64,000 nt of DNA from assembly GCA_963675665.1 (NCBI GenBank), contig OY776510.1:4736001-4800000 (forward strand), read 5' to 3'. Positions 1 to 64,000 of this stretch are shown here, piece after piece. The translations under genes were made by a program, and so were the position numbers. The notes beneath the pieces are model-generated. The model ran no database searches. It was not told where the DNA came from and worked only from the letters and a program-made list of their open reading frames with translations. The stretch's first letter is position 1. Every line of letters starts with the position of its first letter. This stretch comes from Spirochaetia bacterium. Its GTDB lineage: Bacteria > Spirochaetota > Spirochaetia > UBA9216.

Positions 1-894
1 TTCCATAATTCTTTTTTTAAGCTGATTCAAAAGTCCTTTCTCGCCCTCAAGATCAAACGGAATTTCCGGAATCAGTACAAAATTCACAACGCTCATCGCA
101 AGCGCCGTATTGGCCGCAATAAATCCGCTCTCCCGACCCATCAGTTTAACAAGACCGATACCGTTATACGCATCTTTTGCTTCCACATGTGCCCCGGCTA
201 CAGCTTCCACAGCCTTGGAAACGGCTGTCTCGAACCCGAAAGAACGTTGAATAAAGCTGAGATCATTATCTATTGTCTTGGGTATTCCGATTACCGCAAC
301 TTTCAGGTTTCGTTTTTCAATTTCTTCGGCAATAGCAAGAGCGCCTTTTGTGGTTCCGTCTCCTCCAATTGTAAAAAGCATATTAAGGTTCAGCCGCTCA
401 ATAGCGTCGACGAATTCGGATATCTGTCCCCCGCCGCGGGATGAACCAAGCATGGTTCCGCCCATATAATGTATATCATCAACAACATCCGGATTTAACT
501 CCTTGGTAGGAAGATTGTATTCCGGAAGCAACCCCCTGTAACCGTTTCTGATTCCGGTAATGCGTCTTACCCCGTACTGGTACCACAGTGTTCTGACAAT
601 AGACCTGATAACGTTGTTCAGCCCGGGACAAAGACCTCCGCAGGTAACTATTCCGGCATGCACATGTCCGGGGTTAAAATAGATTTTACCCCGCGGGCCG
701 GCTTTCTGAAGACAAAAACTCGAATCTGCTTTTGGAAGATCAGTACCCTTTCTTACTTCAACATCATAAAGTATATATTCATCATCCCGAACGTAATTAA
801 CAATCTTGTCGCCATAGGTTTTCGACATCTGTATCGGCGAATCAATCCTGGGCTCTCCCAGTGAAGATACTTCAAAATCATATTTTTTAGCCAT
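1..894 (-). CDS. pfkA: ATP-dependent 6-phosphofructokinase (PfkA family), runs off the window at its 3' end
   Basis: Not in the ORF track; translated by hand from ATG at 894 (GAGGAG SD upstream): MAKKYDFEV...[17 protein letters not shown]...[11 protein letters not shown]...FTIGGDGT...GIPKTIDND...[12 protein letters not shown], all PFK motifs. Gly in GGDG suggests the ATP-dependent type. Confidence 0.9.
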
Positions 895-1045
895 TGGATT
901 CTCCTCAGTTATTAATACTAAATATAATCAATATCATTTGCAATAGTTTTTTCGGCAAGCCGGCGGAATAAAGAAAAAGGTTGTTACAGACAAGATCCCG
1001 GGGTATATTACTGTAAAATAAAATGTTTTACCGGAGCTGATACAA

Positions 1046-1567
1046 ATGAAAAAAAGTAAATGGATAATCCTGTCTCTTTTAGTCTTTCTGGCTGCAGGAT
1101 GCGATCTTTTTGATCCTGCAAGGAATGTATACGAAAGCCATATTCTGGACATTATTGACTATCTGCAACGGATGGAATATGAAGTCAGGGTAAATAATAT
1201 CGGTGATGATCCCCCTGAAAGCGCCACCTTGTGGCAGAAAGATTCATCCATCCGGGAGGATAATATAAAACTGGAATACAGCAATCTTTCCATAACCGAT
1301 TTAGCATATGATGCAACGGTCACCTGCTTTGAATCTCTGTGCCAGTCGCCGGTGTTTTCTATTTCGGGCGAAATGGAGTTTTCCTATAATGCCTCCGACA
1401 ATGAACATAAAGTTATTAGCGGAACTTTTACCATTAAGGATTCTGATCCGCAAAAGATGCCCATAACCGAATTGACTCTTGAAATTGATCTTGTTCAATC
1501 ATGGGCATCAGGAACTGCAACTGCAAACGGAAAAGAGTTCATTCTTGAAGAAGATTCTATCCGCTGA
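1046..1567 (+). CDS. Putative lipoprotein, unknown function
   Basis: 173-aa ORF with MKKSK + hydrophobic stretch + LAAGC lipobox. Confidence 0.75.
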   Translation: MKKSKWIILSLLVFLAAGCDLFDPARNVYESHILDIIDYLQRMEYEVRVNNIGDDPPESATLWQKDSSIREDNIKLEYSNLSITDLAYDATVTCFESLCQSPVFSISGEMEFSYNASDNEHKVISGTFTIKDSDPQKMPITELTLEIDLVQSWASGTATANGKEFILEEDSIR

Positions 1568-1584
1568 CTGCAACAGTCAGTTTA
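1563..1584. terminator. Short hairpin at a convergent gene junction
   Basis: CTGACTG-CAA-CAGTCAG followed by TTT; it contains both stop codons. Confidence 0.4.
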
Positions 1585-2884
1585 CGCTGCTTGCGAGAAA
1601 CTCGGTTACCCTCCGGGCAATTGAAGAATAAATATCCGCGCGTTTCGAGTCGTCCGTTTCAAGAAGCGTAAACCTGAACCCCTTGAGTTCCGAACAGAAC
1701 CCGGTAAGAGGAACAACACAAATACCCTCGGCACCCAGAAGATAATAGACAAACCTTTTATCAAGCGGCATTCCTTTGGTAATCTGCTCAATATATGCTT
1801 TTATCCGGGGTTCCGGAATTTCAAGTTTCTGGTCCTCGTTCAATACACCGTCTTCAAAAAGAACAGTAAAATACAAAGCGCCCTGCGGCATGATTACATT
1901 GATACCGGGAATATTCTTCATAATATTAAAAGCTTCGCATGCCCGCGATGCAAGTATCAACGATTGGCGGCTGAGATGCTCCGCATAACGCGGATCACCC
2001 ATTATCAGCGGGATCGAGAGCTGCGGCAGTGTTGTTGAACATACTTCAAGCCTCTTGGCGTTTATCAGGCTGTTTATATAGGTGTTAAACTCTTCGTCCT
2101 TTTCGCGGTTATAAACTTCAATCCAGCCGCAGCGGGCTCCCGGCCAGGGATACTCCTTACTGACAGATTTCATTGATATTGCCGGAACGTCTCCGATTAC
2201 TTCGTTAATATAGGTGAAATTTACCCCGGGAAACACAACATTGCAGTATGTTTCATCTGCAATAATAAAAAGATCATGCTCGGCAGCTATATCGACTATC
2301 TGGTGTAAAACCTCCCTTGAATAAACAATACCGGTTGGATTATCGGGGTTAATAAGAAGGATCCCGGCAATCGAATCATTATATCTGACTTTATTGCGCA
2401 AATCTTCAATATCGGGAAGCCAGTTGTTTTCCGGATCAAGTGTGTATGTAAGATGTTCATAACCGGAATGCGCAGCTTCCGCCGAAGAATGTGTCGAATA
2501 TGCCGGCGAAGGTCCGATTATTCGGGCTTCCCTTTTCAAAAACCCGAAAATCTTGGCGACGGCGTCTCCGAGCCCGTTAAAAAATATAATATCGTCTGCC
2601 GAGGCCCTGGCCCCCTTCCGGGTCCCGAGCTGCGAAGACAGGAATTCCCTTGTGCCGACATCACCCTGACTGTCGGTATAACGATAACTCGCATCTTCGG
2701 CGGCCAGTCCGATAATAATCTCTTTCATCCACGGCTCCAGCTCCGCGCCTTTCTCTACCGGGTCGCCTATATTTTCCCATTTGATTTCTCTGCCGAGTTC
2801 CGAGATTTTATGAGCTATGCTCACAATCTGGCGGATCTCATAGGTAAGCTGCCTGGCCCCTAAATGTACAATTTCACGTCTCAT
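1577..2884 (-). CDS. PLP-dependent class I/II aminotransferase, AlaA/AlaT-like (probable alanine aminotransferase)
   Basis: Start reassigned to ATG 2884 (GGAGGAG SD). Motifs LTYEIR..ENIGDP, INPDNPTG, ADETY and SVSKEYPWPGARCGW (PLP lysine); the N-terminus resembles the AlaA subfamily (YDIRG..LNIGNP). Confidence 0.8.
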   Translation of the reverse strand: MRREIVHLGARQLTYEIRQIVSIAHKISELGREIKWENIGDPVEKGAELEPWMKEIIIGLAAEDASYRYTDSQGDVGTREFLSSQLGTRKGARASADDIIFFNGLGDAVAKIFGFLKREARIIGPSPAYSTHSSAEAAHSGYEHLTYTLDPENNWLPDIEDLRNKVRYNDSIAGILLINPDNPTGIVYSREVLHQIVDIAAEHDLFIIADETYCNVVFPGVNFTYINEVIGDVPAISMKSVSKEYPWPGARCGWIEVYNREKDEEFNTYINSLINAKRLEVCSTTLPQLSIPLIMGDPRYAEHLSRQSLILASRACEAFNIMKNIPGINVIMPQGALYFTVLFEDGVLNEDQKLEIPEPRIKAYIEQITKGMPLDKRFVYYLLGAEGICVVPLTGFCSELKGFRFTLLETDDSKRADIYSSIARRVTEFLASSVN

Positions 2885-2910
2885 TTTCTCCTCCGTTTGT
2901 TGCAGCTGTA

Positions 2911-2946
2911 ATAAAAAAACCGGCAAAGCCTGAAGACCTGCCGGTT
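2911..2946 (-). terminator. Intrinsic terminator upstream of the aminotransferase (attenuator)
   Basis: mRNA AACCGGCA-GGUCUUCAGGCUU-UGCCGGUU + UUUUU, lying 5' of the SD of the aminotransferase gene. Confidence 0.8.
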
Positions 2947-2995
2947 ATAATTCGAACATGTTACCGCAAGTCGCCAGACGACTGCGGCATTTTTT

Positions 2996-3076
2996 TCAGG
3001 AAAGACACAACGCCGCAGTCAATATTGCTGCTGCTGCCGCGGCGGTTGTTATTTTGCTGTCAATCCTTCTGTACAT
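2996..3076 (-). CDS. 26-aa poly-alanine leader peptide MYRRIDSKITTAAAAAAILTAALCLS
   Basis: ATG at 3076, TGA at 2998-2996; six consecutive Ala codons plus two more; sits between a sigma70-like promoter and the attenuator terminator. Confidence 0.75.
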   Translation of the reverse strand: MYRRIDSKITTAAAAAAILTAALCLS

Positions 3077-3082
3077 GCAATA

Positions 3083-3111
3083 AAATTATCGGCCAATTCT
3101 TTTTTTGTCAA
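3083..3111 (-). promoter_or_regulatory. Sigma70-like promoter of the leader peptide/aminotransferase
   Basis: TTGACA (3111-3106), 17-nt spacer, TAATTT (3088-3083), then 6 nt to the leader ATG, so +1 is predicted at the AUG. Confidence 0.7.
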
Positions 3112-3153
3112 GATGATCTTGCCAAAATCTCCCATATGATACTATTATTCAAT

Positions 3154-4263
3154 ATGCGCCCGCGTATCGTCAAAAACCTTTCAGCACTTTTTTTATTTAC
3201 AGTCACGATTACCGTGTCCGCCGCCGGACAAGACAGCAACACCGGCAGTACAGCATTGTTTATTGATTCGAACCCGATAAACGCTTTAATTATTATGGAC
3301 GGAGAGCCCCTGCTTCAACAGACTCCCGCTCTTGTCCGGAACCTTTCGCCGGGAGAACATATTATCGGAATTCGCAAAGACGGATATTCGCCTGAAGACG
3401 CAACAGTAAATCTTGAAGCAGGAATGACGGAGATTATCAAAGCGGAATTATCCCGCGGCACAATACTGGTAAATCTGCCGGACGAAAATTCTGTTTATCT
3501 CCAATCAGAGAGCATCGGGAATGTTCCCGAAGTATTCAGAATTCCCGAAGGCACCTATAATTTCCTGAAAAAAGAAGACGGATTATATATTAAGCCTGTT
3601 TATCCGAAAACCCGACTGCTGACAGTTACCGGCACGCTGTTTTTTGCGGCGCTGGCAATTAATACCGTATCAATTGCTATGGAACTTAACAGCAACGGAG
3701 AGTTGTTCCTGCCGCATTCCGACAGACTTATTATCACTGAAGCCGCCGCCGCAGTCTCCGGCCTGGCGGAACTGGCCATGCTGATTGACAAAAGATCTTT
3801 TATCAGCGATTTTGAGTTGCATCAGGCAGATTTGAAAAACCTTGAATCGGAAGCGGAAAAGATTTTCCAGACTTCCCAGCGGTCGTTGTCCTCCGGAAAG
3901 CTTGAGGACGCTCTTTCAGGTTTCAGCAGCCTCGTAAGCAGTTACCCGGATTCGCCCAGATTCTCCGAATCTTTATACAAGATTGCCAAAATTCACAGTA
4001 TTTCCGGAGATACAAACCTTGCAATATCGGAACTGAATATTATTATCGACCGTTTTCCTGATGCAGAGATCTACGACAGTGCCTGCCAGACGCTTGCGCT
4101 TTTGTATTCCAACTCCGGCAACCCTCAGGCCGCGGAAGAAATTGTAGGAAAGATGGTCTTCCTCAATTCGATTTTTTCCGAAACGGAAAAAGAGATTGAA
4201 GAACTCGGAATTGAAAAGGTAATTGAAAACTGGGCAAGAAATCCGGAAGGACGTACCGAATGA
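3154..4263 (+). CDS. Secreted/membrane protein with an N-terminal PEGA domain and a C-terminal TPR (BamD/YfiO-like) region
   Basis: Signal peptide from ATG 3154; PEGA-like IDSNPINALIIMDG..TPALVRNLSPGEHIIGIRKDGY; central hydrophobic segments; TPR-like 'LVSSYPDSPRFSESLYKIA'. The start could be slightly upstream. Confidence 0.7.
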   Translation: MRPRIVKNLSALFLFTVTITVSAAGQDSNTGSTALFIDSNPINALIIMDGEPLLQQTPALVRNLSPGEHIIGIRKDGYSPEDATVNLEAGMTEIIKAELSRGTILVNLPDENSVYLQSESIGNVPEVFRIPEGTYNFLKKEDGLYIKPVYPKTRLLTVTGTLFFAALAINTVSIAMELNSNGELFLPHSDRLIITEAAAAVSGLAELAMLIDKRSFISDFELHQADLKNLESEAEKIFQTSQRSLSSGKLEDALSGFSSLVSSYPDSPRFSESLYKIAKIHSISGDTNLAISELNIIIDRFPDAEIYDSACQTLALLYSNSGNPQAAEEIVGKMVFLNSIFSETEKEIEELGIEKVIENWARNPEGRTE

Positions 4264-4895
4264 AATCTGCAATTTTCCGCCGGATATTTCCGGTTTTGAC
4301 GATATTTCTGTATGTCTCGGCTTCGGTATACAGCCAGGAGAATACTGTTCCCGCTGCCGAACCGGAAACAGTTTTTATCGATTTTCTTTTCAACGAATAT
4401 ATTGAGCTTGAAAAACAAATCTTCGAAGAAACAGACGATTCAGAATCCATATCAGCTGAAACCCTCGAAAAAATCGGGGTTCTTGAAAACAAAGCTGTTT
4501 CAGCCAACAGGAAAGATATAATAAGCAGGCTGCGGATGCTGAACTTCATCATTGAATCGGATGTTTATGAAAATGAGCTTAATCTTAACGCAGATACTGC
4601 ACTTCATAGCATTCGTGAAACCGAAAAAATATACAGAAGAACAAAAAGTACTGAAAAAATCGGCCGTAAGGCTTTTGGGATAACAATCGGTACAGCTGTG
4701 GTTTCAGGAACAATATTCGCCGCAAGCTCGCTTGCTTCATCCGGATACTACGAAAAGTATACCCAAACGGAATACGCAGATCAGGCCGCTTTTTACCTGT
4801 TCTGGTGGCAACTTCTGGAAGATGTATCAACAGGCAGCGCAATACTCACTGTAGCGTCGTCTGCCGCTGCGGGAATACTTGCCGCTGTTTTCTAA
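4260..4895 (+). CDS. Hypothetical membrane protein
   Basis: 211 aa with a signal peptide and two C-terminal hydrophobic segments; ATGA overlap with the upstream gene. Confidence 0.7.
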   Translation: MKSAIFRRIFPVLTIFLYVSASVYSQENTVPAAEPETVFIDFLFNEYIELEKQIFEETDDSESISAETLEKIGVLENKAVSANRKDIISRLRMLNFIIESDVYENELNLNADTALHSIRETEKIYRRTKSTEKIGRKAFGITIGTAVVSGTIFAASSLASSGYYEKYTQTEYADQAAFYLFWWQLLEDVSTGSAILTVASSAAAGILAAVF

Positions 4896-4906
4896 TCAGT
4901 TACTGA

Positions 4907-6565
4907 TTATTTTGTTTTCATAATTTCTACGCCGTTCCAGTCTTCCGGAGGAGGATTCTTCAGGTAACGCATGCTGCGTTCAATAAAAACCCCGGACAGA
5001 TAATCATCCGGCATAGTCTTGCCGGCAGCCGAAAAATATCTAACGGCTTTACTGAAATCACGGCTGTAAAAAAGTTTTGCGCCGGCGTTATGATAAGACC
5101 ATCCTTTTTTCTGTTGTTGCGTAAGGTTAACACTCGCAGTGTAGATACTTTCACCCTGCGTTTTTCCTTTTACCTGGACCTTGTCAACCATCCTGCATGG
5201 AATCTGAGTACGGACTTTTCTGTAGACGCTTTCTGAAATAATCAGTTCCTGTTTATACTGCTTTGTAAGACCTTCAAGCCTGGAACCAAGGTTAACCATA
5301 TCTCCGATAACGGTATAATCCATTTTCTTTTCGGAGCCGATATTACCGACTGTTACAACCCCATAGTTTATCCCGATTCCCGTTTTAAACTCGGGTTTTC
5401 CTTCTTCTACACGTTCCCTGTTTAATTTGCCGAGTGTTTCCTGCATTTCAAGCGCAGCCATTACCGATTGGTATGCGTCGTCGTTGTGCTTTACAGGCGC
5501 TCCGAAAAAAGCCATTATCGCATCGCCGATATATTTATCGATTACTCCGCCGCGGTTGATAATGATATCAACCATTTTTTCAAAATACTTGTTAAGATCT
5601 ATAACAAGTTGATCCGGAGAATAACCTTCTGATATTGTTGTAAAACTTCTGATATCAGAAAACAGGATGGACAGAACCCGGTTCTGTCCTACAAGCATTT
5701 CTTCAGGGTTTGTAAAAACGCTGTCGATAACATCCTTGGGAACATACTTCTGAAATATATTTCTAATCTTTCGTTCATTGCGCTCAGCCAGCACGGCCTT
5801 GAAAGCAAATTCCTTGATTTGCTGGTATGCCCGGTTAAGCTCATTAATCATGATATTAAAGGTGTTTGCCAGGTGCCCTATCTCATCGCGGTATTCGACA
5901 TGGACCTGTCTTGAAAGATCATTATCCTTGATGATTCCCTGCATTGCAGTTGAAACCCTGGTCAGGGGGCCGGTTATATATGCGGCAAGTACCAGCAGAA
6001 GAATAAATGATATAAAAATGGATATCCCGAGAATGATATAATTCTGGGTCAGCATTTCAGTGATTTCACGATAAAAGATGGAACTGTCTTCCGAAAGAAA
6101 CACATACCAGTCGAACGCTTCAAAGTAAAACATCTGACCGACTCTTTCACTTCCCTCGAGATTAAAAGATACCCAGCCGGCGCTGTCCCGTGAGAGCATC
6201 CGGTTTAAAGCTTCCAGTTCGCCCTCGGCAAACTGGAAATCCGAAGTCTTCATCCTGACTGAACCTTCGCTGTCGATAGAAAAGATCATCTCGGTTTCGC
6301 TTCTTATAAGCGTAAACGCATAAGAAAGGACTGCTGTTTTGGCAACATCAACATATTCGGGTTTGTCCGAAAAACCGTTGTCAACCAGAAGTGACCACTG
6401 GTTTCCCATATATTTTTCCATCTCTTCAGCTTTAAAACCCAGAGAAGCCATTGCCAGCCTTGTCATTCCTCCGCGGGCTGAATTTGACGCGAAAAAACCG
6501 GTTATGAGAAGGGCCGCCACAATTAACGGCAGAACGATTAGTATTAAACGTGCGCGTATTTTCAT
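4907..6565 (-). CDS. Membrane adenylate/guanylate cyclase (class III) with periplasmic sensor and HAMP domain
   Basis: Two TM helices, HAMP (DEIGHLANTFNIM), cyclase motifs LFSDIRSFT, DKYIGDAIMAFFG and DYTVIGDMVNLGSRLEG; the K/D specificity residues suggest ATP. Confidence 0.9.
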   Translation of the reverse strand: MKIRARLILIVLPLIVAALLITGFFASNSARGGMTRLAMASLGFKAEEMEKYMGNQWSLLVDNGFSDKPEYVDVAKTAVLSYAFTLIRSETEMIFSIDSEGSVRMKTSDFQFAEGELEALNRMLSRDSAGWVSFNLEGSERVGQMFYFEAFDWYVFLSEDSSIFYREITEMLTQNYIILGISIFISFILLLVLAAYITGPLTRVSTAMQGIIKDNDLSRQVHVEYRDEIGHLANTFNIMINELNRAYQQIKEFAFKAVLAERNERKIRNIFQKYVPKDVIDSVFTNPEEMLVGQNRVLSILFSDIRSFTTISEGYSPDQLVIDLNKYFEKMVDIIINRGGVIDKYIGDAIMAFFGAPVKHNDDAYQSVMAALEMQETLGKLNRERVEEGKPEFKTGIGINYGVVTVGNIGSEKKMDYTVIGDMVNLGSRLEGLTKQYKQELIISESVYRKVRTQIPCRMVDKVQVKGKTQGESIYTASVNLTQQQKKGWSYHNAGAKLFYSRDFSKAVRYFSAAGKTMPDDYLSGVFIERSMRYLKNPPPEDWNGVEIMKTK

Positions 6566-6643
6566 TTGTCTATTAACAGAATCGGCGAACCGGACTCAAA
6601 AATTAACAATCATATGCCGATAATATATTCGCAGGAGTATGAT

Positions 6644-9118
6644 TTGAGCGACAATCACATTGATCTTGAAGAACAGGAACGAGTTGAGATACTCGAAGAG
6701 ATAGACAAGCTCGTTGCCACCAACCGGCTTCCGGTATCCGATGCCATGGAGAAACTCAAACCCCAGAAAAGCGGCGTCGGGTTTCCTCTTGTTATCAACC
6801 TCCTTGCAGTTGCGGCAGTTGTCAGCACGTTCTATTTTTCCAACCGCATGTTTGAACAGAAACAGGAATCCCTGAGTATGGAGAACGCCACCTACCAGTC
6901 TGCAGAAGGAAAGCTTCTTGAAGAACTCAAAAGAGAATCCGCGGAAAGGCTTGAACAGAAGGATCAGGAAATAGGCGTTATTCAGAAAGAACTTGAAGAA
7001 CTCGACAAACAGAGCCGGGAACTTGCGGCGACTATGGACCAGCAGATAGCCGACAGGGAAAACGAACTCAGACTGGCCCTTGAAGCCGAACTTGAAAATG
7101 AGCGTGCCAAACTGAGATCTCAGGGTAAATCTGAAGCTGATATTGAAACCGAACTGAATAGAATAGAATCTGAACGAAGCGCTGAATATGAGGCTGAACT
7201 GTCGGCATTCAGGGAAGAAACCGAACAGGCAATAGCGGAAAAGGAAGAAGAACTTGCCCGCGCAAAACAGATCAATGAAGAACTTCTTGCGGAAGTTAAT
7301 GCAGAAAAAGAACGAATTCAGGATGAAACATTAAAAAGAGAAAATGAACTGACAGCCCAGTTTGAAGCTGAGAAAGCGGAACTTGCCGAGGAAGCCGCTT
7401 CGGCACAGGCCCGCCTGCAGCAGCTTACTGAAAACCAGGCAAAAGAATCACTGATCATAGACCAGATAAACGGATCATATGAATCCATCTTTAATTATAT
7501 ACAGGCCGGCAATACAACCGACGCACTGTCGGCAATAACGGCCCTTAAACAGTTGATAGAAGACCCTGCTGTTGCAAAGCTTAAAGCTGTAAACGCCAGA
7601 AGTTCCAATGATCAGGAAATGCTGAATATTCTTCGACAAAGAATTGAGGAACAGGCTTATAAAGACAATACCGATACCAAAAGCCTTGCCGCAGCAGCAG
7701 ACCTGCTTCTTTCTGCGCAGGAGATTGCAGCCCTGGGAACAGAAGCTTACAATATCGGAAATACCACGGCAGCCGAAGAATATTACACGCGCTCGTTAAG
7801 CAAAATTCCGGCTATAAAGCAGGCGTGGGAAAACCTGGAAAGGATTTCACGCGATGCGGAAGCTGAACGTCTGTCGGAGATTATACAAGAGGGCAATGAA
7901 CTGGCTTCCGCAGGGGACCAGCTGGCGGCTTCAAGACAGTTTGCATCCGCTGCAGGTTCGGCATATTCCCTTAACCCGGAACTTCTTAGGCAGGCCGTAG
8001 CAGGTATGCTTGATTCATCAGATGCATACAGCACAAGCCGGATTGCTCAGAAAGATTCGGCAATAAAATCTCTAGAAATTGAAAGCAGTACTGAAATCGG
8101 GAAACTGGAAAGCAGCCTGGAAGAGATGAAAGCCGGATACGAATCTGAACTTGCAGCAGCTAAAGCGCAAAATGAAGCAACAATCGAACAGACTGTTACC
8201 GAATATGAAAACAAACTTGCGGCGGCAGAAGCTGAATATCAATCCGCTCTCGAGAAAGCTGAAACAGAATATGAAACATTACTTGCCGACGCAGATGTTT
8301 CAGCTTCAGAACTGGAAACGTCCAAAGATGAAGAAATTGACAGGCTGACAAGATTAATTGGAGAACGGGACCAGGAAAACCTTAATATTAATGCTGAAAA
8401 AACGGAAATTGAAGAAGCACTGGCTGCAGCGGAAGAAGTAATAGCCGAAAAAACCGCCGAGCTGGAACAGTACAGGCTTGATTCTGCTGAAGAAATGGGC
8501 ACGCTTAATACCATGGCATCGGAAGAAATTAAAAGACTTGAAAAAGAACTTGAAGCATCTGTGCTGCGTTATACGGAACTCGAAGAAACATATAAAAATG
8601 AACAGATTGTTGCGTCAAACAGGCTTAAAGCATCAGAAATGACCGGGTACACCAACGGTATTCGACAGGGCCGGCAGGAAGCTCTGGAGGATATTCTGTA
8701 TTTCTCCTCTTATCTTGAAGGCGCCGCTGCATATGATCCTGAAGCGCAGACACGAATTTCCGAACTCGTTAATGAAGACCCGGTATACAGCGAAGCTGTT
8801 CAGAAAATTCAGAATATAGCCGCAGCAGGAGGAACCGAAACCGAAGGGACTCTTATTCCGGTTGCCCGGAATATTCTGATCGGAACAATTTCGTTTGCTT
8901 CCGGCGACGAGATAATTATTGAGCCGCTGACTGACCAGATGGTTGAATCCGGCGCCAGGGTAATGATATACCGCAAAGAACGTGGCAGGGATGAAACCTA
9001 TATCACCTTCGGAATAGTTACTTCGGCAACCGAAAACCGGATCAAAGCCAGAACAGATCCCGCAGGCACCGCTCCGGCGCAAAGCATGGATCTGGTTTAT
9101 ATGACTGTGACGGATTAA
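6644..9118 (+). CDS. Large membrane-anchored coiled-coil protein, unknown function
   Basis: One N-terminal TM (FPLVINLLAVAAVVSTFYF) followed by long Glu/Ala/Lys-rich heptad regions and a small C-terminal beta-rich domain. TTG start at 6644 chosen for the AGGAG SD; the ORF is open from 6566. Confidence 0.75.
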   Translation: MSDNHIDLEEQERVEILEEIDKLVATNRLPVSDAMEKLKPQKSGVGFPLVINLLAVAAVVSTFYFSNRMFEQKQESLSMENATYQSAEGKLLEELKRESAERLEQKDQEIGVIQKELEELDKQSRELAATMDQQIADRENELRLALEAELENERAKLRSQGKSEADIETELNRIESERSAEYEAELSAFREETEQAIAEKEEELARAKQINEELLAEVNAEKERIQDETLKRENELTAQFEAEKAELAEEAASAQARLQQLTENQAKESLIIDQINGSYESIFNYIQAGNTTDALSAITALKQLIEDPAVAKLKAVNARSSNDQEMLNILRQRIEEQAYKDNTDTKSLAAAADLLLSAQEIAALGTEAYNIGNTTAAEEYYTRSLSKIPAIKQAWENLERISRDAEAERLSEIIQEGNELASAGDQLAASRQFASAAGSAYSLNPELLRQAVAGMLDSSDAYSTSRIAQKDSAIKSLEIESSTEIGKLESSLEEMKAGYESELAAAKAQNEATIEQTVTEYENKLAAAEAEYQSALEKAETEYETLLADADVSASELETSKDEEIDRLTRLIGERDQENLNINAEKTEIEEALAAAEEVIAEKTAELEQYRLDSAEEMGTLNTMASEEIKRLEKELEASVLRYTELEETYKNEQIVASNRLKASEMTGYTNGIRQGRQEALEDILYFSSYLEGAAAYDPEAQTRISELVNEDPVYSEAVQKIQNIAAAGGTETEGTLIPVARNILIGTISFASGDEIIIEPLTDQMVESGARVMIYRKERGRDETYITFGIVTSATENRIKARTDPAGTAPAQSMDLVYMTVTD

Positions 9119-10344
9119 TTAAAATTAAATGATGCCGACACAAAACATACGTAGCCCGTATTCTCACCGTATATTTCATACAGGCTCTCGACAAGGTTTT
9201 CAGGAAGCAGATCCGGAGAAAGGCCAAGATCTAACGCATCATCATACGGAGTTAAAGTAGCATGCTCCACTGCGGCTATGACAAGCTCACAGCTGCCTGT
9301 TGACATGGTACCGGCACCCGGGTATGCAAGAGAACCGCTGTCTGTAAGCATAACTATTCCGTTTGTAGCAGGATCGGGATATATTTCGCCGGTGTCCCTG
9401 TTTATTATGTATAACAGCCTGGTTCCCACGCCGCTTGTAAAACTGTATTCAAAACTGCAGCCTCCGGCCTCCGTAATATCGGTTGGAATATCAGGAAGAG
9501 AGTTGCATCCGACAGCTTCGGGAACCAGTGAGGCAAAATCATAATTCAGACTTTCATTTGCTTTAGTCATATAGCCGTTAACATCTGCAATCATCAGGCT
9601 GTAATTTCCGTTCATGGTGTTTTCAATGTTCAGAATGTTTCTGTGCACTTCGATCAAACCGTTATCCGCGTACATACTGAAAATAATATCACGGCTGTAA
9701 TATTCAGTGTTACTTCCGCATTCGAAACTCTGCCCGTCGGGATAGGTTAAAGAAAAAGTTTTTAAACCGTCGGAAAGATTGCTTCCGAGAACCCGGCTGG
9801 TCACCCCGTGCCGCTGAACATTTGTACGGTAATACTCGTGTACTGCAGGCATATTTTTAAAATCGGCAATCTCTGCTGCGGCGGCTGTGCCTTCGGTATT
9901 GTCACCGCCGTCTGAGCCTTCAGTATACTGCCAGGTCTCGAATATTATTTTATATTCAGAGGTTTCCCAGTAAGCTTCCGCCCTGAAACTCGTTACATGG
10001 TCTGTAACGATTTCAATACTGTAACTGAAGATCTGGATCACTTCAGAGCCTGAATACAACTCGGCATTAATCTGCCATGAGCCGGAATCCATATTGTTAA
10101 CCCGTTCCCAGGCATGGTCACCCTCAAGATCAACACTGATTGTACTGCTTATTCCTTTGGGAGGTGTAAGTTCGTATTTGATACGATCAATGCTCATTGC
10201 ATTGTCAGTCTTTATTTCGAACTGAAGTTCAAGCGAGCCGGTTTGGGAAGAGAAATTTAAAAACCCGTAACCGCAGGAAGAGAAGATGAATAAAACAATT
10301 AAAAAAAGTAATACCGCTCTTGCGGCAAGCCTAAAGCTTTTCAT
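9115..10344 (-). CDS. Putative lipoprotein (paralog of the neighbouring lipoprotein)
   Basis: Spirochaete-type lipobox FIFSSC; beta-rich, acidic body. Confidence 0.75.
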   Translation of the reverse strand: MKSFRLAARAVLLFLIVLFIFSSCGYGFLNFSSQTGSLELQFEIKTDNAMSIDRIKYELTPPKGISSTISVDLEGDHAWERVNNMDSGSWQINAELYSGSEVIQIFSYSIEIVTDHVTSFRAEAYWETSEYKIIFETWQYTEGSDGGDNTEGTAAAAEIADFKNMPAVHEYYRTNVQRHGVTSRVLGSNLSDGLKTFSLTYPDGQSFECGSNTEYYSRDIIFSMYADNGLIEVHRNILNIENTMNGNYSLMIADVNGYMTKANESLNYDFASLVPEAVGCNSLPDIPTDITEAGGCSFEYSFTSGVGTRLLYIINRDTGEIYPDPATNGIVMLTDSGSLAYPGAGTMSTGSCELVIAAVEHATLTPYDDALDLGLSPDLLPENLVESLYEIYGENTGYVCFVSASFNFN

Positions 10345-10352
10345 ACCATACC

Positions 10353-11558
10353 CTAAAAAACTTCCTGCTCAACAGACAAGCCAATCATGTTTATCTGTTC
10401 GCCGAAATACATAAACAGCCAGCCTGAAATATTCTCCGGAGAAAGATCCGGCGAGCCTGATGCCGCATATGCGCTTTCCAAATCCGTGCTGTTGATATAG
10501 GTGTCTACGGTAACCAGCACTATATTGAATGTGCCTGCAGCATCATCTACGCCGCCCATAAAGAAATCAGCTGAAGTTGACGGATCATCAACAGAAAAGT
10601 AATTAAGTGTTCCGGTCCCAATCGAATCCTGGACAACATTGGTGCCGTTTCCCGCTTCAACCATATACAGAATATAGCAGCCGGCCGAGGCGGAATCGTT
10701 TTTGTCATAACATGTAGAAGTCAGCGACTCTGCCCCGAGATCGGTATATGACCCGTTCAGGGTGGCAAGACCGGTTGCCGGTTCGTAACCGAAGCTGCAG
10801 TAGTCGTCCAGAATAGTCTCTACATCGTTCGGATCTCCCGCGGTAAGCGTGTAATTGCCCTTCGCATAGTAACCGTCGCGTTGTATGGTAAGATATTCAG
10901 ATGATATTTCAACCTGTATATTTGAAATGCCGGTTGAACGACTGGTTGTATATTCAAAAAAACTGTTATCAGGAAAGCCGATACTGAAGCGCGAAAGACT
11001 CGAGTAAAGATTTGTACCTCCCGCAATCAGAACGGTCATATATTTGGAATTTTCAACAGGGTCGCCGGCTGTGTGGGCGGCTGAAATAAGCGCATCAAAA
11101 CGGTACATATCAAGAAGGGATTCAAGTTCGGATCCTGCCGGCTTTTCCCATTTTACATCAATTCCGCCGCCGCTGTAATAAGTCATCTCGGCTATTACCG
11201 TCTGGGCAAGAGCAAGTTCGAATACGTCATTATGTCCGGCAGCTATTGACCCCGATTCATTATATACCGTAGTATCAAGAGTCCATGTACCCGTATCAAT
11301 TCTTGATATATAACATTCGGCACCCTGACTGCCGTCATAATCATAAATCTCAATATCCTTCCTTATAGAATCACCCGAATCGCTCTCAAGGTTAAAAACA
11401 ACATTCTGCAGATTTTCCGAAACTGCAGGGTCAACGGTGAATTTAATTGAAACATTTCCCGTTTCATCGTTAAAGTTGAATATCCCCTCGGAACAGGAGG
11501 AATAAAACAACCCTGCGGATATAATCAGCAATATAAAAAATGTAATTCTGGCCTTCAC
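10353..11558 (-). CDS. Putative lipoprotein (paralog of 9115-10344)
   Basis: GTG start at 11558 with AGGAG SD; lipobox-like LFYSSC; shares motifs with the downstream lipoprotein. Confidence 0.75.
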   Translation of the reverse strand: MKARITFFILLIISAGLFYSSCSEGIFNFNDETGNVSIKFTVDPAVSENLQNVVFNLESDSGDSIRKDIEIYDYDGSQGAECYISRIDTGTWTLDTTVYNESGSIAAGHNDVFELALAQTVIAEMTYYSGGGIDVKWEKPAGSELESLLDMYRFDALISAAHTAGDPVENSKYMTVLIAGGTNLYSSLSRFSIGFPDNSFFEYTTSRSTGISNIQVEISSEYLTIQRDGYYAKGNYTLTAGDPNDVETILDDYCSFGYEPATGLATLNGSYTDLGAESLTSTCYDKNDSASAGCYILYMVEAGNGTNVVQDSIGTGTLNYFSVDDPSTSADFFMGGVDDAAGTFNIVLVTVDTYINSTDLESAYAASGSPDLSPENISGWLFMYFGEQINMIGLSVEQEVF

Positions 11559-11568
11559 TGATACGCTC

Positions 11569-11946
11569 CTATGGTAAATCAACGATAAAATCAAAGCTTT
11601 TATCGAGAAATTTTAAAAGATAGTACTCGCCGTCTTTTTCAGAATAAACGGAAAATTCAAACCTGTAATCGCCCTCTGTTAAACCGGTGAAATTGAAATT
11701 ACCGCTGTGAGGCAGCACCTCATCAACACTGTAAAGAGCTGTTCCGGGGGCTGCTTTATTATAAAGGTTGTAAACACAGCGCTGATCTTCATTTTCACAT
11801 TCATATGTATAGTTTACGGTTATATCGGATGTACTGTAATTCGATTTCAAGTCGAGACTTAGGTAAGGTATTCTGAATGACGTTCCGCAACTGCTCAGCC
11901 CTGCTGCAACGGTTATTAAAAACAGCAGTATAATCCTGATCTTCAT
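11569..11946 (-). CDS. Small putative lipoprotein
   Basis: 125 aa, MKIRIILLFLITVAAGLSSC lipobox; first gene of a three-lipoprotein run. Confidence 0.7.
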   Translation of the reverse strand: MKIRIILLFLITVAAGLSSCGTSFRIPYLSLDLKSNYSTSDITVNYTYECENEDQRCVYNLYNKAAPGTALYSVDEVLPHSGNFNFTGLTEGDYRFEFSVYSEKDGEYYLLKFLDKSFDFIVDLP

Positions 11947-12055
11947 ATATAAAGCATATCAAAGTTACTGCTAAATATCTACTAAAAAAGCCCGGCTGCA
12001 ATAATCTTGTTGAAAAACGCATCGCAATCTCATAGAATAAATACAGGAGTAAAAA

Positions 12056-13222
12056 ATGCCTGATATCAAGAATGTTCTAGGTAAACTTGAAAATTATGAA
12101 ACAAAGCTAAAAGAGCTGAGCGAGCTGATTCTTGCCAATATCGTCATGATCGGAGAGATTCCGGCGCCGACATTCGGGGAAAAAGAGCGTGTTCGTTTCC
12201 TGATAGAGCGTTTTTCAGAAAACAGAATGCTGAACTGCTCTACCGACGAAAAAGGTAACGCTCTCGGTATAATCCCCGGCGAACGCGGCGACAGAAACAT
12301 ATTGATAGTTGCCCATACCGACAGCATTTTTGATGAAAAAATTGATCACACCATAGGAGTTCAGCCCCAGTATATCTGCGGTCCCGGCATAGGCGACAAT
12401 GCGCTCGGCGTAGCCGCTCTCGCCAGTCTTCCGGCTATACTTGAGCATCTGGATCTTAAACTCGATTCCAATATTATCCTGATGGGGTCCTCACGAAGCC
12501 TGGGCAGCGGCGATATTGAAGGCCTGAGGTTCTTTTTAAACAACTCCAACCTGCCGATTACCGCGGGACTATGCGTTGAAGGGGTAAGACTCGGCCGGCT
12601 CAGTTATTCCTCGATAGGAATGATCAGGTGTGAGCTGACATGCCAGGTTCCCGACGAGTACGACTGGACACGGTTCGGAGCTGTAGGCTCAATCATCACC
12701 ATCAACGAAGTAATTAATAGAATACTTGAAATTCCAATGCCCAAACGTCCCAGATGCAATATCGCCTTCGGTTCGATTGAAGGAGGCAAATCCTTTAACG
12801 CTCTGGCGTCAAAAGCCGTGCTGCGCTTTGAAATCAGAAGCGAATCGGGAGAAATGGTATCGAATGTTTTCAAACAGATATCCGATATTGCCTCGGAAGT
12901 TTCCAGCCATACAGGAGAGGAGATAACTCTTGATGTTCTGGCACGAAGGCAGCCGGGCGGAATTGATTTTTCACATCCGCTTGCATCGGCCGCCCGACAG
13001 ATAATGACCTATATGAACATAAAACCGAGAATATCTCCGAGCACATCGGAACTGGCTGCTTTTATTGCAAAAAATATTCCTGCCCTCACAATCGGGCTTA
13101 CTACAGGAGACAATATGAACGGGCTCGATGAAAGTATTGAAGTGTCTCCGATTTATACGGGTTTTGCCCAGCTTGCCGCACTTATCGAAATAATCGACAG
13201 AGGATATTCCAATGAAACTTGA
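12056..13222 (+). CDS. M20/M25/M40 metallohydrolase-fold protein with a degenerate active site
   Basis: IPAPTFGEKER, AHTDSIF, GPGIGDN and a dimerisation domain (GSIEGGKSFNA...FEIRS); the catalytic EE pair and the C-terminal His are not present. Confidence 0.8.
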   Translation: MPDIKNVLGKLENYETKLKELSELILANIVMIGEIPAPTFGEKERVRFLIERFSENRMLNCSTDEKGNALGIIPGERGDRNILIVAHTDSIFDEKIDHTIGVQPQYICGPGIGDNALGVAALASLPAILEHLDLKLDSNIILMGSSRSLGSGDIEGLRFFLNNSNLPITAGLCVEGVRLGRLSYSSIGMIRCELTCQVPDEYDWTRFGAVGSIITINEVINRILEIPMPKRPRCNIAFGSIEGGKSFNALASKAVLRFEIRSESGEMVSNVFKQISDIASEVSSHTGEEITLDVLARRQPGGIDFSHPLASAARQIMTYMNIKPRISPSTSELAAFIAKNIPALTIGLTTGDNMNGLDESIEVSPIYTGFAQLAALIEIIDRGYSNET

Positions 13223-14201
13223 TACATGGATTAAACAAAATACCTTTCATCACTCCGATTTTGAAGATCTTGATACCCTTGTAAAGAAGAAACAGGAGAA
13301 AAAGCTTAATATATCACTCTGCATTCCGACTCTTAATGAAGAAAAAACCATTGGCAAAGAAATTGTTATATTCAGGTCCGAACTTATGTCCAGGCATCAG
13401 CTTCTTGATGAAATAGCGGTTATCGATTCGGGATCCAAAGATCGAACAGTTGAAATTGCCGAATCTTTCGGAGCCAACGTGTATCTTGCCTCCGATATTC
13501 TGCCCGGAATTGAACCCAGATACGGAAAGGGTGAGAACCTGTGGAAAGCTATCTACCAGCTCTCCGGCGACATTATAGTATACATTGATGCTGATATTAA
13601 AAACATTCACCCAAGGTTCGTATACGGACTTGTGGCTCCGCTAATCTACAATGACGAGATAAAATACGTTAAAGCATTCTATGACAGACCTCTTGCATTC
13701 TCGGAAGGGATCAGACCGTCCGGCGGCGGCAGGGTAACCGAAATTCTTGTACGTCCGCTTTTTTCACTGTTCTTCCCCGATCTGTCCGGAATAATTCAGC
13801 CGTTGTCCGGAGAATATGCCGTTCGCCGTGAAGTACTTGAAGCTATCCCCTTTCCCATCGGCTACGGCGTTGAAACATCTCATCTTATTGATGTTTTCAG
13901 TAAATGGGGGCTTAAGGCTTTTGCCCAGACGGATCTTGATCAACGTGTTCACAGAAACCAGGACACCCGGGACCTCGGCAAAATGGCTTTTGGAATACTG
14001 CAGGCTTTTCTTAAGCGCCTGAAAAAAATGGGTATAATATCGGATCTGCCTGAAATGAACAGTATACTGAGGCAGTTTGTAGCGCATGACCGGGATTTTG
14101 AAGCTGTTGAACACGAGATAGTCGAATTCGAACGTCCGCCGATGATAGAGATACCTGAATATCAGGAGCGGTTGAAAGAACTTAAGAATAAGAACGATTA
14201 G
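13212..14201 (+). CDS. gpgS: Glucosyl-3-phosphoglycerate synthase (GT81)
   Basis: IPTLNEEKTIG, DSGSKD, GKGENLW, DADI, GGGRVTEILVRP, QPLSGEYA, GYGVE and HRNQ motifs. Confidence 0.88.
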   Translation: MKLDTWIKQNTFHHSDFEDLDTLVKKKQEKKLNISLCIPTLNEEKTIGKEIVIFRSELMSRHQLLDEIAVIDSGSKDRTVEIAESFGANVYLASDILPGIEPRYGKGENLWKAIYQLSGDIIVYIDADIKNIHPRFVYGLVAPLIYNDEIKYVKAFYDRPLAFSEGIRPSGGGRVTEILVRPLFSLFFPDLSGIIQPLSGEYAVRREVLEAIPFPIGYGVETSHLIDVFSKWGLKAFAQTDLDQRVHRNQDTRDLGKMAFGILQAFLKRLKKMGIISDLPEMNSILRQFVAHDRDFEAVEHEIVEFERPPMIEIPEYQERLKELKNKND

Positions 14202-14216
14202 AATTCTGCAGCTCTG

Positions 14217-15233
14217 TTATCCGTGAAACTCATTCATGAGCATATCCTCAATATCATTTATAACCGGATCCCATTCGGGAGTCTTTCCTTCCAGTTCAGT
14301 TATAGCCGCCTGAATGTTGTCGGGAGAGTACGGTAAGTCAGTCAGCAATTTCTTGACTCCTTCAACCAGTTCCGGGTACATACAATCCGTAAAAATTTCA
14401 ATCCCCCGGATTGTTCCGTGCCTCACATCAAGCCGGATATCCATGCCTCCCCAGGAGAAACGCCTGTCTATCCGGTGTGTAAAATCCGGACTTTTCCCGT
14501 ACAGCCATTCTTCGCTGCTTAATATATTAAAATAATTCGTAATTCCGGAATTCTTCTTAAGCGAATCAAGATTAAGAACTTCTTCACTGCCCCTGCCCAA
14601 CCTGGAAAAGAACGACTTCGTTATAGCTTCTGCCAATTCATCAGTACTTATACCCGTATTATATTCTTTCAGATTGGCTACCCTGCTTTTTACGGATTTA
14701 ACTCCCTTGGATTCCAGCTTTCTTGCATCAGGATTCAGATAATTTGTAAGCCGGCCCAGGTCAACATCAACAAGCAGTGTCCCATGATGAAAAGCCCGGT
14801 CGCGCGTTAATTTAAACGCGCTTCCCGAAATCTTTTTATTATTTACAATCAGATCATTTCTCCCGGAAGTTTCCGCTTCGATTCCGTAGTTTCCGAGAGC
14901 GTCGATTATGATCTCAAAATTTCGCTGTTTATCATATATATCCCTCCCTGACATAAAGGTGAAATTCAGATTGCCGGGGTCATGGTACACTGCTCCGCCG
15001 CCGCTCTGTCTGCGGGCAAGCTTTACCCCTTCATCCTTCATTACCTCAAGCCGGCACTCAGCCCAGGGGTTCTGATACCTTCCGATAACCACTGTCTCGG
15101 AGTTCCGCCAAAGAAACAAAACATGTCCGTCTGGATTCATATCCCTGAAAATCCAGTCTTCGGTAGCAAGATTAAACCAGGGATTTAAAGACTCTGAATG
15201 TAGCACGCGTGTAGCGAATGACGACTTCTGCAT
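14217..15233 (-). CDS. lplA: Lipoate-protein ligase A
   Basis: NPWFNLATED, VIGRYQNPW, RRQSGGGAVYHDPGNLNFTF, KISGSA, HHGTLL, KGVKSVKSRV. Start placed at ATG 15233, 7 nt after a TATAAT. Confidence 0.92.
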   Translation of the reverse strand: MQKSSFATRVLHSESLNPWFNLATEDWIFRDMNPDGHVLFLWRNSETVVIGRYQNPWAECRLEVMKDEGVKLARRQSGGGAVYHDPGNLNFTFMSGRDIYDKQRNFEIIIDALGNYGIEAETSGRNDLIVNNKKISGSAFKLTRDRAFHHGTLLVDVDLGRLTNYLNPDARKLESKGVKSVKSRVANLKEYNTGISTDELAEAITKSFFSRLGRGSEEVLNLDSLKKNSGITNYFNILSSEEWLYGKSPDFTHRIDRRFSWGGMDIRLDVRHGTIRGIEIFTDCMYPELVEGVKKLLTDLPYSPDNIQAAITELEGKTPEWDPVINDIEDMLMNEFHG

Positions 15234-15337
15234 GGACTGCATTATAATGAATTTCACCGATAGTTTAAACAATAAAAAGTGCGAAGTTTTAATTCGCAAT
15301 TGTTGCTTTTATACCATTTTAGCTATATATTATAGCA

Positions 15338-16966
15338 ATGGAAATATCTAACAGGATGACGATCGGTTGCACCTGGAAGAAAAGCAGAGATTTGTATGCA
15401 AACCTGCCCTTCACCGCCTCGATTAGCGGTCGCAGCTTCACGTATAAAGAAGCCGGTACCGTAATTTCAGAATTATCATTAATTTTAAATAAAAACGGAA
15501 TCAGAAAAAACACAAAAGCGGCAATACTGAGCGAAAACCGCGCGGAATGGGGGCTTTGCTGGCTTGCAATCACTACAATGGGCGGTATTGCCGTTCCCAT
15601 TATGACTGATTTTGCCCCGGAACAAATTCTTAATATCCTTGAACACTCGGAAGCGGAATATATATTTATATCCGATAAATTGAAGTCCAGAATAACTGAT
15701 TCAGGACTTTATAAAGACGGAAGGTATATGGTTATTGACGACTCGCCGGTTTTTGATAAACCGGCCGAATCGGCTGAATCCCCCCCGGTGGATATAAGCA
15801 CGGTAAATGAACCTGACGATATTGCGGCGCTGATATATACTTCCGGCACTACCGGAACCTCAAAAGGCGTTCTGCTGTCGCATCTGAATATTCTTACCAA
15901 CGCCTATGATTCAACCGTTGTCGGAAAATTCAATGCCGGGGACGCGATGCTTTCCGTGCTGCCGCTTGCCCATATGTACGAATTCACACAGGGATTCATG
16001 CTTCCCATGATTGAAGGCGCCAACATCAGCTATCTCGGTTTAAAACCTTCTCCCACATTGATGCTTAAATCCATATCGGAAGTAAAACCTCACTACATTC
16101 TCAGTGTTCCTCTTCTGATAGAAAAAATTTACAAGAATTCTGTTCTCGGACCAATTACAAAAAGCGCTGTACTCAGCAAGGTATACCGTATTCCGTTGTT
16201 CAGAATAATACTTAACCGCCTGGTAATCGGCAGAAAGCTTCTGAGGACCTTCGGCGGAAGACTGAAGTTCTTCGGAATCGGCGGGGCACCTCTGTCCGAC
16301 ACAGTTGAGAAATTCCTTAGAGAGGCCCGTTTTCCTTATGCCGTAGGATACGGTTTAACAGAGACTTCTCCGGTGCTGGCCGGCTCAGGTTCGTTCCAGA
16401 CAATATTCAGAGGAATAGGCCCGGCCTTCCGCAGCGTAAAACTCAGGATATCAGACGAAGGTGAAGTACAGGCTGCCGGTCCGAGCATTATGAAAGGTTA
16501 TTACAAAGATGAAAAACGCACTGCTGAAGTTTTTACTGAAGACGGCTGGTTTAAAACCGGTGACCTCGGCAGAATTGATGCGCGGGGAAATCTTTATATC
16601 AACGGACGTCTGAAAAATCTTATTCTCGGTCCCGCCGGGGAGAACATCTATCCGGAAGAGATAGAGAACGAGCTGAAAGCCAACCCATTTGTCGAAGAAT
16701 GTCTTGTTCTTAAAAACAAGGCCGGCCTTGTAGCACGTGTCTTTTTTAATCAGGACAGACTTAACCAGTATATGGAAGAGCTCAAACTAAGTCTTGAAAA
16801 CAATCTTGAGAATTTCCAGGAAGCCAAGATTGAACTTCTTGAAACGCTCAGAAAGAGTATGAACAGAAAACTCAGCAATTTTTCAAAGCTTAACCGGATA
16901 ATTGAGCAGGAGCTCCCGTTTGAACTGACGCCTTCACTGAAGATAAAGCGGTTTCTTTATACCTAA
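15338..16966 (+). CDS. Long-chain-fatty-acid--CoA ligase (AMP-binding family)
   Basis: YTSGTTGTSKG, GYGLTETSP, FKTGDLG, GRLKNLI..GENIYPEEIE, TPSLKIKR. Confidence 0.88.
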   Translation: MEISNRMTIGCTWKKSRDLYANLPFTASISGRSFTYKEAGTVISELSLILNKNGIRKNTKAAILSENRAEWGLCWLAITTMGGIAVPIMTDFAPEQILNILEHSEAEYIFISDKLKSRITDSGLYKDGRYMVIDDSPVFDKPAESAESPPVDISTVNEPDDIAALIYTSGTTGTSKGVLLSHLNILTNAYDSTVVGKFNAGDAMLSVLPLAHMYEFTQGFMLPMIEGANISYLGLKPSPTLMLKSISEVKPHYILSVPLLIEKIYKNSVLGPITKSAVLSKVYRIPLFRIILNRLVIGRKLLRTFGGRLKFFGIGGAPLSDTVEKFLREARFPYAVGYGLTETSPVLAGSGSFQTIFRGIGPAFRSVKLRISDEGEVQAAGPSIMKGYYKDEKRTAEVFTEDGWFKTGDLGRIDARGNLYINGRLKNLILGPAGENIYPEEIENELKANPFVEECLVLKNKAGLVARVFFNQDRLNQYMEELKLSLENNLENFQEAKIELLETLRKSMNRKLSNFSKLNRIIEQELPFELTPSLKIKRFLYT

Positions 16967-17025
16967 TCTATAGTCAACTTCTAAAAACTGCTGTTTTTAA
17001 AAGTACCCTGATATTAAAATTTGAT

Positions 17026-17064
17026 AAAAAAAAAGGGATGCCCTGGTTCAGGACAGCCCTTTTT
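17026..17064 (-). terminator. Intrinsic terminator of the liv operon (possibly bidirectional)
   Basis: Minus strand AGGGCTGTCCTG-AAC-CAGGGCATCCCT + T-run. Confidence 0.7.
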
Positions 17065-17079
17065 ATTATATCAGCTTTA

Positions 17080-17787
17080 TTATATTCCCAGATAGGCTTT
17101 TCTGACTTCATCATCCTTGAGCAGATTTTCACATGTATCGGCCATTGTTATACGGCCGGTTTCCATTACATAACCTTTGTGCGCAATTTTCAACGCAAGG
17201 TTCGCATTCTGCTCCACCAGGAAAACTGTTGTTTTCTGTTCCGTGTTTATCTTCCTGATTATATCAAAGATCTGCTGAACAATAATCGGAGCCAGCCCGA
17301 GAGAAGGTTCGTCCAGCAGGAGGATTCGCGGTTTTGCCATCAGGGCCCGGCTGATTGCAAGCATCTGCTGCTCTCCGCCCGACAGCGTTCCGCCGCGCTG
17401 GTTTCGACGTTCCGATAATATCGGAAACAATTCAAAAACATACTCAATGTCACGTTTTATCTCTTCATCGTCGCGGCGGAGAAAAGCGCCCATATCGAGG
17501 TTTTCCGAGACTGTTAAATCCGGAAAAATCCGCCGGCCTTCCGGAACCTGAATAAGCCCCATGGGAACTATCTCGTCCGGGGCTTTGCCGGTTATATCCT
17601 TGCCGTTCAGATAGATTTTTCCGCTCCGTGGCGGGACAACGCCGCAAATGGACATCAGGGTCGTAGTTTTACCGGCGCCGTTCGCACCTATGAGGGTGAC
17701 AATCTCACCCTCGGCAACATCAATACTGATGCCTTTCAGGGCCTGTATATTTCCGTAATATGTTTCCAGGTTTTCAATTTTAAGCAT
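17080..17787 (-). CDS. livF: Branched-chain amino acid ABC transporter ATPase
   Basis: MLKIENLETYYG, GANGAGKTT, LSGGEQQMLAI, LLLDEPSLGLAP, VEQN; start trimmed to ATG 17787. Confidence 0.92.
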   Translation of the reverse strand: MLKIENLETYYGNIQALKGISIDVAEGEIVTLIGANGAGKTTTLMSICGVVPPRSGKIYLNGKDITGKAPDEIVPMGLIQVPEGRRIFPDLTVSENLDMGAFLRRDDEEIKRDIEYVFELFPILSERRNQRGGTLSGGEQQMLAISRALMAKPRILLLDEPSLGLAPIIVQQIFDIIRKINTEQKTTVFLVEQNANLALKIAHKGYVMETGRITMADTCENLLKDDEVRKAYLGI

Positions 17788-18571
17788 CGGCGTCCTCCCC
17801 GAGATAGGCCTTGATAACTTCAGGGTTCTTTTTAATATCCGCAGGAACTCCCGCAGCAATAAGCTTTCCGTAGTCAACAACATAGATACGTTCGGAAAGA
17901 CTCATTACAAGGCTCATGTCATGCTCAATAAGAAGTATTGTTATATCCTCGGTATCGCGTATTCGAACGATAGTTTCGTCAAGTTCTCGTGTTTCATGAG
18001 GATTCATACCCGCCGCCGGTTCATCAAGCAGAAGAAGAAAGGGCTCTGTTGCCATTGCGCGGGCAATCTCAAGCCGGCGCTGCGCTCCGTACGGCAGATT
18101 CTTGGCCAGTTCATTTACAAAACCTTCAAGATTCAGTTTTTTCAGAATCTCGTAGCTGTCTTCGATTACCTGCTGTTCTTCCGCTTTTGTTCGTTTATCA
18201 CGGAGAATAGCGCCCATAACCCCTGCCCTCATCCGCGGATGCCGGCCTATCATGACATTCTCAAGAACCGTAAGGTTCTGGAACAGCCGGATATTCTGAA
18301 AGGTCCGGGCAAGTCCCCGCTCGGTAATCACATTCGGCTTCATGCCGTTTATCCGTTCAGATTTTCCTGTAGAAGGAGGACAGATAACGACATCGCCGGC
18401 AGTAGGTTTGTTGACCCCTGTGATACAGTTGAAAAATGTTGTTTTACCGGCACCGTTCGGTCCGATAAGAGCGACAATCTCGCCCTTGTTTATATAAAGA
18501 TCTACATCATTTACAGCCCGGAGGCCCCCGAAATCCATACGGAGTTTCTTTACATCAAGTATGGGAGTCAT
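17780..18571 (-). CDS. livG: Branched-chain amino acid ABC transporter ATPase
   Basis: GPNGAGKTT, RTFQNIRLF, LPYGAQRRLEIARA, LDEPAAGMN, IEHDM, VIKAYLG. Confidence 0.93.
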   Translation of the reverse strand: MTPILDVKKLRMDFGGLRAVNDVDLYINKGEIVALIGPNGAGKTTFFNCITGVNKPTAGDVVICPPSTGKSERINGMKPNVITERGLARTFQNIRLFQNLTVLENVMIGRHPRMRAGVMGAILRDKRTKAEEQQVIEDSYEILKKLNLEGFVNELAKNLPYGAQRRLEIARAMATEPFLLLLDEPAAGMNPHETRELDETIVRIRDTEDITILLIEHDMSLVMSLSERIYVVDYGKLIAAGVPADIKKNPEVIKAYLGEDADA

Positions 18572-19821
18572 TATTTACCCCCCTTTTTGAATTCATATTT
18601 TTGCCTTAACGCCGGGATCATTCCGTCCGGTTTGAAAACCATTACAAGAACAAGGACCGCTCCGAAAATGAGCATTCTCAGTTCGGAAAAAGCCCTGAGG
18701 TATTCCGGCAAGAGCGTAATTATCAGCGCCCCGGTAATTACGCCGGGAATGGATCCCATTCCGCCGAGAACAACCATGCACAATACCAGGATTGATTCCC
18801 ACATGGTAAAACTTGCCGGGTTTATAAATGTGGTCTTTCCGGCAAAAATAACGCCCGCAACGCCTGCCCAGAAAGTAGACAATGCGAAGGCTGCTAGCTT
18901 GGTCTTCCACATGTCGATTCCCATCGCCTCGCCTGCAATTTCATCCTCACGCATTGCAACCCAGGCCCGCCCGAGCCTTGAATCTTCCAGCCTGCGGACT
19001 ATAAAGATTGTAATAACAACAAAAGCAATAATTATATAATAGGTTAAATCGGTAGACTGCTGAATGCTGAAATCAAGTCCGAATATTGTCGGCCGGGGTA
19101 TATTTGCAATACCGCTCGGTCCAAAGCTTAATGCGTTCCAGTTTTCCATAACTATTCGGAAAATCTCTCCGAATGCCAGGGTTACAATAGCCAGATAATC
19201 ACCACGAAGCCTCAAGACGGGAATCGCAATCAGTACACCTATTATCATTGCAAACAATCCCCCCAGAGGGAGCGCTACCCAGAAATTCAAACCAAAATGA
19301 TAATTAAGTAAAGCATAGGTGTAAGCACCTACACCGTAGAAAACAATATAACCCAGAACAAGAAGCCCGCCGAGACCGACAATTATATTAAGCCCCAGGG
19401 CCAGCACAACATACAGCAAAGCCGTAATCATTATGCTTGTCTGGTACATTCCGGTAAATACCGGGAAAAGCAGCGCAACTGCCAGGACTACATAGCTGGC
19501 TGTGCGGGCAATTTTCGGATACTTGTCGAACCTTTCACGCAGGGTAAGTTTCGGCGCAACATCAGCCTCCCGTTCAGCCGCGGCGAGTCTGCCTTCCTTG
19601 CGGTCAATCATCAGTTTCCAGACATGGGAAAGGATAAAGCTTGCAATACCGACCACAAACATATTCATCCAGCGCCATTCAACTGTATCAGTTACAGTAT
19701 TAACCTTGATAACCATAATCGGGAAGGTCAGAAACATGAACCATACAGCCATAATAGCCGAACGTTTTACATCTTTAGGGGTAACCCACCGGCTTATGCC
19801 GGTTTTAACTGCATCAGACAT
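18571..19821 (-). CDS. livM: Branched-chain amino acid ABC transporter permease
   Basis: LRLRGDYLAIVTLAFGEI, GRAWVAMREDE, VVLGGMGS. Confidence 0.92.
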   Translation of the reverse strand: MSDAVKTGISRWVTPKDVKRSAIMAVWFMFLTFPIMVIKVNTVTDTVEWRWMNMFVVGIASFILSHVWKLMIDRKEGRLAAAEREADVAPKLTLRERFDKYPKIARTASYVVLAVALLFPVFTGMYQTSIMITALLYVVLALGLNIIVGLGGLLVLGYIVFYGVGAYTYALLNYHFGLNFWVALPLGGLFAMIIGVLIAIPVLRLRGDYLAIVTLAFGEIFRIVMENWNALSFGPSGIANIPRPTIFGLDFSIQQSTDLTYYIIIAFVVITIFIVRRLEDSRLGRAWVAMREDEIAGEAMGIDMWKTKLAAFALSTFWAGVAGVIFAGKTTFINPASFTMWESILVLCMVVLGGMGSIPGVITGALIITLLPEYLRAFSELRMLIFGAVLVLVMVFKPDGMIPALRQKYEFKKGGK

Positions 19822-19830
19822 ATTACCCTC

Positions 19831-20739
19831 CTAAACCTTTTTCCTCGTCGGTTTTCCAAGAAGCCCCGACGGTCTGAAGATCAGAATGATAATCAGAAAG
19901 ACAAATGCAAATACATCTTCGTAATCGCTGGAAATATAACCCGTACCGAAACTCTCGGTCAGGCCGAGCACAAAACTGCCGAGAACAGCGCCCGGTATTG
20001 ATCCGATACCTCCGAGAACTGCGGCTACAAACGCTTTTATACCGGCAATGAATCCGATATAAAAGTTAATCTGTCCCACATGCGAACTGATAAGGATTCC
20101 TCCTATTGCCGCGGTTGAAGAACCGATTAAAAATGTAAACATAATAACCTTGTTGATATTAATACCCACAAGCTGGGCCATGACTTTGTCCTGGGCGGTA
20201 GCGCGCATTGCCTTACCGATTCTTGTATAGCGTATCAGCAGGGTAAACAATACCATTACAACAGCTGTGGTAACCAGTATAATAAACTGGGTTGTATTCA
20301 TAATATTCTCGACAGGCCTTAAAAAGGCGAAGTCGGGGATCAATTCCGGAAACGGCTGAAAGTCTGATGTCTGGGCAAGCAGAACATAGTTCTGCAGAAA
20401 CATCGACATACCGATAGCGCTTATCAGCGCTGAAAGCCTGGGCGCCTTCCGAAGCGGTTTATAGGCTATCTTTTCCATCGTCACGCCGTAAGATGCGGAA
20501 TATACTACAGCAACAACTGCTGCAATCAAAAATATAAAAACCGGATCAAGCCCGGTAAAAGCAAGAGCTCCCGAAACAATAAGGGCTGTAAAAGCTCCAA
20601 TCATGTAAATTTCACCATGTGCGAAATTTATCAGCTGGATAATACCGTATACCATGGTATATCCGAGCGCTATTAATGCATAAATACTCCCTCTCGTCAG
20701 ACCTCCGAGAAAAAGTTCAATAAAATAAGTACTATTCAT
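19831..20739 (-). CDS. livH: Branched-chain amino acid ABC transporter permease
   Basis: GSIYALIALGYTMVYGIIQLINFAHGE, KAFVAAVLGGIG, RPSGLLG. Confidence 0.93.
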   Translation of the reverse strand: MNSTYFIELFLGGLTRGSIYALIALGYTMVYGIIQLINFAHGEIYMIGAFTALIVSGALAFTGLDPVFIFLIAAVVAVVYSASYGVTMEKIAYKPLRKAPRLSALISAIGMSMFLQNYVLLAQTSDFQPFPELIPDFAFLRPVENIMNTTQFIILVTTAVVMVLFTLLIRYTRIGKAMRATAQDKVMAQLVGININKVIMFTFLIGSSTAAIGGILISSHVGQINFYIGFIAGIKAFVAAVLGGIGSIPGAVLGSFVLGLTESFGTGYISSDYEDVFAFVFLIIILIFRPSGLLGKPTRKKV

Positions 20740-20799
20740 ATTCGAATAACTCCTCTACCTTGAGGCGTAATGTTGTTTCACTTTTATTAAATATACGAA

Positions 20800-20827
20800 A
20801 TAAGGGCTGCCCCTGAAGAGCAGCCCT
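20800..20827 (-). terminator. Hairpin after the binding-protein gene (partial terminator or mRNA stabiliser)
   Basis: AGGGCTGC...GCAGCCCT stem followed by TATTT on the minus strand. Confidence 0.55.
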
Positions 20828-20833
20828 GTATAA

Positions 20834-21964
20834 CTACTGAATTTCCGCGTATGCGCCGTTCTGAACCTGGAATACGGAGAAACCTACACCGATTGCATCG
20901 CCTTTTTCATCAAAGCTGATGCTTCCGAGAGTTGTATCAACGTAATTGCTCTTCAGAGCCTTGCTGATTGCTTCATAATCAGTTGAACCTGCTTTCTCAA
21001 TTGCATTGAGAATAGCTGTTGTTGCAGCATATGCGTTCAGAAAGAATGCACCCGGATCTTCGCCGTACTTGTCCTGATGGGCTTTATTTGCCGCAATGGT
21101 AAGAGGTTTGGTAGAAGTGTCTTTCGGACCGGTTGCATATACGCCTTCGGCATATTCTCCGGCAACCTTTATAAAGGTATCGTCTTTTACACCGTCGTCG
21201 GAAATAAATACAGTATCCATTCCTTTCTTTCTCATCTGGCTTACCAGCTTGGAAGCTTCAGGATGATATCCGCCGAAAATAACCGCTTCGGCACCGGCGT
21301 TTTTAATCTTGTTAATAACTGCAGAATAGTCAACTGCGCCTACGGTTATTCCTTCATAAAGAACAACTTCAGCTTTGCCGTCTGCTTCAATCATTGCTTT
21401 TGCAAACTCTGCAAGGCCTTTTCCGTAGTCGCCCTTGTCATGAAGAACTGCAAGCTTGGTAAATCCGAGTGTTCCCGTGGCAAAATCAACCTCAAGTCTG
21501 GCCTGGGCATCATCCGGAGCAATTGTTCTGTAAAAATTGGGGTAATCTCCGCTCTGTGTAAGCGGCGGGTTTGTTGCCGACGGAGAAATGGTTACAATAT
21601 TGGAATCCTTGTAGATTCCAAGAGCAGCCTTTGTGGCGCCGGAACAGATATGACCGATAACCGCAACAACACCTTCACCGACAAGCTTGGCTGCAGTATT
21701 GGTTGCAACTTCAGGTTTACAGACATCGTCTTCAACTACAAGTTCAATCTGTCGTCCGAGGACACCGCCCTTGGCGTTCCATTCTGCAACAACAAGCTCT
21801 GCAGCTTTTACTGAAGGGATACCGTAAGATGCAAGGTCTCCGCTGTGTGCACCTGCAACACCAATTTTTATAGCTCCGGCTTCCTGGTCACCGTTTGCAA
21901 AAACGGGAAGAGCTACTGCCATTGCGATAATCGCAATCAGACAAAAAGTGACAATTCTTTTCAT
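20834..21964 (-). CDS. Branched-chain amino acid ABC transporter substrate-binding protein (LivJ/LivK family)
   Basis: IKIGVAG, NAKGGVLG, DDVCKP, GHICSG, HDKGDYGKGLA, FDEKGD; start at ATG 21964 with GGAGG SD. Confidence 0.9.
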   Translation of the reverse strand: MKRIVTFCLIAIIAMAVALPVFANGDQEAGAIKIGVAGAHSGDLASYGIPSVKAAELVVAEWNAKGGVLGRQIELVVEDDVCKPEVATNTAAKLVGEGVVAVIGHICSGATKAALGIYKDSNIVTISPSATNPPLTQSGDYPNFYRTIAPDDAQARLEVDFATGTLGFTKLAVLHDKGDYGKGLAEFAKAMIEADGKAEVVLYEGITVGAVDYSAVINKIKNAGAEAVIFGGYHPEASKLVSQMRKKGMDTVFISDDGVKDDTFIKVAGEYAEGVYATGPKDTSTKPLTIAANKAHQDKYGEDPGAFFLNAYAATTAILNAIEKAGSTDYEAISKALKSNYVDTTLGSISFDEKGDAIGVGFSVFQVQNGAYAEIQ

Positions 21965-22142
21965 TATAAATGCCTCCATTTATTTTTTAGAATACACCTG
22001 CATTCTTAAATTGGATTAAATTTGTTTTACATGACGAACTTCATGTTTCAGGCATACTAAAATCGCATGTCCATTCAAAACAAGATATTATTTTAGCAGT
22101 AAATTTGGAGATGATCCATAAGATAATAAAATTTTCTATATA

Positions 22143-22463
22143 TTATTTTAGATAAAACACTTCGCGCAGCGGGATGCTTACGGGAGAAAAATCAGTGTTT
22201 GTCTCCATAATGTCGGACATATGCTTCCACCACTTCCGGACTACCGGATTATTACCCAGATCCTGGCTTCCCCCGTCTCCCCCGACCTTCTGGACGGCAA
22301 ATAATGTATCCGTTTCCTCGTCAATAAAGATTGAATAATCAGATACCCCGCTCTGCTTGAGCAGGGCTGAAAGCTCAGGCCAAATCTCATCATGGCGTCT
22401 TTTATATTCTTCTGACGCTCCTGGTTTTATCTTCATTTTAAAAGCAACTCTCTTCTGTTCCAT
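22143..22463 (-). CDS. rhaM: L-rhamnose mutarotase
   Basis: RVAFKMKIKPG..EEYKRRHDEIWPEL...DYSIF...KWWKHMSDIMETN..SPVSIPLREVFYL. Confidence 0.92.
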   Translation of the reverse strand: MEQKRVAFKMKIKPGASEEYKRRHDEIWPELSALLKQSGVSDYSIFIDEETDTLFAVQKVGGDGGSQDLGNNPVVRKWWKHMSDIMETNTDFSPVSIPLREVFYLK

Positions 22464-22543
22464 ATTTATCAAATACCTTTCTTTTTTTCCGGGAAGTTTG
22501 AAAGTTCTATATTTCAAACTTCAGAGGCTAATTGAACTTTTGT

Positions 22544-23599
22544 TCAATTAGCCTCCGCCTGCTGACTGGCAAGTTTCCGTCTGCCCTTAATCGAATCAAG
22601 TATTCCGGGAAGAAGGACGGCCACTATCAGGAGCATTCCTGTTGTAATGATCATAACCTTGGCGGACAGCATCATCAACCCCATTCCGAACTTCAGATAA
22701 CCAATGAAGAATACAGCGAGAATAACGCCGAAAATATTGCCCTTTCCGCCGGTAATTGAAACGCCTCCCAGCACAACCAGCATTATCGCTTCAAGTTCAA
22801 ACCCTGTTGCAATATTCGGCCGCGTACTGCCTATCCGCGAAGTCAGAAGAACAGCGGAAATTCCGGCGAACAGTCCGTTCAGAATGAAATTAATCATTCT
22901 TATTCTGTTTACCCTGATCCCGGAAAACCTTGCAGCCGATTCTGAATTTCCTATTGCATACAGTTTGCGGCCGTAGGTAGTTTTATGAAGCACAAAGCCC
23001 ATTATAACTGCAAGAACTACAAAAAGCAGCAGCTCAAAAGGTATGACCGTGTCTCCGACATATCCCTGACCAAAATATGCAAATGATTCGGGGTAAACTG
23101 TGTAGGCATGATCTTCCAGCACGGCCTGCGAAATTCCCCGAAAAAGCGATGAAGTTGCAAGGGTGACCGCTATCGCAGGCATCCCGAACCGGGTTATGAA
23201 AAAACCGTTGAACGCTCCTGCTGTAATTCCGACTGCCAATCCTATCAAAACAATACTTGCAGTCTCTGCTCCGGCTGCCGATGCGTATCCCATTGCAAAT
23301 GAACAAAGAGCTATTATTGCAGCAACAGATATGTCGATATCACCCGACATAATTACAAATATCATCGGCAGGGCAAGGATGGCCTTCTCCATAAAGGTAA
23401 AAGTAGCGTTCATCATATTGAAATAATCCAGGAAATATTCAGACAAGTTCGTGAACAGAATTATTTCAAAAACAAACATCAGAACAAGAATTACTTCCCA
23501 CTGGACAAAAAGATTGCCCAGCCGCTCCTTAAAGCTTGCTTCCTGTAAAAGTCTTGTACTTTCCACAAGGCTGTTTTTTTCTTTCTGTCTATCACTCAT
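22544..23599 (-). CDS. rhaQ: Rhamnose ABC transporter permease (RhaQ-like)
   Basis: GDIDISVA, GRKLYAIGN, ELEAIMLVVLGGVSITGGKG; located in the rha locus. Confidence 0.82.
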   Translation of the reverse strand: MSDRQKEKNSLVESTRLLQEASFKERLGNLFVQWEVILVLMFVFEIILFTNLSEYFLDYFNMMNATFTFMEKAILALPMIFVIMSGDIDISVAAIIALCSFAMGYASAAGAETASIVLIGLAVGITAGAFNGFFITRFGMPAIAVTLATSSLFRGISQAVLEDHAYTVYPESFAYFGQGYVGDTVIPFELLLFVVLAVIMGFVLHKTTYGRKLYAIGNSESAARFSGIRVNRIRMINFILNGLFAGISAVLLTSRIGSTRPNIATGFELEAIMLVVLGGVSITGGKGNIFGVILAVFFIGYLKFGMGLMMLSAKVMIITTGMLLIVAVLLPGILDSIKGRRKLASQQAEAN

Positions 23600-24597
23600 C
23601 AGCTGCATCTCCTCTTTACAGCGGCTTTTTCCTGTTGTTTGTTCATAATCGTATTAATAAACATTGCCGCCAGAACAACTACTCCCTGGATAAACATTTG
23701 AAAAAACGGCGATATATTCACTACAGGAAGGGCATTGTTGATAATCCCCAGAAACAGCGCCCCCAGAACCACCCCGGGAATTCCGCCGGAACCGCCCGCT
23801 ATATTAACCCCGCCGAGTACGCATGCTGCAACTGTCTGAAGCTCAAACCCGGTTGCTGTCTCATTAACAGCAGCCGCGTAACGCGCCGTCCACATTACCC
23901 CGGCAAGACCGCATAACAGTCCGCTCAAGGTAAAAATCAGCATATGAACTTTCTTTTCACTTACACCGACAAAACGCGCTGCGGTTTTATTTCCGCCTAT
24001 GGCGTAGACTTCGCGGCCTGAACGTGTGTAACGGCTGAAGTAATAAGTAAGCACAGCAACAATAACTGCTGCCCAGATGAGATTTGTAATCGCCAGAAAA
24101 TGTCCATGCGGCAAATTCATATACTTCTCGGACATTTCATGGGCAGTAACCCATTGTCCCCGGCTTAAAACAAAGGTAAAACCCCTGTAGATACTCATGG
24201 TTCCGAGCGTTGTGATTATCGGCGGTACCTTACCATAGGTTACAAATATCCCGTTTATTGCTCCAAGCACTGTTCCGATAGCAAGTCCGGCAAGAAGTAC
24301 TATAAAAATCGGAAGCTCCGGGTTGTACTGGTTCATCATTGAAGCAGCCATACCCGAAAATGCAATTGTCGAACCGACTGAAAGATCAATTCCGCCTGTA
24401 AGTATGACGAAAAACTGACCGATTGCTACTATTATCAGTATGGAGGTATCATTAATAATCCTTGACAGATTTTCCAACTTTATAAATCCCGGTGCACGGG
24501 AAGTAACTATTGCCGTCAGAACTACTATCAAAACGATCAGCGTAGCTTCCCTCTTCTGAATTAATTCCTTAACAGCTTTTGATGATTGTATTTTCAT
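23599..24597 (-). CDS. rhaP: Rhamnose ABC transporter permease (RhaP-like)
   Basis: GGIDLSVGS, GREVYAIGGN, ELQTVAACVLGGV. Confidence 0.82.
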   Translation of the reverse strand: MKIQSSKAVKELIQKREATLIVLIVVLTAIVTSRAPGFIKLENLSRIINDTSILIIVAIGQFFVILTGGIDLSVGSTIAFSGMAASMMNQYNPELPIFIVLLAGLAIGTVLGAINGIFVTYGKVPPIITTLGTMSIYRGFTFVLSRGQWVTAHEMSEKYMNLPHGHFLAITNLIWAAVIVAVLTYYFSRYTRSGREVYAIGGNKTAARFVGVSEKKVHMLIFTLSGLLCGLAGVMWTARYAAAVNETATGFELQTVAACVLGGVNIAGGSGGIPGVVLGALFLGIINNALPVVNISPFFQMFIQGVVVLAAMFINTIMNKQQEKAAVKRRCS

Positions 24598-26109
24598 ACC
24601 GGGGCCTCCGATTCATTTCTGTGACCCGTTGCAGCCCTGATTATTTTGTCCGAATCAGCCTCATCGCGGCTGAACTCGGCAGTCATCTCGCCTTCATGCA
24701 TTACGATAATTCTGTCCGACATTCCAAGTATTTCCGGCAGCTCAGACGAAACCATAACAACAGCCAGTCCCTGTGACGCCAGATCGGAAACGAATTTGTG
24801 TACTGCCGCCTTGGTTGCAACATCAATACCCTTTGTCGGTTCATCAAGAATCAAAACTTCCGGTTTGGTAGCAAGCCATTTGGCAAGAACAACCTTCTGC
24901 TGATTTCCTCCGGAAAGAGTATCGGCATCTACGTTCCAGCCTGCGGCTTTTATCTCCATCATGCTTCCGTATTCTACGCTGACTTCTTTTTCAAGTTTTG
25001 AATTAATAACACCGCCGGCGCTCAGATTGTTAATCTGCGGAAGCGTGATATTCCTGGCTATGCTCATCTCAAGAATAACGCCCTGATTCTGACGATCTTC
25101 AGGCACATAGGCAATTTGCTCTTTCATGGCATCGCCTGCAAAACGGGGCTTGTAATTTTTTCCGCGAAGAGTGATCTTCCCGGAAGTAATTTTATCTATT
25201 CCGAATATTGCCCGCATAACCTCGGTACGACCGGCGCCTACCAGTCCGAAAAACCCGAGTATTTCACCTTTTCGAAGATTAAACGATATATCCTTAAAAA
25301 CCCCGTCGCTGCCGAGGTTCTCGACTTTCAGAATTTCTTCGCCGAACCCGGCGTTACTTTTCGGGTACATCTGGTCAAGGCTTCGACCGACCATCATTGT
25401 TACTATATCGTCAATACTGTGATCAGCAACTTTACCTTCTCCGATATATTTGCCGTCGCGCAGAACGGTAAAATAATCGCAAATTTCAAATATCTCTTCA
25501 AATTTATGCGATATGAAAATTATAGCTTTGCCGTCCTTTCTCAGCTGCCTGACGATCTTGTAAAGGTCCTCAACTTCTCTAAGCGTAAGCGCCGATGTGG
25601 GCTCATCCATAATAACAACATCAGCATCTATGGAGAGGGCCTTCGCAATTTCGACCATATGTCTCTGTGCCGTACCCAGATTCTTGACCAGCGTATCCGG
25701 ATTTATATCCAGCTCCATTCTTTTGAGCAGAGCGGCGGTTTTTTTTTCTCATCTGCCTCCAGCTGAGCGCGCCGATTTTCCCGCTTTTAAGATGATGTCC
25801 CATGTATATATTTTCAGTAACGCTGAGTTCAGGAAACATTGACGCTTCCTGATGGATTGCGGTTATTCCGGCATCCTGTGCTTCTGTTGCGGTTCTGAAA
25901 CTTGATTCCTGGTCTTTATAAATTATCCTTCCCGAAGTGGGAGGATGGACACCGGTAAGTATCTTTACCAGCGTCGATTTACCGGCGCCGTTCTCTCCGA
26001 TAAGCGCATGAACCTCGCCGGGTCTTATATTCAGATGCACACCGTCAAGGGCCTTAATTCCCGGAAAGAACTTTGTTATATTTTCCAGTTTAAGTACCGT
26101 ATCGCTCAA
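24594..26109 (-). pseudogene. rhaT: Rhamnose ABC transporter ATPase (RhaT), split by one extra base in an A9 tract
   Basis: The N-half (GENGAGKST) is ORF 25621-26109 and the C-half (DEPT, LSGGNQQKV) is ORF 24594-25718. Removing one T from the T9 run at 25739-25747 gives a continuous MRKKTAALLKRMELDI. Could be a sequencing error. Confidence 0.8.
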
Positions 26110-26130
26110 CTTTAACTCCTTAAAAAACTG

Positions 26131-26235
26131 AAGAAAAACAGATTACTGTTTTTCTTTAAAGGCATTTTATAAATATATAATTTATAAAATGCCTATGCTT
26201 GTAAAGAAAGAAGCAGATTCCCAAAGGAATCTGCT
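26131..26235. repeat. Three stacked inverted repeats between rhaS and rhaT
   Basis: AAGAAAAACAG/CTGTTTTTCTT (26131-26156), AGGCATTTTATAAAT/ATTTATAAAATGCCT (26160-26194), AGCAGATTCC/GGAATCTGCT (26212-26235). Confidence 0.8.
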
Positions 26236-26255
26236 GTTATTACACGAAAAGACTA

Positions 26256-27272
26256 TTAGAACATTGCCGCAAACTTGGCAATATTACCCTTGTTGAATAC
26301 AAACGGTTCGCCCATTACAGTCACGCCGTTTTCTCCGATTGTGATATCACCCATTCTGCCGGCAGCAATTGTATCGCCCGTATTTCCTTCAACCTTTCCG
26401 GTACACAGAGCTTCGAGAATAAAAGTTGATGTATAACCGAGATCGATCGGGTTCCAGAGGGCCATCTGCCCGCATGTTCCGTTTTCTACGTAATGCTGCA
26501 TTTCGGAAGGAAGCCCAAGTCCTGTAAGCTGAACAACTCCCTGTTTGCCTTCGTCTTCGATTGCTTTTGCAGAAGCAAGGACACCTACCGTAGTCGGAGA
26601 AATAATTCCGGCGAGATCGGGATATTTCTGCATAAGAGCGACAGCTTCCCTGTAACTTTTGTCTGCAGCATCATCGCCGTAAACAACTTCTACAAGTTTC
26701 ATGTCTTTATATTCGGGTTTCTTGATTTCTTCATACATCCACTCAATCCATGCATTCTGGTTTGTTGCCTGAGAAGTTGCCGAAACAATTCCAACCTGTC
26801 CTTTATAATCACAGAGCTCGGCAATCAGTTTCACCTGCTGACGTCCTATGAGTTCTGTTTCGGAAGGTACGAGATCGGCAATTCTGCCGCCCTGTGAAAT
26901 TCCGGAGTCAAAAGAAATGACCTTAATGCCGGCTTTCATTGCTTTTTTGGTAACTGGAATAAGAGCATCAGCATCATTAGCTGAAATTGCAATTCCGTCT
27001 ACCTTCTGGGCAATAAGGGTTTCAATTATTTCAATCTGTCCTTCGGCCGTTGCCGAACTCGGCCCCATGTAAATGGATTCTACATTGCCCAGTTCTTTTG
27101 CGGCTTCTTTTCCGCCGTCCGCACATGCTTCAAAAAATCCGTTACCCAGACTTTTAACGAGAAGAACCAGCTTAAGCTGATCAGCCCCGGCTGCAGATTC
27201 CTTCTGTCCGCCTGCAAAAACCATTCCGCCGGCGAGCACCATAGCCATCATTAAAATTAGCAGCTTCTTCAT
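26256..27272 (-). CDS. Rhamnose ABC transporter substrate-binding protein (RhaS-like)
   Basis: LVKSLGNGFFEA, YMGPSSATAEGQIE, VYGDD, IISPTTVG, LTGLGLPSEM, LWNPIDLGY. Confidence 0.88.
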   Translation of the reverse strand: MKKLLILMMAMVLAGGMVFAGGQKESAAGADQLKLVLLVKSLGNGFFEACADGGKEAAKELGNVESIYMGPSSATAEGQIEIIETLIAQKVDGIAISANDADALIPVTKKAMKAGIKVISFDSGISQGGRIADLVPSETELIGRQQVKLIAELCDYKGQVGIVSATSQATNQNAWIEWMYEEIKKPEYKDMKLVEVVYGDDAADKSYREAVALMQKYPDLAGIISPTTVGVLASAKAIEDEGKQGVVQLTGLGLPSEMQHYVENGTCGQMALWNPIDLGYTSTFILEALCTGKVEGNTGDTIAAGRMGDITIGENGVTVMGEPFVFNKGNIAKFAAMF

Positions 27273-27381
27273 AAAAACTCTCCTTTTTTATGTCAGATTT
27301 AAATTCTGATTAATTCTAACCCCTTCTGTCGGATAAGTGTTAGGACGCTGATCTACAAAAAAGGATCATTTTCTACAGTTT

Positions 27382-28524
27382 TCAGCTGTTTTTGCTGATA
27401 TAATCGGTCGGCGTCATACCATAGCGTTCCCGGAAAAGACGGGTAAAATGCCTGCTTGACATATAGCCGAGCCCCGATGCCGCCTCTTTGACTGTTATAC
27501 CGGGGGTCTTCAATAACTGAAGAGCTTCATTAAGCCTTATATCGGTGATGAATTTTGTAAATGAGACCTGCTTGTATCGTTTGAAAAGGGAACTTAGATA
27601 ATTCGGAGTTACATTCAGTTTATCAGCTATCTGGGCAACCCCGACAGGCTCGGTGTACTGTTGCAGAACCAGTTCTTCAGCCCTTCTTACTATAATTGAG
27701 GACCTGGCCGGGCTTTCATCACCCATTCGGCGATTATCGATTTCTTTCAGTTCGGGTGCTGTTTCAATATACCTTAAAAGCTCAGGAAGGGTCTGTACGG
27801 TCGGAGTTGCAATCTCTTTTACAGAATTCATATCCGCTTCAGGAACAACAATTTCAAGTTCTTTCAGCAGGTCTTCCGGGCTGCTTCCCGCAGCTATTAT
27901 TGCAGGATACCCGTCCAGAACATTGAAAGCCCCTGCATAGTCATGCGGGGGGTTCTGATCCAGTCTTTCTCTCAACTTATAAACAAACCTTCGCAGCATT
28001 TCAACCGAAAAACCTGCCTCTGAATCTCCCGGGATAAAAATCAGGGCTGCATAATTCTCCATCTGCTGCAGAAACTGATCGAATTCAACTGCAGAGGAAT
28101 TGTTTATTACGCCGCCGACCCGGTATTCAAATTTTTCGCGTTTAATTCTTCCGGCATCCTGTCTTTTTTCCGTCGCCTTAAAAAGTGCCTCTTCAACCTC
28201 CGACTCGGTGGCCGGTTTCAGAAGATAATCAACAGCTCCCAGACTCAAAGCTTTTCTGGCATATTTAAAATCGGAATGTCCGCTCAGAATTATCCAGCTT
28301 GTATCTGGAAAATCATCCGCCAGCGTCTCAATAGCATCAAGCCCGCTTATTCCGGGCATTTTTATATCTACAAAACAGATGTCCGGTTTTACTTCTATCG
28401 CTTTTTCAATGAGAGTCCTGCCGTTAACTGCCTCAAAAACCTCATCTGCCTGTGCAATATTTCGAAGGATAGAAGTCAGCCCAACCCGGACAAGCTCTTC
28501 ATCATCTGCAATCAGAATCTTCAT
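27382..28524 (-). CDS. Response regulator, receiver + AraC HTH (YesN-like)
   Basis: ILIADDE, DIKMPGISGLD, DYLLKP; C-terminal VTPNYLSSLFK...GYMSSRHFTRLFR. Confidence 0.9.
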   Translation of the reverse strand: MKILIADDEELVRVGLTSILRNIAQADEVFEAVNGRTLIEKAIEVKPDICFVDIKMPGISGLDAIETLADDFPDTSWIILSGHSDFKYARKALSLGAVDYLLKPATESEVEEALFKATEKRQDAGRIKREKFEYRVGGVINNSSAVEFDQFLQQMENYAALIFIPGDSEAGFSVEMLRRFVYKLRERLDQNPPHDYAGAFNVLDGYPAIIAAGSSPEDLLKELEIVVPEADMNSVKEIATPTVQTLPELLRYIETAPELKEIDNRRMGDESPARSSIIVRRAEELVLQQYTEPVGVAQIADKLNVTPNYLSSLFKRYKQVSFTKFITDIRLNEALQLLKTPGITVKEAASGLGYMSSRHFTRLFRERYGMTPTDYISKNS

Positions 28525-30434
28525 ATCTTCAATTCCACCTTTGTGCCTTTGCCCGGTTCACTGTCAATAAGGAAAATGCTGTTGGGAAACGCAATCTGCA
28601 TACGCTGTCTGACATTCAGCAGACCGATATTTGATTTTTTTTCAATATCGGAGACATCAAACCCGCAACCGTTATCCAGGATAGTTATATCCGTCCCTTT
28701 TTCACCGAGACGTCTGATTTCAACTGCAGTTATTGTCAGATTTCCGCCTTCTTCAAGAGGTTCAATACCGTGAATTACAGCATTCTCGACCAGAGGCTGA
28801 AGAAGAAGCCTCGGGATCCGAAGGTTTTTTATACCTTCTTCCAGCTCAAAACTGAACTTCAGCCGTTCTCCGAAACGTATTTTCTGCAGCATCAGATACC
28901 TGTTAAGAAATTCAAACTCTTCTTCAACTGAAGTCCAGTTATTTCCGGATTGAATATACCTCAGCATATTTTTCAGGGCTTCAACCGTCAGTTTGATGCC
29001 GTCCGAATCGCCTTTACTGTTTAGTCCCAGTATCCCGCTCATTACATTATAGATAAAATGGGGCTGAACCTGGGAACTCAGGGCCTGATACTGAGCTTCA
29101 CGCTTTTCAATTAGTTCGTTATATTTGAGAAAATTATCGATGGAAAGTGAAGCGTATTCTGCAAAAGTCTGCAGGCGGGTAATTCCGAGATCAGAAAAAT
29201 ACTCTCCGGGACGGGTTTTAAGGGCGATAAGTATACCGAAAACCTTGCCTTCAATACTCAGAGGCACAACAAGCATCGATATTACAGATTGAAGTTTTTC
29301 AAAAGTCAGCAATGCAGCATCGGAAATACTTCCCGAATTATACTGAATAACCGAGTTGGGACGAACTATACGGTTGCTGAAATACTGCAGAAGGATCTCC
29401 CGGTCATGCTCTCCCGGAGAACTCCCGTTTTCAGCCTCCAGTCTTGCAGTACCGTCTCTCTCAAATCTGAAAATCAACGATGCATCCGCCGCAGTGTCCT
29501 GCACAACAGCCTGTACAACAAGATGCAAAAGACTCCCCAGTTCAGAACCTTCGGTAATAAACGATCCGATATCACGGGTCAGGTTTAGTATGCTGTCTAC
29601 ATTCTTTTTAAGATCATTCACAAGGGTTGTAAAAGTATTGGAAAAATCTCCAAACTCATCGTGAGAACTTATTTCCATTCGAACCGAGAAATTACCCAAT
29701 GATACCTGTCTGAATGTATTCTCAACCTTAACAAGCTTCCGTCCCAGGTCCCTGGAAATATACAGAGTAAGAAGCAGAGTCAGAAGCACAACGGCGCCGG
29801 CTGATATAATAAAAAAAGCTACAATCCGCTTTTTGAGTTTCTCGCCTTCTTCATTAAGAGACTTTATAAAATAATTCATGAAGCTTTCGAAACTGTTCGT
29901 AAAATAATAGGAAGTTTCCTGGACCTGTCTGAAGAAGGGAGTAATCGTATCATCCTTCTGCATTGTGTTATACAGATTATCCACAGTACGGTACTGCTCG
30001 CGCAGGTAGATGAGCGTTTCTTCCATATTATCAAGCATTTCCATCGCCTTGTCGTTCATCATGAGGGCGGTGAAATACTGGTCGCGAAGATGTTCGTCCC
30101 GGGATTTTACAAAATTGGAGATACTCATGAAATCTGAAAATGTCTTTTTATACTGCAGAACAGCTTCTTTCCACTGCGAAAGGGTCACCGCTGAACGCGG
30201 TGAATATGTAAGTGATCGTATCTGCCCGTACATTTTCGGAGTAAAAAGATCAAAAATCATATCCTTCATCAGGCTTTTAACTTCACGGGAATCTTTCTGC
30301 AGCTGGACACCCAGGTTTATTGACTGCTGGAGCTGTGAGTTGCGGTTCCAGCTGTAAACGGAAATAACGGCAAAAAAGGAAATTCCTGCAATATAAATAA
30401 ACATTAAAAAAGCAAGTTTATAGCGTATTTTCAT
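28521..30434 (-). CDS. Sensor histidine kinase (YesM/LytS type) with HAMP and a GAF-like domain
   Basis: Two TMs, HAMP (HDEFGDFSNTF), GAF-like (MLVVPLSIEGKVFGILIA...FAEYASLSIDN), SQVQPHFIYN, LQPLVENAVIHG, DNGCG, IGLLNV. Confidence 0.9.
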   Translation of the reverse strand: MKIRYKLAFLMFIYIAGISFFAVISVYSWNRNSQLQQSINLGVQLQKDSREVKSLMKDMIFDLFTPKMYGQIRSLTYSPRSAVTLSQWKEAVLQYKKTFSDFMSISNFVKSRDEHLRDQYFTALMMNDKAMEMLDNMEETLIYLREQYRTVDNLYNTMQKDDTITPFFRQVQETSYYFTNSFESFMNYFIKSLNEEGEKLKKRIVAFFIISAGAVVLLTLLLTLYISRDLGRKLVKVENTFRQVSLGNFSVRMEISSHDEFGDFSNTFTTLVNDLKKNVDSILNLTRDIGSFITEGSELGSLLHLVVQAVVQDTAADASLIFRFERDGTARLEAENGSSPGEHDREILLQYFSNRIVRPNSVIQYNSGSISDAALLTFEKLQSVISMLVVPLSIEGKVFGILIALKTRPGEYFSDLGITRLQTFAEYASLSIDNFLKYNELIEKREAQYQALSSQVQPHFIYNVMSGILGLNSKGDSDGIKLTVEALKNMLRYIQSGNNWTSVEEEFEFLNRYLMLQKIRFGERLKFSFELEEGIKNLRIPRLLLQPLVENAVIHGIEPLEEGGNLTITAVEIRRLGEKGTDITILDNGCGFDVSDIEKKSNIGLLNVRQRMQIAFPNSIFLIDSEPGKGTKVELKI

Positions 30435-31660
30435 ATTCCCGGCACCGTTACGCTTGCATCAGGCATTATAACAATACGGTTGCCGGCTTCAATCAGTTCG
30501 TCCAGCAGTTTCTGCAGATCAGCGACAGGTTCGATAAAAATAGACTCAAGCACTTCCGGTTCCAGCCCGGTATAGGCCATCAATCTGATTTGCGCACTTA
30601 ATTCAGCAAGCCTGGCAGCTTTGTGGTATCCGAGCCTGTAACCCTTATTGATTTTGCTGAATACTGCTTCAGGTTTATCGCAAGACGACAGCAATCTGCT
30701 GAAAGTATCGTCGCCTACCCCGTCGCGGCAGGCTGACACGAGCACAAGCGTACCGCCTGGTTTCAACGCCAGGCCGGCGTTCTCAATTGCTTTCTGCGAC
30801 TGGTATAAATCGATATCCATGGGATATTTTGCACAGGCAATCACAACATCGGCCTTGCGTTCAATTGGAACTGCAAAGACTTCCGAAGCCTTCTCAACTG
30901 CGCTGCTGAAGGCTTCATTTAACCCGCCGGCTGCAACCGAATAAATCTGCTGCCTGCGATCAAGAACAGTCATTATCGAAAAAATATTTTTGCCGACCAT
31001 TCGGCAGGCTTCAAGCATATCTTCATGTACAGGGTTGCCTGAAAGCGCAAGGGTTCTGGCGCCCGGCAACAACGCAAGCCTGTGGTTTTGTTCAATCGTA
31101 CTGAACGCCGCCACACCCGGAAGCAACCCCTTTCGGCCTCCGGTAAAACCTGCAAAATAATGAGGTTCGACCGAGCCGATTATCAGTATCCGGTCTGCCT
31201 GCTTTATCTTCGCGTTCAGCAGAACTTCAGTGCCGAGTGCGGTTGTTCCCAGCATAAACATCTCGTCGGTTCTGGCGTCATGGACCGAGATTCTTCCTCG
31301 AAACCTTTCGAGTGTACTGCCGAATATAAAACCGAGTTCTTCTTCAGCAGGGGCACGGTGAGCACCGGTTGCAATAATAAACTCTGCAGCGGAAGCCTGA
31401 AGCAAGTCAGAAACAGTTTCCAAAATCAAAGCTGTCGGGGTAGGACGGGTAGCATCATTAACTATAACAATAAGACGGCCTTCCGCCGACAGGAAATTCT
31501 GAAAAGAACCGCTGCCCGACGGATTTTCCAATGCTTCAAGAACAGCCTGAACCGCATCGATATGTCCTGAAACTTCGTTCGGTTCGATAAAAGCTTCGAT
31601 TCCGGATTCAGGGAGGTCAACATCGATGCTTTCTTTTCCGTACGGCAGCCTGATTTTCAT
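30431..31660 (-). CDS. larA: Nickel-pincer-dependent lactate racemase (LarA) family protein
   Basis: VNDATRPTPT, ATGAHR, EPHYFAGFTGGRK, DIDLYQSQKA, LGYHKA; start at ATG 31660. Confidence 0.85.
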   Translation of the reverse strand: MKIRLPYGKESIDVDLPESGIEAFIEPNEVSGHIDAVQAVLEALENPSGSGSFQNFLSAEGRLIVIVNDATRPTPTALILETVSDLLQASAAEFIIATGAHRAPAEEELGFIFGSTLERFRGRISVHDARTDEMFMLGTTALGTEVLLNAKIKQADRILIIGSVEPHYFAGFTGGRKGLLPGVAAFSTIEQNHRLALLPGARTLALSGNPVHEDMLEACRMVGKNIFSIMTVLDRRQQIYSVAAGGLNEAFSSAVEKASEVFAVPIERKADVVIACAKYPMDIDLYQSQKAIENAGLALKPGGTLVLVSACRDGVGDDTFSRLLSSCDKPEAVFSKINKGYRLGYHKAARLAELSAQIRLMAYTGLEPEVLESIFIEPVADLQKLLDELIEAGNRIVIMPDASVTVPGI

Positions 31661-31664
31661 TCTT

Positions 31665-32765
31665 CTATTTACCGACTTTGGCCCGGTAATGCTCAACCTC
31701 CCAATCCCGGATAAAAACAATAAGCTCTTCAGTCATCGGCTGTGCTCCTCCGAAAGACTCGCTGTAAACAGCTATTTTGACCGTATCGATCATCAACGCC
31801 AGAGCAGACGCGGATTTTTCCCCGGTATCTCCGACAGTAAACAGCCCGACGCCTTTTACAAAAACGGCCTGCGGCTCGCGTTTCCATTTTACGTTATATC
31901 CGGCTACAGCCTCTGTCAAGTCATTTATTCTGTCGATCCGAAGCGGCCCGGGACCTGCATACACAATCTGATCCGGATTGAAAGGAAGCCTGACAGGCTC
32001 GAATGCGGCATCGGATTCAGCAAAAGCGAGTATGTCGCTGTTTACCCCAGAATCAGCCTCGAGTTTTCTTCCCCATGCAGCTTCAGCAGCCGATCTGAAT
32101 TCTGCAGTCGAAACAGCGGATGTTGAATCTTCCGGAGTCTTTTTCAGTCGTGATGAAATCACTTCCGCGATCTTTTTATGCAGATGTTCGATATCCGCAG
32201 GAGTCTCCCCGGATACAAAAAGACCGTGGTTTTGCAGGAATATCATCTCCGGATATCGCTTTCCGGCTTCGGCGGCAGCTTCGAGATTTTTTTTTATTTC
32301 GCCTGCAAGAATATAACCGGGACGGGTAAGAGGAACCCAGAGAGCACTGTCGCCGAACAGTCCGGCCAGCTCAGCCTCTCCGCAGCGGCCGCAGGTCAGT
32401 CCGTTAATCAGAGCAGGATGCGTATGGACTACAAGCCTTCCCTTAATCAGTGAATGAAGCAGGGCCTCCACGCTCGGCCGGGCCGTTTGCCCCTCCGTAC
32501 GCGCCTTCATCATATCTGCAAGCACCTCTGCTTCACGCTTCTTCTCATCAGCCGGGTACGTTTTCTTCCATATGGAATTCAGGGATTCAAGGTTCATCTC
32601 AACAAATCCCTGTTCCTCAATGGTTGAAAGCTTAAAACCTGAGGCCTTTACATACATCAGCCCGTTTTCCTTCATGGATGTATTACCGCCTCCGACAAGC
32701 ACCCAATCCGGATCACTTCCGTATTTCCTTGATACTTTTATGAGATCGCTTAAATCAGCGCTCAT
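31665..32765 (-). CDS. Class II aldolase/adducin family protein, probable rhamnulose-1-phosphate aldolase (RhaE-type domain)
   Basis: VLVGGGNTSMK, MYVKASG, RPSVEALLH, VHTHP, FLQNHG, PDQIVY, WEVEHYR; directly downstream of rhaA. Confidence 0.8.
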   Translation of the reverse strand: MSADLSDLIKVSRKYGSDPDWVLVGGGNTSMKENGLMYVKASGFKLSTIEEQGFVEMNLESLNSIWKKTYPADEKKREAEVLADMMKARTEGQTARPSVEALLHSLIKGRLVVHTHPALINGLTCGRCGEAELAGLFGDSALWVPLTRPGYILAGEIKKNLEAAAEAGKRYPEMIFLQNHGLFVSGETPADIEHLHKKIAEVISSRLKKTPEDSTSAVSTAEFRSAAEAAWGRKLEADSGVNSDILAFAESDAAFEPVRLPFNPDQIVYAGPGPLRIDRINDLTEAVAGYNVKWKREPQAVFVKGVGLFTVGDTGEKSASALALMIDTVKIAVYSESFGGAQPMTEELIVFIRDWEVEHYRAKVGK

Positions 32766-32768
32766 TTG

Positions 32769-34034
32769 TCAACTCCTTTTGAAAAGAATATCTTTTTCAT
32801 ATTTCTGTACTTCGCTGAAGATTTCCGATTCTGCAGGGACGCCTTCCTGTCTGCAGTAATAATCCCACACGGCACCGAACGGCAGTGATTTAAGACGTTC
32901 AAGCAGAGCCATTCTGCCGTAATAATCTCCCGATTCTTCAAAAGCAACCAGTCTGTCCGTCGGCTCCAGCATTGCCAGAAGAAGCCCCTTCATGGTAGCG
33001 CGGGCGCCTGTCGTCCAGGCCCCTATCCGGTTAAGGGTTCCGTCGAAAAAATCAAGACCGATATGAATATCTTCCAGCCTGTTCGACCTGACTATCTCTT
33101 CTGTCAGGAAACGGATGTCATCATTAAGTATTACTACATGGTCGCTGTCCCATCGCATGGGGCGGCTGACATGCAGCAGCAGTTCGCTGTTAAAGAGCAG
33201 GGTTGACGAGATCTTGTCTGCAATAAGTTCGGTCGGATGAAAGTGTCCGAGATCAAGGCAGGGCATTTTACCGCTTTTTAGTGCATAACCCATATAAAAC
33301 TCATGGGAGCCTACAACATAGGCTTCCGAGCCTATTCCGAACAGTTTCGTTTCAACAGCGTCCCTGACATATTCTTCGGGAAGGTCTTCGGCAAAAACCT
33401 CATCCAGGGAGTCTTTCAGAATCCGCCTGTAACCCATTCTGTCTACCGGAATATCCTTCATACCGTCCGGGATCCAGACATTCTCAATTGACGGGCTTCC
33501 CTGGTTCTTTCCGAATTCGGCGGCAATCAGCCTGACTCTTTTTGCATGTTCAATCCAGAAATCGCGGATTCCCCTGTTTTTGCTTGAAAGCGTAAAACCG
33601 TCGTCGGCCTTAGGATGCGAAAAGAATGAGCCGTTGAAATCCATAGGGATCTTATTTGTCTTCGACCATTCCATCCAGCCGGCGAAGTGCTCAGGTTTAA
33701 TTTCATCACGATCTACAGATTTCCCGCCGAACTCGCCGTATATCGCATGCAGGTTCAGCCTGTGACTTCCGGGAATAATCGAATAAACCTTTTCAAGATC
33801 TGCCTGAAGCTCAGCGACATTTCGGGCCTTGCCCGGATGATTACCGGTAACCTGAATTCCGCCTCCGCCGAGAACAGCATCTGGAGTCTCGAATCCTCCG
33901 ACATCGTCTCCCTGCCAGCAGTGCAGCGATAAAGGTACTCTTTTAAGTTTTTCAAGAGCCGCAGCCGGATCCACGCCCAGTTCACCATACTGCTCAACGG
34001 CAATTTCCCATGCTTTCTGTATATTATCAGCCAT
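32769..34034 (-). CDS. rhaA: L-rhamnose isomerase
   Basis: SLHCWQGDDVGGFE, RLNLHAIY, WIPDGMKD, KLFGIGSEAYVVGSHEFY, GHFHPTE, RWDSDHVV. Confidence 0.96.
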   Translation of the reverse strand: MADNIQKAWEIAVEQYGELGVDPAAALEKLKRVPLSLHCWQGDDVGGFETPDAVLGGGGIQVTGNHPGKARNVAELQADLEKVYSIIPGSHRLNLHAIYGEFGGKSVDRDEIKPEHFAGWMEWSKTNKIPMDFNGSFFSHPKADDGFTLSSKNRGIRDFWIEHAKRVRLIAAEFGKNQGSPSIENVWIPDGMKDIPVDRMGYRRILKDSLDEVFAEDLPEEYVRDAVETKLFGIGSEAYVVGSHEFYMGYALKSGKMPCLDLGHFHPTELIADKISSTLLFNSELLLHVSRPMRWDSDHVVILNDDIRFLTEEIVRSNRLEDIHIGLDFFDGTLNRIGAWTTGARATMKGLLLAMLEPTDRLVAFEESGDYYGRMALLERLKSLPFGAVWDYYCRQEGVPAESEIFSEVQKYEKDILFKRS

Positions 34035-34055
34035 AAATTTCCTCCTGTAAATTTT

Positions 34056-34073
34056 CCTGCCATGGAAGGCAGG
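34056..34073. repeat. CATGGA-loop hairpin, copy upstream of rhaA
   Basis: CCTGCC-ATGGAA-GGCAGG; nearly identical to 51890-51907. Confidence 0.7.
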
Positions 34074-34120
34074 TGATAAATTCAGTATAATCAGAATAAA
34101 CCCGGAATCAAATATCCGCC

Positions 34121-34149
34121 TTGACTAAACAGTCATATTTTAGCACAAT
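34121..34149 (+). promoter_or_regulatory. Sigma70-like promoter of the AraC regulator
   Basis: TTGACT-17 nt-CACAAT, 8 nt before the ATG, no SD. Confidence 0.55.
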
Positions 34150-34157
34150 TCCGTCAG

Positions 34158-35048
34158 ATGATTGAGCAAATCAAACCTCATCTTACCGATAACGACGTTT
34201 TTCCTGATGCTGATTTCAGGCTTTCAGTATTAAGGCGATCACCCCAGATTCCCTTCCCGAAGCATACTCACGATTTTACGGAACTGGTAATCGTATACGG
34301 CGGAAGCGGTACGCATTTTACGGAAAATGAAGAATACTCTGTTGCAAGCGGTGATGTTTTTATTCTTACAGGAGATCGCGCGCATGGATACCGGAATTTA
34401 AACAATCTTCAGTTAATTAATGTCATTTTCAACAGAAGACTATTACAGTTAAAACCTTTTTCTGGTTTCGACCTTGATTCAATAAGCGGATATCACGCTC
34501 TTTTTACCTGGGAACCAAGACTGCGAACCGAGCATGAATTCAAGAGCAGACTGCGGCTCAGCCACTCCGATCTGAATACAGCATTAAAGATTACGGAAAG
34601 AATCGAAAAGGAACTCGGGGCATGCCGGCCAGGTTACAAGGCCATGGTATTCGCCCGGTTTATTCAACTTTGCGGATTCTTAAGCCGCCGCTATGAAGCC
34701 AGCTCTACACCGGGAATGAAGGAACTGTCCAGAATAAGCGGAGTATTAAGTTATATGGAAAACAACATAACCAGGTCAATTCCGGTATCAGAATTGACCG
34801 AACTTGCCGGGATGTCGGAAAGTACGCTGCTCCGCTTTTTTAACCGAACAACAGGCAGCAGCCCTGTCGAATATCACAACCGCCTCAGAATAGATAATGC
34901 ATGCAGACTCTTAAAAGAAACAGATAAAACTGTTACCGAGATTGCATTCGACCTGGGTTTTTCAGACAGTAATTATCTAAGCAGGATGTTTAAAAAAATA
35001 ATCGGAATTCCTCCGGGGCAATGGAGAAAGAAAAACCAGGATGAATAA
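34158..35048 (+). CDS. AraC-family regulator, RhaR/RhaS-like
   Basis: PQIPFPKHTHDFTELVIVYGGSGTH cupin arm and a C-terminal IAFDLGFSDSNYLSRMFKK; divergent from rhaA. Confidence 0.9.
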   Translation: MIEQIKPHLTDNDVFPDADFRLSVLRRSPQIPFPKHTHDFTELVIVYGGSGTHFTENEEYSVASGDVFILTGDRAHGYRNLNNLQLINVIFNRRLLQLKPFSGFDLDSISGYHALFTWEPRLRTEHEFKSRLRLSHSDLNTALKITERIEKELGACRPGYKAMVFARFIQLCGFLSRRYEASSTPGMKELSRISGVLSYMENNITRSIPVSELTELAGMSESTLLRFFNRTTGSSPVEYHNRLRIDNACRLLKETDKTVTEIAFDLGFSDSNYLSRMFKKIIGIPPGQWRKKNQDE

Positions 35049-35077
35049 TGAAACTGCCGAAAAAACGAGTTAATTAC

Positions 35078-35110
35078 AAAAAAAGCCGCGGTTTTTTCTC
35101 TGCGGCTTTT
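35078..35110. terminator. Bidirectional intrinsic terminator
   Basis: AAAAGCCGCGG...CTGCGGCTTTT between convergent genes. Confidence 0.7.
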
Positions 35111-35139
35111 CCAGGAGGATATATCTGATTAATATTTAA

Positions 35140-37038
35140 TCAATAAATCTCATCTATAACCCAACCGAGATCAAGTTCATGTAACTTTGCGCATCTAGGC
35201 CGTCCTTCTTCATCCCAATTCATCATTTCATAAAGGAGATCTATTGCTTTATTGAATTCAACTTCATCTATCCTTGCATCATCAAGATTTTCTTTTTTTA
35301 GAAATTCATACATTCGTTCAGGAAGCTTATCGTCTTTGCGTCTATAGCCCTCTCTGATATTGAATGCCTTGGCAAGATTTACACGACGCTCACCCAGTTT
35401 CATAACCTCCCAAAGACTGTTCTCCCACCCTGTTACAGCATCCATAATATCAATAAGGTGCTTCATTGTAAAAGATCGGACCGGGGCAAAAGTCAGCACA
35501 CAAAGTGTGAGAGAATCCATAAAACTGAAATGATTTTGAAGGTATACAAAATTTCTGACCTTTTCAGGTCCGATATACTGAGAATTTAAACGCTTGAGAA
35601 TACCGAGAGGTTTTGCCTGTTCAACATATACTTCAGGCGCAAACTCATCAAAGTCGTTATCATGCTCTACCACAACATGATCTCCACCGATAGGCGAACA
35701 TGCATAACCAAGACCAACGCCGGTTTTTACACGTGGGTCATGTAGCGCCAACTCCATTCCCTTCGTATGTATGGCGTATTTATCGCTACCCTTGCCGATA
35801 ATTTCAGAAGCCTTCTTTGTTCCTTCAGCAAGCAGTGCTCCGAACGGTCCTTTCCTGAAAACTATTCTGTCGATTAAATCAAGCACAAGAGCTTCATTAC
35901 CGAATTCCAGTTTTAATCCGTCAGTATCTTCTTCCGTTAAAATTCCGTTTTCAAAACATTCTATTGCAAAAGAAATCGTCATTCCTGTTGAGATTGTATC
36001 AATGCTATATTTATTGCACAGCTCATTTGCCTTGGCTACATATTCAATATTTGTTATGCCAAGATTTGAACCGAATGAGGACAGCGTCTCGTATTCAGGC
36101 CCTCCATAAAATGGGTCTACATTATAAGGTTCACCGGTCTTCACAACACGTTTACATGCTACCTGGCAAGCCCAACACCTTTCGCCTTTTTCCAGTATGG
36201 TTTCAGACATATAAGTACCTGATAACTTTTCTCCATCTTCAATAGAACCGTACTTAAAGTTTTTTGTAGGGAACTCTTCAAGCTCAACCTGATGTGAAAC
36301 ATAATCTGCTGATCCAAAATCATGACCGCTTTTGTTCGCAGGATTGTTCATATAATTGGCCCCAAACCATTTGCCATGCTCAATAATTCTGTCTCTATCA
36401 AAAAACTCCGGCTTATTTGTGCCCCGGCACACTACAGCTTTCAGGTTTTTCGAACCCATTACAGCCCCGGAGCCTCCACGGCCGTTTGCATGCTTACACT
36501 CATTCAGGATACATGCATATCTGACCAAATTCTCACCGCCGGGACCAATAAGCAGCATACGGGATTTCGGCTCACCAATTTCCTCACGAATTATTTTCTG
36601 GGCTTCACCGGTAACCCTTCCCCATACACTTTCGGCGTTTCGGATACTGACTTCTCCATTATTAATATACAAATAAACAGGTTTTTCCGACTTCCCCTTC
36701 ACTACAACTGCGTCAAAACCTGAAAATTTAAGTTCAGGCCCCCAGTATCCGCCTGCTTCCGAATCCAGAAAAGCATTTGTCAGCGGTGATTTTGTCGTAA
36801 CTGCATGTCTTGAGAAACCTGCAAGCGGGGTTCCGGTAAGAATACTTGCTGAAAACACTATTACATTTTCAGCACTAAGCGGATCAATATTCGCTTTCAT
36901 TTCTTTTAATAAGTAATAAGCTCCCAGACATCCCCCACCCATATATGTTCTATAAAAGACTTCATCCGGTTCTTCTATATAATGAGTATGATCTGTCAAA
37001 TTTACATGTAAAATCCTTCCATTATACCCAAACGGCAT
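35140..37038 (-). CDS. W/Mo aldehyde:ferredoxin oxidoreductase (AOR family), copy 1
   Basis: GYNGRILHVNL, KSPLT, IGPGGENLV, GRGGSGAVMGSKNLKA, CWACQVAC, GPEYET, DTISTG. Confidence 0.92.
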   Translation of the reverse strand: MPFGYNGRILHVNLTDHTHYIEEPDEVFYRTYMGGGCLGAYYLLKEMKANIDPLSAENVIVFSASILTGTPLAGFSRHAVTTKSPLTNAFLDSEAGGYWGPELKFSGFDAVVVKGKSEKPVYLYINNGEVSIRNAESVWGRVTGEAQKIIREEIGEPKSRMLLIGPGGENLVRYACILNECKHANGRGGSGAVMGSKNLKAVVCRGTNKPEFFDRDRIIEHGKWFGANYMNNPANKSGHDFGSADYVSHQVELEEFPTKNFKYGSIEDGEKLSGTYMSETILEKGERCWACQVACKRVVKTGEPYNVDPFYGGPEYETLSSFGSNLGITNIEYVAKANELCNKYSIDTISTGMTISFAIECFENGILTEEDTDGLKLEFGNEALVLDLIDRIVFRKGPFGALLAEGTKKASEIIGKGSDKYAIHTKGMELALHDPRVKTGVGLGYACSPIGGDHVVVEHDNDFDEFAPEVYVEQAKPLGILKRLNSQYIGPEKVRNFVYLQNHFSFMDSLTLCVLTFAPVRSFTMKHLIDIMDAVTGWENSLWEVMKLGERRVNLAKAFNIREGYRRKDDKLPERMYEFLKKENLDDARIDEVEFNKAIDLLYEMMNWDEEGRPRCAKLHELDLGWVIDEIY

Positions 37039-37061
37039 TTCCACTCTCCTTCATTGAAAAA

Positions 37062-37346
37062 TCAGCCTCCTGCAAGAGGGGGCAAAAGTATGAGTTTATC
37101 TCCGTCTTCCAGAATTTCATCAGGAAGAACCCTCTTTCTGTTTTTAATACAAAGCCACATAAACCCATACTTCTCTGAAAAGAGTATGTTCCTAAGCGTA
37201 TGATCATATTTAATGCATAATCCTTCTGCCAAAGCAATAAAATTCGAACCCTTCTCAATTTGAATCACAATTTCATCTTTCCCGATTATCTTTTTTAATT
37301 GTGATCTCAAGACCAAATTAATTGTTATCAAAGACTTTTCCTTCAT
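37062..37346 (-). CDS. MoaD/ThiS-family sulfur carrier
   Basis: 94 aa ending LEDGDKLILLPPLAGG; adjacent to AOR. Confidence 0.85.
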   Translation of the reverse strand: MKEKSLITINLVLRSQLKKIIGKDEIVIQIEKGSNFIALAEGLCIKYDHTLRNILFSEKYGFMWLCIKNRKRVLPDEILEDGDKLILLPPLAGG

Positions 37347-37370
37347 TAAAAACAGGATTATACTTATGTA

Positions 37371-37442
37371 TTCCCGGCGACCATAGGCTGCCGGGAAACA
37401 AACTTGTTAAAGCTGTATGGGAGAACATTCTTCCATACGGCT
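37371..37442. repeat. Two hairpins between the binding-protein gene and moaD
   Basis: TTCCCGGC...GCCGGGAA (37371-37397) and AGCTGTATGGGAGA/TCTTCCATACGGCT (37411-37442). Confidence 0.65.
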
Positions 37443-37446
37443 TTTT

Positions 37447-38487
37447 TTAGAAATCAAAGTTGTCAATATTGTTTTTATCGAAAACTGTCGGTGGACCTGT
37501 AATTACTATTCTCTTCCCGCCGATTTCTCTGTCTCCGAGACCGGGAACATTGAATTTTGCTCCTTCTGTTGCATTAATTTCACCTGTTGCAAGAGCTGCT
37601 GAAAGATAAGCTGCCAGGTATCCTTCATCAAACGGGCTCCAGAGGGCAAAAGCCGTTACAGTTCCATTTTTAACGAATCTTCTCATCTGATTCGGCGTAC
37701 CAAGACCGGTAACCTGCAGCTGCGGAGCTCTTCCCGCATTCTCTACGACCTGAGCGGACGCTGCAACACCTACGGTTGTCGGTGAAATTATACCTCTGAG
37801 TTCCGGATACTTTGTAAGAAGAGCTTCAGCTTCTGTAGTACTTTTCTGCGGATCATCATCGCCGTATACTATGTCGACCAGTTTCATCTTTGAATACTTG
37901 GAGTTTTTTAAGGTTTCTTTCATGCCTTCAATCCAGTAATTCTGATCCGGAGCATCCGTTGTTGCACTAACGATTGCAATATCTCCTTCGTAATCGATAA
38001 GAGAACCCATAAGTTCAATCTGGCTTGAACCGGTAACTTCAAAATCCATGGGAAGAACAGCTGCATCTCTGTAGTCTTCGCTTCCGGGAATATCGGAATT
38101 GACAATTATAATCTTTATTCCCTTATCCATAGCCTGTTTGAATACCTGGTTCAGGGCATCCGGACTATTAGGCGAAATGGCAATTACATCGACGCCTCTC
38201 TGGATCTGTGTCTTGATGAAAGGGATCTGAGAAGTTGCTTCGGCGGTAGCCGGTGCAACAGTTGTAAAACTGAATCCAAGCTCTTCCGAAGCTTTTTTAA
38301 ATCCGCCGATAATCGAATCGAAATACGGATTGCCGGTATTCTTCGGAATATAGACAATATCCAGATCTGCAGCAGTCTTTGCTTCTGCACCGGCAGCAGC
38401 CTCTTGCTGTCCGCCTGCATATGCATTGAAAATACATCCAAGACTTGTTAAAAGCACAAGCAGGACAATTAGAGTTTTCTTTTTCAT
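37447..38487 (-). CDS. Sugar ABC transporter substrate-binding protein, rhamnose(RhaS)/LsrB-like family
   Basis: IPKNTGNPYF, ISPTTVG, VTGLGTPNQM, LWSPFDEGY; clearly related to but distinct from 26256-27272. Confidence 0.87.
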   Translation of the reverse strand: MKKKTLIVLLVLLTSLGCIFNAYAGGQQEAAAGAEAKTAADLDIVYIPKNTGNPYFDSIIGGFKKASEELGFSFTTVAPATAEATSQIPFIKTQIQRGVDVIAISPNSPDALNQVFKQAMDKGIKIIIVNSDIPGSEDYRDAAVLPMDFEVTGSSQIELMGSLIDYEGDIAIVSATTDAPDQNYWIEGMKETLKNSKYSKMKLVDIVYGDDDPQKSTTEAEALLTKYPELRGIISPTTVGVAASAQVVENAGRAPQLQVTGLGTPNQMRRFVKNGTVTAFALWSPFDEGYLAAYLSAALATGEINATEGAKFNVPGLGDREIGGKRIVITGPPTVFDKNNIDNFDF

Positions 38488-38538
38488 GAAACTCCTCCTT
38501 AAATAATATTTGCAGCAGGAAACTCCTGCTTAACACCC

Positions 38539-39543
38539 TTATTTTCGCTTACTGTATATGTAATTCGACAATACGATTGCAAAAATCAGTAAGAATCCGA
38601 GTACAGTAAGCTGTTTTTCTATCTTGATATTGGCTACGCTCATACCGGTTTTAAGACATACAAGCACAAAGAAAGCTATAAACGTACCTATAACATTTCC
38701 GCGGCCGCCGTTGATATCCGCTCCACCGAGCAGGGCAATCGTAACCACCTCCAATTCCCCGCCGCTTGCAAGATTATACCGGGCAATTCCAAGCCGGGAC
38801 ATCATCATTATTCCGCCGAAAGCCGATACGACTCCCGACATAATGAAAAGTATCATTTTGATATTTTTCACATTAATTCCCGAATAGATAGCGGCTCTTT
38901 CACTTGTACCGAGAGCATACACCTGCCTGCCGAATACGGATTTATTCAGAATAATCGCCATGATAACAAACAAAATGATAAAGACAATAAGGGGAGCAGG
39001 AATAAATCCGAATAAATATTTCATATCAATTCCTACAAACCAGTCGGGAAAATGACCTATCGAATGATCGCCAAGAAGAACCTGAGCAAGTCCGCGAAAC
39101 AGAGACAGTGTTCCAATTGTAACAATAATAGGAGGCAGCGAAAATTTTGTTATTATAAATCCATTGAAAGCGCCTAGCGCTGCACCGGTAATGAGACCTA
39201 TGATCAGAGTTATGCCGAAAGGCAGCCCTTTTTCATAAAGCGTTGCTGAAAAACAGGCTACAAGCGCCATTGAGGAAGCTACCGACAGATCAATCTGGCC
39301 ACTAATTATCACAAAGGTCAGAATTATAGCAATTATTCCATATTCTATATACATTGAAGAAGAATCAAGCACAAAGAACAGATCTCTGAAATACGGCGAC
39401 AATACCGAACCGAGAATAATGCTGGCCAGCAGCATGAATATTGTTCCGAATTCCGGATGAAGAAAACGGTTATGTTTTTCGACCGAATTGGAAGACTTTA
39501 TCATTGATGTTTTTGTATTGTTAATCTTTTCTGCTGTATTCAT
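38539..39543 (-). CDS. Sugar ABC transporter permease
   Basis: GQIDLSVAS, GRQVYALG, ELEVVTIALLGG. Confidence 0.9.
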   Translation of the reverse strand: MNTAEKINNTKTSMIKSSNSVEKHNRFLHPEFGTIFMLLASIILGSVLSPYFRDLFFVLDSSSMYIEYGIIAIILTFVIISGQIDLSVASSMALVACFSATLYEKGLPFGITLIIGLITGAALGAFNGFIITKFSLPPIIVTIGTLSLFRGLAQVLLGDHSIGHFPDWFVGIDMKYLFGFIPAPLIVFIILFVIMAIILNKSVFGRQVYALGTSERAAIYSGINVKNIKMILFIMSGVVSAFGGIMMMSRLGIARYNLASGGELEVVTIALLGGADINGGRGNVIGTFIAFFVLVCLKTGMSVANIKIEKQLTVLGFLLIFAIVLSNYIYSKRK

Positions 39544-40550
39544 TATTTATTTACTCCTGCAGCTTCTACCCTGTTCTGAACTGTTTTATCTACTACAAGC
39601 GCAATCAAAATGATAATTCCGTACATAGCCTGCTGCCAAAACGCAGATATGCCAAGTACTGCAAGCGCTGTGTTCACAATACCAAGGAGAATACAGCCGA
39701 TAACTACGCCAAGAACAGATCCGGTTCCTCCTGAAACACTGGTTCCTCCGATTACTGTCGCAGCAATTACCGTAAACTCGAACCCGACTCCTGTTATAGC
39801 AGGGTTTACATAACCGAAACGTGAAGCATACATAATTCCTGCAAAACCTGCACAGCCGCCAGCTATTAGATAAATCAGTATAATTACTCTGTTAACATTT
39901 ATACCTCTGAGTTTGGCGGCTTTAAGATTACTTCCTATTGCATAGATTTCTCGTCCATAATGTGAGTACTTCATAAATATATGCGCAACAACCGCAATAA
40001 ATGCAGCAAAGATTATTATCCACGGGATAATCACTATGGACGGTTGCGAAAGCTGAATCAATTTTTCAGGGATATAATTAGGGTCAATCTGCCTTCCGCC
40101 GCTGACAATAAACAGCAGCCCTCTGTAGCCGTTAAGCGTTCCAAGAGTTACTATTATTGCCGGTATTTTCAATTTTGAGATCAGTACGCCATTAAAAAAA
40201 CCGAGGATTGCTCCAACCAGAGTTCCAAGAATAAATGCCGGGAGAACCGGAAAACAAGGATTTTGAATAAAAAGCAGACCGACAGCAATACCTGCAAAAC
40301 CCAGAATAGAACCCAGCGACAAATCGATATTGCCGGTTATAATTACCATCATTTCGCCCATTGCAACAACAATAATAAGCGGAACATAAAGAAGTATACT
40401 TTTAATATTATCATACAGCAGAAAATTCGGTTCAATAACTGCTACCACTACAAAAGCCAGAACTGCAGTTACAAGTACACCCATTTCCCTCATTCTGAAT
40501 ATTTGTCCAATTTTGCTGATTTTCACAGTCTGTGTTTCAATGCTCATCAT
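39543..40550 (-). CDS. Sugar ABC transporter permease
   Basis: GNIDLSLGS, GREIYAIGSN, EFTVIAATVIGGTSVSGGTG. Confidence 0.9.
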   Translation of the reverse strand: MMSIETQTVKISKIGQIFRMREMGVLVTAVLAFVVVAVIEPNFLLYDNIKSILLYVPLIIVVAMGEMMVIITGNIDLSLGSILGFAGIAVGLLFIQNPCFPVLPAFILGTLVGAILGFFNGVLISKLKIPAIIVTLGTLNGYRGLLFIVSGGRQIDPNYIPEKLIQLSQPSIVIIPWIIIFAAFIAVVAHIFMKYSHYGREIYAIGSNLKAAKLRGINVNRVIILIYLIAGGCAGFAGIMYASRFGYVNPAITGVGFEFTVIAATVIGGTSVSGGTGSVLGVVIGCILLGIVNTALAVLGISAFWQQAMYGIIILIALVVDKTVQNRVEAAGVNK

Positions 40551-42064
40551 ACGACAATATCCTTTTCGATTTTCTTGGTTGCGGCAGTCATTATGGCATT
40601 ATCCGTTATTTCACCGCCTTCAAATACTCCGGTAATCAAACCCTCTTTCATTACAAGAACTTTATCGCTGAGAGATGTTATTTCCGGAAGCTCGGAAGAT
40701 ATCATTACAATAGCCTTACCTTGTGCGGACAGTTCATTAATAATCTTATATACTTCTTCTTTCGCACCGACATCTATTCCTCTCGTCGGTTCATCGAGGA
40801 TCAGTATCTCGGGTTCAGGCAGCAGCCATTTTGCAATTACTACTTTCTGCTGATTGCCGCCGGAGAGCTCCTGCACAGCCTGGTTTCCATCCCTCATCTT
40901 GATATTCAGTTTTTTTCGGTATTCTTCGCACAGTTCTTTTTCTTTTTCCTGATCAACCCATCCATTCTTCGATATTTGCCAGGGAACCGAATAGGTCATA
41001 TTTCGGGCGATACCATACGGCAGAAACAGCCCCTCGTACTGCCGGTCTTCAGGAAGATAACACATCTTCTTCCTTATTGACTCCATCGGATTGTTAATCA
41101 CAACAGATTCCCCCCGAAGCAGGAGTTCACCGGAATCATGGGAATCTATTCCGAAGATAGCCCTTGCCACCTCGCTCCGGCCGGCACCAACCAGACCGGC
41201 GAGTCCTACAATTTCTCCGGCCCGTACTGAAAAACTGATATCGCTGAAAATTCCATGTGATCCGAAATTCTTCACTTCGAGCAGCACATCACCTTTTGCA
41301 GTCTTTTCACGATGAATATGGTCCTTCATTTCACGCCCGATCATCAGTTCGATCAGTTTCTGCTTTGTTACTTCGCTCGTATTATAAGTGCCGATGTAAT
41401 TTCCATCCCTTAGCACACTGATTCTGTCCGATATTTCGAGTACTTCATCAAGCCTGTGGCTGATAAAGACAAACGATTTACCCTGTTTTTTCAGGTTGGT
41501 TACTATTCTGAAAAGATTGTCAACTTCACCCGGCGTTAAAGAAGCAGTCGGTTCATCCATGATAATCAGTTCGGCATTTTGAGACAGGGCACTGATGATT
41601 TCCACCATCTGCTGATCAGCAATCGACATTCCTTTAGTCTTTGCTGCAGGATTTAGTTTGACATCGAGCGAGTCAAGAAGCTGTTGTGATCTGATATATA
41701 TATCTTTCCAATCTATTGAAAATTTATAGTCCTTTCTGGTATGACCCGCAAAAATATTTTCTGCCACATCCAAATCAGGAAAAACCAGCGGTTCCTGATG
41801 TATTAGAGCAATACCGTTTTCTATTGCGTCATGCGGATTTCTGAAATTTACTCTTTCTCCGTTAAGTTCCAGGTGCCCTGTTGTGGGTTGATGCACGCCG
41901 GCAACTATATTCATTAGCGTAGATTTTCCGGCACCGTTTTCTCCAATTACAGCATGCACTTCACCCATACTGATCTTTATATTTACATCTTTAAGAACAC
42001 GCACTCCGCTAAATTCTTTGACAATATCAATAGCCGCTATTAATGGCTTTTGATTTTCCTCCAT
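40547..42064 (-). CDS. Sugar ABC transporter ATPase (two fused ABC domains)
   Basis: GENGAGKST, MDEPTASL, LSGGNQQKV, LDEPTRGIDVGAK; start at ATG 42064. Confidence 0.92.
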   Translation of the reverse strand: MEENQKPLIAAIDIVKEFSGVRVLKDVNIKISMGEVHAVIGENGAGKSTLMNIVAGVHQPTTGHLELNGERVNFRNPHDAIENGIALIHQEPLVFPDLDVAENIFAGHTRKDYKFSIDWKDIYIRSQQLLDSLDVKLNPAAKTKGMSIADQQMVEIISALSQNAELIIMDEPTASLTPGEVDNLFRIVTNLKKQGKSFVFISHRLDEVLEISDRISVLRDGNYIGTYNTSEVTKQKLIELMIGREMKDHIHREKTAKGDVLLEVKNFGSHGIFSDISFSVRAGEIVGLAGLVGAGRSEVARAIFGIDSHDSGELLLRGESVVINNPMESIRKKMCYLPEDRQYEGLFLPYGIARNMTYSVPWQISKNGWVDQEKEKELCEEYRKKLNIKMRDGNQAVQELSGGNQQKVVIAKWLLPEPEILILDEPTRGIDVGAKEEVYKIINELSAQGKAIVMISSELPEITSLSDKVLVMKEGLITGVFEGGEITDNAIMTAATKKIEKDIVV

Positions 42065-42081
42065 AAACACTCCTTCCATAT

Positions 42082-42813
42082 TTAAACCATTAAAAGTCCG
42101 CCGTTGACATTTAAAGTTGCACCTGTTATAAAATTCGATTTCTCTGATGAAAGAAATTCAATTGCCTCCGCAACCTCTCTCGGATTAGCAAATCTTTTTA
42201 ATGGTATTAATTCTTTTAGTCTTTCGTTAACATCATTCTCCCAATCATCCGTCATCGGAGTCTGTGTGGGACCAGGCGCTACACAATTTACATTTACATT
42301 ATATTCAGCTGCATATAAGGCAAGTGATTTGGTAAGACCGATTACTCCAGCTTTTGATGTTGAATAATGTATACCCACAGCTTTTCCTCCACCGATTCCT
42401 GCATTTGAAGAAATATTGACTATTTTACCATATTTCTGCATTGTCATAATTTCCAATGCCTTCTGACAACAGAAAAAAACAGCTTTCAGATTAACAGCAA
42501 GCATATAATCCCACTTCTCCGGTGTTATCTGATTAATTCCTTCTAGAGAAGTTATTCCTGCACAATTCAACAAAATATGTAATTTGTGGAATTTTTTTCT
42601 AATATTATCAAATAATCTGTCTACCTGATTACTTTCAGTCAGATCTGTACTGAAGAAATGATAATCAGGATTCTTCTTCGATTGAAAATCAGGATTCTGT
42701 TTAATATCCGCACCGATAACTGTACAGCCGTTTTTAAGCATCAAATCAACAGCAGATTGACCTATACCGCTCTCAGAACCGGTAATAAGTACTATTTTTG
42801 TTTCAGTATTCAC
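42082..42813 (-). CDS. Short-chain dehydrogenase/reductase (SDR)
   Basis: ITGSESGIG, NCAG, YSTSKAG (YxxxK), NCVAPG; an Asp after beta-2 (GADI) suggests NAD(H). Confidence 0.9.
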   Translation of the reverse strand: MNTETKIVLITGSESGIGQSAVDLMLKNGCTVIGADIKQNPDFQSKKNPDYHFFSTDLTESNQVDRLFDNIRKKFHKLHILLNCAGITSLEGINQITPEKWDYMLAVNLKAVFFCCQKALEIMTMQKYGKIVNISSNAGIGGGKAVGIHYSTSKAGVIGLTKSLALYAAEYNVNVNCVAPGPTQTPMTDDWENDVNERLKELIPLKRFANPREVAEAIEFLSSEKSNFITGATLNVNGGLLMV

Positions 42814-42827
42814 TATGTGTCCTGCCT

Positions 42828-42857
42828 TGTGGTAACATATACGTATATGTTACCACA
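42828..42857. promoter_or_regulatory. Perfect 30-bp palindrome, probable operator over the -10/+1 of the SDR-ABC-AOR operon
   Basis: TGTGGTAACATATAC|GTATATGTTACCACA; overlaps the minus-strand promoter TTGACA (42874-42869)-16 nt-TAACAT with an extended -10 TG. Confidence 0.75.
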
Positions 42858-42892
42858 CATATCACATTTGTCAATAAGATATTTGCATTTTT

Positions 42893-42934
42893 TGGTCGAC
42901 CAGTTCTTGACTTATGCGGATACCGTAGTATACT
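42893..42934 (+). promoter_or_regulatory. FadR-type palindrome and promoter of the divergent regulator
   Basis: TGGTCGACCA (42893-42902), then TTGACT-16 nt-TATACT and 6 nt to ATG 42941. Confidence 0.65.
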
Positions 42935-42940
42935 AAACTT

Positions 42941-43645
42941 ATGGAAATAGATAATTTTCAACCGATTGAAGAAAAAGATAAAACCGAAAAGATTGTAGAT
43001 GTGCTTCGAAACCTTATAGTATCGGAAAAATTAAAACCGGGCAGTGAACTTCCGGCAGAAAGAGAGTTTGCCGCTCAACTCAATGTAAGCCGATACAGCC
43101 TCAGGGAAGCTCTCAGGGCAGCCCAGGCTCAGGGGCTTATTGAAATAAGCAGAGGAAAAAGACCAAGAGTAACAAATCCCTCGTCAGAAGCAGCGATTCA
43201 AATACTGGGACTTGCGATTAAAAGGTCCAAAGCCACTTTTTTCGATCTGGTAATAGCGAGAATAAGCCTTGAATGTGAGATAGCAGGTATTGTAGCTGCA
43301 AAAGTAACGAATGATTTACTTGAGAAACTGGAAATCATAACCAAACAGATGGAATACCATAAAGATGATAAAGAATTTTGCGCTGAAAAAGATCTTGAAT
43401 TTCATAATGCCTTGCTGGAAGCAAGCGGTAATCAGGTTTTTAAAATAATGCTCTCGTCCGTTGCTCAACTTTTAATGACATCCAGAATGGCAACTCTTGA
43501 ATTAACCGGGGTCGATCGCGCCCTGGAAGGTCATAAAAATATTATTATCGCTCTAAAAAAGGGCGACAGCACACTGGCAAAAGAAGCGATGCTTAAACAC
43601 CTTGAGATGGCGGAGGATGATATACTTAAACTTGATACTATGTAG
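42941..43645 (+). CDS. GntR/FadR-family regulator 1
   Basis: LKPGSELPAERE..VSRYSLREAL wHTH; FCD domain DLEFHNALLEASGN. Confidence 0.92.
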   Translation: MEIDNFQPIEEKDKTEKIVDVLRNLIVSEKLKPGSELPAEREFAAQLNVSRYSLREALRAAQAQGLIEISRGKRPRVTNPSSEAAIQILGLAIKRSKATFFDLVIARISLECEIAGIVAAKVTNDLLEKLEIITKQMEYHKDDKEFCAEKDLEFHNALLEASGNQVFKIMLSSVAQLLMTSRMATLELTGVDRALEGHKNIIIALKKGDSTLAKEAMLKHLEMAEDDILKLDTM

Positions 43646-44354
43646 ACGTCTTCCTGATCTTCTCTGCATTGGCCTGGGCCTTCAGTAAATGCTCAAGCAT
43701 GAGTTCTTCAGCAAGTTCCGCCTTTCCGTCCTTTACTGCATTAAATATTCCGATATGATCCTTCAGACTCTTCTCCGGTTGATCTTTAATTATCAGGGTA
43801 GTCTCCTGTGTTTTTATCAGCATGTTTCTTGCAAGCGCAAGCATCTTTTCAAATACCGAGTTACCGGCTGCAGTTGCAAGAGCACTATGAAAGGCGGTAT
43901 CGCCTTCAACGCCCAATCCGCCTGAAGCTATATCGGATCTCATTTTCTCTATACTCAAAGCAATGTTCTTTAAGTCATTATCTGTTCTTCTTTCAGCGGC
44001 AATTTTTGCAATTTCCGTTTCCAGAAGCTTTCTGAACTCAAGCATTTCTATAATAACAGTCTGTTCACTTGCCAGAATTTCAGAAAACGGATTTAGAAGA
44101 GCTTCAATTGACACCTTATTAACAAAAATACCGCCCCCGGTACCGACCTGCGGTTTAAGAAAACCAAGAGCTTCAAGAACCCTCAGGGCTTCACGTATGG
44201 AGGCCCTGCTGACCTGGAACTGCTCTGACAGTTCCCTCTCACTCGGAAGCTGTTCGCCTTCCTTGAAGGTTCCGCCGATAATCATACTCTGGAGCCTCTT
44301 CAGCACCTCTTCAGAGAGACGACTCTTTCTAATAGGTTCTATCCGCGGCTCCAT
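43638..44354 (-). CDS. GntR/FadR-family regulator 2
   Basis: QLPSEREL..VSRASIREAL; DTAFHSALATAAGN; last gene of the central operon. Confidence 0.92.
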   Translation of the reverse strand: MEPRIEPIRKSRLSEEVLKRLQSMIIGGTFKEGEQLPSERELSEQFQVSRASIREALRVLEALGFLKPQVGTGGGIFVNKVSIEALLNPFSEILASEQTVIIEMLEFRKLLETEIAKIAAERRTDNDLKNIALSIEKMRSDIASGGLGVEGDTAFHSALATAAGNSVFEKMLALARNMLIKTQETTLIIKDQPEKSLKDHIGIFNAVKDGKAELAEELMLEHLLKAQANAEKIRKTST

Positions 44355-44361
44355 AAATATT

Positions 44362-45816
44362 TTACTCCTTGACTGCTTCTACTGCATCCTCAAATGCCTG
44401 ATTAATCATCTGAAGCGGAACTTTCTCAATATAACCCTCTTTATTCATAGAGTCTACAAGCTTTCTTGAATAGGTTATATCCTCCAATGCCTTGTTAAAA
44501 ACTTCTTCACGGCTCAATTCAACACGCGCCAGGCCTTCTTTAATAGCCTGCATGGCAACATCGGCTGCTTCATACGGAAAAACTCCCGGCTCATCCATGG
44601 TAGCGATTATATTATCGGGTGTAATACCCCTATTCTCGGCATACCTTGCGAGCGATTCGGCTGCGGCAATTGCCATACCGTCGGAAATCTTTCTTGCTCT
44701 AACAAGAAGCGCCCCTTTTAAAATCCCCGGAAATCCGACCGAATTATTAACCTGATTCGGGAAGTCTCCCCTCCCGGTAGCTACAATAAAAGCGCCTGCT
44801 TCTTTAGCCGCATAGGGATAAATCTCCGGAACGGGATTGGCGCAGACGAATACTATAGACTTATCAGCCATCCGGCTGACATCTTCAGGAGATACGGTAT
44901 CCGGCCCCGGCTTTGAAAGCGCAATCAGCACATCGGCCCCTGTCATTGCCTCACTGAAATCGTCTATCTTGTCCGGATTGGTCTGCCGGCACAGTTCCCA
45001 TTTCCGGTAAAATCTTTCATCAGCCTCAATATCCTTTCTGTCTTTGTGAAGGGAACCTTTGGAATCAAACATTATTATCTTTGAAGGGTCAGCCCCCGCC
45101 TTTATTACAATCCGTGCAATTGTGGCATTAGCAGCGCCGGCGCCGAGAAGAACAATCTTTATATCTTCAATCTTCTTTTCCGCCAGTTTGACCGCGTTGA
45201 TCAGCCCCGCCAGAGTGACACAGGCTGTTCCCTGGGCGTCGTCATGCCAGACCGGGATGTCGCATTCTTCACGAAGGGTATCAAGAACCCTGTAACAGTT
45301 AGGTTGGGAAATATCTTCTAGGTTTACAGCGCCGAATGAAGGCTGGGCCATTTTTACAAATTCAATAATTTTATCGGGATCATTCTCGCCTTTTTCATTC
45401 CTGCTGTCGACACAAAGAGCTGTGGCATCCACGCCCCCAAGGTATTTCATAAGAAAGGACTTCCCCTCCATTACACCGAGCCCACCGGGCGGCGTACAAT
45501 TGCCGTCTCCAAGGACCCTTGTTGAATCGCTGACAACCGCTACATAATTCCCTTTATTGGACAAGTCGTACGCGGCTTCATTATCGTCCCTTATGGAAGT
45601 TGATACCCTGGAAACGCCCGGCGTGTACCACACATTAAACCAGTTGAAGCCGAAAACTCCGGCTTTCGGCACCGTCTGCATCTTCCCGCCGTAAAACATA
45701 TGGGCTTTTTCAGCAAGGTTCTTTAAAAAAACTGTTTTGAGCCTTGCGGACTGAGCCTCGCTAAGATTTCTTTTTTTTATTTCCTCTTCAAGATTGTCCA
45801 GTTCAAGATTAATCAT
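44362..45816 (-). CDS. NAD(P)-dependent malic enzyme
   Basis: YTPGVS, DSTRVLGDG, VMEGK, VNLEDISQP, WHDDAQGTA, GAGAA, ANPVPEI, ATGRGDFPNQVNN..FPGI; start at ATG 45816 (GGAGG SD). Confidence 0.92.
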   Translation of the reverse strand: MINLELDNLEEEIKKRNLSEAQSARLKTVFLKNLAEKAHMFYGGKMQTVPKAGVFGFNWFNVWYTPGVSRVSTSIRDDNEAAYDLSNKGNYVAVVSDSTRVLGDGNCTPPGGLGVMEGKSFLMKYLGGVDATALCVDSRNEKGENDPDKIIEFVKMAQPSFGAVNLEDISQPNCYRVLDTLREECDIPVWHDDAQGTACVTLAGLINAVKLAEKKIEDIKIVLLGAGAANATIARIVIKAGADPSKIIMFDSKGSLHKDRKDIEADERFYRKWELCRQTNPDKIDDFSEAMTGADVLIALSKPGPDTVSPEDVSRMADKSIVFVCANPVPEIYPYAAKEAGAFIVATGRGDFPNQVNNSVGFPGILKGALLVRARKISDGMAIAAAESLARYAENRGITPDNIIATMDEPGVFPYEAADVAMQAIKEGLARVELSREEVFNKALEDITYSRKLVDSMNKEGYIEKVPLQMINQAFEDAVEAVKE

Positions 45817-45838
45817 TATCTTCCTCCAATAAAACATT

Positions 45839-45929
45839 CCCGCATGGATGCGGGCTACGGAGACGAAGTTTGATCAGCAACGCTTATCAAACTTTAAAAA
45901 GATAAAAAGTCATGGAAGACTTTTTATCT
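45839..45929. repeat. Composite three-hairpin element with two CATGGA loops
   Basis: CCCGC-ATGGAT-GCGGG; AAGTTTGAT...ATCAAACTT; AGATAAAAAGTC-ATGGAA-GACTTTTTATCT. Confidence 0.75.
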
Positions 45930-47192
45930 TTCCTCCTGTTTTTTTTCAAGCGGCAGAACTGATCCGCCGTAGGGCATAATATGAACTCTGGCGTCCGGGC
46001 CTTTCCTTTTCAAGGCTTCATCCAGCGCTTTCTGCGGAGACTCAAACGGCTCCATAAAGATCTTTCTTACATAATCGTCGGGCATTGCCGAAACGAGACA
46101 GATATCCGCCTTTTCGAGAATCAAACCGATTGCCGCGGCTTTATGACCGCCGAGAATGAAATTCCGCTGAATTTCTTCAATCATGTCTTCAGGTTTTTCG
46201 AAATCTTCCATCCATCTTTCAAAAGATTCTCCGCCCAGTCCTTCGGAACATTCCGCGACAAGAATTATTATGCCGCCGTCTTTTACCGCGTGCTTTGAAT
46301 TATCAAGAGCTTTCTGGGCCTGATACAAATTCATATCTTTTGGAAATCCCCCCGGAGAGACTATTACGATGTCGGCTTTTTCATCAAGCGGACAGCTGTA
46401 TATCCTGTCCAGAAAACGGCAGCCCTCCCTGTGCGCCAGTACGGGGTCTCCTCCGAAAGCTCCTATTATGTTCTTGTGTTCATCCAGTACTACATTAATC
46501 AGAAAATCGATTTTAATAAAATCTGCGACTTCTTCAATATCCTCCCTCACAGGATTACCCGTCATATTGCCGGCCCGGGCGCCGTCTTTAACCATATTGC
46601 TGTGGTTTTTCTGGATGGCTGAAAAGGTCGAAACTCCCGGCATTATAGCCTTATACCCGCCGCTGTAACCGGCAAAATAATGATATTCAATATTTCCCAG
46701 ACATATCCGTTTATCCGCCTCGACTACAGTTCTGAAGATATCTACTGGGGTTCCCCGCGATGTTGTTCCCAGCGATACGACATCATCAGGATCACTGTCT
46801 ATGCATTTAATCCTGTCGTATATATCGTTTCCCGCAAGCTTCTTTTTTTCATCTTCGGTGTGCTTTCGATGACTTCCAAGCCCAAACACAACGGTTATGT
46901 CGGAATCGGCAATGCCGACCCGGTTCAATTCATATACAAGCTGAGGCAGGACCTTATAGCTCGGCATAGGTCTTGTTATATCGCTTGTTATGATCACAAC
47001 CTTTTCCCCTTTTTTAAACAGCTTGCTTACCGAGGCGCAACCGATCGGGCTCAGAATTGATCGGGCTATCAGCGTTTCTTCATACAAGTCGTTCTGAATC
47101 TCCGACGCCCTCAGGACAGAGCCGGTATTCAAATCCGGAATATTCAACTCTCTCGATTGTCTTCCGTATTTCAGTTTAATATTCATCCTCAA
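45924..47192 (-). CDS. LarA-family nickel-pincer 2-hydroxyacid racemase/epimerase (candidate malate racemase)
   Basis: SDITRPMPS, GLGSHR, EYHYFAGYSGGYK, DMNLYQAQKA, LGGHKA; immediately upstream of malic enzyme. Confidence 0.85.
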   Translation of the reverse strand: MRMNIKLKYGRQSRELNIPDLNTGSVLRASEIQNDLYEETLIARSILSPIGCASVSKLFKKGEKVVIITSDITRPMPSYKVLPQLVYELNRVGIADSDITVVFGLGSHRKHTEDEKKKLAGNDIYDRIKCIDSDPDDVVSLGTTSRGTPVDIFRTVVEADKRICLGNIEYHYFAGYSGGYKAIMPGVSTFSAIQKNHSNMVKDGARAGNMTGNPVREDIEEVADFIKIDFLINVVLDEHKNIIGAFGGDPVLAHREGCRFLDRIYSCPLDEKADIVIVSPGGFPKDMNLYQAQKALDNSKHAVKDGGIIILVAECSEGLGGESFERWMEDFEKPEDMIEEIQRNFILGGHKAAAIGLILEKADICLVSAMPDDYVRKIFMEPFESPQKALDEALKRKGPDARVHIMPYGGSVLPLEKKQEER

Positions 47193-47195
47193 ACC

Positions 47196-48596
47196 TCATT
47201 TTCTTTCGGGCATTTTATGCACGGAAAGTCCTTCGATATCATGCACACATTCCATTACCGCTTCGGAAACCGTCGGATGCGGATGAATTAATCCGCCCAG
47301 TTCTTCAATAGTCAGCTCAGCACTTATCGCAAGGGCAACCTCCGATATCAGCTCTGTAGCTTTGGGGCCTATCATTTGACACCCTATAACAGCGCCTGTC
47401 CTGTTATCCGAGACGATCTTGATAAAACCGGTATTCTCGCCTGTTATAAAGGCCTTGCTGTTACCGGCAAAAGAATAATGACCGCACTTTACATCTATTC
47501 CTTCAGCAGCAGCTTCCGCCCCGGTTTTCCCCGCGGAGGATATCTCTGGGCGGGTATAAACGCAGGACGGAATTACATCCTGATTTGTATGATTTTTTTC
47601 CCCTGAAATATGCGCGACTGCGATTATTCCCTGTGCCGATGCGGCATGAGCCAGCTGCAGCCCCCCGGAAACATCGCCTATTGCATAAATATTGGGGACG
47701 TTTGTCTGCATGTTGCTGTCGGTTTTAATAACTCCCCGGATTTCAGTTATCCCGGCGGATTCAAGATTCAAACCGTCTGTGCAGGTTTTTCTGCCCGTTG
47801 CTATCATGATCTCATCAGCCTGAATTACTTCTTCGCCTGCCCCGCTGCTGATCAAAGTTTTTATACCGTTCTCCCGCCGGACGCTTATAACCTTTACGCC
47901 GGTCCGGATTGTTATACCGGATTTTTTAAGATGTTTTTCCAGTTCAGCTGCAATATCCCCGTCCATATTGGGAAGCAACTGCGGCTGCATTTCCAGAATT
48001 ATTACATCGACTCCGAGATCATTCAGAATTGTCGCACACTCAACGCCTATTACGCCGCCGCCGATTATTATCATGCTTGCCGGAAGTTCCCTGTTCTCTT
48101 CCAAAAGGGTATCGCTGGTCCAGTATTGTATTGTATCCAGCCCTTCTACCGGAGGAATTGCGGGGACCGAACCCGTTGCAAGTATAATATTTTCGGCGGA
48201 GATTACAACATCTTCACCATTGCCCGTGCATCTGAGCCTGTTACGTCCTTCGAAAACAGCCCTTGCTTTCAGGACTTTCACCCCGTTTGCTTTAAGAAGG
48301 CCTGCTACCCCCGATTTCAGCTGATTAACTACCCGATCTTTATAACCGTAGAGCGCATTCTGATCGACCTTGGGGGCTCCTGCTTTTATCCCGAATTTCT
48401 CTGCCGTCTTTATCACATCAAGTATTTCACATGAATGAAGCATTGCCTTCGTCGGTACGCATCCCCTGTTAAGGCATGTGCCGCCGAGTTCATTTTCTTC
48501 AATCAGAACCGTTTTTATTCCAAAACGGGCGGCCCTTATGGCTGCCACATAGCCGCCCGGGCCTCCGCCTATTACTGCGAGCTTATATTGTTCCAT
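47196..48596 (-). CDS. lpdA: Dihydrolipoamide dehydrogenase (E3)
   Basis: GGGPGGYVAA, GGTCLNRGCVPTK, GGGVIG, HPHPTVSE. Confidence 0.95.
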   Translation of the reverse strand: MEQYKLAVIGGGPGGYVAAIRAARFGIKTVLIEENELGGTCLNRGCVPTKAMLHSCEILDVIKTAEKFGIKAGAPKVDQNALYGYKDRVVNQLKSGVAGLLKANGVKVLKARAVFEGRNRLRCTGNGEDVVISAENIILATGSVPAIPPVEGLDTIQYWTSDTLLEENRELPASMIIIGGGVIGVECATILNDLGVDVIILEMQPQLLPNMDGDIAAELEKHLKKSGITIRTGVKVISVRRENGIKTLISSGAGEEVIQADEIMIATGRKTCTDGLNLESAGITEIRGVIKTDSNMQTNVPNIYAIGDVSGGLQLAHAASAQGIIAVAHISGEKNHTNQDVIPSCVYTRPEISSAGKTGAEAAAEGIDVKCGHYSFAGNSKAFITGENTGFIKIVSDNRTGAVIGCQMIGPKATELISEVALAISAELTIEELGGLIHPHPTVSEAVMECVHDIEGLSVHKMPERK

Positions 48597-48606
48597 AACT
48601 AATTCC

Positions 48607-49911
48607 CTAAATAAGTCTGTAAGGGTTCTCCAGAATCGATTTTATCAACATCAGGAATTCCGCCGCCGGCGCCCCGTCTATCACCCTGTGATCATAAGTC
48701 AGCGTAAGGCTGCATACAGGCCTTATCTCCAGCTTGCCGTCAACAGCAACAGGTTTATCCTTTATTGCTCCTACAGCCAGGATTCCGCTTTCGGGTTCAT
48801 TTATAATAGCTGTAAACCTGTCCAGTCCGTACATTCCGAGATTGGAAACAGTAAAAACCGCACCGTTAAGTTCTTCAGGCATCAGTTTTCCGCTCTTTGC
48901 CTTTTCTCCCAGTTCCCGGCTTTCACTATTGATTTCCTCAAGATTCTTATGAACAACGTCCCTCATAACCGGTACAATCAGGCCTTCCTCTAAAGCTACA
49001 GCCATCCCTATATTAATATCCCGGTAACTGAGTATTTCATCACCCTGAAGGCTGCAGTTAAGTGCCGGCATCTGCTCCAGCGCAGCCGCCGCAGTTTTAA
49101 GTATGATATCGTTATATGAAACCTTGATTCCGGCTTCCTTCAACATCGCGCGAAGCCTTACAGCTTCAGTCATTTCAACATCAACATTGTGGGTTGCCTG
49201 CGCGGCCGTATCGAGGCTTGATCGCATCCGCTCCGCAATCACCTTTCTCATCCCCTTCAGCGGTTTCCGGATTATGCTGTCCGCGGACGCATCCTGGCTT
49301 CCCTCAAGGTCGTGGCTGTAAATCTTGCCGCGAGGCCCGCTTCCGCCGACCTTCGATAAATCAACCCCCTGCTGCTGAGCAATTCGTTTTGCAAGCGGCG
49401 TGACTGCAGCTGAAACGGTTTGAGCGGACAGAACATCGCGCTCAATCACAAGCCCGTCCGGTCCGCTGCCGGCGATTCCTTCTATATCCAGGCCCTTTTC
49501 ACCGGCCCTCATTTTCGCGCGGGGGCTCGCAAACTTTCTCTGCGTATCCCTGCCGTCAGCAGTTACTGCAGTAAGATTCGGTACAGCAGCTGAGGCAGCT
49601 TCGTTTACGCCCGAAACCGGGGACTGCTGCTCCGCGCCTTCTTTTTCCGCTATTATCTCAGAGATATCTTCTCCGCTCTCACCGATAACCGCAATGGTTT
49701 CGGTAATCGGTACGACATCGCCCACGGAATTAAATATTTTAAGTATATGCCCGCCGGCGGGAGCGTCTATTTCAATTGTCAGCTTGTCGGTTTCCATCTC
49801 AAAGAGAGGATCGCCTTCATTTACAGAATCACCTTCCTGTTTAAACCACTCCAGTATTGTTCCTTCGGTCATCTGCAAACCCTGTTTGGGCATTATCACC
49901 TTTGTCGCCAT
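48607..49911 (-). CDS. Dihydrolipoamide acyltransferase (E2), AcoC/PdhC-like
   Basis: One lipoyl domain (ETDKLT), two E3-binding repeats (ASPRAK..GSGPDG; VTPLAK..GSGPRG), catalytic DHRVIDG. Confidence 0.92.
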   Translation of the reverse strand: MATKVIMPKQGLQMTEGTILEWFKQEGDSVNEGDPLFEMETDKLTIEIDAPAGGHILKIFNSVGDVVPITETIAVIGESGEDISEIIAEKEGAEQQSPVSGVNEAASAAVPNLTAVTADGRDTQRKFASPRAKMRAGEKGLDIEGIAGSGPDGLVIERDVLSAQTVSAAVTPLAKRIAQQQGVDLSKVGGSGPRGKIYSHDLEGSQDASADSIIRKPLKGMRKVIAERMRSSLDTAAQATHNVDVEMTEAVRLRAMLKEAGIKVSYNDIILKTAAAALEQMPALNCSLQGDEILSYRDINIGMAVALEEGLIVPVMRDVVHKNLEEINSESRELGEKAKSGKLMPEELNGAVFTVSNLGMYGLDRFTAIINEPESGILAVGAIKDKPVAVDGKLEIRPVCSLTLTYDHRVIDGAPAAEFLMLIKSILENPYRLI

Positions 49912-49920
49912 GATATTCTC

Positions 49921-50898
49921 CTACTTGTATAAAACAGTTTTTGCACCTTCGACAATATTGTCAACACCGGGCACAACCGCATCTTCCAGAACCAGGGAAA
50001 ACGGCAGCGTACAGGCTTTTGCCCCCAGTCTTTCAACCGGAGCATCAAGGTATTTAAAGGCCTTCTCTGTAATCTGCGAAGCGATTTCCGCGCCGACGCC
50101 CCCCGTCTTGTGTGCTTCATGGACTATAACTGCTCTGCCCGTTTTTTTAACCGAATCGACAATTGTATCGATATCAAGCGGCAGGACGGTTCTGGGATCA
50201 ATTATCTCCGCGTTAATACCTTCAGAGGCAAGCTTTTCAGCAGCCTCAAGGGCCCTTGAAACCATCAAAGAGGTAGCTATAACGGTTACGTCGGAGCCGG
50301 GCCTTACAACTGAGGCCTTCCCGAAGGGAACGGTAAAATCCGGATCATCAGGTACTTCGCAGCTTGAAGCATAAAGGGCTTTGTGTTCAAAGAACATTAT
50401 CGGGTTATTGTCCCTGATTGCCGTTCTCAAAAGCCCTGCTGCATCAGCCGCATTTGACGGCATGGCGACCTTCAATCCGGGAATATGCACAAAGAAAGCC
50501 TCAAGACTCTGGGAATGCGTTCCTGCATTGCCCCGTCCTATACCCTGCTGGCCCCGGATTACCATCGGGATGGAAGCCTTGCCTCCGTACATATATCTGA
50601 GTTTGGCAGCCTGGTTCAGAATCATGTCCATTGCAACATATGTAAAATCCATATACATAAGTTCAACTATGGGCCTCATTCCGGCAAGGGCCGCGCCTAT
50701 CCCGGCGCCAACAAAACCCGCTTCCGAAATCGGCGTATTTCTGACTCTGCCGCCGAATTCATCCAGCAGTCCTCTTGTGCACCCGAAAATACCGCCCTGC
50801 TCGGCAATATCTTCTCCGATTATAAAAACATCCTTGTCTCTACGCATTTCTTCAGCAATTACATCACGGATCGCAACAGCATATTTTTTAACACTCAT
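49921..50898 (-). CDS. TPP-dependent dehydrogenase E1 beta, AcoB-like
   Basis: IGEDI..GGIFG, NTPISE, PIVELMYMDF, NQAAKLRYMYGG, HSQSLEA, FFEHK. Confidence 0.9.
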   Translation of the reverse strand: MSVKKYAVAIRDVIAEEMRRDKDVFIIGEDIAEQGGIFGCTRGLLDEFGGRVRNTPISEAGFVGAGIGAALAGMRPIVELMYMDFTYVAMDMILNQAAKLRYMYGGKASIPMVIRGQQGIGRGNAGTHSQSLEAFFVHIPGLKVAMPSNAADAAGLLRTAIRDNNPIMFFEHKALYASSCEVPDDPDFTVPFGKASVVRPGSDVTVIATSLMVSRALEAAEKLASEGINAEIIDPRTVLPLDIDTIVDSVKKTGRAVIVHEAHKTGGVGAEIASQITEKAFKYLDAPVERLGAKACTLPFSLVLEDAVVPGVDNIVEGAKTVLYK

Positions 50899-50909
50899 TA
50901 TTATCTCCT

Positions 50910-51866
50910 TCAGTCACAGTAAACATTATCCAGAACATGCGTCGGGTCCGGTTCGGGGCTGTTTATTGCAAAATCCTCAGCCTCGGCAATAATCCTGTCC
51001 GCCTCAGCATGCGCCGCATCAATTCCGGCCTGGTCCATGACGCCTTCGTCGAGCATATACTTCTCAAGCCGCTTGATCGGACATTTCCGCTTCCATTCTT
51101 CTACTTCTTCTCTGGTCCTGTAAACTTCAGGATCTCCGGTCCAGTGCCCGTACCACCTGTAAGTCTTGCACTCGATCAGCGACGGGCCTTCGCCTTTCCG
51201 GGCCCTGACAAGGGCCTTTTTGAAAGCCTTGTCGACAGCAAAAATATCATTGCCGTCTACAACGGTTCCGGGAATGTTATACGCCTTTGCCCTTACCGCG
51301 ATATCTTCAACGGAAGTACTGATGCTAACGTGAGTGGATATTCCGAACTGGTTGTTTTCGCATACAAAAATAACCGGAAGTTTCCATACGGAGGCAAGAT
51401 TAAGCCCCTCGTGAAAAACTCCTTCGTTGGAAGCGCCGTCCCCGAAAAATGTGACGGCAACCTGGTCGGTTCCGCGCAGCTGCGCCGCGAGGCCGGCTCC
51501 GGTCGCAATCGGAATACCTGCGCCTACAATTGCATTGGCGCCGAGATTGCCTTTGGTAACATCAGCAATATGCATTGAACCGCCGCGTCCCCCGCAATAG
51601 CCGGTGGCTTTCCCCATCAGTTCGGCAAGAGCCTTGTCCGGTTCAGCGCCCTTGGCTATGCAGTGACCGTGCCCCCTGTGTGTGCTGGTAATATAGTCGT
51701 CATCGCCCAGATTGGAACATACTGTAGTCGGGACGGCTTCCTGACCTATCGTAAGATGCACCGATCCCCTGAGTTTATTCTCTTCGAAAAGCTTCAGAGC
51801 TTTTTCTTCAAATCTTCTTATCACAAGCATGTCGTGATATATTTTAAGCATTCGTTTCTTTTCCAT
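50910..51866 (-). CDS. TPP-dependent dehydrogenase E1 alpha, AcoA-like
   Basis: VHLTIGQEA, STHRGHGHCIAKG, GRGGSMHIAD, FFGDGASNEG...CENN, TYRWYGH; start at ATG 51866. Confidence 0.9.
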   Translation of the reverse strand: MEKKRMLKIYHDMLVIRRFEEKALKLFEENKLRGSVHLTIGQEAVPTTVCSNLGDDDYITSTHRGHGHCIAKGAEPDKALAELMGKATGYCGGRGGSMHIADVTKGNLGANAIVGAGIPIATGAGLAAQLRGTDQVAVTFFGDGASNEGVFHEGLNLASVWKLPVIFVCENNQFGISTHVSISTSVEDIAVRAKAYNIPGTVVDGNDIFAVDKAFKKALVRARKGEGPSLIECKTYRWYGHWTGDPEVYRTREEVEEWKRKCPIKRLEKYMLDEGVMDQAGIDAAHAEADRIIAEAEDFAINSPEPDPTHVLDNVYCD

Positions 51867-51889
51867 ATGCTTTTCTCCTAATAGCAATT

Positions 51890-51991
51890 CCTGCCATGGA
51901 GGGCAGGTTCTTAAGGTAGAGTTTTTAAATAAAAATTAAAAACTTCAAAATACAAAAAGTACGAAGTACTTTAGAAGTATTTTTTTGTATT
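51890..51991. repeat. Composite three-hairpin element upstream of E1 alpha
   Basis: CCTGCC-ATGGAG-GGCAGG; AGTTTTTAA...TTAAAAACT; AATACAAAAA...TTTTTGTATT. Confidence 0.7.
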
Positions 51992-51995
51992 CCTT

Positions 51996-52865
51996 CTATA
52001 TAATTCCGGCTACGATATCTACAAGATCTTCGGTGCCTTCAGCAATCAGCACTCCGGCAGCCTTAAGCGCCGCTTCCTTGTTTTCAGCAGATCCCTCTCC
52101 GTCCGGAGAAACTATCGCGCCGGCGTGCCCCATACTGGTATCCTTGGGCGCATTCTTGCCCGCTATCAATGCCACTACCGGTTTGGTAATATTTTCCTTG
52201 ATATATGCCGCGGCTATTTCTTCTTCGCTTCCGCCTATTTCTCCAATCATGACGATCACTTTTGTTTCTTCATCTTTCTCAAAAAACGGCAGAATATCCA
52301 CAAACATCGAACCGGGGATCATATCTCCGCCTACTCCGATGCAGGTCGACTGCCCGATATTCTTTTTCTTCATCATAAAAACCGTTTCATAACAGTTTGT
52401 CGCGCTGCGAGACATTATTCCCACATTTCCGGGCAGGAAAATTCGGTGGGCCATAAAACCTGCTTTGGCTTTGCCCGGAGAAATTATTCCGAAAGAATTC
52501 GGTCCTATCAATCTGCAGCCTTTTTCCTTTGCAAGATAATGAAGTTTCAGCATCTCATGAACGGGAACTCCCTCGGCAATGGTTATGACCAAAGGTATCC
52601 CCGACAGGATAGCCTCATATGCCGCTTTATACATGAATCTGGGCGGCACAAAGAGGACGGTAGCATTCGCGTCCGTCATTTCCTTTGCCTGCAGAACTGT
52701 ATTGAATACGGGAATTCCGAGGACAGAGGTGCCGCCCTTTCCCGGAGTAACACCGGCTACAACCTTTGTACCGTATTCAAGCATCTGCTCGGTATGGAAA
52801 GAGCCTTCCCGGCCTGTTATTCCCTGAACTATTAGTCTGGTATTTTCATCTATAAAAAAACTCAT
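51996..52865 (-). CDS. ADP-forming acyl-CoA synthetase alpha subunit (SucD-like)
   Basis: VQGITGREG, GVTPGKGG, IGPNSFG, IGEIGG, MGHAGA (phospho-His); atypical SRSATNCYE. Confidence 0.9.
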   Translation of the reverse strand: MSFFIDENTRLIVQGITGREGSFHTEQMLEYGTKVVAGVTPGKGGTSVLGIPVFNTVLQAKEMTDANATVLFVPPRFMYKAAYEAILSGIPLVITIAEGVPVHEMLKLHYLAKEKGCRLIGPNSFGIISPGKAKAGFMAHRIFLPGNVGIMSRSATNCYETVFMMKKKNIGQSTCIGVGGDMIPGSMFVDILPFFEKDEETKVIVMIGEIGGSEEEIAAAYIKENITKPVVALIAGKNAPKDTSMGHAGAIVSPDGEGSAENKEAALKAAGVLIAEGTEDLVDIVAGII

Positions 52866-54004
52866 AACCCCATCCCCTGTGCAAGCACTTCGACTCCTTC
52901 CTTCAGACCGTCAGCCATTTTAATCCCGCCGCGGATCGTGTTGATGATTTCAAGACCCTTTTCCCTGTTTGTTCCTTCAAGTCTTGTTACCAGTCTTATT
53001 CCGTTCATATCGGCCATTGCAGCCTTTATTCCGTTTGCGATTTCGTCGCATCTTGTTATACCGCCGAAAATATTTATAAAAATTGTATCCACCCCGGAAG
53101 CCGAAGCTACTATTCTGAGAGCTTCCTTTATTCGTTCCGCAGTGGCCCCGCCGCCGAGATCAAGAGCGGAAGTCACTGTCATGCCGCGCTTGGTTATCAG
53201 ATCTATCGACGACATAATCATCCCGGAACCATTGCTGATTACCGCAATATTGCCTTCATTCCTGACCGGAATATATAAAAAATCAAATTTTCTTGCCTCA
53301 AGAACAAGGGGGTTCTCTTCTATTTCATCCCTGAAATCCTTGATATCACCGTGTTTATAAAGCGAATTGTCATCGATATCAATCTTGCCGTCGAGGGCCA
53401 TGATCCTGTTTTGTTCATCAATTATTAACGGGTTAATCTCTGCAAGCATGCAGTCCATTCCGATAAAAACATCGTACAGTTTCTTTACAACATTACGGAA
53501 TTCATCAGTATAATCACGGTTAAGACCTGATTTATCGATTGCATAATCTATAATAAAATCATCAATAATATCAGAAGGATTTATAAGAACTTTCACAATC
53601 TTTTCCGGATACTTATCAGCAATCTCGTTTATATCAACCCCGCCCTCAGGGCTGAAAATCATAACCGCTTTCTTGTATTTACGATCCAGGGTAAAGCTGA
53701 GATACATTTCCTTCCTGATTTCAACTTTTTCGGTAATAAAAATCCGTTTGACCGGCAGGTTTTTAATCTTCATATCAAGAACGGAGGAGCCTCTTTCAAC
53801 AAGTTCATCGTCATTCCCGGCAAACTGTACTCCTCCAGCCTTGCCGCGCCCGCCGGTCTGCACCTGGGCTTTGATAACTGCAGGGTAATTAACCTTACCC
53901 TGCAGGGCCTTAAGCTCTTCAACCGACGAGGCAACACACCCCTCGCTGCATGGAAGCTCAAAGCGCTTAAACAGTTCATGTGCCTTATATTCAAGCAGTT
54001 TCAT
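52862..54004 (-). CDS. ADP-forming acyl-CoA synthetase beta subunit (SucC-like)
   Basis: MKLLEY, KAQVQTGGRGKAGGV, EINPL, LDLGGGA, NIFGGITRCD, RLEGTN; atypical NGSGMIMSSID. Confidence 0.9.
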   Translation of the reverse strand: MKLLEYKAHELFKRFELPCSEGCVASSVEELKALQGKVNYPAVIKAQVQTGGRGKAGGVQFAGNDDELVERGSSVLDMKIKNLPVKRIFITEKVEIRKEMYLSFTLDRKYKKAVMIFSPEGGVDINEIADKYPEKIVKVLINPSDIIDDFIIDYAIDKSGLNRDYTDEFRNVVKKLYDVFIGMDCMLAEINPLIIDEQNRIMALDGKIDIDDNSLYKHGDIKDFRDEIEENPLVLEARKFDFLYIPVRNEGNIAVISNGSGMIMSSIDLITKRGMTVTSALDLGGGATAERIKEALRIVASASGVDTIFINIFGGITRCDEIANGIKAAMADMNGIRLVTRLEGTNREKGLEIINTIRGGIKMADGLKEGVEVLAQGMGL

Positions 54005-54009
54005 CTATA

Positions 54010-55383
54010 TTATTCCTCTTCAGCCCATATCTCTTCATCAGTCGGAATAACTACGTTCGGTTTAATCTTGGCTACCCGGGTTATATTTAGGAGGTGCTTA
54101 TAATAAAAATTCTCGGAAATACTGTTGTTTCCCCATGAACCGCAACCCAGGGTGCTGGTAGCATTCAACCCGTTCAGAAAAGACCCGCCGATATTGATTG
54201 AACACGGCTGATTAACCAGGATTCGGCTTACGGGAGCTTTTTCGGCAAGCCTGACAATGTTTTTATCATTTTCAGAGTGGATAACAACAGTGTGGCCCTT
54301 TCCTTCTACCTCAAGGTTTTCAAGAACTATCTCAACAGCCTCGCCAAAGTCTTTATATTTAAACGGAACTATAACCGGAAACATTTTTTCTTTTCTGAGC
54401 AGGCTGTCCGTGTTTGAGTTTTCTTCAGGAATCACGATAACGACCGTATCCTCCGGCATTTCCACTCCGGCCCGCTCTGCAATGGTCTGAATCGGCTGAC
54501 CTATCAAATCCCTGTTTATAATTCCGTTTGGGAAAAGGGCTGTAACCAGCTTCTCACGTTCATCAGCATCAGTTACTACATAGCCGCCGTTAGCCGCGAG
54601 CTCTTTCAATACATCGTCATAAAGTTCTTCAGGCGCTATCACCGTTTGTTCGCCGGAACAGATGATTCCGTTATCAAAAACACGCCCGGTCACTATCTTC
54701 TCGACGGCATCCTTTAAATTAACACCCCGATCAATAACAGCCTGAACATTCCCCGCGCCTACTCCGAAGGACGGTTTACCGCTTGAATATGCGGCTTTTA
54801 CCATTCCTGCGCCGCCGGTGGCCACAGTCACATCGGTCATCTTCATCAGAAGATTCGAACGTTCAATATTTACATCCTCTACAACCTGAACGATATTTTC
54901 AGGAGCATTAAACTCCTTTAAGATCTTGTTCCATTCGTCCACCAGGAACTTTGTGCAGTTTACAGCCCTGGGATGCGGAGCAATTATTATTGTATTCCGT
55001 CCCTTAAGCGCCGCCATCGCGTTTGCCATAGGAGTGACAATCGGATTTGTACAGGGCTGAATTGCGCCTACGACTCCGATTGGTTTCGCAATCTCTATGA
55101 TTCCAAGCTCTGCATCCTCAGCAATAATCCCCTGTGCCTTTTTACCTTTCAGACTGTGCCACATAATCCTGGCCTTTCCGAGGTGCTTCTTTGTTTTAAA
55201 TTCTACAGTTCCCATCTTTGTTTCATTGTGCGCCATCTCGGCCAGCGGCACAGCATTGTCATAAACATACTTTGCAATCGCCCTGATCATTTTATCTATT
55301 CTTTTCTGATCGAAGGATTCAAATTCCTTAAGCGCGGTTCTTGATTTAACAACAAGCTCTTTAATATATTCTTCGTTTGTCAT
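54010..55383 (-). CDS. CoA-acylating aldehyde dehydrogenase, succinate-semialdehyde dehydrogenase/succinyl-CoA reductase-like
   Basis: PCTNPIVTPMANAMAALKGRN, ATGGAGMVKAAYSSGKP, FDNGIICSGEQ, KEKMFP, TLGCGSWGNNSISEN, closely following the Clostridium kluyveri SucD pattern (recalled, not aligned). Confidence 0.88.
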   Translation of the reverse strand: MTNEEYIKELVVKSRTALKEFESFDQKRIDKMIRAIAKYVYDNAVPLAEMAHNETKMGTVEFKTKKHLGKARIMWHSLKGKKAQGIIAEDAELGIIEIAKPIGVVGAIQPCTNPIVTPMANAMAALKGRNTIIIAPHPRAVNCTKFLVDEWNKILKEFNAPENIVQVVEDVNIERSNLLMKMTDVTVATGGAGMVKAAYSSGKPSFGVGAGNVQAVIDRGVNLKDAVEKIVTGRVFDNGIICSGEQTVIAPEELYDDVLKELAANGGYVVTDADEREKLVTALFPNGIINRDLIGQPIQTIAERAGVEMPEDTVVIVIPEENSNTDSLLRKEKMFPVIVPFKYKDFGEAVEIVLENLEVEGKGHTVVIHSENDKNIVRLAEKAPVSRILVNQPCSINIGGSFLNGLNATSTLGCGSWGNNSISENFYYKHLLNITRVAKIKPNVVIPTDEEIWAEEE

Positions 55384-55409
55384 ATGAGTTTCTCCTTATC
55401 ATTTAAACC

Positions 55410-55506
55410 TTTTAATGGTCTGACCTTTAAATTATTGATCCATGTACTGTTTTTGTCAAGCACTGTTTACATTTTAATGGACAGACCTTTTCAAAAAAGG
55501 TATATT
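55410..55506. promoter_or_regulatory. Divergent promoters with two FadR-type operators
   Basis: TTTTAATGGTCTGACCTTTA (55410-) and TTTTAATGGACAGACCTTTT (55472-); minus-strand TTGACA (55459-55454)-17 nt-AATAAT; plus-strand TGGACA (55478)-17 nt-TATATT (55501-55506). Confidence 0.72.
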
Positions 55507-55513
55507 TCCATTG

Positions 55514-56254
55514 ATGGATCAAAAAATTACACCTATCAAGCGCAAAAGAGTCTCTGAAGAAGTTTTCAGACAATTATTCGACATGATAAACGATCATATT
55601 TACAGCCCGGGAGATCAGCTTCCAAGCGAAAGAGAGCTGGCTGAAAGATTCAAGGTCAGCAGGGCTTCAGTAAGAGAAGCCGTTAAAACCCTTGAAACGA
55701 TGGGTCTTATAGAATCAAGTGTAGGTGTCGGCGGGGGCAATTTTGTAAAGGAAGTGTCTCTGGAAACAATGATCTCTCCTTTCGCATCATTTCTTGATCA
55801 CAAAAAAAATCTTCTTGTGGAAATGATGGAATACAGGCTTGTACTTGAAACTGAAATAGCACGGCTTGCCGCCGAACGCAGAAACGATGAAGATCTAAAA
55901 AAAATTGAGGCCTCGGTGGAAGCAATGCGCAAAGAGGTTGCTGACGGAGGACTTGGCCTTTCAGGCGATAATATGTTTCACGAATATGTTGCCTCAGCAA
56001 CCCATAACCAGGTCTTTGTCCATATGCAGGAACTGGCGAAGACATTGCTTGAAAAGACGCGTGAATCGTCTTTGAGCGTGAAAGGGATTCCCCAACGGGG
56101 AATCGAGCAGCACCGCCGTATCTTCGAAGCCATCAGGGCGGGATCTCCGAAAGCCGCCGCAGAAGCGATGCATGAGCATATAACGGAAGCCATGATCAAT
56201 GTTCAGAAGCACGAGGGAATAAACCAGGGCAGCGATCAGTCTTCCGGCATATAA
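55514..56254 (+). CDS. GntR/FadR-family regulator 3 (paralog of regulator 2)
   Basis: QLPSEREL..VSRASVREAV; DNMFHEYVASATHN; ATG at 55514. Confidence 0.92.
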   Translation: MDQKITPIKRKRVSEEVFRQLFDMINDHIYSPGDQLPSERELAERFKVSRASVREAVKTLETMGLIESSVGVGGGNFVKEVSLETMISPFASFLDHKKNLLVEMMEYRLVLETEIARLAAERRNDEDLKKIEASVEAMRKEVADGGLGLSGDNMFHEYVASATHNQVFVHMQELAKTLLEKTRESSLSVKGIPQRGIEQHRRIFEAIRAGSPKAAAEAMHEHITEAMINVQKHEGINQGSDQSSGI

Positions 56255-57285
56255 ATAGCTTTTATACCTTTCTCCGCCTCAAGAAGACCAAATGTCTGTT
56301 CCCAGTCTTCCAGCCTGAAATTGTGCGTAATAATGTTCGACAGCATATCTCCTTTATCCCGAAGAAGACCAAGGGCCTTGTCCCAGGATGTATAGCTTGA
56401 ACTGAAGTTGAACCTTATGTCGAGTACCTTGTGCATTGCAGCGTTCCACGGGAACTGTATATATTCATCGGCGCAGAGTCCTATCGCTGAAACCCTTCCC
56501 TTACGTCGCAATGCCGCAACTCCGTCTCTAATCGCAGGAGGCGCCCCGCTCGTCTCTATCAGAACATCCGCTCCGCGCCCGCCAGTCAGCTCGTTTATCC
56601 TGTCCTGCAGGTTCTCTTTCTGCACATTGACGATATAGTCGGCGCCGAGCCTCCGTGCAGCATCAAAACGGATTATCTCTCCGCTGTTCATTCCTGTCAT
56701 CAGGACACTGCCTGCACCCTGCATTTTGGCAATAAACGTAGCCAGTATCCCCATCGGTCCGGCGCCGGTTACAAGCACAAAGTCCTGCATCTCTATTACC
56801 CCGGCTTCAGACACCTGGTGCACGGCTATGGCAAGGGGTTCGGCAAGCGCTGCAAGTTCGTAGCTGACTCCTTCGGGTATCCGGTGAATAAGCTGAGCAG
56901 GCATTTTAAGGTAATCTGCAAAGGCCCCGTCTATTCCCCAGCCCGGAGAGCGCTTGTCCGCGCACATCTGAACCATTCCCTGCCGGCAGTATTCGCAAAG
57001 CCCGCAGTTCATCGAATGGGGTTCGGACACCACCCTGTCTCCGACGCTTACGTTTTTTACAGCCGCACCCGCTTCGACAACCTCCCCGGAGAACTCATGC
57101 CCGAGAATGACCGGCGGCCAGTATGGAAAATGATCGTGCCGGATATGCAGATCGGTTCCGCATACCCCTGCTGCCTTCACTTTTATAAGAACCCAGTCGG
57201 GCTCGCCCAGTTCCGGCGCAGGCACTTCGCGCACTTCGATATTTCCGGGTCCTTTTGCTGTTTTTACCAACGCTTTCATTGTCAT
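56236..57285 (-). CDS. Zinc-dependent medium-chain alcohol/polyol dehydrogenase
   Basis: CGTDLH, GHEFSG, CGLCEYC...C, LAEPLA, GAGPMG. Confidence 0.9.
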   Translation of the reverse strand: MTMKALVKTAKGPGNIEVREVPAPELGEPDWVLIKVKAAGVCGTDLHIRHDHFPYWPPVILGHEFSGEVVEAGAAVKNVSVGDRVVSEPHSMNCGLCEYCRQGMVQMCADKRSPGWGIDGAFADYLKMPAQLIHRIPEGVSYELAALAEPLAIAVHQVSEAGVIEMQDFVLVTGAGPMGILATFIAKMQGAGSVLMTGMNSGEIIRFDAARRLGADYIVNVQKENLQDRINELTGGRGADVLIETSGAPPAIRDGVAALRRKGRVSAIGLCADEYIQFPWNAAMHKVLDIRFNFSSSYTSWDKALGLLRDKGDMLSNIITHNFRLEDWEQTFGLLEAEKGIKAIYMPED

Positions 57286-57530
57286 CCTCCAAGAACAACA
57301 GGAACAATTTGAAAATGATCATTCTCATTTATATTTCCAAAGTTATCCGGACTGATTGCCATCCCGTTTCTGTAAACATTGTAAAGAATCTTATCTCCCA
57401 TAACATTCTTTATTGCCTGAAACAGGGAATCCAAATCATTACATCCGGATACCGGTATTTCAATAGTTAGATTATCGGTCCCGGAAATCTTCTTAATACT
57501 TCCGATAAACTCCAGATTAATCGAAACCAC
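57282..57530 (-). CDS. MoaD/ThiS-family sulfur carrier
   Basis: 82 aa ending IVPVVLGG; adjacent to AOR. Confidence 0.82.
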   Translation of the reverse strand: MVSINLEFIGSIKKISGTDNLTIEIPVSGCNDLDSLFQAIKNVMGDKILYNVYRNGMAISPDNFGNINENDHFQIVPVVLGG

Positions 57531-57534
57531 AGTA

Positions 57535-59475
57535 TCAGCAAGCCTTCAGTTCAGACAAAATCTTTGCTGCCCAGGGGATACCGAGGTAGTGAACGGTTGA
57601 CTCAAGGGGAATACCTTCTTCACTGTCCCAACCCATCATTTCATAATAAGAACTCACTGCTTTTTCAAATTCTTCCCGATCAAGTTTTGAACCGTTGAGG
57701 GGGCCTTCCTGTAATCCCTCAAACATTCTGTCCGGTATATTCAGATCATCTTCTTTGGTCATTCCGTGTTTCAGATTGAAAAGCCTGGCCATTGTTGTCC
57801 CCCTTCGTCCGGCTTCAATTAATTCCATCAGGCTAGTATCCCAGCCGGTTACAGCCTTAACGATCTCGGGGATATGCGTAATTTTCAAAGTCCTTACAGG
57901 CTGAAACGTGAAAATACAGATATCAAGCATGTTGAACAGACTCCAGTAATGCTGAAGATGAGTAAACAGAGCAACTTTTTCAAAACCAAGAGATAAACTC
58001 GGGACAGGATCATACCACCCCAATGAATATAGAGTCTTCAGCATGGAATGCGGATCATCAGCGGTATGACTGTATCCTGTAAGCGCTGAATCAAAAGCCC
58101 CGTCATGTTCATGCTGCAGGTGGTCCGCTCCTGTCGGAGAAACGGCATAGGCAAGTCCCACACCGAACTTGGCCCGGGGTTCTGCAACAGCAAATTCCTG
58201 GCCTTTTACCTGCATAGAATATTTTTCAGCGCCCTTCCCTATAATCTTTCCGGCTTTTTTGCTGCCTTCCGCCAGGATGTTTCCAAAACCGTCTCTGTAT
58301 GCAATTTTTTTAAGCATTGAAAACATGGCTTCAACATTACCGAATTCAAGTTCTATACCGTCAGTGTCTTCTTTGGATATTAAGCCTCTCTCATAACACT
58401 CCATTGCGAAAGCAATTGTAACCCCTGCTGAAACGGTATCAATACCCAGTTGATTGCAGATTTCATGTGCTTTAGGCGCGGCATACATATCGGAGATACC
58501 GCAGATTGAACCGAAAGCTCCAAGGGTCTCGAACTCCGGACCTCCGAGGCGGCCGTTTATTTTATATGGTTTTTCAGCTTCAAAAACCTGCTTGCAACGC
58601 AGCGGACAGGCATAACAACCTTCCGTTTTCTTCTTCAGTGCCGCATGCAGTTCGTCGGCATCATACTCAAGTTTTTCAAAATACCCTTTCCGGTAATTAT
58701 ATGTGGGAAGTGTTCCAGCCGCCTGAGAACCAAAATAGTAGTCACTTGTTCCATGTTGATGTTGATTTTTGTTATCGTTATTATTCTGAAAATTCTCAGT
58801 GAAATACCTGAAAATTTCTTTCAGTTTATCCTGATTGAAAAACTCCTGCCTTCCGGTTCCACGAACGACCACAGCCTTAATATTTTTTGAACCCATTACA
58901 GCGCCCATTCCGGTCCGACCGTGGTAATGAGAAAGGTCATGCGCAATACCGGCAAATTTTACGAGATTCTCACCGGCAGGCCCAATAATAAGTGTTTTCA
59001 GTTTTGCTTCGCCTGTTTCTTCAATCAGCATGTCATTTGTTTCAAGCACTGTTTGCCCCCATAAATGAGAAGCATCTTTCAGTTCGATTCTGTCGTCTTT
59101 GATAAAAAGGTAAACAGGTTTTTCAGCCCGGCCTTCAAGAATTATTCCGTCGTAACCCGCACTTTTTAATTCAGGGCCCCAGAATCCTCCTGATTCTGAT
59201 TCTCCGTAAAACCCCGTAAGTGGAGATTTGGCACCGACTGAATGCCGTCCTGCACCGGGAATTTTTGCCCCTGTAATAACGCTTGCAGTGAAAATCAGTT
59301 TATTCTCCGGAGATAGAGGATCGATACCGGCTTCGAGCTCATTTAAGAGGTAATAACCTATTACACCTCTTCCCCCGAGATATCTGCGGAAAAAGTTTTC
59401 TCCCGGTTCATCAAAAGTAATGCATCCGTTTGAAAGATTGATTCTTATGATCTTATTATGAAAACCGTAGGTCAT
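57535..59475 (-). CDS. W/Mo aldehyde:ferredoxin oxidoreductase (AOR family), copy 2
   Basis: KSPLTG, IGPAGENLV, GRTGMGAVMGSKNIKA, CYACPLRC, GPEFET, DTVSAG. Confidence 0.92.
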   Translation of the reverse strand: MTYGFHNKIIRINLSNGCITFDEPGENFFRRYLGGRGVIGYYLLNELEAGIDPLSPENKLIFTASVITGAKIPGAGRHSVGAKSPLTGFYGESESGGFWGPELKSAGYDGIILEGRAEKPVYLFIKDDRIELKDASHLWGQTVLETNDMLIEETGEAKLKTLIIGPAGENLVKFAGIAHDLSHYHGRTGMGAVMGSKNIKAVVVRGTGRQEFFNQDKLKEIFRYFTENFQNNNDNKNQHQHGTSDYYFGSQAAGTLPTYNYRKGYFEKLEYDADELHAALKKKTEGCYACPLRCKQVFEAEKPYKINGRLGGPEFETLGAFGSICGISDMYAAPKAHEICNQLGIDTVSAGVTIAFAMECYERGLISKEDTDGIELEFGNVEAMFSMLKKIAYRDGFGNILAEGSKKAGKIIGKGAEKYSMQVKGQEFAVAEPRAKFGVGLAYAVSPTGADHLQHEHDGAFDSALTGYSHTADDPHSMLKTLYSLGWYDPVPSLSLGFEKVALFTHLQHYWSLFNMLDICIFTFQPVRTLKITHIPEIVKAVTGWDTSLMELIEAGRRGTTMARLFNLKHGMTKEDDLNIPDRMFEGLQEGPLNGSKLDREEFEKAVSSYYEMMGWDSEEGIPLESTVHYLGIPWAAKILSELKAC

Positions 59476-59487
59476 TTCATTCTCCTG

Positions 59488-60552
59488 CTATAAGGTCAAT
59501 GCTTTTTTAAGCTCGACAGTTTCCGACAGGCCGTCAGCAACACCTATTTTATACGAAACCGAATAGGTCTCCCCCGCCTCAAGGTATTTCAGCCTGCCGT
59601 TTTCTCTTGCTTCCATACGCCCCTCGGGAATACAGTTTCCGGGTTCAAAAGCAGCGACATAATCCTGGCAACCCATCATTTTCCATTCGTTAAAAAATGG
59701 GAGTTCTTCAGGTGAGTAAACAAGATAGGCGCCGAAGTTCAGACTTTCATTGATAACAGCCGAATACACTTTATGTCCCTTTTCAGGCATCTCATGCAGA
59801 AAGCATTCATATTCATAACCCGGCTGAGGAGATTCCATTCTTTCGTATTCTCCGTTGCCATTGATTGCACTGTCCGTCCACGGCTTTACTTCAACAGCGC
59901 GTGTATAATAACCGGAATTCTCGCTAACTACCGGGAAACCGAAATTGACATGATAGAGAAGCATAAACGGCATTTTTTCAAATCCTGCATTTACAAATTT
60001 GTCAAAAATCTCAATTTCACTGCTGCCTGCCCTGCATTTGATTTCACGTTCCATCACCAGGTTCTCAGCATAAAGACAGGATTCCCTAACTTTTCCTTTG
60101 ACTGTATATACCGGCAGTCCTTCTTCCAGATGTTCTTCATAAAAAAAAGATTCTGCCGGAGTGTGGGATATTCGGCCGTGAATACCTAAAACATCATCAC
60201 CGTCTGTTCCCGAAGCTCCTGCCTGGGTCAAACCGCATGTAGTAAGAAGACCGCCAGAAAAAGAACGGAGAAATCCGTTTATACTGTTTTCATAATGTCC
60301 GGGGGCTACTATTCCGTTCTTGGACAACCATGCAACAGGACGGCCCCGGTATTCAGCTGTTGCTATATCCAGACTTCTGTCGGGCAGAACTGTGAAATTC
60401 AATCCGGTGCCGTTCTTAATCAGAAGCGCTCTGGAACCCCGCGCCTTTCCCTGAATATATTCAACCTCGGTTATTCCTCCGAACTGATCCGGCGAACCGA
60501 AATATTTTCTTATATCCTCATCCGTAAGATTCTTTCCGTATAAGCTCTTCAT
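59488..60552 (-). CDS. Aldose 1-epimerase-like protein (DUF4432, DeoM-like mutarotase)
   Basis: VLPDRSLDI, FSGGLLTTCGL, GIHGRISHTPA, MLLYHVNFGFP, AFEPGN. Confidence 0.82.
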   Translation of the reverse strand: MKSLYGKNLTDEDIRKYFGSPDQFGGITEVEYIQGKARGSRALLIKNGTGLNFTVLPDRSLDIATAEYRGRPVAWLSKNGIVAPGHYENSINGFLRSFSGGLLTTCGLTQAGASGTDGDDVLGIHGRISHTPAESFFYEEHLEEGLPVYTVKGKVRESCLYAENLVMEREIKCRAGSSEIEIFDKFVNAGFEKMPFMLLYHVNFGFPVVSENSGYYTRAVEVKPWTDSAINGNGEYERMESPQPGYEYECFLHEMPEKGHKVYSAVINESLNFGAYLVYSPEELPFFNEWKMMGCQDYVAAFEPGNCIPEGRMEARENGRLKYLEAGETYSVSYKIGVADGLSETVELKKALTL

Positions 60553-60554
60553 CC

Positions 60555-61529
60555 CTACTCCAACACATTCTTCAGTCTTATCTTTCTTGTCAGCATATCA
60601 ACACTTACGACCCCTACAAGAATCAGTCCTGATGCAAAAAGCTGCCAGTAGGTCGATACACTGCTGAGAATAAGAATATTATCAATTAATCCGACAAGAA
60701 GCGTTCCCATAAGCGCGCCTATTACCGTGCCTTCACCTCCGCTTAAGGAGGCCCCCCCGATGATGCAGGCGGCAATCGATTTAAGTTCAACACCCGTTCC
60801 GGCTGTAGCCATCATCGACATCATCCTGGACGTAAGAACAACCCCCGCCAGGGCCGCCAGAACTCCTGTCAGAATATATGTACAGATTCTTACAAACTTT
60901 ACATTAATCCCGGAGAGTTTAGCAGCTTCAATATTTCCCCCGACAAAATAGACCAGTCTTCCCCAGCTGAATTTTCGCATAAATTGATCAATAACTAATA
61001 CGATGGCAAGCATCAGCATGATAGGTACGGGGAACCCAAGTATCCGACCTGCTCCGAGAAAAGCAAAACTGTCGGGAAGACCATAGATAGGCATTCCCTG
61101 GGTAATTGCCAGGGCCAGGCCTCTTACCATACTCATTGTTCCAAGTGTCGCTATAAAAGGATTTATTTCCACCTGGGTAATCAATACACCGTTAATGAAT
61201 CCGATAAATGCCCCTACTATCAACGCTATTAAGATTGAAACTGAAACCGGGACTCCACTCTCCATCAGTTTTGAAAGAACAACCCCGCAGAGAGCGAGTG
61301 TTGAACCCACAGAGAGATCGAACCCGTTTCCCGCCATCACAATCATCATTCCAACTGAAATAATACCTATGCTCAGTATTCCGTATCCTATCGCCTCAAT
61401 ATTGGTAATCGAAAAGAAATATTGATTTGTAATTGAAAAGACAATAAATAAAATCAGATTTATTAAAAAGATTAATAACGCACGGGATTTAAATATTTTG
61501 GAAAAGTAATTTTTATTTATTGAGACCAT
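60555..61529 (-). CDS. Sugar ABC transporter permease (RbsC-like)
   Basis: GFDLSVGS, PFIATLGTM, GGNIEAAKLSGI, ELKSIAACIIGGASLSGGEG. Confidence 0.9.
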   Translation of the reverse strand: MVSINKNYFSKIFKSRALLIFLINLILFIVFSITNQYFFSITNIEAIGYGILSIGIISVGMMIVMAGNGFDLSVGSTLALCGVVLSKLMESGVPVSVSILIALIVGAFIGFINGVLITQVEINPFIATLGTMSMVRGLALAITQGMPIYGLPDSFAFLGAGRILGFPVPIMLMLAIVLVIDQFMRKFSWGRLVYFVGGNIEAAKLSGINVKFVRICTYILTGVLAALAGVVLTSRMMSMMATAGTGVELKSIAACIIGGASLSGGEGTVIGALMGTLLVGLIDNILILSSVSTYWQLFASGLILVGVVSVDMLTRKIRLKNVLE

Positions 61530-63048
61530 TTCTTTTCTCCCTGGATTTAAAATCTACTATACTTGCCATAATGCTTTCCTGAGTAACGCTATCGTCATTA
61601 TCAATCAACTGAACTGTCTTTCCGTTATCCATAACAAGGATTCTGTCGCTCATGCCTAAAACTTCCGTCATTTCGGATGATATCAGAATAATGCTTTTAC
61701 CCTGATCCGCAATATTTTGCAGATGCTGATGTATAGCCTTTTTTGCGCCTATATCTATTCCCCTGGTGGGTTCATCAACTATTAAAATATCCGGTTCAAT
61801 TGAAACTGTCTTTGCCAGAAGAATTTTCTGCTGATTTCCGCCGCTCAATGTTCCTACAAGAATTCTGCCGTTACTGGCTTTAATATCAAAGAGTTTCACA
61901 AACTCATCCACTTTTCGTTTTAAAAGATCATTCTTTACTATTCTGTTTCTGCTGTATCTGTTTACATCTATAGACAGCATATTTTCTTCAATAGAAAAAC
62001 TTAAAAAAAGGCCCAGCTTTTTTCGGTCTTCCGTCAGATATCCGATACCCAACTCCATAGCCTTTTTGGGGTTTTTTATTTTAACTTCCTTTCCATTAAG
62101 AAGAATCCTTCCTGCAGAATGAGGAAGCGCTCCGAAAATTGCAAGAGCAAGCTCTGTTCTTCCTGCGCCTATCAATCCTGAAATTCCCAGTATCTCTCCC
62201 TTTCGTAATTTAAAATTTATATTTGAAAAACATTCTCTGTTGGAAAAGTTCTCCAGCTCAAGAACTGCTTCATCTTTTATCTGTATCTTTTTTTCAGGAA
62301 ACATTGTTCCGAGCTCTCTGCCGACCATCAAACCTGCAATTTTATCTTCCCGCATCTCTTCCTTCTGCAGTTTATCTATGAATTCACCGTCTCTCAGAAT
62401 GACGACCTGATCACAGAGTTCGACTATTTCACTGATTTCATGAGAAATATAGAGTATTGAGATGCCTTCATTTTTTAATTGTCCCAGTAATTTGAATAAT
62501 TTTTGAACAACCGGAATACTGAGAGGCCCGGTCGGTTCGTCTAAAATCATCAATTTGGGATTATAAGCAATAGCCCGAAGAATTTCGATCTGTTCACGTT
62601 CGGCAAGAGATAAATCTCCGACAACTGCAGCCGGATCCAGATTAAGTTCGAAAAGTTCAAGTAATTTAGCCGCTTCTCTGGTCTGCTTTTCAAAGTCTAT
62701 TTTATGCAGAGTCATTCGCCTGTTTTTATTCTTAAGATCCTTTACAAAAAGGTTTTCCCGAACGGACAGATTCTCACAAAGACTCAGTTCCTGATGTACT
62801 ACGGAAATTCCTTTATTAAGGGCATCATTGGGCGAACTGAATTTCTGCTCCACGCCGTTTAATATAATTTCACCCTCATCGATATCTATTGCTCCCCCGA
62901 TTGTCTTGATCAGGGTACTTTTACCAGCACCGTTCTCTCCAACAATACCGATAATCTCTCCTTTGTTTACTGAAAAAGAAACTCCTTTAAGCGCTTTTAC
63001 TCCGGGAAAGGTTTTTTTTATATTTTTCAGTGTCAATAATGATTCCAC
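61513..63048 (-). CDS. Sugar ABC transporter ATPase (RbsA-like)
   Basis: KTFPGVKAL, GENGAGKST, LDEPT, LSGGNQQKI; GTG start at 63048 with AGGAG SD. Confidence 0.92.
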   Translation of the reverse strand: MESLLTLKNIKKTFPGVKALKGVSFSVNKGEIIGIVGENGAGKSTLIKTIGGAIDIDEGEIILNGVEQKFSSPNDALNKGISVVHQELSLCENLSVRENLFVKDLKNKNRRMTLHKIDFEKQTREAAKLLELFELNLDPAAVVGDLSLAEREQIEILRAIAYNPKLMILDEPTGPLSIPVVQKLFKLLGQLKNEGISILYISHEISEIVELCDQVVILRDGEFIDKLQKEEMREDKIAGLMVGRELGTMFPEKKIQIKDEAVLELENFSNRECFSNINFKLRKGEILGISGLIGAGRTELALAIFGALPHSAGRILLNGKEVKIKNPKKAMELGIGYLTEDRKKLGLFLSFSIEENMLSIDVNRYSRNRIVKNDLLKRKVDEFVKLFDIKASNGRILVGTLSGGNQQKILLAKTVSIEPDILIVDEPTRGIDIGAKKAIHQHLQNIADQGKSIILISSEMTEVLGMSDRILVMDNGKTVQLIDNDDSVTQESIMASIVDFKSREKRNGLNK

Positions 63049-63067
63049 CGACAATCTCCTTAAATCG

Positions 63068-63098
63068 GGAGAGGAAACTGACATTCGGTTTCCTCTCC
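63068..63098. repeat. Hairpin between the binding-protein and ATPase genes
   Basis: GGAGAGGAAAC...GTTTCCTCTCC, 11-bp stem. Confidence 0.65.
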
Positions 63099-63108
63099 TT
63101 TCCGGTTA

Positions 63109-64000
63109 TTACTTTTCTTCGAAATTCCTGTAGTTGGTTTTATCAATTATCATAATTCCGGTATCAGTAAAATTGGGCAATGTATTGACTCCGTTTTTCT
63201 GTACAGCATCAACATCCCAGCCCTTTACAAGCTCAAGAGTATCGTGGTTATAATCATACAGCATTTTTAAACCGTAATATGACATGGCAAATGTCCTCTG
63301 GACCATTGTAGAATGAATAACCCCTTCTTCAATCAGCTTCAGCGTTTGAGGCATGGGATCAAAACCTACAAGAGTTATCTTTCCTGTTTTATTGAGGTTC
63401 TTTACGGCTGCACCCATTCCTATAGGGCTTACTCCGTCGGTGCCGAATATACCGGAAATATCGGGATTTGCGATGATCATTTCTGAATTGACCTTCGTTG
63501 CAATTTCAGTATCAGCCTTGTCGTCTACAACAGCCACAACCTCCATCCCGGGATATTTGCTGTCAATCCGGTCAATAAAACCGCGGGCTCTAGCTTCGCA
63601 GGCTTCAAAACCTACAAGATTAGAGATGCCGACTTTGCCTTTTCCGTTTAATAATTCAGCCATCAAATCTGCAGCTTTCTGGCCGGCAGCATAACCATCA
63701 GTGCCGATATAGGAAAGCCGTTTACTGTCTGGCGAATCAGTATCGACAGCTATAACCGGGATGCCGGCGGCTATTGCTTTATTTATTACGGGAACAAATG
63801 CCGGCCCGTTGAGCGGACCAACCAAAAATCCGGCCGGGTTCTTTGATATTTCCTGTTCCATTATTGCAATCTGCTGTTCAACCGAATCGCCCATAACACC
63901 GGTAAAAAATGTCTGAACACCGAGTTCGGCTGCCGCTGCTTCAAATCCGGCTTTATGGACCTGCCAGTATTGTATTCCGATATGCGGAGCAATAAGAACA
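63109..64000 (-). CDS. Sugar ABC transporter substrate-binding protein (RbsB-like), 5' end outside the window
   Basis: Frame open to the window edge (..YWQVHKAGFEAAAAELGV..); GIPVIAVDTD, YIGTDGYAAG, VGFD. Confidence 0.88.
   Translation of the reverse strand, partial: VLIAPHIGIQYWQVHKAGFEAAAAELGVQTFFTGVMGDSVEQQIAIMEQEISKNPAGFLVGPLNGPAFVPVINKAIAAGIPVIAVDTDSPDSKRLSYIGTDGYAAGQKAADLMAELLNGKGKVGISNLVGFEACEARARGFIDRIDSKYPGMEVVAVVDDKADTEIATKVNSEMIIANPDISGIFGTDGVSPIGMGAAVKNLNKTGKITLVGFDPMPQTLKLIEEGVIHSTMVQRTFAMSYYGLKMLYDYNHDTLELVKGWDVDAVQKNGVNTLPNFTDTGIMIIDKTNYRNFEEK

Follow-up and report, generated by a model that had tools for sequence, protein, structure and literature searches.

The aminotransferase gene on the minus strand of the window, the whole 64,000-nucleotide stretch of spirochaete DNA analyzed here, is quite probably preceded by a ribosome-mediated (leader-peptide) transcription attenuator, which would read the supply of charged tRNA-Ala and control the gene behind it. 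Sequence comparison and RNA folding both point to this reading. The anatomy of the leader, its conservation, the synonymous variation of its alanine codons, the absence of a Shine-Dalgarno (SD) motif from its short open reading frame (ORF), and the competing pairings with their co-variation were computed in silico. An initial annotation of the same DNA had proposed alanine-sensing attenuation at this locus, and the conserved alanine run, the terminator, and a co-varying antiterminator lend support to that proposal.

Anatomy of the Leader

The promoter, the 26-codon leader ORF, the terminator, the SD sequence, and the ATG of the aminotransferase gene all lie on the minus strand where the initial annotation had placed them (Table 1). 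The leader ATG (3076–3074, minus strand) begins six bases past the -10 hexamer TAATTT and has no ribosome-binding site in front of it, and an alternative -10 hexamer, GATAAT (3090–3085, minus strand), has a spacer of 15 nt. The leader mRNA is predicted to be leaderless, as the promoter places the +1 position at the A of this ATG. Across the genome, promoter-to-ATG spacings show a sharp peak at 6 nt (52 sites, compared to 7–25 sites for other spacings), and 32 of the 52 ATGs at this spacing open ORFs of at least 100 aa, compared to 17% of all ATGs. A simple consensus scan of the window missed both the leader promoter, because TAATTT matches TATAAT at just three of six positions, and the leader terminator, because its stem is bulged. 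A query of public sequencing runs with positions 2300–3500 of the window listed no RNA run.

In addition to the tandem alanine codons of region 1, the leader ORF contains a second alanine pair, GCG GCG, at 3016–3011 (minus strand). When the 5.15-Mb genome was searched for short ORFs that adjoin a promoter and contain four or more identical residues in succession, four candidates emerged, of which the leader ORF of the window was the single alanine case. Short leader ORFs with alanine runs are missed by gene callers, and the one in the window is hidden under an over-extended antisense ORF. The over-extension had been suspected in the initial annotation and is borne out by the plus-strand ORF itself (3025–4263), which opens at TTG and contains an in-frame ATG at 3154, located 5 nt past a divergent promoter. 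The plus-strand neighbor thus probably starts at this ATG and, judging from its promoter, would be leaderless too.

Table 1. Features of the leader, the aminotransferase gene, and the divergent promoter, in window coordinates.
Feature	Position	Strand	Remarks
Divergent promoter TTGCCA-18 nt-TATTAT and ATG 3154	3119..3156	+	Back-to-back with the leader promoter; probable true start of the plus-strand gene
Leader -35 hexamer TTGACA	3106..3111	-	Read from sequence
Leader -10 hexamer TAATTT	3083..3088	-	17-nt spacer after TTGACA; read from sequence
Leader ORF, 26 codons, MYRRIDSKITTAAAAAAILTAALCLS	2996..3076	-	Leaderless (predicted); stop TGA 2998-2996
Region 1: GCC GCG GCA GCA GCA GCA, six tandem Ala codons	3026..3043	-	Proposed stall site
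Region 2	3011..3022	-	Alternative partners: Ala run (1:2) or 5' arm of next hairpin (2:3)
Hairpin B (regions 3 and 4), relay element	2962..2989	-	-16.1 kcal/mol, without U tract
Intrinsic terminator (regions 5 and 6), seven U	2913..2946	-	-15.4 kcal/mol; predicted
SD sequence GGAGGAG of the aminotransferase gene	2888..2894	-	Read from sequence
PLP-dependent class I aminotransferase, 435 aa, NCBIfam NF005334 (PRK06855)	1577..2884	-	ATG at 2884; putatively regulated gene

Conservation of the Leader in Spirochaetes and Desulfuromonadia

Of 151 genomes sampled evenly from the same spirochaete class, 31 hold an orthologous aminotransferase gene, and all 31 have a short ORF with alanine codons beside a promoter, followed by a hairpin (one of them in a weak version). 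The covariance model R1 identified 28 of these leaders adjoining the orthologue, and the other three were identified by eye. A search of relatives likewise found, at 20 of 20 orthologous loci (enzymes 57–82% identical), an upstream in-frame ORF that starts with ATG or GTG and contains an alanine run. Twelve additional loci were translated and showed alanine runs of 4–8 codons, and L136 was checked as well. The leader was absent at three loci labeled as spirochaete (L038, L090, and L109).

Among the 31 curated leaders, the start codon is invariably located 30–54 nt upstream of the alanine run, and a -10-like hexamer ends 3–10 nt (mode 6) ahead of it. TTGAC occurs at the equivalent -35 place in 29 leaders. 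An SD-like motif precedes none of the 31 short ORFs, whereas it precedes all 31 enzyme genes. The downstream hairpin is followed by a U tract in 29 of the 31, the exceptions being L033 and L036. The alanine runs of orthologous leaders are 3–8 codons long, and two AT-rich lineages (L035 and L142) have just two or three alanine codons, which are scattered. All four alanine codons are used (GCC 51, GCA 44, GCG 41, and GCT 17), with the first two positions fixed as GC and the third free, and the peptide flanking the run shows no conservation. The initial annotation had suggested a comparison of orthologous leaders, and this comparison yielded the conserved alanine-run short ORF with synonymous variation and a terminator, as well as the co-varying antiterminator. 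The arrangement is more than chance.

The second alanine pair, GCG GCG, listed beside the tandem run in the initial annotation, is present in the window but is not kept as Ala-Ala, as relatives read Ala-Val, Ala-Gly, or Ala-stop. Conservation of this segment is at the RNA level, where it constitutes region 2 and pairs with the next hairpin, and the leader frame always closes at region 2 or just past it.

The peptide encoded in the window is basic at its N-terminus and also contains a hydrophobic stretch and a cysteine, features that could also mark the relic of a lipoprotein signal peptide. Such a relic, or an ORF that arose by chance, is a vanishingly improbable explanation because the conservation spans many families of the class. 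The signal-peptide relic was also rejected on the basis of the orthologous peptides, which stop right past the alanine run or have unrelated tails, without a cysteine.

The alanine leader is not confined to spirochaetes. In an order of the Desulfuromonadia, 76 of 81 genomes hold an orthologue of the aminotransferase, and an alanine-rich short ORF is located upstream at all 30 inspected loci. At least four consecutive alanines are present in 23 of these 30 leaders, 24 are SD-led, and 21 share a conserved terminator motif that differs from the spirochaete one. In a FastTree tree, the Desulfuromonadia enzymes do not form a sister group to those of the spirochaetes, with 26% support at the deep nodes. 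We lean toward the view that a dedicated cis-acting alanine attenuator arose two or more times on this orthologous aminotransferase, in a leaderless (trp- or his-type) form in spirochaetes and in an SD-led form with an unrelated terminator in the Desulfuromonadia order.

Competing Structures in the Leader RNA

The 201-nt leader of the window folds more stably than shuffled sequences (z = -2.8; 1 of 200 shuffles was as good). The 5' arm of the terminator has an alternative partner in region 4, and the resulting 4:5 antiterminator duplex (-13.6 kcal/mol), like the 2:3 duplex (-20.2 kcal/mol), was equaled by 0 of 200 shuffles. As free RNA, the leader folds at equilibrium into 1:2, 3:4, and the terminator. 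When the footprint of a ribosome with its A site on Ala 1, 2, or 3 is masked, the fold changes to 2:3 and 4:5 and the terminator is lost; it is present again when the A site is moved to Ala 6 or to the stop codon. One correction to the initial annotation is that the leader of the window has three hairpins and is not a simple trp-type switch. According to these folds, it would work, if at all, as a his-type relay. Hairpin B is the sequence counterpart of the terminator itself in more distant relatives. Relative to the trp-type plan, a relay hairpin and a new terminator are inserted in the window's family.

Across the leaders, the segment just past the alanine run can base-pair with the terminator 5' arm or, in the window's family, with the relay hairpin, and this match co-varies from one lineage to another. 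The pairing with the terminator 5' arm ranked above all but 10 or fewer of 200 shuffles in 17 of 19 trp-type leaders (mean z = -3.2). In a comparison of cognate with non-cognate pairs, 0 of 10,000 permutations reached the observed value, and the result also held in a subset of 15 leaders after the removal of four close relatives. In the window's family, 2:3 was equaled by 0 of 200 shuffles in eight of eight leaders, and 4:5 was equaled by at most 2 of 200 in five of eight. A column-wise covariation count for 2:3 was discarded, region 2 being out of register between lineages in the MAFFT alignment A2, and the pairing was assessed instead by the per-sequence shuffles and the cognate/non-cognate permutation. 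Support for 1:2 is weak, as 7 of the 19 trp-type leaders and one of the eight leaders of the window's family stayed within the same limit of 10 shuffles in 200.

Folds of transcripts cut just before the 3' arm of the terminator depended on the position of the ribosome. With the ribosome on Ala 1–3, half or more of the 5' arm was sequestered in 29 of 29 leaders, a state also seen in 6 of 29, namely the window and five other three-hairpin leaders, when the ribosome was placed on the stop codon. In these models, the off state of the relay depends on the assumed 13-nt footprint or on ribosome release. Without any ribosome, 19 of the 29 cut transcripts folded as the antiterminator. Full-length equilibrium folds with a stalled ribosome mostly kept the terminator, which was lost in just 4 of 28 leaders, and the full three-state switch was found at full-length equilibrium in 2 of 28, the window included. 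Because the equilibrium folds mostly keep the terminator, the attenuation model needs kinetic, co-transcriptional trapping, which is likewise assumed for classical attenuators.

The same features could also be those of a structured RNA, either a riboswitch or a protein-binding leader, in which GC-rich and partly palindromic segments are merely read as alanine and the ORF is incidental. We regard this as highly improbable. The alanine run does have a self-complementary GC core that joins hairpin 1:2, and region 2 is conserved as RNA rather than as peptide. However, the third positions of 3–8 successive GCN triplets vary while the other two are fixed, each of the 31 leaders has an in-frame start codon that abuts a promoter, and the closure of the frame at or just past region 2 is general. 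Moreover, the Desulfuromonadia version keeps the alanine codons without the spirochaete terminator sequence or the leaderless start. There is also no matching Rfam family: a search with positions 2500–3600 of the window at E values up to 10 returned a lone match to ArcZ (14.6 bits, compared to a gathering score of 66), and a search of 16 related loci at gathering thresholds returned none.

For the attenuator reading, we infer where transcription starts, that the short ORF is translated, that termination and read-through occur, that alanine elicits a response, and which reaction the enzyme catalyzes; these steps may be linked as follows. Transcription would begin at or beside the A of ATG 3076, so that the leader ORF would be translated as a leaderless message. 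When Ala-tRNA is ample, the ribosome would pass the six alanine codons, reach the stop codon, and cover or clear region 2; hairpin B (3:4) would then fold, followed by the terminator (5:6), and transcription would end near 2913. Under a shortage of Ala-tRNA, the ribosome would stall at the first alanine codons and cover the run, leaving region 2 free to pair with region 3. Region 4, released in this way, would pair with the 5' arm of the terminator (4:5), the terminator would be blocked, and the polymerase would enter the gene. The aminotransferase, a relative of glutamate-pyruvate aminotransferases, may then refill alanine.

Other Leaders in the Genome and the Probable Specificity for Alanine

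Two acetolactate-synthase genes in the same genome are preceded by short ORFs of the same putatively leaderless design, which are rich in valine and in isoleucine/leucine. The other matches of R1 in this genome were ordinary terminators or the Ile/Leu leader before acetolactate synthase, with no second alanine leader among them. In the class sample, 16 secondary matches of R1 were inspected and comprised three alanine leaders (before the same enzyme), two branched-chain leaders, and terminators for the remainder.

These sister leaders bear on the possibility that the short ORF senses translation stress in general and is not specifically linked to alanine, in the manner of antibiotic-responsive leader peptides or the whiB7 upstream ORF (uORF). 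Any slowing of the ribosome within the run would give the same structural outcome, and the whiB7 uORF is described as answering many starvations as well as ribosome-targeting drugs (PMC10274678). A general sensor is nonetheless very unlikely here, as the sole conserved coding feature is the alanine run and the controlled gene encodes an aminotransferase instead of a resistance or stress function. Furthermore, the Val and Ile/Leu leaders before the acetolactate synthase genes indicate that codon content tracks the pathway.

The Putatively Regulated Aminotransferase

The aminotransferase matches NF005334 with 647.5 bits (cut-off 443) over residues 1–432 of 435, and it matches the alanine aminotransferase equivalogs NF006230/PRK08363 with 165 bits, under the cut-off of 534. 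Its best solved relatives, with which it shares a common fold class, are E. coli AlaA (4cvq, E = 6e-38) and a chain from Pyrococcus furiosus (1xi9, E = 1.5e-35). The P. furiosus structure was deposited as a ‘putative transaminase’. The initial annotation had described the enzyme as AlaA-like, which is apt in that AlaA is the best solved relative; however, the enzyme is not an AlaA equivalog and belongs to a different NCBIfam family, NF005334, which is uncharacterized. E. coli alaA is under the control of Lrp and is not known to be subject to attenuation. The genome also encodes two alanine dehydrogenases above the family cut-off and a paralogue that has the alanine aminotransferase model as its best match, although below the cut-off (348 of 534 bits), and the aminotransferase is thus not the sole possible route to alanine. 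An in-frame TGA in some orthologues was considered as a selenocysteine codon and rejected, as translation of L003 and L164 identified it as the natural stop, which the alignment overruns.

These data leave some room for an attenuator that is real and reads Ala-tRNA but controls an enzyme that is not mainly an alanine synthase, either because it uses another donor or acceptor or because alanine serves as a proxy for nitrogen or pyruvate status. Such a role would agree with a family that has no assigned specificity, with the remoteness of AlaA-type enzymes (at the E = 6e-38 given above), and with the presence of the two alanine dehydrogenases and the AlaAT-like paralogue. It is unlikely on other grounds. 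To our knowledge, the regulatory codons of every characterized attenuator (trp, his, leu, thr, ilv, and phe) name the product of the controlled genes. In addition, two phyla whose leaders differ in construction both have alanine codons ahead of this enzyme family, and alanine leaders preceded nothing else among the inspected matches in the genomes searched. Derepression upon alanine shortage would also make no sense for a catabolic enzyme.

Comparison With Known Attenuators

Classical attenuation is textbook knowledge for Trp, His, Leu, Thr, Ile/Val, and Phe; for alanine, the indirect whiB7 circuit is the sole case located in the open-access and bioRxiv literature. The trpL-type attenuator alternates between 1:2, 2:3, and 3:4 pairings, and the leaders of the distant spirochaetes match this plan: the codons lie in region 1, the stop falls within or beside region 2, and the 5' arm of the terminator is region 3. 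The window's family differs from trpL in its extra relay hairpin and new terminator, its probable alanine specificity, and its predicted leaderless start. In hisL of Salmonella and E. coli, tandem codons are combined with three hairpins, A:B, C:D, and E:F (the terminator), which compete with B:C and D:E. The two chains of the window's leader, 1:2, 3:4, and 5:6 against 2:3 and 4:5, correspond to those of hisL. On the other hand, the leader in the window specifies alanine rather than histidine, lacks an SD sequence, is predicted to lack a 5' untranslated region, belongs to a spirochaete, precedes one enzyme gene where hisL heads a pathway operon, and has no match to the Rfam His_leader family.

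The initial annotation knew of no dedicated alanine attenuator, a statement that is only partly accurate. The alanine-enriched uORF of mycobacterial whiB7 has been named the ‘Ala leader’ by its authors, although it acts via a transcription factor and not in cis on an enzyme gene (PMC10274678). The two systems have in common an alanine-enriched upstream ORF and a choice between terminator and antiterminator, and alanine shortage raises an alanine aminotransferase (aspC) in the mycobacterial system (PMC10274678). The route to aspC is indirect, through the transcription factor that activates it, whereas the element in the window would act in cis. The whiB7 uORF is further described as long, of mixed composition, responsive to many amino acids and antibiotics, and actinobacterial, in contrast to the tandem alanine run of the window.

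The polycysteine leaderless short ORFs of mycobacteria are presented as a tandem-codon attenuator of downstream biosynthetic genes (bioRxiv 10.1101/834739). They resemble the window's leader, itself predicted to be leaderless, in having tandem codons for one amino acid, and they differ in that they concern cysteine in Actinobacteria, whereas the window's leader concerns alanine in a spirochaete. Another study mentions Spirochaetales only where it tabulates how far short leader ORFs lie from genes (PMC4833913). In the open-access and bioRxiv literature, no aminotransferase gene of spirochaetes or relatives of Geobacter was found to be described with an alanine attenuator acting on it in cis; subscription journals and regulon databases may differ in this respect.

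Implications

If the attenuator reading is true, alanine would gain a direct cis-acting switch and join the amino acids under classical attenuation. Leaderless leader-peptide control would extend to spirochaetes, beyond the mycobacterial case in print, and its use in spirochaetes would be routine, since leaderless leader peptides also precede the acetolactate synthase genes. Annotation pipelines could learn to look for such short leader ORFs. The leaderless form in spirochaetes and the SD-led form in Desulfuromonadia would offer a natural comparison of two solutions to one regulatory problem. Moreover, the widespread but uncharacterized family PRK06855/NF005334 would be a regulated, alanine-forming transaminase of these anaerobes.

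Leader Architecture and the Divergent Neighbor

Re-reading of the minus strand recovered the promoter, short ORF, Ala codons, terminator, Shine-Dalgarno (SD) sequence, and start codon of the aminotransferase gene, all as the initial annotation had described them. A consensus scan of the window listed neither the leader promoter nor the terminator, because only three of six positions in the -10 hexamer fit the consensus and the stem of the terminator has a bulge. The 201-nt leader is more stably folded than shuffled versions of it (z = -2.8). Four promoter-adjacent short ORFs in the same genome have at least four identical residues in a row, and the residue is Ala only in the leader of the window.

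The initial annotation had also regarded the antisense call as over-extended, which agrees with the in-frame ATG found 5 nt behind a promoter. This ATG is probably the true start of the divergent neighbor, in which case each gene has its own promoter and the two promoters stand back to back; judging from the sequence, the aminotransferase leader and the neighbor both look leaderless. The neighbor's product has weak YbgF/BamD-like TPR matches.

Features of the aminotransferase leader and its divergent neighbor (window coordinates)
Feature	Position	Strand	Remark
-35 hexamer TTGACA	3111-3106	-	direct reading of sequence
-10 hexamer TAATTT	3088-3083	-	17-nt spacer from -35
Leader ORF, 26 codons	ATG at 3076, TGA at 2998-2996	-	ATG six bases past -10
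Ala run GCC GCG GCA GCA GCA GCA, codons 12-17 of leader ORF	3043-3026	-	
28-nt hairpin without U tract, 3' of leader-ORF stop	2989-2962	-	
Second hairpin and seven U (terminator)	2946-2913	-	recovered by RNA folding
SD sequence GGAGGAG of aminotransferase gene	2894-2888	-	
Aminotransferase ATG, 435-aa product	2884	-	
ORF overlying leader ORF	3025-4263	+	TTG start
Neighbor's promoter TTGCCA-18-TATTAT and in-frame ATG at 3154	3119-3156	+	ATG 5 nt past -10

Conservation of the Leader among Spirochaetes

In 61 related genomes, the orthologue search identified 20 loci whose 5' end is intact (57-82% identity). Upstream of each of the 20 lies a short ORF that starts with ATG or GTG and contains 3-7 successive Ala codons. 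Together with 11 loci from named spirochaete MAGs, these form a curated set of 31 leaders. In all 31 the start codon lies 30-54 nt ahead of the Ala run, the flanking residues vary freely, and each of the four Ala codons occurs (GCC 51, GCA 44, GCG 41, GCT 17). An SD-like motif precedes every one of the 31 enzyme genes but none of the short ORFs; at the short ORFs, the -10 of a -35/-10 pair ends 3-10 nt (mode 6) ahead of the start codon; the -35 is TTGAC in 29 leaders.

A covariance model of the leader (R1), built from 19 of the curated leaders, was used to search 151 evenly sampled genomes of the class. The orthologue is present in 31 of these, with an R1 match directly upstream in 28 and a leader recognized by eye in the other three. 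Translation of 14 of the newly found loci revealed Ala runs of 4-8 in 12. The leader L136 has an Ala run of 5 and a weaker -35, while L142 and L035, both from AT-rich lineages, have scattered Ala codons only (two and three, respectively); the latter two retain the promoter, frame, region 2 (see below), and terminator, and may represent a decaying or re-tuned form of the switch. In the related leaders L033 and L036, the Ala codons and a long hairpin are present but no U tract follows the hairpin; instead of intrinsic termination, these leaders may use Rho or act on translation. Three spirochaete-labelled loci (L038, L090, and L109) are without the leader; in an enzyme tree (FastTree, 126 enzymes), two of their enzymes fall inside leader-bearing clades and one with Leptospirales enzymes. 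One genome has a second Ala leader (L135, G145:C130:5172-5282), which may be a second copy or derive from a contaminating strain; the gene behind it is not visible because the leader sits at a contig end.

As controls, the best 80 orthologous loci from the species-genome collection were examined. No Ala-run short ORF was found within 450 nt upstream in the 13 Leptospira-type loci among them, and 2 of 50 loci from other phyla (including Desulfobacterales, Desulfovibrionales, Planctomycetota, Hydrogenedentota, and Gemmatimonadota) show four Ala in succession (L093 and L095), in longer ORFs far upstream. Upstream of the control genes, R1 gave no match except a weak one in L103 (E = 0.03). The initial annotation had proposed comparing orthologous leaders, and the conserved Ala-run short ORF with synonymous variation, followed by a terminator, favors its interpretation.

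Pairing and Folding of the Proposed Switch

Successive pairing segments are numbered as regions 1-6. Nineteen leaders from more distant relatives follow the plan of the trp leader: region 1 corresponds to the Ala run and regions 3 and 4 to the two terminator arms; region 2 begins 0-25 nt (mostly 3-11 nt) past the Ala run, overlapping or adjoining the stop codon. In 17 of the 19, no more than 10 of 200 dinucleotide shuffles match the strength of pairing between region 2 and the terminator 5' arm (mean z = -3.2). Cognate pairs average -18.6 kcal/mol versus -14.5 for non-cognate pairs, a value reached by 0 of 10000 permutations, also in the subset of 15 without four close relatives; this pairing co-varies. 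Within the terminator stem, 10 of 16 predicted pairs show compensatory changes.

In the three-hairpin leaders of the window's family (8 loci), the counterpart of the distant relatives' terminator hairpin no longer has a U tract, and another terminator has been added downstream (5:6 in the window); this arrangement points to a his-type relay. The 2:3 pairing is reached by none of 200 shuffles in all eight leaders, and 4:5 by two or fewer of 200 in five (13-31 in the others). Support for 1:2 pairing is weak, at the 10-in-200 level in 7 of 19 trp-type leaders and one of the eight.

At equilibrium, the window leader folded with a ribosome footprint of 13 nt downstream gives the three states expected. 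The free RNA forms 1:2, 3:4, and the terminator. With any of the first three Ala codons in the A site, 2:3 and 4:5 form and the terminator does not, whereas a ribosome on Ala 6 or the stop codon brings the terminator back. Across 28 leaders folded at full length, the terminator stays despite a stalled ribosome in 24 and the complete three-state switch appears in only two, so the choice would need to be made kinetically, as in classical attenuators. A kinetic decision is supported by folds of transcripts that end just ahead of the terminator 3' arm. With the ribosome on Ala 1-3, all 29 leaders have half or more of the 5' arm sequestered; with it on the stop, 6 of 29 do. The six comprise the window leader and five others of the three-hairpin type, whose stop is close to region 3, and their off state would depend on the assumed footprint or on ribosome release. 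Without a ribosome, 19 of the 29 truncated leaders fold as the antiterminator, and super-attenuation is thus not predicted for most; the ribosome-free state may be rare for a leaderless message translated from its first base.

Probable Leaderless Design and Branched-Chain Leaders

The pattern TTGACN, 16-18 nt, TANNNT, gap, ATG was counted genome-wide in the window's genome. Its sharp maximum is at a 6-nt gap (52 sites, 32 opening ORFs of at least 100 aa), with 7-25 sites at each remaining gap and 17% of all ATGs opening such ORFs. Leaderless mRNAs seem common in this spirochaete, as far as promoter spacing indicates. Outside the window, near 96346 on the plus strand of contig G000:C1, a 39-codon Val-rich leaderless short ORF lies directly behind a TTGACC promoter and is followed by a terminator and genes for the large and small subunits of acetolactate synthase, which points to a branched-chain leader-peptide attenuator on the same leaderless plan. 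An Ile/Leu-rich leaderless short ORF and terminator (L114, G000:C1:3231418-3231516, minus strand) precede a second acetolactate-synthase-like gene, and its similar architecture explains the R1 match at this locus. A leader of this kind, leaderless and Ile/Val/Leu-rich, precedes acetolactate synthase in a different genus of the class (L150 and L151, genomes G054 and G018), and the branched-chain version is therefore conserved too. That codon content follows the pathway argues for amino-acid sensing and against a generic stress leader.

The Putatively Regulated Enzyme and a Second Ala Leader

The aminotransferase falls in NCBIfam NF005334 (PRK06855), with a score of 647.5 bits (cut-off 443); the family bears only the general name "PLP-dependent aminotransferase." The description "AlaA-like" stands as resemblance, since E. 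coli AlaA (4cvq, E = 6e-38) is among its best solved relatives along with Pyrococcus furiosus chain 1xi9, but not as membership, the score against the alanine aminotransferase model being 165 bits (cut-off 534). A paralogue in the same genome comes closest to that model (348 of 534 bits). Two alanine dehydrogenase genes exceed their family cut-off (L161, G000:C1:220973-222055; L162, G000:C1:1453511-1454614) and bear on alanine synthesis and breakdown in the organism. With these genes present, the aminotransferase is not the sole conceivable source of alanine.

The weak R1 match in L103 (Geopsychrobacteraceae) led to an order of Desulfuromonadia with the orthologue in 76 of 81 genomes. All 30 loci inspected (L164-L193) have an Ala-rich short ORF upstream, with four to eight consecutive Ala in 23. 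An SD-like motif precedes the in-frame start in 24 of 30, the promoter lies 20-30 nt further upstream (ten loci read), and a conserved terminator motif, unrelated to that of the spirochaetes, occurs in 21 of 30. In the enzyme tree, the order forms one clade (support 100) neighboring Leptospirales-type enzymes without the leader, and 31 of 32 leader-bearing spirochaete enzymes form a separate group (support 84), with weak deep nodes (support 26). Two origins of Ala leaders would be the simpler reading. With either one or two origins, Ala codons and a terminator before the same enzyme family in two phyla offer the strongest indirect argument for a role of the enzyme in supplying alanine.

Relation to Known Attenuators

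No Rfam family matches the leader in the window or the related loci, and a search of open-access papers and bioRxiv preprints found no description of a cis-acting alanine attenuator before an aminotransferase. The nearest published case found is the alanine-enriched whiB7 uORF of mycobacteria: WhiB7 is induced when alanine runs short and switches on the alanine aminotransferase gene aspC, an "Ala leader" mechanism in its authors' own term (PMC10274678). This circuit is indirect and broadly tuned. The polycysteine leaderless short ORFs of mycobacteria are a second comparator (10.1101/834739).

Comparison of orthologous leaders thus favors the Ala leader-peptide attenuator put forward in the initial annotation, and the element in the window is very likely a functional alanine-responsive one. 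The principle itself is not new; what the leader would add to classical attenuation is a further amino acid, leaderless initiation, and a host group new to it.

Follow-up and report, generated by a model that had tools for sequence, protein, structure and literature searches.

The window analysed here is a 64,000-nt stretch of the genome of a Spirochaetia bacterium (GCA_963675665.1, OY776510.1:4736001-4800000), and its part 35140..64000 carries an island of three operons, i.e., a central operon flanked on either side by a feeder operon with genes for a sugar ABC transporter. Gene families were assigned by Pfam and NCBIfam searches together with the ORF list. All 25 ORFs named in the original prediction are present on the strands given there and match the named families, and an 82-aa ORF comes in addition to them.

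Gene content of the island and its neighbours

The left operon lies on the minus strand and begins with the short-chain dehydrogenase SDR_L (42082-42813; Pfam adh_short), which reaches no NCBIfam equivalog. It continues with a CUT2-type sugar ABC transporter (37447..42079, by Pfam families) composed of an ATPase (40547-42079), two permeases (39543-40550 and 38539-39543) and the binding protein SBP_L (37447-38487). SBP_L resembles rhamnose binders by its sequence: among solved structures 4kvf (257 bits) and 5bq3 (244 bits), both rhamnose-binding proteins, come closest to it, and on the RhaS model TIGR02637 it scores 321.5, below the cut-off of 342.25. A small MoaD-like protein of 94 aa (37062-37346) is followed by the last gene of the operon, AOR_L (35140-37044), which encodes a tungsten-type aldehyde:ferredoxin oxidoreductase (Pfam AFOR_N 245 and AFOR_C 387 bits) with 1aor as the closest solved structure (361 bits).

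The right operon, also on the minus strand, encodes a second CUT2 sugar ABC transporter (60555..64000; Pfam) with a permease (60555-61529), an ATPase (61513-63084) and a binding protein that extends from 63109 to about 64158, past the window (full protein L001:109-1158), so this operon is cut by the window edge as had been predicted. The best solved relative of the binding protein is 6sw4, an 'arabinose binding protein' (193 bits), and its best NCBIfam match is the rhizopine binding protein (87 against a cut-off of 420). To the right of the window edge follow genes for another ABC transporter and for a sigma-54 two-component pair. The gene product first described as a mutarotase is a DUF4432 protein with an aldose-1-epimerase-like fold (59488-60552; 290 bits), and its sole solved relative, 3ty1 (96 bits), is itself labelled 'hypothetical aldose 1-epimerase', which keeps that name tentative. 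Next come AOR_R (57535-59475; AFOR_N 257 and AFOR_C 393 bits), a second tungsten-type oxidoreductase 43% identical to AOR_L, the additional 82-aa ORF (57282-57530), and a Zn-dependent (MDR) secondary-alcohol dehydrogenase, Zn-ADH (56236-57285; Pfam ADH_N and ADH_zinc_N). Zn-ADH is closest to L-threonine 3-dehydrogenases (5kia, 213 bits; NF003808, 268 versus 380) and scores 196 versus 450 on the scyllo-inosose 3-dehydrogenase IolM model. The 94-aa and 82-aa proteins both end in Gly-Gly, but the predicted name MoaD is weakly founded, as the former scores 29.1 bits on TIGR01687 (cut-off 49.5) and the latter has no family match; the two are weakly similar to each other.

The central operon (minus strand) starts with a CoA-acylating aldehyde dehydrogenase (ALDH; 54010-55383), the best solved relative of which is 8cei, the acylating succinate-semialdehyde dehydrogenase of C. 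kluyveri (474 bits); SauS is its second-best NCBIfam match (409 versus 600). In the alignment with 8cei, it conserves K66, K70, C242, S243, H364 and T365, of which K70 and S243 hold the distal carboxylate in the C. kluyveri succinyl-CoA reductase, according to PMC10249356. Both are retained in 20 of the 21 operon ALDHs, yet they discriminate poorly because two paralogous ALDHs encoded at other sites of the genome likewise have them. SucC (52862-54004; NF001913, 384.9 versus cut-off 370) and SucD (51996-52865; TIGR01019, 374.5 versus cut-off 353.2) form an ADP-forming acyl-CoA synthetase of the succinyl-CoA synthetase type, and no other copy was found in the genome. They are followed by E1-alpha (50910-51887), E1-beta (49921-50898), E2 (48607-49911) and E3 (47196-48596), all assigned by Pfam and NCBIfam. 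E1-alpha stays under the PDH equivalog cut-off (374.2 versus 393.85), the five other E1 sets of the genome fall outside the operon E1-beta clade, and a separate PDH-like set adjoins citrate synthase. Because the genome has this separate set and a sole SucCD, the central operon appears to be dedicated. Its further enzymes are a nickel-pincer malate racemase of the LarAH6 family (45924-47192; NF052593 equivalog, 565.5 bits against a cut-off of 500) and a malic enzyme of 491 aa (44362-45837; Pfam malic and Malic_M), which matches 3nv9 'Malic enzyme' over residues 9-487 and is 74-85% identical among the spirochaete copies of the operon.

The three predicted FadR regulators were found as GntR/FCD proteins (Pfam), namely FCD1 (42941-43645, plus strand), divergent from the left operon, FCD2 (43638-44354, minus strand), the last gene of the central operon, and FCD3 (55511-56254, plus strand), divergent from the central operon and 46% identical to FCD2. 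Homologs of FCD1 (45-54% identity) adjoin AOR_L/SDR_L orthologs, and FCD2 is 66% identical at the equivalent position in loci L023 and L029. Between SDR_L and FCD1, the divergent promoter region contains a perfect palindrome of 30 bp (42828-42857), likely an operator, which overlaps a minus-strand promoter-like site (42874-42847). The ALDH/FCD3 divergent promoter region contains two copies of AATGG(T/A)C(T/A)GACCTTT (55414..55490), a motif with four matches versus 0.47 expected by chance and absent from the feeders and from L001. No operator is common to all three promoters, each of which has different operator-like sites.

The rhamnose gene region to the left of the island (30431..35048), outside the left boundary first drawn, encodes a LarA homolog (30431-31720, minus; 372 on the malate racemase model, cut-off 500), a class II aldolase (31665-32765, minus) matching the N-terminal half of bifunctional rhamnulose-1-P aldolase/SDR models, L-rhamnose isomerase RhaA (32769-34034, minus; 645 bits versus cut-off 572), the sole RhaA in the genome, and an AraC-type regulator (34158-35048, plus). 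The original prediction that the 29 kb contain no kinase, aldolase or dehydratase holds by Pfam within 35140-64000, but the aldolase and the rhamnose isomerase adjoin its left boundary.

Conservation and exchange of genes in other genomes

The comparison of the central genes covered 43 loci of other genomes in which E1-beta is at least 60% identical, and a contrast set of 37 loci below 60%. Among the 43 loci, ALDH occurs in 20, SucC in 19, SucD in 20, LarA in 17, malic enzyme in 12, SDR in 16 and FCD in 22, and Zn-ADH homologs lie beside E1 or ALDH genes in 12, while ALDH, SucCD, LarA, malic enzyme and FCD were found in none of the 37. In the E1-beta tree, made with the quick version of the search, one clade of 40 rows (SH-aLRT 98) contains all 30 rows with ALDH/SucCD or LarA/malic enzyme neighbours; of the 21 loci with flanks of 6 kb or more on each side, six belong to this E1 clade but have no ALDH, LarA or malic enzyme. 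The whole central operon is syntenic in another spirochaete (L023, 62-85% identity), and the module was found in Bacillota, Spirochaetota, Verrucomicrobiota and one Desulfovibrionaceae MAG. The malate racemase cut-off (NF052593) is passed by 18 of the 19 operon-linked LarA genes in other genomes. That the central genes are a single conserved functional unit is thus supported.

Several positions of the module are occupied by different proteins, as can be read directly from the genomes along with the families and the conserved synteny. The malic enzymes belong to two unrelated ordinary classes, 3nv9-like (686 bits) and MaeB-type (384-434 bits, PRK12861). In loci L037 and L041, an archaeal-type GAPDH (2czc, 242 bits) and PGK stand at the ALDH-SucCD position and SucCD is absent from the locus, and racemase and malic enzyme give way to an Iso_dh-family enzyme in L071 and L091; the L071 copy passes the tartrate dehydrogenase model TIGR02089 (488 versus 470). 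By family assignment, the former replacement points to a step from aldehyde to acid with ATP gain and the latter to D-malate, as the conversion of D-malate to pyruvate is what racemase with malic enzyme has in common with a tartrate/D-malate dehydrogenase. The upstream oxidation genes differ between loci but are of one kind. The partners elsewhere include SDR with lactonase, Mo-hydroxylase with lactonase, and TRAP or MFS acid importers. An inositol 2-dehydrogenase (IolG equivalog, 412 versus 355) is joined to the module elsewhere, creatininase-family (IolN-like, 70.6 versus 245) and IolM-like Zn-ADH genes also adjoin it, and two Verrucomicrobiota loci combine it with SDR, a fuconolactonase-like amidohydrolase, a RhaT-like carrier and the Iso_dh enzyme. 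No sugar-acid dehydratase family was found among the ORFs annotated in the window or any annotated flank.

The expected co-occurrence of the three operons was borne out in part, as both feeders recur in spirochaetes. The entire left operon is present in genomes G024 and G213, SDR_L orthologs (46-58% identity) travel with AOR_L, and in G029 the SDR_L-AOR_L orthologs are fused to orthologous E1 genes; the AOR_L orthologs of these three genomes are 75-77% identical. In L116 and L117, homologs of the left MoaD-like protein (31-38%) take the equivalent position. Copies of the right operon exist in G128 and G056, where AOR_R orthologs (66-69%) adjoin DUF4432 and sugar ABC genes, and the G128 copy includes a Zn-ADH ortholog (82%). 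Tungsten AORs adjoin sugar ABC transporters in 11 of the 18 spirochaete loci examined. On the other hand, AOR adjoins the central operon in 3 and DUF4432 in 5 of the 43 loci, and in G213 and G056 a feeder ortholog is present but the central operon was not found.

Proposed pathway and competing readings

We hypothesize, with slightly better than even confidence, that the three operons of the island, each under its own regulation, encode an oxidative, non-phosphorylative sugar pathway with ketone cleavage, ATP gain and conversion of D-malate to pyruvate; each chemical step and substrate we infer from gene content. The flanking operons would take up a rhamnose-like sugar and a further monosaccharide, and the tungsten AORs, SDR and DUF4432 would deliver an oxidised sugar acid without ATP use. 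Zn-ADH or SDR would then convert a secondary alcohol of the sugar acid to an alpha-hydroxyketone, which E1ab-E2-E3, acting like acetoin dehydrogenase, would cleave to a four-carbon dicarboxylate semialdehyde and an acyl-CoA, either acetyl- or glycolyl-CoA. From this semialdehyde the acylating ALDH would form a CoA ester, from which SucCD would release the free acid with formation of ATP. The presence of racemase and malic enzyme suggests that this acid is malate, mainly D-malate, and not succinate or sulfoacetate; the nickel-pincer racemase would supply L-malate and the malic enzyme would yield pyruvate. We know of no AOR that oxidises an aldose, and the AORs may instead oxidise a semialdehyde or lactaldehyde. 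The pathway's description is absent from the searched literature. Of the chemistry originally proposed, acyloin cleavage, the step from aldehyde to acid with ATP, and that from D/L-malate to pyruvate fit the replacement pattern, but the dideoxyhexose substrate is not supported.

Since no dehydratase was found, the substrate would be already deoxygenated, or the four-carbon product would be tartrate rather than malate. Malate requires a CH2 group, and common hexoses or 6-deoxyhexoses would by this route give tartrate semialdehyde. The tartrate product is possible, though we consider it unlikely. Common sugars, i.e., L-rhamnose, L-fucose, gluconate/idonate, or inositol via 5-keto-gluconate, would pass through 5-keto-(6-deoxy)hexonates to acetyl- or glycolyl-CoA and tartrate semialdehyde, ALDH and SucCD would give tartrate and ATP, the 'malate racemase' would epimerise tartrate, and decarboxylation of tartrate would fall to the last enzyme. 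This route needs no dehydratase and agrees with the rhamnose-like left binding protein, with the two Verrucomicrobiota loci and the L071 enzyme above the tartrate dehydrogenase cut-off, and with the IolN-like and IolM-like neighbours, which fit a passage through 5-keto-gluconate. In plants and Gluconobacter, 5-keto-gluconate is converted to tartrate by TPP-dependent cleavage. Malate racemases do epimerise tartrates but, according to PMC11770544, favour malate 60- to 180-fold (LarAH62: 1.1e4 and 3.5e3 for tartrates versus 6.3e5 M-1 s-1 for malate). The nearly constant passing of the malate racemase equivalog by the linked LarA proteins and the recruitment of two unrelated ordinary malic enzyme classes also argue against tartrate. 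To our knowledge, no malic enzyme uses tartrate.

It is improbable that three unrelated ordinary operons are neighbours by chance, the left one being a second rhamnose importer whose AOR oxidises the L-lactaldehyde that the neighbouring rhamnulose-phosphate aldolase releases, the central one serving acetoin/2,3-butanediol degradation or malate/pyruvate fermentation, and the right one importing another sugar. It is favoured by the presence, directly left of the island, of RhaA, a true RhaS transporter and a RhaE-type aldolase without the customary lactaldehyde-dehydrogenase half, by RhaB-like kinases elsewhere in the genome, by the different operator-like sites of the promoters and by the rarity of feeders beside the central operon in other genomes. 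However, rhamnose genes do not adjoin the left-operon orthologs of G024, G213 or G029, two of the three orthologs adjoin E1 genes, the E1 clade is distinct from the PDH-like set, and simple acetoin use leaves the SSADH-like ALDH, the genome's sole SucCD, the GAPDH/PGK swap and the constant racemase and malic enzyme unexplained.

The originally predicted substrates, 3,6- or 2,6-dideoxyhexoses (e.g., O-antigen sugars) yielding acetyl-CoA and malate semialdehyde via a methyl acyloin, are a guess and quite improbable. They are chemically consistent with a malate product and the absence of a dehydratase, and a rhamnose-like binding protein could take another 6-deoxy sugar, but nothing points to these rare sugars, and the wide taxon spread, the TRAP and MFS acid importers and the IolG equivalog favour common substrates. 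Very improbable is a true 2-oxoacid dehydrogenase (e.g., for 4-hydroxy-2-oxoglutarate or 2-oxoglutarate) that passes malyl- or succinyl-CoA to SucCD, with ALDH supplying the identical CoA ester from a semialdehyde: the E1ab/E2/E3 families are mostly 2-oxoacid dehydrogenases, SucCD passes succinyl-CoA synthetase cut-offs and one CoA ester serving both enzymes would be economical, but L037 and L041 keep the complex with GAPDH and PGK in place of SucCD, so the acyl-CoA product would need no SucCD while an aldehyde would still have to be handled, and the secondary-alcohol dehydrogenases (Zn-ADH in 12/43, SDR in 16/43 loci) fit the formation of a ketone better than that of a 2-oxoacid.

Relation to known systems

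The proposed pathway shares with the acetoin dehydrogenase system (AcoA/AcoB/AcoC/AcoL) the E1 alpha and beta subunits, lipoyl E2 and E3, the putative splitting of an alpha-hydroxyketone into acyl-CoA and aldehyde, and a secondary-alcohol dehydrogenase encoded alongside. Unlike in that system, the complex is found in sugar/sugar-acid clusters with SSADH-like acylating ALDH, SucCD, malate racemase and malic enzyme, and the aldehyde would be an acid semialdehyde instead of acetaldehyde. The non-phosphorylative oxidative pathways for L-rhamnose/L-fucose and deoxyribose begin with C1 oxidation without a kinase and use a sugar-acid dehydratase followed by an aldolase, a hydrolase or a beta-keto-acid cleavage enzyme. 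The feeder enzymes of other loci (SDR or Mo-hydroxylase, each with lactonase) are like theirs, whereas the island has no dehydratase, aldolase, hydrolase or cleavage enzyme of this sort, C-C cleavage is assigned to the TPP/lipoyl complex, and ATP would be gained via the CoA ester. The pairing of an acylating ALDH with an ADP-forming CoA ligase is known from C. kluyveri SucD (8cei) with succinyl-CoA synthetase and likewise from the sulfoacetaldehyde dehydrogenase SauS; in contrast to the succinyl-CoA reductase, the direction here would be oxidative, from aldehyde to acid and ATP.

The Thermotoga-type oxidative inositol pathway (IolG, IolM, IolN, IolO) leads onward via tagaturonate, a kinase and an aldolase, with no lipoyl complex. 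Several genomes have the IolG equivalog, IolM-like Zn-ADH, IolN-like and AP_endonuc_2 proteins next to the module, but IolG alone reaches its cut-off; IolG and IolN were not found near the window. The racemase passes the LarAH6 cut-off and stands next to the malic enzyme as does Mar (LarAH6) with malic enzyme in PMC7583248, where Desguin et al. (2020) noted in the supplement that 15% of LarAH6 contexts include malic enzyme and left the in vivo role of Mar open. Unlike in that report, the pair are here the last enzymes of a longer conserved operon, which would be the source of D-malate. This gene set is common among anaerobes and seemingly undescribed.

The conserved central module and its swaps

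The conserved central module, together with its swaps, is the most valuable result of this analysis. The central operon (43638-55383, minus strand) encodes a CoA-acylating ALDH, SucC, SucD, E1-alpha, E1-beta, E2, E3, a LarA homolog, a malic enzyme and a GntR/FCD regulator, with intergenic gaps mostly of 3-11 bp and two wider ones of 108 and 86 bp, each holding a weak stem-loop. Among 40 relatives searched, the best ALDH matches (55-64% identity) belong to other families of the same class rather than to the same genus, apart from a same-genus contig fragment at 78% identity, and the order ALDH-SucC-SucD-E1a-E1b-E2-E3-LarA-ME(-FCD) is retained around the best matches; one spirochaete MAG keeps the whole order at 62-85% identity. 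A scan with E1-beta, taking one genome per species, returned 80 loci, which were labelled by tblastn with the window's proteins (E ≤1e-15 and at least 50% query cover). One carrier available in culture is Sedimentibacter hydroxybenzoicus (L038). At the 43 loci with E1-beta identity of at least 60%, the neighbours include ALDH (20), SucC (19), SucD (20), LarA (17), malic enzyme (12) and an FCD regulator (22), and each of these is absent from all 37 loci below 60%; an SDR is present at 16/43 against 6/37 and a Zn-ADH homolog at 12/43 against 3/37. Many of the 43 loci end at contig ends, and among the 21 whose flanks reach 6 kb or more on each side, ALDH and SucCD occur at 11, the racemase at 9 and malic enzyme at 8, with at least one of these present at 15 and none at six.

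The window's E1-beta falls into a 40-row clade (SH-aLRT 98) in a maximum-likelihood tree from a quick search, the careful search being unfinished. Every row with ALDH/SucCD neighbours (21) and every row with LarA/malic enzyme neighbours only (9) falls into this clade, which spans Bacillota, Spirochaetota, Verrucomicrobiota and one Desulfovibrionaceae MAG and is separate from the genome's five other E1 sets and from alphaproteobacterial PDH-type rows. A separate PDH-like set adjoins citrate synthase and groups with the alphaproteobacterial rows. The comparative sequence evidence indicates that the central operon is a conserved unit. It is present in three DNA runs of one study, with no RNA run listed.

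The LarA homolog belongs to the LarAH6 nickel-pincer malate racemase equivalog NF052593 (565.5 vs. a cut-off of 500, residues 5-415), as do 18 of the 19 operon-linked homologs (518-581 bits), the exception being one locus at 396 bits (L033). The malic enzyme (44362-45837) matches Pfam malic at 62 bits and Malic_M at 83.8 bits, and its best structural match is 3nv9 (686 bits over 479 residues), the next best bacterial or archaeal malic enzyme in the PDB scoring 351 bits. The source of 3nv9 is presumably a eukaryotic parasite, in which case lateral transfer of the malic enzyme would be implied. SucC passes NF001913 (384.9 vs. 370) and SucD passes both TIGR01019 (374.5 vs. 353.2) and NF004230 (369.5 vs. 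336), the malate-CoA ligase beta model is not reached (267.7 vs. 604), and the genome has no other SucCD. Its context points to a hydroxylated C4 acid as the acid handled.

Like the acetoin dehydrogenase complex, the operon encodes an E1 of the alpha/beta heterotetramer type, a lipoyl-E2 and an E3 together, with the Pfam domains E1_dh, Transket_pyr/Transketolase_C, Biotin_lipoyl + E3_binding + 2-oxoacid_dh, and Pyr_redox_2/dim. The E3 is a dihydrolipoyl dehydrogenase by NCBIfam (504.6 vs. 408.8); E1-alpha scores below the pyruvate dehydrogenase equivalog TIGR03182 (374.2 vs. 393.85) and E2 below the pyruvate dehydrogenase E2 model TIGR01349 (337.8 vs. 445). The closest solved relative of the ALDH is 8cei, the acylating succinate-semialdehyde dehydrogenase of Clostridium kluyveri (474 bits), with which K66, K70, C242, S243, H364 and T365 are matched gap-free. 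According to an excerpt of the structural report, Lys70 and Ser243 hold the distal carboxylate in the C. kluyveri enzyme, and propionaldehyde dehydrogenase is hydrophobic there (PMC10249356). Both residues are kept in 20 of 21 operon ALDHs and also in both ALDH paralogs elsewhere in the genome; because the paralogs keep them too, their retention is weak evidence, consistent with a C4-dicarboxylate aldehyde without being proof of it. NCBIfam (June 2026) contains no equivalog for this operon's ALDH, E1 or E2.

The swaps bear on the chemistry of the module. In two Bacillota MAG loci (L037 and L041), an archaeal-type phosphorylating GAPDH homolog (2czc, 242 bits) and a PGK homolog follow E1-E2-E3 and replace ALDH-SucCD, and after them come malic enzyme (L037), lipoate-attachment genes and the racemase. 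ALDH-SucCD and GAPDH-PGK share one type of job, the conversion of an aldehyde into an acid with ATP gain. Since both sets turn an aldehyde into acid and ATP, the E1-E2-E3 complex most likely releases an aldehyde, together with an acyl-CoA product that would need no special ligase. Acetoin dehydrogenase likewise releases an aldehyde. In two Verrucomicrobiota MAG loci (L071 and L091), an enzyme of the isocitrate/isopropylmalate dehydrogenase family replaces racemase and malic enzyme, and the one in L071 passes the tartrate dehydrogenase equivalog (488 vs. 470). The tartrate dehydrogenase family also decarboxylates D-malate. The GAPDH and PGK homologs lie within bacterial catabolic operons (L037:13737-16042 and L041:14264-18507), and in L041 the GAPDH-like part shares one ORF of 996 aa with a Mo-hydroxylase large subunit, which may be a fusion or a sequencing frameshift.

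The genome encodes six E1/E2/E3 complexes, the central-operon set and five others (loci L109-L113), which suggests that lipoyl complexes are used repeatedly in its sugar catabolism. The sets in L110 and L112 lie among sugar-binding proteins, ROK, GFO and lactonase-like genes. L109 (genome 2,130,001-2,150,000) holds DeoR, E2, E3, a fused E1 alpha-beta of 819 aa, a 445-aa protein of unknown function, an SDR and the best RhaB-like kinase. One E1a/E1b/E2/E3 set is interrupted by two IS110-family transposase ORFs with identical scores (L112:7768-8880 and 16222-17334, genome ~1,288,768-1,298,334), once in the E1a-E1b gap and once in the E2-E3 gap. Domain matches for the AOR C-terminal domain (16), FGGY_N (33) and Lar_N (6) are unusually numerous for 5.15 Mb.

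Feeder operons, their control and the rhamnose neighbourhood

The window comprises bases 4,736,001-4,800,000 of one 5.15-Mb contig, and two feeder operons flank the central one. The left operon (35140-42813, minus strand), reading leftward, consists of an SDR, an ABC ATPase, two permeases, a binding protein, a 94-aa MoaD-like ORF and an AOR. The right operon (minus strand) consists of a binding protein that extends ~158 bp beyond the window end, an ATPase, a permease, DUF4432, a second AOR with 43% identity to the left one, an 82-aa ORF ending in GG and a Zn-dependent dehydrogenase (56236-57285). Two FCD regulators besides the one in the central operon are divergent from the left and central operons. 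Both AORs match AFOR_N and AFOR_C at full length, with 1aor as the nearest structure (361 bits); both MoaD-like ORFs end in Gly-Gly, the left one scoring 29.1 bits against a cut-off of 49.5 on TIGR01687 and the right one matching no family. The Zn-ADH is nearest to threonine 3-dehydrogenases in NCBIfam and among solved structures. ORF calling, Pfam and NCBIfam found every gene that the original prediction had listed from 35140 to the window end, in the families it had named, and its interpretation is right in outline, its substrate part being unproven. In contrast to the classical non-phosphorylative L-rhamnose/L-fucose pathway with its dehydratase and aldolase/hydrolase, no sugar-acid dehydratase, keto-deoxy aldolase or diketo hydrolase is encoded among the 26 ORFs of the island. 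The wider statement that kinase, aldolase and dehydratase are lacking is correct inside the 29 kb but fails for the neighbourhood, where a class II aldolase adjoins on the left.

This aldolase matches the aldolase half of bifunctional rhamnulose-1-phosphate aldolase/SDR proteins and lies directly left of the island with an AraC-type regulator and an L-rhamnose isomerase (RhaA, 645 vs. 572) that is single-copy in the genome. Further left come another LarA homolog, which at 372 bits does not reach the malate racemase cut-off, a two-component pair, and a genuine rhamnose ABC transporter (RhaS, 430 vs. 342). The stretch 22544-35048 is thereby a complete-looking rhamnose region, with a RhaS-type ABC transporter, a histidine kinase and AraC-type response regulator, the LarA homolog, a RhaE-type aldolase without the usual SDR half, RhaA and the AraC regulator. 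No FGGY kinase or rhamnulokinase is encoded in the window; the nearest FGGY kinase is ~47 kb away, and three RhaB-like kinases, each below cut-off, are distant, the best one by 2.6 Mb. The binding protein of the left operon is itself rhamnose-binder-like (321.5 vs. 342.25; 4kvf, 257 bits).

The full left operon including its FCD regulator is also found in two other genomes, G024 and G213 (AOR 75-77%, binding protein 77-78% identity), and the right operon in G128 (DUF4432 50%, AOR 66%, Zn-ADH 82%) and G056; by this conservation, the window's feeders are real operons. In G029, SDR and AOR orthologs immediately precede orthologous E1 genes (75-80%), and SucC was not found in this 91% complete genome. 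The predicted co-occurrence of three operons holds in part: a feeder and an orthologous E1 are both present in G024, G029 and G128, but not in G213 and G056, where the best E1-beta reaches only 53% and 46% and SucC was not found. Feeder genes are rare beside the central operon, with AOR adjoining it at 3/43 loci and DUF4432 at 5/43, and the strict unit of all three operons is specific to this genome. Of 18 spirochaete loci retrieved around AOR homologs, 11 have an AOR next to sugar ABC genes, which favours an imported sugar or its direct product as the AOR substrate.

The genes upstream of the module vary between genomes, yet are alike in kind. Among them are sugar ABC transporters and acid importers of the TRAP or MFS type. 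An SDR occurs either with a hydrolase of gluconolactonase or metallo-beta-lactamase type or with a RhaT-like carrier and a fuconolactonase-like amidohydrolase. Also present are a three-subunit Mo-hydroxylase with a hydrolase, creatininase-family proteins, and an inositol 2-dehydrogenase equivalog (412 vs. 355) accompanied by an M24-family protein and an AP_endonuc_2 barrel. In the window's own genome, tblastn with the inositol triad of genome G015 found only a distant IolG (45%) and neither AP_endonuc_2 nor M24. The MFS and small-ORF pair that precedes the operon in G012 has homologs ~200 kb off in that genome, an uninformative context. In G128, a distant LarA-like protein (L122:9919-11199, Lar_N 69 bits) lies between AOR and Zn-ADH, the position of the window's 82-aa MoaD-like ORF. 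A cluster in G008, a genome of the same family as the window's (L127:5760-14945), has a sigma-54 activator ahead of a class III aminotransferase, an acylating ALDH paralog (50%), a LarA racemase homolog (53%), an AOR (43%) and a TRAP transporter. This gene content would likewise suit a hydroxylated C4 semialdehyde being oxidised, and the cluster may serve to convert a hydroxylated omega-amino acid to malate.

The three operons look separately controlled, because their operator-like sites and regulators differ. The divergent region between ALDH and its FCD regulator has two copies of AATGG(T/A)C(T/A)GACCTTT (4 matches vs. 0.47 expected), a motif absent from the feeders and the downstream DNA, and no operator common to the three operons was found. 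The divergent region of the left operon has a perfect 30-bp palindrome overlying a promoter-like site. Scans for promoters (38 vs. 37.1) and terminators (29 vs. 18.4) gave counts near the shuffled level. Next to the right operon lie a second sugar ABC transporter, a sigma-54 response regulator and a kinase. In the DNA just past the window end (L001:4862-8018), a 607-aa protein with ABC_tran-like and histidine-kinase ATPase domains comes after the response regulator and is divergent from this second transporter.

The C4 product and the sugar

Oxidation of a hexose or 6-deoxyhexose at C1 and C5 followed by cleavage would yield glycolyl- or acetyl-CoA and tartrate semialdehyde, and L-rhamnose would by that chemistry end as meso-tartrate. 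Malate contains a methylene group; malate semialdehyde would require a 2- or 3-deoxy acid (e.g., 2-deoxy-5-keto-gluconate, as in the inositol route), a keto-deoxy acid supplied from elsewhere, or dideoxyhexoses. We consider malate about twice as likely as tartrate to be the C4 product. Malic enzymes of two unrelated classes have been recruited, and the racemase with malic enzyme and the Iso_dh-family enzyme have one common activity, D-malate to pyruvate. Moreover, assayed LarAH6 members are known to prefer malate over other 2-hydroxyacids (excerpts of PMC7583248 and PMC11770544), the preference over tartrate being 60- to 180-fold (PMC11770544, in part). Tartrate, about half as likely, is favoured by the rhamnose-like and fucose-like feeders, the L071 enzyme's match to the tartrate dehydrogenase equivalog, the epimerisation of tartrate measured as a side activity of the racemases (the same excerpt of PMC11770544) and the missing dehydratase. 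No sugar-acid dehydratase family was matched among the annotated flanking ORFs, which are part of those called by a greedy caller (57/103, 95/126, and 67/124 plus 7 others), and the genome's enolase-superfamily and IlvD/Edd genes lie far off. The one candidate for a tartrate dehydratase, a class I fumarase-family gene, is far away and uninformative. The dideoxyhexose of the original prediction is a possible substrate with nothing specific in its favour.

A proposed kinase-free route

We hypothesize that a lipoyl/TPP complex of the acetoin-dehydrogenase kind would cleave keto-sugar acids, and that malate semialdehyde from this cleavage would be oxidised with substrate-level phosphorylation. Spirochaete tungsten AORs beside sugar ABC transporters could act as aldose:ferredoxin oxidoreductases feeding the route, which would be the long-sought physiological source of D-malate for the nickel-pincer malate racemase. 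Taken as a whole, such a route, free of kinases, as yet undescribed and shared by many anaerobes of the Bacillota, Spirochaetota, Verrucomicrobiota and other groups, with lipoyl cleavage, malate semialdehyde oxidation with ATP gain, D-malate for the racemase and AOR feeding in spirochaetes, is put forward tentatively, at somewhat less than an even chance. It is filed among the oxidative, non-phosphorylative sugar pathways.

The enzyme families are all known, unlike their combination and the proposed cleavage step. The full-text literature searched contained no natural pathway via malate semialdehyde or malyl-CoA, only synthetic ones being among the matches listed, no link of acetoin-type complexes to sugar acids, including glycolyl-CoA or D-malate, and nothing relevant on DUF4432 or AOR with rhamnose or lactaldehyde. 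The discovery paper of malate racemase, as far as its excerpt goes, found malic enzyme within three genes in 15% of LarAH6 contexts and left the in vivo role open (PMC7583248).

If true, the route would be a new way of breaking a sugar chain, in which a lipoyl complex replaces the aldolase, no ATP is spent and the aldehyde yields extra ATP. The route would also provide a role in vivo for the nickel-pincer malate racemase and suggest a function for part of the AOR (16 matches) and E1/E2/E3 (six complexes) expansions of this genome. Finally, a gene cluster carried by many uncultured anaerobes of gut, digester and sediment would have a pathway assigned to it.

Follow-up and report, generated by a model that had tools for sequence, protein, structure and literature searches.

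What joins an acylating aldehyde dehydrogenase (ALDH), a SucCD-like ligase, an E1/E2/E3 complex, a LarA-type racemase and a malic enzyme (ME) in a single operon of a Spirochaetia bacterium, and which substrate would these enzymes share? Within the 64,000-nt stretch of DNA analyzed here (GCA_963675665.1, contig OY776510.1, positions 4,736,001 to 4,800,000; hereafter the window), the open reading frames and their Pfam and NCBIfam matches define a ten-gene operon on the minus strand, from 55383 to 43638, and confirm the originally predicted gene order (ALDH, sucC, sucD, E1a, E1b, E2, E3, larA, malic enzyme, fadR). The genes are separated by −4 to 11 nt, except for gaps of 108 nt between SucD and E1 alpha and 86 nt between LarA and ME, and every catalytic motif checked across the operon enzymes is intact.

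55431..55459, minus strand: sigma-70-like promoter match (TTGACA-17-AATAAT) 5' of the ALDH start codon, a consensus match only
54010..55383, minus strand: CoA-acylating ALDH of the SucD (succinyl-CoA reductase) type (PF00171)
52862..54004, minus strand: SucC-like beta subunit of an ADP-forming acyl-CoA ligase (NF001913, 384.9 against a cut-off of 370)
51996..52865, minus strand: SucD-like alpha subunit of this ligase (TIGR01019, 374.5 against a cut-off of 353.2)
51890..51907, minus strand: GC-rich stem-loop with a weak T tail, within the 108-nt gap
50910..51887, minus strand: E1 alpha (thiamine diphosphate) of a lipoamide-dependent complex (PF00676, 304 bits)
49921..50898, minus strand: E1 beta (PF02779, PF02780)
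48607..49911, minus strand: E2 dihydrolipoyl acyltransferase, in which a single lipoyl domain and two E3-binding stretches accompany the catalytic domain
47196..48596, minus strand: E3 dihydrolipoyl dehydrogenase (TIGR01350, 504.6 against 408.8)
45924..47192, minus strand: nickel-pincer (NPN)-dependent 2-hydroxyacid racemase of the LarAH6 malate-racemase type (NF052593)
45839..45854, minus strand: GC-rich stem-loop followed by a T-rich tail, within the 86-nt gap
44362..45837, minus strand: malic enzyme, 491-aa type (PF00390 and PF03949, both over their cut-offs)
43638..44354, minus strand: GntR/FCD (FadR-type) regulator, the final operon gene (Pfam)

The FadR-type gene (43638-44354) falls just beyond the segment that the original prediction had delimited.

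We propose, with a probability of roughly 40%, that the operon codes for a lower pathway that conserves energy, includes a C–C cleavage module of its own and leads via malate semialdehyde to pyruvate. An imported carboxylic acid derived from a sugar or cyclitol would first be oxidized at one of its hydroxy groups by a neighboring Zn-dependent dehydrogenase, giving an alpha-hydroxyketone (acyloin). The acetoin-dehydrogenase-like E1/E2/E3 complex would split this acyloin, converting the acyl half via lipoamide to acetyl- or glycolyl-CoA with formation of NADH and setting free the other half, a four-carbon aldehyde-acid for which a malate semialdehyde is the best candidate. The SucD-type ALDH would turn this aldehyde into its CoA thioester (malyl-CoA), from which the SucCD-like ligase would release malate while converting ADP to ATP. 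Because the chiral center would be inherited from the substrate, the D enantiomer of malate is the probable product. Its conversion to L-malate would fall to the nickel-pincer racemase, and the malic enzyme would then yield pyruvate, CO2 and NAD(P)H. Substrates, flux direction, stereochemistry and the acyloin as E1 substrate are all inferred. The whole route is so far undescribed, yet it is assembled from known enzyme types. Its semialdehyde chemistry, at first thought to be known mainly from engineered pathways, has a natural precedent in the carnitine catabolism of Acinetobacter, where the conversion of malic semialdehyde to D-malate and pyruvate has been demonstrated, albeit with a non-acylating dehydrogenase (excerpt of PMC11353897).

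Among solved structures, the ALDH matches 8cei best (474 bits, against 314 for AdhE), and its closest relative is a Clostridium SucD (CkSucD, succinyl-CoA reductase). It conserves Lys66, Lys70, the catalytic Cys242, Ser243 and His364, of which Lys70 and Ser243 bind the distal carboxylate (excerpt of PMC10249356). This agrees with the predicted acylating dehydrogenase for a carboxylated aldehyde, and we propose that it converts a C4 hydroxy-dicarboxylate semialdehyde to the CoA ester. Both residues are also present in the two ALDH paralogues of the genome and in more distant ALDH-SucC pairs (Lys70 in 19/19 homologues, Ser243 in 18/19); thus, they do not discriminate between malyl and succinyl substrates, and perhaps not against sulfonated ones. 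The ligase, whose alpha subunit shows GHAGA, a phosphohistidine motif, at residue 246, is the sole SucCD pair in the 5.15-Mb genome, suggesting that it is dedicated to this operon. The original comparison with malate thiokinase found no support, as the pair lies outside the malate-CoA ligase family known so far (NF010647, 267.7 against 604). That the ligase falls far under this model, yet over the succinate-CoA ligase cut-offs in both subunits, weakens the malate semialdehyde pathway.

The racemase scores 565.5 against NF052593, the curated NCBI model of LarAH6 malate racemases (cut-off 500), and 437 bits against Mar2 (6d6z). Its catalytic and cofactor residues were examined along with the substrate signature. 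The Y172/F173, Q293 and H350-K351 signature is common to group-6 relatives, with Phe at position 173 in 22 and H350-K351 in all of 24 group-6-like relatives. LarA is thus of the predicted malate-racemase type, and malate racemization is its putative activity. The proposed pathway is weakened here as well, because LarB, LarC and LarE were not detectable in the genome, leaving the source of the LarA cofactor unaccounted for. The malic enzyme had been recognized correctly: it matches PDB 3nv9 (“Malic enzyme”) over its entire length with 686 bits.

In the putative cleavage complex, E1 alpha has an intact thiamine motif (GDG...NN) and probably starts 7 codons further downstream, giving 318 aa, the length of the database copy. 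Its score against the PDH equivalog TIGR03182 (374.2) is short of the cut-off (393.85) by only 20 bits, while a second E1 alpha paralogue clears it (436.6), indicating that the genome already has a PDH. The E1 alphas linked to clusters of this kind form a distinct clade (support 96/97) that leaves this paralogue outside. The nearest annotated plasmid homologues lie within acetoin-dehydrogenase-type operons, although the tree grouping with these plasmid E1s is weakly supported (78/87), and the JGI names of close homologues are a mixture of PDH and acetoin oxidoreductase. E1 beta scores above the PDH subfamily model PRK09212 (380.8 against 321), E2 contains the lipoyl-lysine motif TDK and DHRxxDG as DHRVIDG but reaches no cut-off among the NCBIfam E2 equivalogs, and the CLNRGC and HPHPT motifs of E3 are intact. 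Of the Aco-like complex originally predicted, the acetoin-type affinity is supported by the sub-cut-off PDH score and the plasmid homologues of E1 alpha, with an acyloin as the putative substrate.

Operons of this type are present in several groups of anaerobic bacteria. In metagenome loci retrieved with SucC, some of them near-duplicates (L040/L041 and L043/L044), ALDH lies directly 5' of SucC in all 12 loci that extend upstream, and E1 alpha follows SucD in seven of the eight that extend downstream (LarA in the remaining one); the recurrence of this order indicates that the juxtaposition is not due to chance. LarA, sometimes together with ME, accompanies ALDH-SucCD in five arrangements across genomes and metagenomes (the window and L041; L007 and L048; L021; L068; and the E3-LarA fragment L006), most of which link the same E1/E2/E3 clade to ALDH-SucCD. 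L041 keeps the window order as far as LarA, and L021 (Sedimentibacter) reads E1a-E1b-E2-E3-ALDH-SucC-SucD-ME-LarA, its malic enzyme belonging to another type, of 391 aa. The order in L068 is TRAP-ALDH-SucC-SucD-LarA-ZnADH-GntR, and both L007 and L048 have ALDH-SucC-SucD-LarA-ME-GntR without E1-E3, so that the aldehyde can have another source. The linkage of ALDH/SucCD with larA and malic enzyme drawn in the original prediction thus recurs in rearranged orders. In L045, a D-specific 2-hydroxyacid dehydrogenase follows E3 at the position of LarA, a swap that fits a D-2-hydroxy acid product. The seven loci with E1-E3 after SucD include L043/L044, whose 21 kb of covered sequence showed neither LarA nor ME, and L070 has E1-E3 after SucD as well, which ties E1-E3 to ALDH-SucCD itself. 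Directly observed are the genes and their intact motifs, the families they belong to, a synteny that is conserved or rearranged, and the uniqueness of SucCD in the genome. Together they support a modular core, which here would be supplied by a cleavage complex resembling acetoin dehydrogenase.

Candidates for feeding this core flank it on both sides.

37447-42079, minus strand: ABC transporter with a rhamnose-binding-protein-like substrate-binding protein (SBP) (Pfam)
42082-42813, minus strand: SDR (Pfam)
42941-43645, plus strand: third GntR/FCD regulator (Pfam)
55511..56254, plus strand: second GntR/FCD regulator, divergent from the operon promoter (Pfam)
56236..57285, minus strand: Zn-dependent alcohol dehydrogenase (Zn-ADH), Tdh/IolM/IdnD-like (Pfam, NCBIfam)
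57535..63999, minus strand: upstream operon, with the Zn-ADH as last gene (Pfam)
57535-59475, minus strand: aldehyde:ferredoxin oxidoreductase (AOR), upstream operon
59488-60552, minus strand: DUF4432 aldose-epimerase-like protein, upstream operon
60555-63999, minus strand: sugar ABC transporter, upstream operon

The Zn-ADH is the probable source of the acyloin's keto group or of the aldehyde. It is the best match in this genome (46%, 291 bits; next 201) of its L070 ortholog, which is embedded in the complex after E1 beta and before E2, an arrangement that parallels butanediol dehydrogenase with acetoin dehydrogenase, and further Zn-ADHs occur in the L068 operon and close to the L021 cluster. 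We infer a link to the upstream operon 57535..63999 as a possible feeder; its genes, AOR and DUF4432 among them, were found beside the cluster in none of the other loci examined, which weakens the proposed pathway. The module 37447..43645, whose SBP best matches the rhamnose-binding proteins 4kvf and 5bq3, is a possible feeder or uptake module, and SDR and sugar ABC genes flank the cluster in L040/L041 and L043/L044 too, at only 29-47% identity. Elsewhere, the cluster adjoins an IolG equivalog (397.6 against 355) and a TIM barrel (L041), TRAP transporters and a second NPN isomerase (L021), an MBL-fold hydrolase (L070) or a GABA-type aminotransferase (L007). These genes fit sugar or cyclitol acids, and the aminotransferase could be a direct aldehyde source.

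Other readings would retain much of this scheme. With the core kept, E1/E2/E3 could be a 2-oxoacid dehydrogenase, either a PDH for the pyruvate from the malic enzyme or a 4-hydroxy-2-oxoglutarate dehydrogenase producing malyl-CoA, in line with the near-cut-off PDH score of E1 alpha, the PRK09212 match of E1 beta, the classical lipoyl/PSBD/catalytic layout of E2, the split JGI names and the lack of E1-E3 in L007 and L048. We consider this possible but rather unlikely, since the genome already has its PDH, E1-E3 accompany ALDH-SucCD even where the locus has no ME or LarA (L043/L044, L070), the L070 complex contains a Zn-ADH, and malyl-CoA made directly by E2 would render the ALDH redundant. The plain annotation, in which succinate semialdehyde (for example, from GABA or 4-hydroxybutyrate) yields succinyl-CoA and then succinate and ATP, with LarA and ME as an unrelated D/L-malate pair, appears highly improbable: the five arrangements of LarA with ALDH-SucCD are hard to explain without a common substrate, and in L045 a D-2-hydroxyacid dehydrogenase stands in LarA's place. 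This holds even though the closest characterized ALDH relative is a succinyl-CoA reductase, both ligase subunits clear succinate-CoA ligase cut-offs, the L007 cluster adjoins the GABA-type aminotransferase, and LarA-ME pairs stand alone in many Clostridia (ME within about 1.5 kb in 8/23 LarA loci).

An ordinary 5-keto-hexonate as the cleaved substrate would give tartrate semialdehyde, not malate semialdehyde. The complex would then split a 5-keto-hexonate or 5-keto-6-deoxyhexonate to glycolyl- or acetyl-CoA and tartrate semialdehyde, which would proceed via tartryl-CoA to tartrate and ATP, with LarA epimerizing tartrate and the malic-enzyme homologue decarboxylating one tartrate isomer. In favor of this route, the Zn-ADHs are similar to L-idonate 5-dehydrogenase and IolM and the SBP to rhamnose-binding proteins, no dehydratase for a deoxy carbon was seen beside the window operon, and, in the excerpted literature, transketolase splits 5-keto-gluconate to tartaric semialdehyde in plants and engineered strains. 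Tartrate epimerization is a side activity of malate racemases, but the characterized LarAH62 prefers malate about 60 to 180 times over tartrates (excerpt of PMC11770544). The clusters also lack hydroxypyruvate or glycerate genes, and the recruitment of two malic-enzyme subfamilies (window, L021) is simplest if L-malate serves both. No malic-enzyme-family member is known to act on tartrate, and we regard this route as quite unlikely. A sulfonate analogue had been set aside as leaving larA and malic enzyme unexplained, which is wrong, because sulfolactate, sulfolactaldehyde and sulfopyruvate are isosteric with malate, malic semialdehyde and oxaloacetate. Here, the ALDH and ligase would act on sulfolactaldehyde and/or sulfoacetaldehyde, LarA would racemize sulfolactate, the malic-enzyme homologue would form sulfopyruvate and E1-E3 sulfoacetyl-CoA, from which the ligase would yield sulfoacetate and ATP. 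The characterized sulfoacetaldehyde enzymes SqwD/SqwKL and SauS/SauCD, homologues of the operon's ALDH and ligase from the same two families, occur in Spirochaetes (excerpts of PMC12890257 and PMC10413351), SqwD/SqwKL also in Firmicutes (excerpt of PMC12890257), and a 6-deoxy-sugar-like transporter and the epimerase-like DUF4432 protein are close by. Among NCBIfam models, SauS ranks second for the ALDH, although at 408.7 bits under its cut-off of 600. We find this route decidedly unlikely, as LarA clears the malate-racemase equivalog, ME is canonical and function would have to change separately in two ME subfamilies. Moreover, neither sulfoglycolysis genes (isomerase, transketolase or transaldolase, sulfoquinovosidase) nor a TauE-type exporter were found in the window or six annotated flanks (L007, L021, L041/L044, L068, L070), and a YihQ model search of the genome gave no match.

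As for the control of the proposed malate semialdehyde pathway, the site at 55459-55431, with 11/12 matches, is by consensus alone the top promoter-like candidate of the region, and the stem-loop at 51890..51907 could be an attenuator or processing site. L007 and L048 carry a GntR gene orthologous to the final operon gene after ME, and the GntR preceding ALDH in L070 finds its best match in this genome in the divergent regulator at 55511..56254 (45%).

The ORF listing of the window places ten minus-strand ORFs between 55383 and 43638, which Pfam and NCBIfam models identify, in order, as a CoA-acylating aldehyde dehydrogenase (ALDH), SucC-like and SucD-like ligase subunits, E1 alpha, E1 beta, E2, E3, a LarA homologue, a malic enzyme (ME), and a GntR/FCD regulator. 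The original prediction had named these genes correctly, and the extent it assigned to the operon was right in gene content and wrong in coordinates, since the regulator falls just beyond them.

43638-55383, minus strand: the operon, ALDH to GntR/FCD regulator
55511-56254, plus strand: divergent GntR/FCD regulator
56236-57285, minus strand: zinc-dependent alcohol dehydrogenase (Zn-ADH)

Intergenic gaps within the operon range from -4 to 11 nt, except for 108 nt between SucD and E1 alpha and 86 nt between LarA and ME, each of which holds a GC-rich stem-loop, and the top promoter-like match of the region sits immediately 5' of ALDH. All catalytic motifs checked in the operon proteins are intact, and judged from sequence all components belong to known families.

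Using LarA as the query, we retrieved 23 genome loci and screened each with 21 query proteins. ME lies at most about 1.5 kb from LarA in eight of these loci, and in the remainder LarA is the only one of the 21 present. A Spirochaetaceae metagenome-assembled genome (L007) carries ALDH-SucC-SucD-LarA-ME-GntR without E1-E3, Sedimentibacter hydroxybenzoicus (L021) carries all nine enzymes as E1a-E1b-E2-E3-ALDH-SucC-SucD-ME-LarA, with an ME of a different, 391-aa type, and a third locus (L006) has E3-LarA in the same order as the window. A SucC query yielded 15 metagenome loci (including the near-duplicate pairs L040/L041 and L043/L044), with ALDH immediately 5' of SucC in all 12 that reach upstream. 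The gene following SucD is E1 alpha in seven of the eight informative loci, while the other one (L048) continues with LarA-ME-GntR. From there, L041 runs on as E1a-E1b-E2-E3-LarA, matching the window, and in L045 the gene that follows E3 encodes a D-specific 2-hydroxyacid dehydrogenase; no LarA or ME was found within the 21 kb of L043/L044. Among 400 sampled genomes of Sedimentibacter's class, nine have a SucC-like match at E ≤ 1e-90, and the two closest read TRAP transporter-ALDH-SucC-SucD-LarA-ZnADH-GntR (L068) and MFS-GntR-ALDH-SucC-SucD-E1a-E1b-MBL hydrolase-ZnADH-E2-E3 (L070). Because the Zn-ADH of L070 finds its best match in our genome in the window Zn-ADH (46%, 291 bits; next 201) and its GntR in the divergent regulator, we assign both window genes to the system. 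Across a sample of 401 genomes from the phylum of the window, this genome alone showed an ALDH orthologue at E ≤ 1e-120, a single occurrence from which no phylum-level pattern can be derived; the cluster is therefore patchy and probably moves between lineages. Five further Clostridia-class loci (L062-L066; genomes G433, G500, G758, G420, and G493) encode a distant SucC, 47-51% identical to that of Sedimentibacter, with a SucD-type acylating ALDH directly upstream, so that the ALDH-ligase pair is a widespread module.

The constant element of these arrangements is ALDH-SucCD, which turns an aldehyde into a CoA ester and discharges the ester with ATP formation; as for every function assigned here, the basis is sequence and gene context. 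A malate-racemase-type LarA accompanies this element in five arrangements, often together with ME, and a D-2-hydroxyacid dehydrogenase takes its place once. This recurrence and substitution suggest that the product is a D-2-hydroxy-dicarboxylate; the simplest candidate is D-malate, which would be racemised and then decarboxylated to pyruvate. The window LarA passes the NCBI curated equivalog NF052593 for the LarAH6 nickel-pincer malate racemase (565.5 bits, cut-off 500) and stays under the cut-off of the lactate racemase model (356.4 versus 460). It keeps all catalytic and cofactor residues of its best solved relative, Mar2 (D71, R74, H108, H171, K181, H197, and K294 in Mar2 numbering, with roles as given in the accessible part of PMC7583248), as well as the substrate signature Y172, Q293, and H350-K351, present together with F173 and common to group-6 relatives. 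Two differences from Mar2, Lys173 to Phe and His180 to Tyr, had raised the suspicion of another substrate, which we dismissed: Phe173 is usual in group 6 according to the portion of PMC7583248 consulted and occurs in 22 of 24 group-6-like relatives, and position 180 is variable. The ME scores for PF00390 (62 bits) and PF03949 (83.8 bits) look weak and are nonetheless above the gathering scores, and no NCBIfam equivalog cut-off was reached. Over its full length, the protein aligns with the solved "Malic enzyme" 3nv9 (686 bits, residues 9-487), which we take to be the Entamoeba histolytica enzyme.

Upstream in the proposed route, the ALDH is far closer to the succinyl-CoA reductase SucD of Clostridium kluyveri (8cei; 474 bits) than it is to AdhE, which gives 314 bits, and an ungapped alignment to 8cei shows Cys242, His364, Thr365, Lys70, and Ser243 (CkSucD numbering) all kept. 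Lys70 and Ser243 hold the distal carboxylate of the C4 acyl chain in CkSucD, as described in the available text of PMC10249356. We had considered these two residues as a mark of the window ALDH alone and dropped the idea, as almost all of the 19 homologues examined, both paralogues in the same genome included, retain them; together with the catalytic residues, they do not discriminate succinyl from malyl substrates. The ligase subunits narrowly pass the succinate-CoA ligase cut-offs (SucC, NF001913, 384.9 versus 370; SucD, TIGR01019, 374.5 versus 353.2), with the phosphohistidine motif GHAGA present in SucD, and clearly fail the model of the malate-CoA ligase MtkAB (NF010647, 267.7 versus 604). 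Any malyl-CoA activity of this ligase would accordingly belong to a lineage separate from MtkAB. Since tblastn found no second SucC or SucD in the closed 5.15 Mb genome, we regard the ligase as dedicated to the operon, and its context is catabolic rather than that of the TCA cycle.

For the E1/E2/E3 complex, membership scoring was limited by there being no curated acetoin E1 model. E1 alpha falls below the pyruvate dehydrogenase (PDH) model TIGR03182 (374.2, cut-off 393.85), which one of its paralogues in the genome passes (L034:8792-9778, 436.6). E2, with one lipoyl domain, two E3-binding stretches, and a catalytic domain, likewise stays below TIGR01349 (337.8, cut-off 445) and matches the AcoC model NF011457 through its lipoyl domain alone (93.5, cut-off 307), while E1 beta passes only a subfamily model and E3 passes TIGR01350. 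Anaerobe metagenome-assembled genomes frequently carry E1 alpha relatives at 67-84% identity, for which the NCBI name is generic and the JGI names are mixed (acetoin:DCPIP oxidoreductase or PDH). The closest annotated homologues of E1 alpha on plasmids (51-55% identity) belong to acetoin-dehydrogenase-type operons, the E2 of one being named an acetoin dehydrogenase subunit. In the tree, a single clade (6 rows, support 96/97) unites the cluster-linked E1 alphas and leaves out the paralogues in the genome; support for joining them to the acetoin-type plasmid E1s is weak (78/87). As a side observation, E1 alpha homologues on an Agrobacterium and an Aminobacter plasmid (L053 and L054) have an 'NAD(P)H-dependent oxidoreductase', E1 beta, and E2 as operon partners; the Agrobacterium operon also has lpdA and lipA and adjoins a sugar ABC transporter and a PfkB kinase. 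Acetoin-type complexes on rhizobial plasmids may be linked to sugar catabolism too.

E1-E3 and Zn-ADH stay with ALDH-SucCD even in loci without LarA or ME, which fits an acetoin-dehydrogenase-like logic: the dehydrogenase would form an alpha-hydroxyketone, the complex would cut it to acyl-CoA and aldehyde, and the aldehyde would pass to ALDH. In the window, the cleavage complex and the linked Zn-ADH suggest this origin of the aldehyde; where the complex is absent, a GABA-type aminotransferase (L007) or Zn-ADH alone (L068) could serve as the source. The feeder genes vary by locus. A TIM-barrel protein and an M24-like protein occur in L041, L044, L046, and L049, and sugar ABC transporter genes accompany them in L041 and L044, with an inositol 2-dehydrogenase equivalog (397.6 versus 355) in L041 as well. 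In Sedimentibacter (L021), TRAP transporters are accompanied by a second nickel-pincer isomerase (group 22, 481.5 versus 400), and the window has two sugar ABC systems (one with a binding protein like rhamnose-binding proteins), an SDR, an aldehyde:ferredoxin oxidoreductase, and a DUF4432 epimerase-like protein. The TIM-barrel and M24-like feeders of L041, L046, and L007 match no NCBIfam model above 98 bits. Neither those two proteins of L041 nor the group-22 isomerase of L021 has a homologue in the window's genome at E ≤ 1e-10, and these feeders therefore provide no explanation for the window.

On chemical reasoning, three acyloins stand out as candidates. 2-Deoxy-5-keto-D-gluconate, from inositol, would give glycolyl-CoA and 3-hydroxy-4-oxobutanoate, and then D-malate by Fischer-projection analysis; 5-keto-3,6-dideoxyhexonate would give acetyl-CoA and 2-hydroxy-4-oxobutanoate; and an ordinary 5-keto-hexonate would give tartrate semialdehyde. 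One could go further and speculate, with considerable doubt, that E1/E2/E3 form a lipoamide-linked 'oxidative transketolase' acting on non-phosphorylated keto-sugar acids (the first two candidates) to yield glycolyl- or acetyl-CoA and D-malate semialdehyde. With ALDH and the ligase, this would constitute a new modular, kinase-free fermentation with up to two ATP from substrate-level phosphorylation before pyruvate, and it would be the reason why nickel-pincer malate racemases are common in anaerobes.

Several other readings use the same genes. The complex may instead be a 2-oxoacid dehydrogenase that either oxidises ME-derived pyruvate or converts 4-hydroxy-2-oxoglutarate to malyl-CoA, and the C4 unit may be of the tartrate type. 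A plain succinate-semialdehyde pathway, to which the narrowly passed ligase cut-offs would correspond, leaves the persistent LarA unexplained, and we consider it very improbable. Alternatively, all of these enzymes may work on sulfonate isosteres (sulfolactaldehyde, sulfolactate, sulfopyruvate, and sulfoacetyl-CoA). The original prediction had stated that a sulfonate analogue would leave LarA and ME unexplained, an argument that does not hold, since these isosteres would assign a role to both. However, in neither the window nor the six annotated flanks did we see sulfoglycolysis or sulfonate-export genes, LarA and ME both fall into canonical malate types, and ME is drawn from two different subfamilies. 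In addition, the ALDH does not reach the cut-off of the SauS model for acylating sulfoacetaldehyde dehydrogenase (NF047625, 408.7 versus 600), and the genome gave no match to the sulfoquinovosidase model NF007746, a weak negative because control genomes also stayed under the cut-off.

The proposed route to malate and pyruvate through acyloin cleavage resembles the anaerobic acetoin catabolism of Pelobacter carbinolicus and Clostridium magnum, which employs AcoABCL and an acetylating acetaldehyde dehydrogenase. There, as would be the case for the operon, a thiamine- and lipoamide-dependent E1-E2-E3 splits an alpha-hydroxyketone into acyl-CoA and aldehyde, an acylating ALDH converts the aldehyde to a second CoA ester, and butanediol dehydrogenase supplies the ketone, as the operon-linked Zn-ADH would. 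The operon differs in its SucD-type ALDH with distal-carboxylate residues, in the discharge of the CoA ester by a SucCD-like ligase, in the addition of malate racemase and ME, and in a predicted substrate other than acetoin. The pairing of a succinic-semialdehyde-dehydrogenase-type ALDH with a SucCD-like, ADP-forming ligase, conserving one ATP per aldehyde, is shared with SqwD/SqwKL of a sulfo-transketolase variant and SauS/SauCD of Bilophila (PMC12890257, PMC11659671, and PMC10413351). Such pairs occur in anaerobes including Spirochaetes and act on sulfoacetaldehyde and sulfoacetate within sulfoglycolysis or sulfonate-respiration clusters, whereas the operon lacks such genes and adds the lipoamide complex, malate racemase, and ME. 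The sulfoacetaldehyde enzymes and the window operon are probably merely two uses of one ALDH-ligase module. A natural route from malic semialdehyde through D-malate to pyruvate and CO2 exists in the L-carnitine degradation of Acinetobacter baumannii, which uses a malic semialdehyde dehydrogenase and a decarboxylating D-malate dehydrogenase and inherits the D configuration from its substrate (PMC11353897). In contrast to the operon, this is an aerobic route with a Rieske oxygenase as the aldehyde source, a non-acylating ALDH and therefore no ATP, and an isocitrate-dehydrogenase-type, D-specific decarboxylating dehydrogenase instead of a racemase and an L-specific ME. Engineered 2,4-dihydroxybutyrate pathways share malate semialdehyde and a malyl thioester or anhydride (malyl-CoA or malyl-phosphate) with the operon; as presented in the accessible text of PMC5481828 and PMC12104201, they are synthetic, reductive (malate to aldehyde to diol), and ATP-consuming, whereas the operon is natural and would run oxidatively with a yield of ATP. 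Finally, Mar2 belongs to the same curated family as the window LarA, and a LarA-ME pairing was the context behind its discovery; the portions of PMC7583248 and PMC11770544 available give no settled physiological source of D-malate, and the window racemase sits in an operon that would produce it.

Our literature search returned no published account of the operon or pathway; the original SqwD/SqwKL description and the supplements of the LarA work lay outside that search and might bear on novelty. Searches on malate semialdehyde and malyl-CoA gave engineering and carnitine work only, without this operon, those on inositol, glycolyl-CoA, and malate and on DUF4432 gave nothing relevant to the operon, and one on gene clusters of acylating semialdehyde dehydrogenase and succinyl-CoA synthetase with substrate-level phosphorylation gave nothing. 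If the reading is true, the operon would be a physiological source of D-malate and hence explain what the LarA superfamily's largest functional group does, a point left open by its discoverers. It would also extend the ATP-conserving "acylating ALDH plus ADP-forming ligase" device from sulfoacetaldehyde to C4 hydroxy-dicarboxylate aldehydes, and give strict anaerobes a lipoamide complex for cleaving acyloins derived from sugars, as part of a new sugar-acid or cyclitol fermentation without ATP investment by a kinase. Natural malyl-CoA and malate semialdehyde enzymes would be useful parts for 2,4-dihydroxybutyrate pathway engineering.

A racemase of this type depends on the nickel-pincer cofactor, and the genome encodes five LarA homologues, two in the window (45924-47192, in the operon, and 30431-31720) and three elsewhere (C1:141381-142631, 1620851-1622116, and 2332555-2333781). 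Yet larB, larC, and larE have no detectable copy in this closed genome (one contig, no N, 5.15 Mb): the best LarB and LarE scores were 39.3 bits (cut-off 175) and 35.7 (cut-off 150), the LarC models TIGR00299 and PF01969 gave no match, and tblastn with the Sedimentibacter LarB/C/E ORFs gave nothing at E ≤ 1e-5. Of five other genomes with LarA that were checked, three likewise gave no LarC match. Either the cofactor is scavenged or it is made by an unknown route.

Unusually for a spirochaete-like anaerobe, the genome holds five further E1/E2/E3-type clusters (C1 at about 1.288, 2.14, 2.216, 3.379, and 4.185 Mb; L031-L035) and at least ten paralogues of aldehyde:ferredoxin oxidoreductase. Two of these clusters have sugar-ABC, ROK, or GntR genes as neighbours, and one adjoins genes for acyl-CoA dehydrogenase, ETF, and enoyl-CoA hydratase. 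The cluster in L031 is interrupted in its E1 alpha/E1 beta and E2/E3 gaps by two IS110-family transposase copies with identical Pfam scores (L031:7769-8881 and L031:16223-17335; C1 about 1.289 and 1.297 Mb), and it is split also by a branched-chain-type ABC transporter. Elsewhere in the window, the following features were observed:

13212-14201, plus strand: glucosyl-3-phosphoglycerate synthase equivalog (392 bits, cut-off 262)
14217-15299, minus strand: lipoate-protein ligase (TIGR00545, 358 bits, cut-off 280)
24594-25718, minus strand: rhamnose ABC transporter ATPase, 374 aa only
25621-26109, minus strand: 162-aa ORF, overlapping the ATPase gene and upstream of it
30431-35048, minus strand, and 35140-37044: rhamnose locus

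The lipoate-protein ligase, 30 kb from the operon, is relevant to lipoylating the numerous E2 proteins. The rhamnose locus comprises rhaA (645 bits, cut-off 572), a 366-aa class II aldolase, an aldehyde:ferredoxin oxidoreductase, and the second LarA homologue, which has a malate-racemase-like signature (Y172/F173, Q293, and H350-K351) and scores 372 bits for NF052593, below the cut-off of 500. No rhamnulokinase was seen in this locus, which may encode a kinase-free route of rhamnulose cleavage. The ATPase matches its profile from about position 130, the 162-aa ORF is perhaps its N-terminal part, and the gene may be frameshifted or split. The glucosyl-3-phosphoglycerate synthase suggests that glucosylglycerate, a compatible solute, is synthesised.
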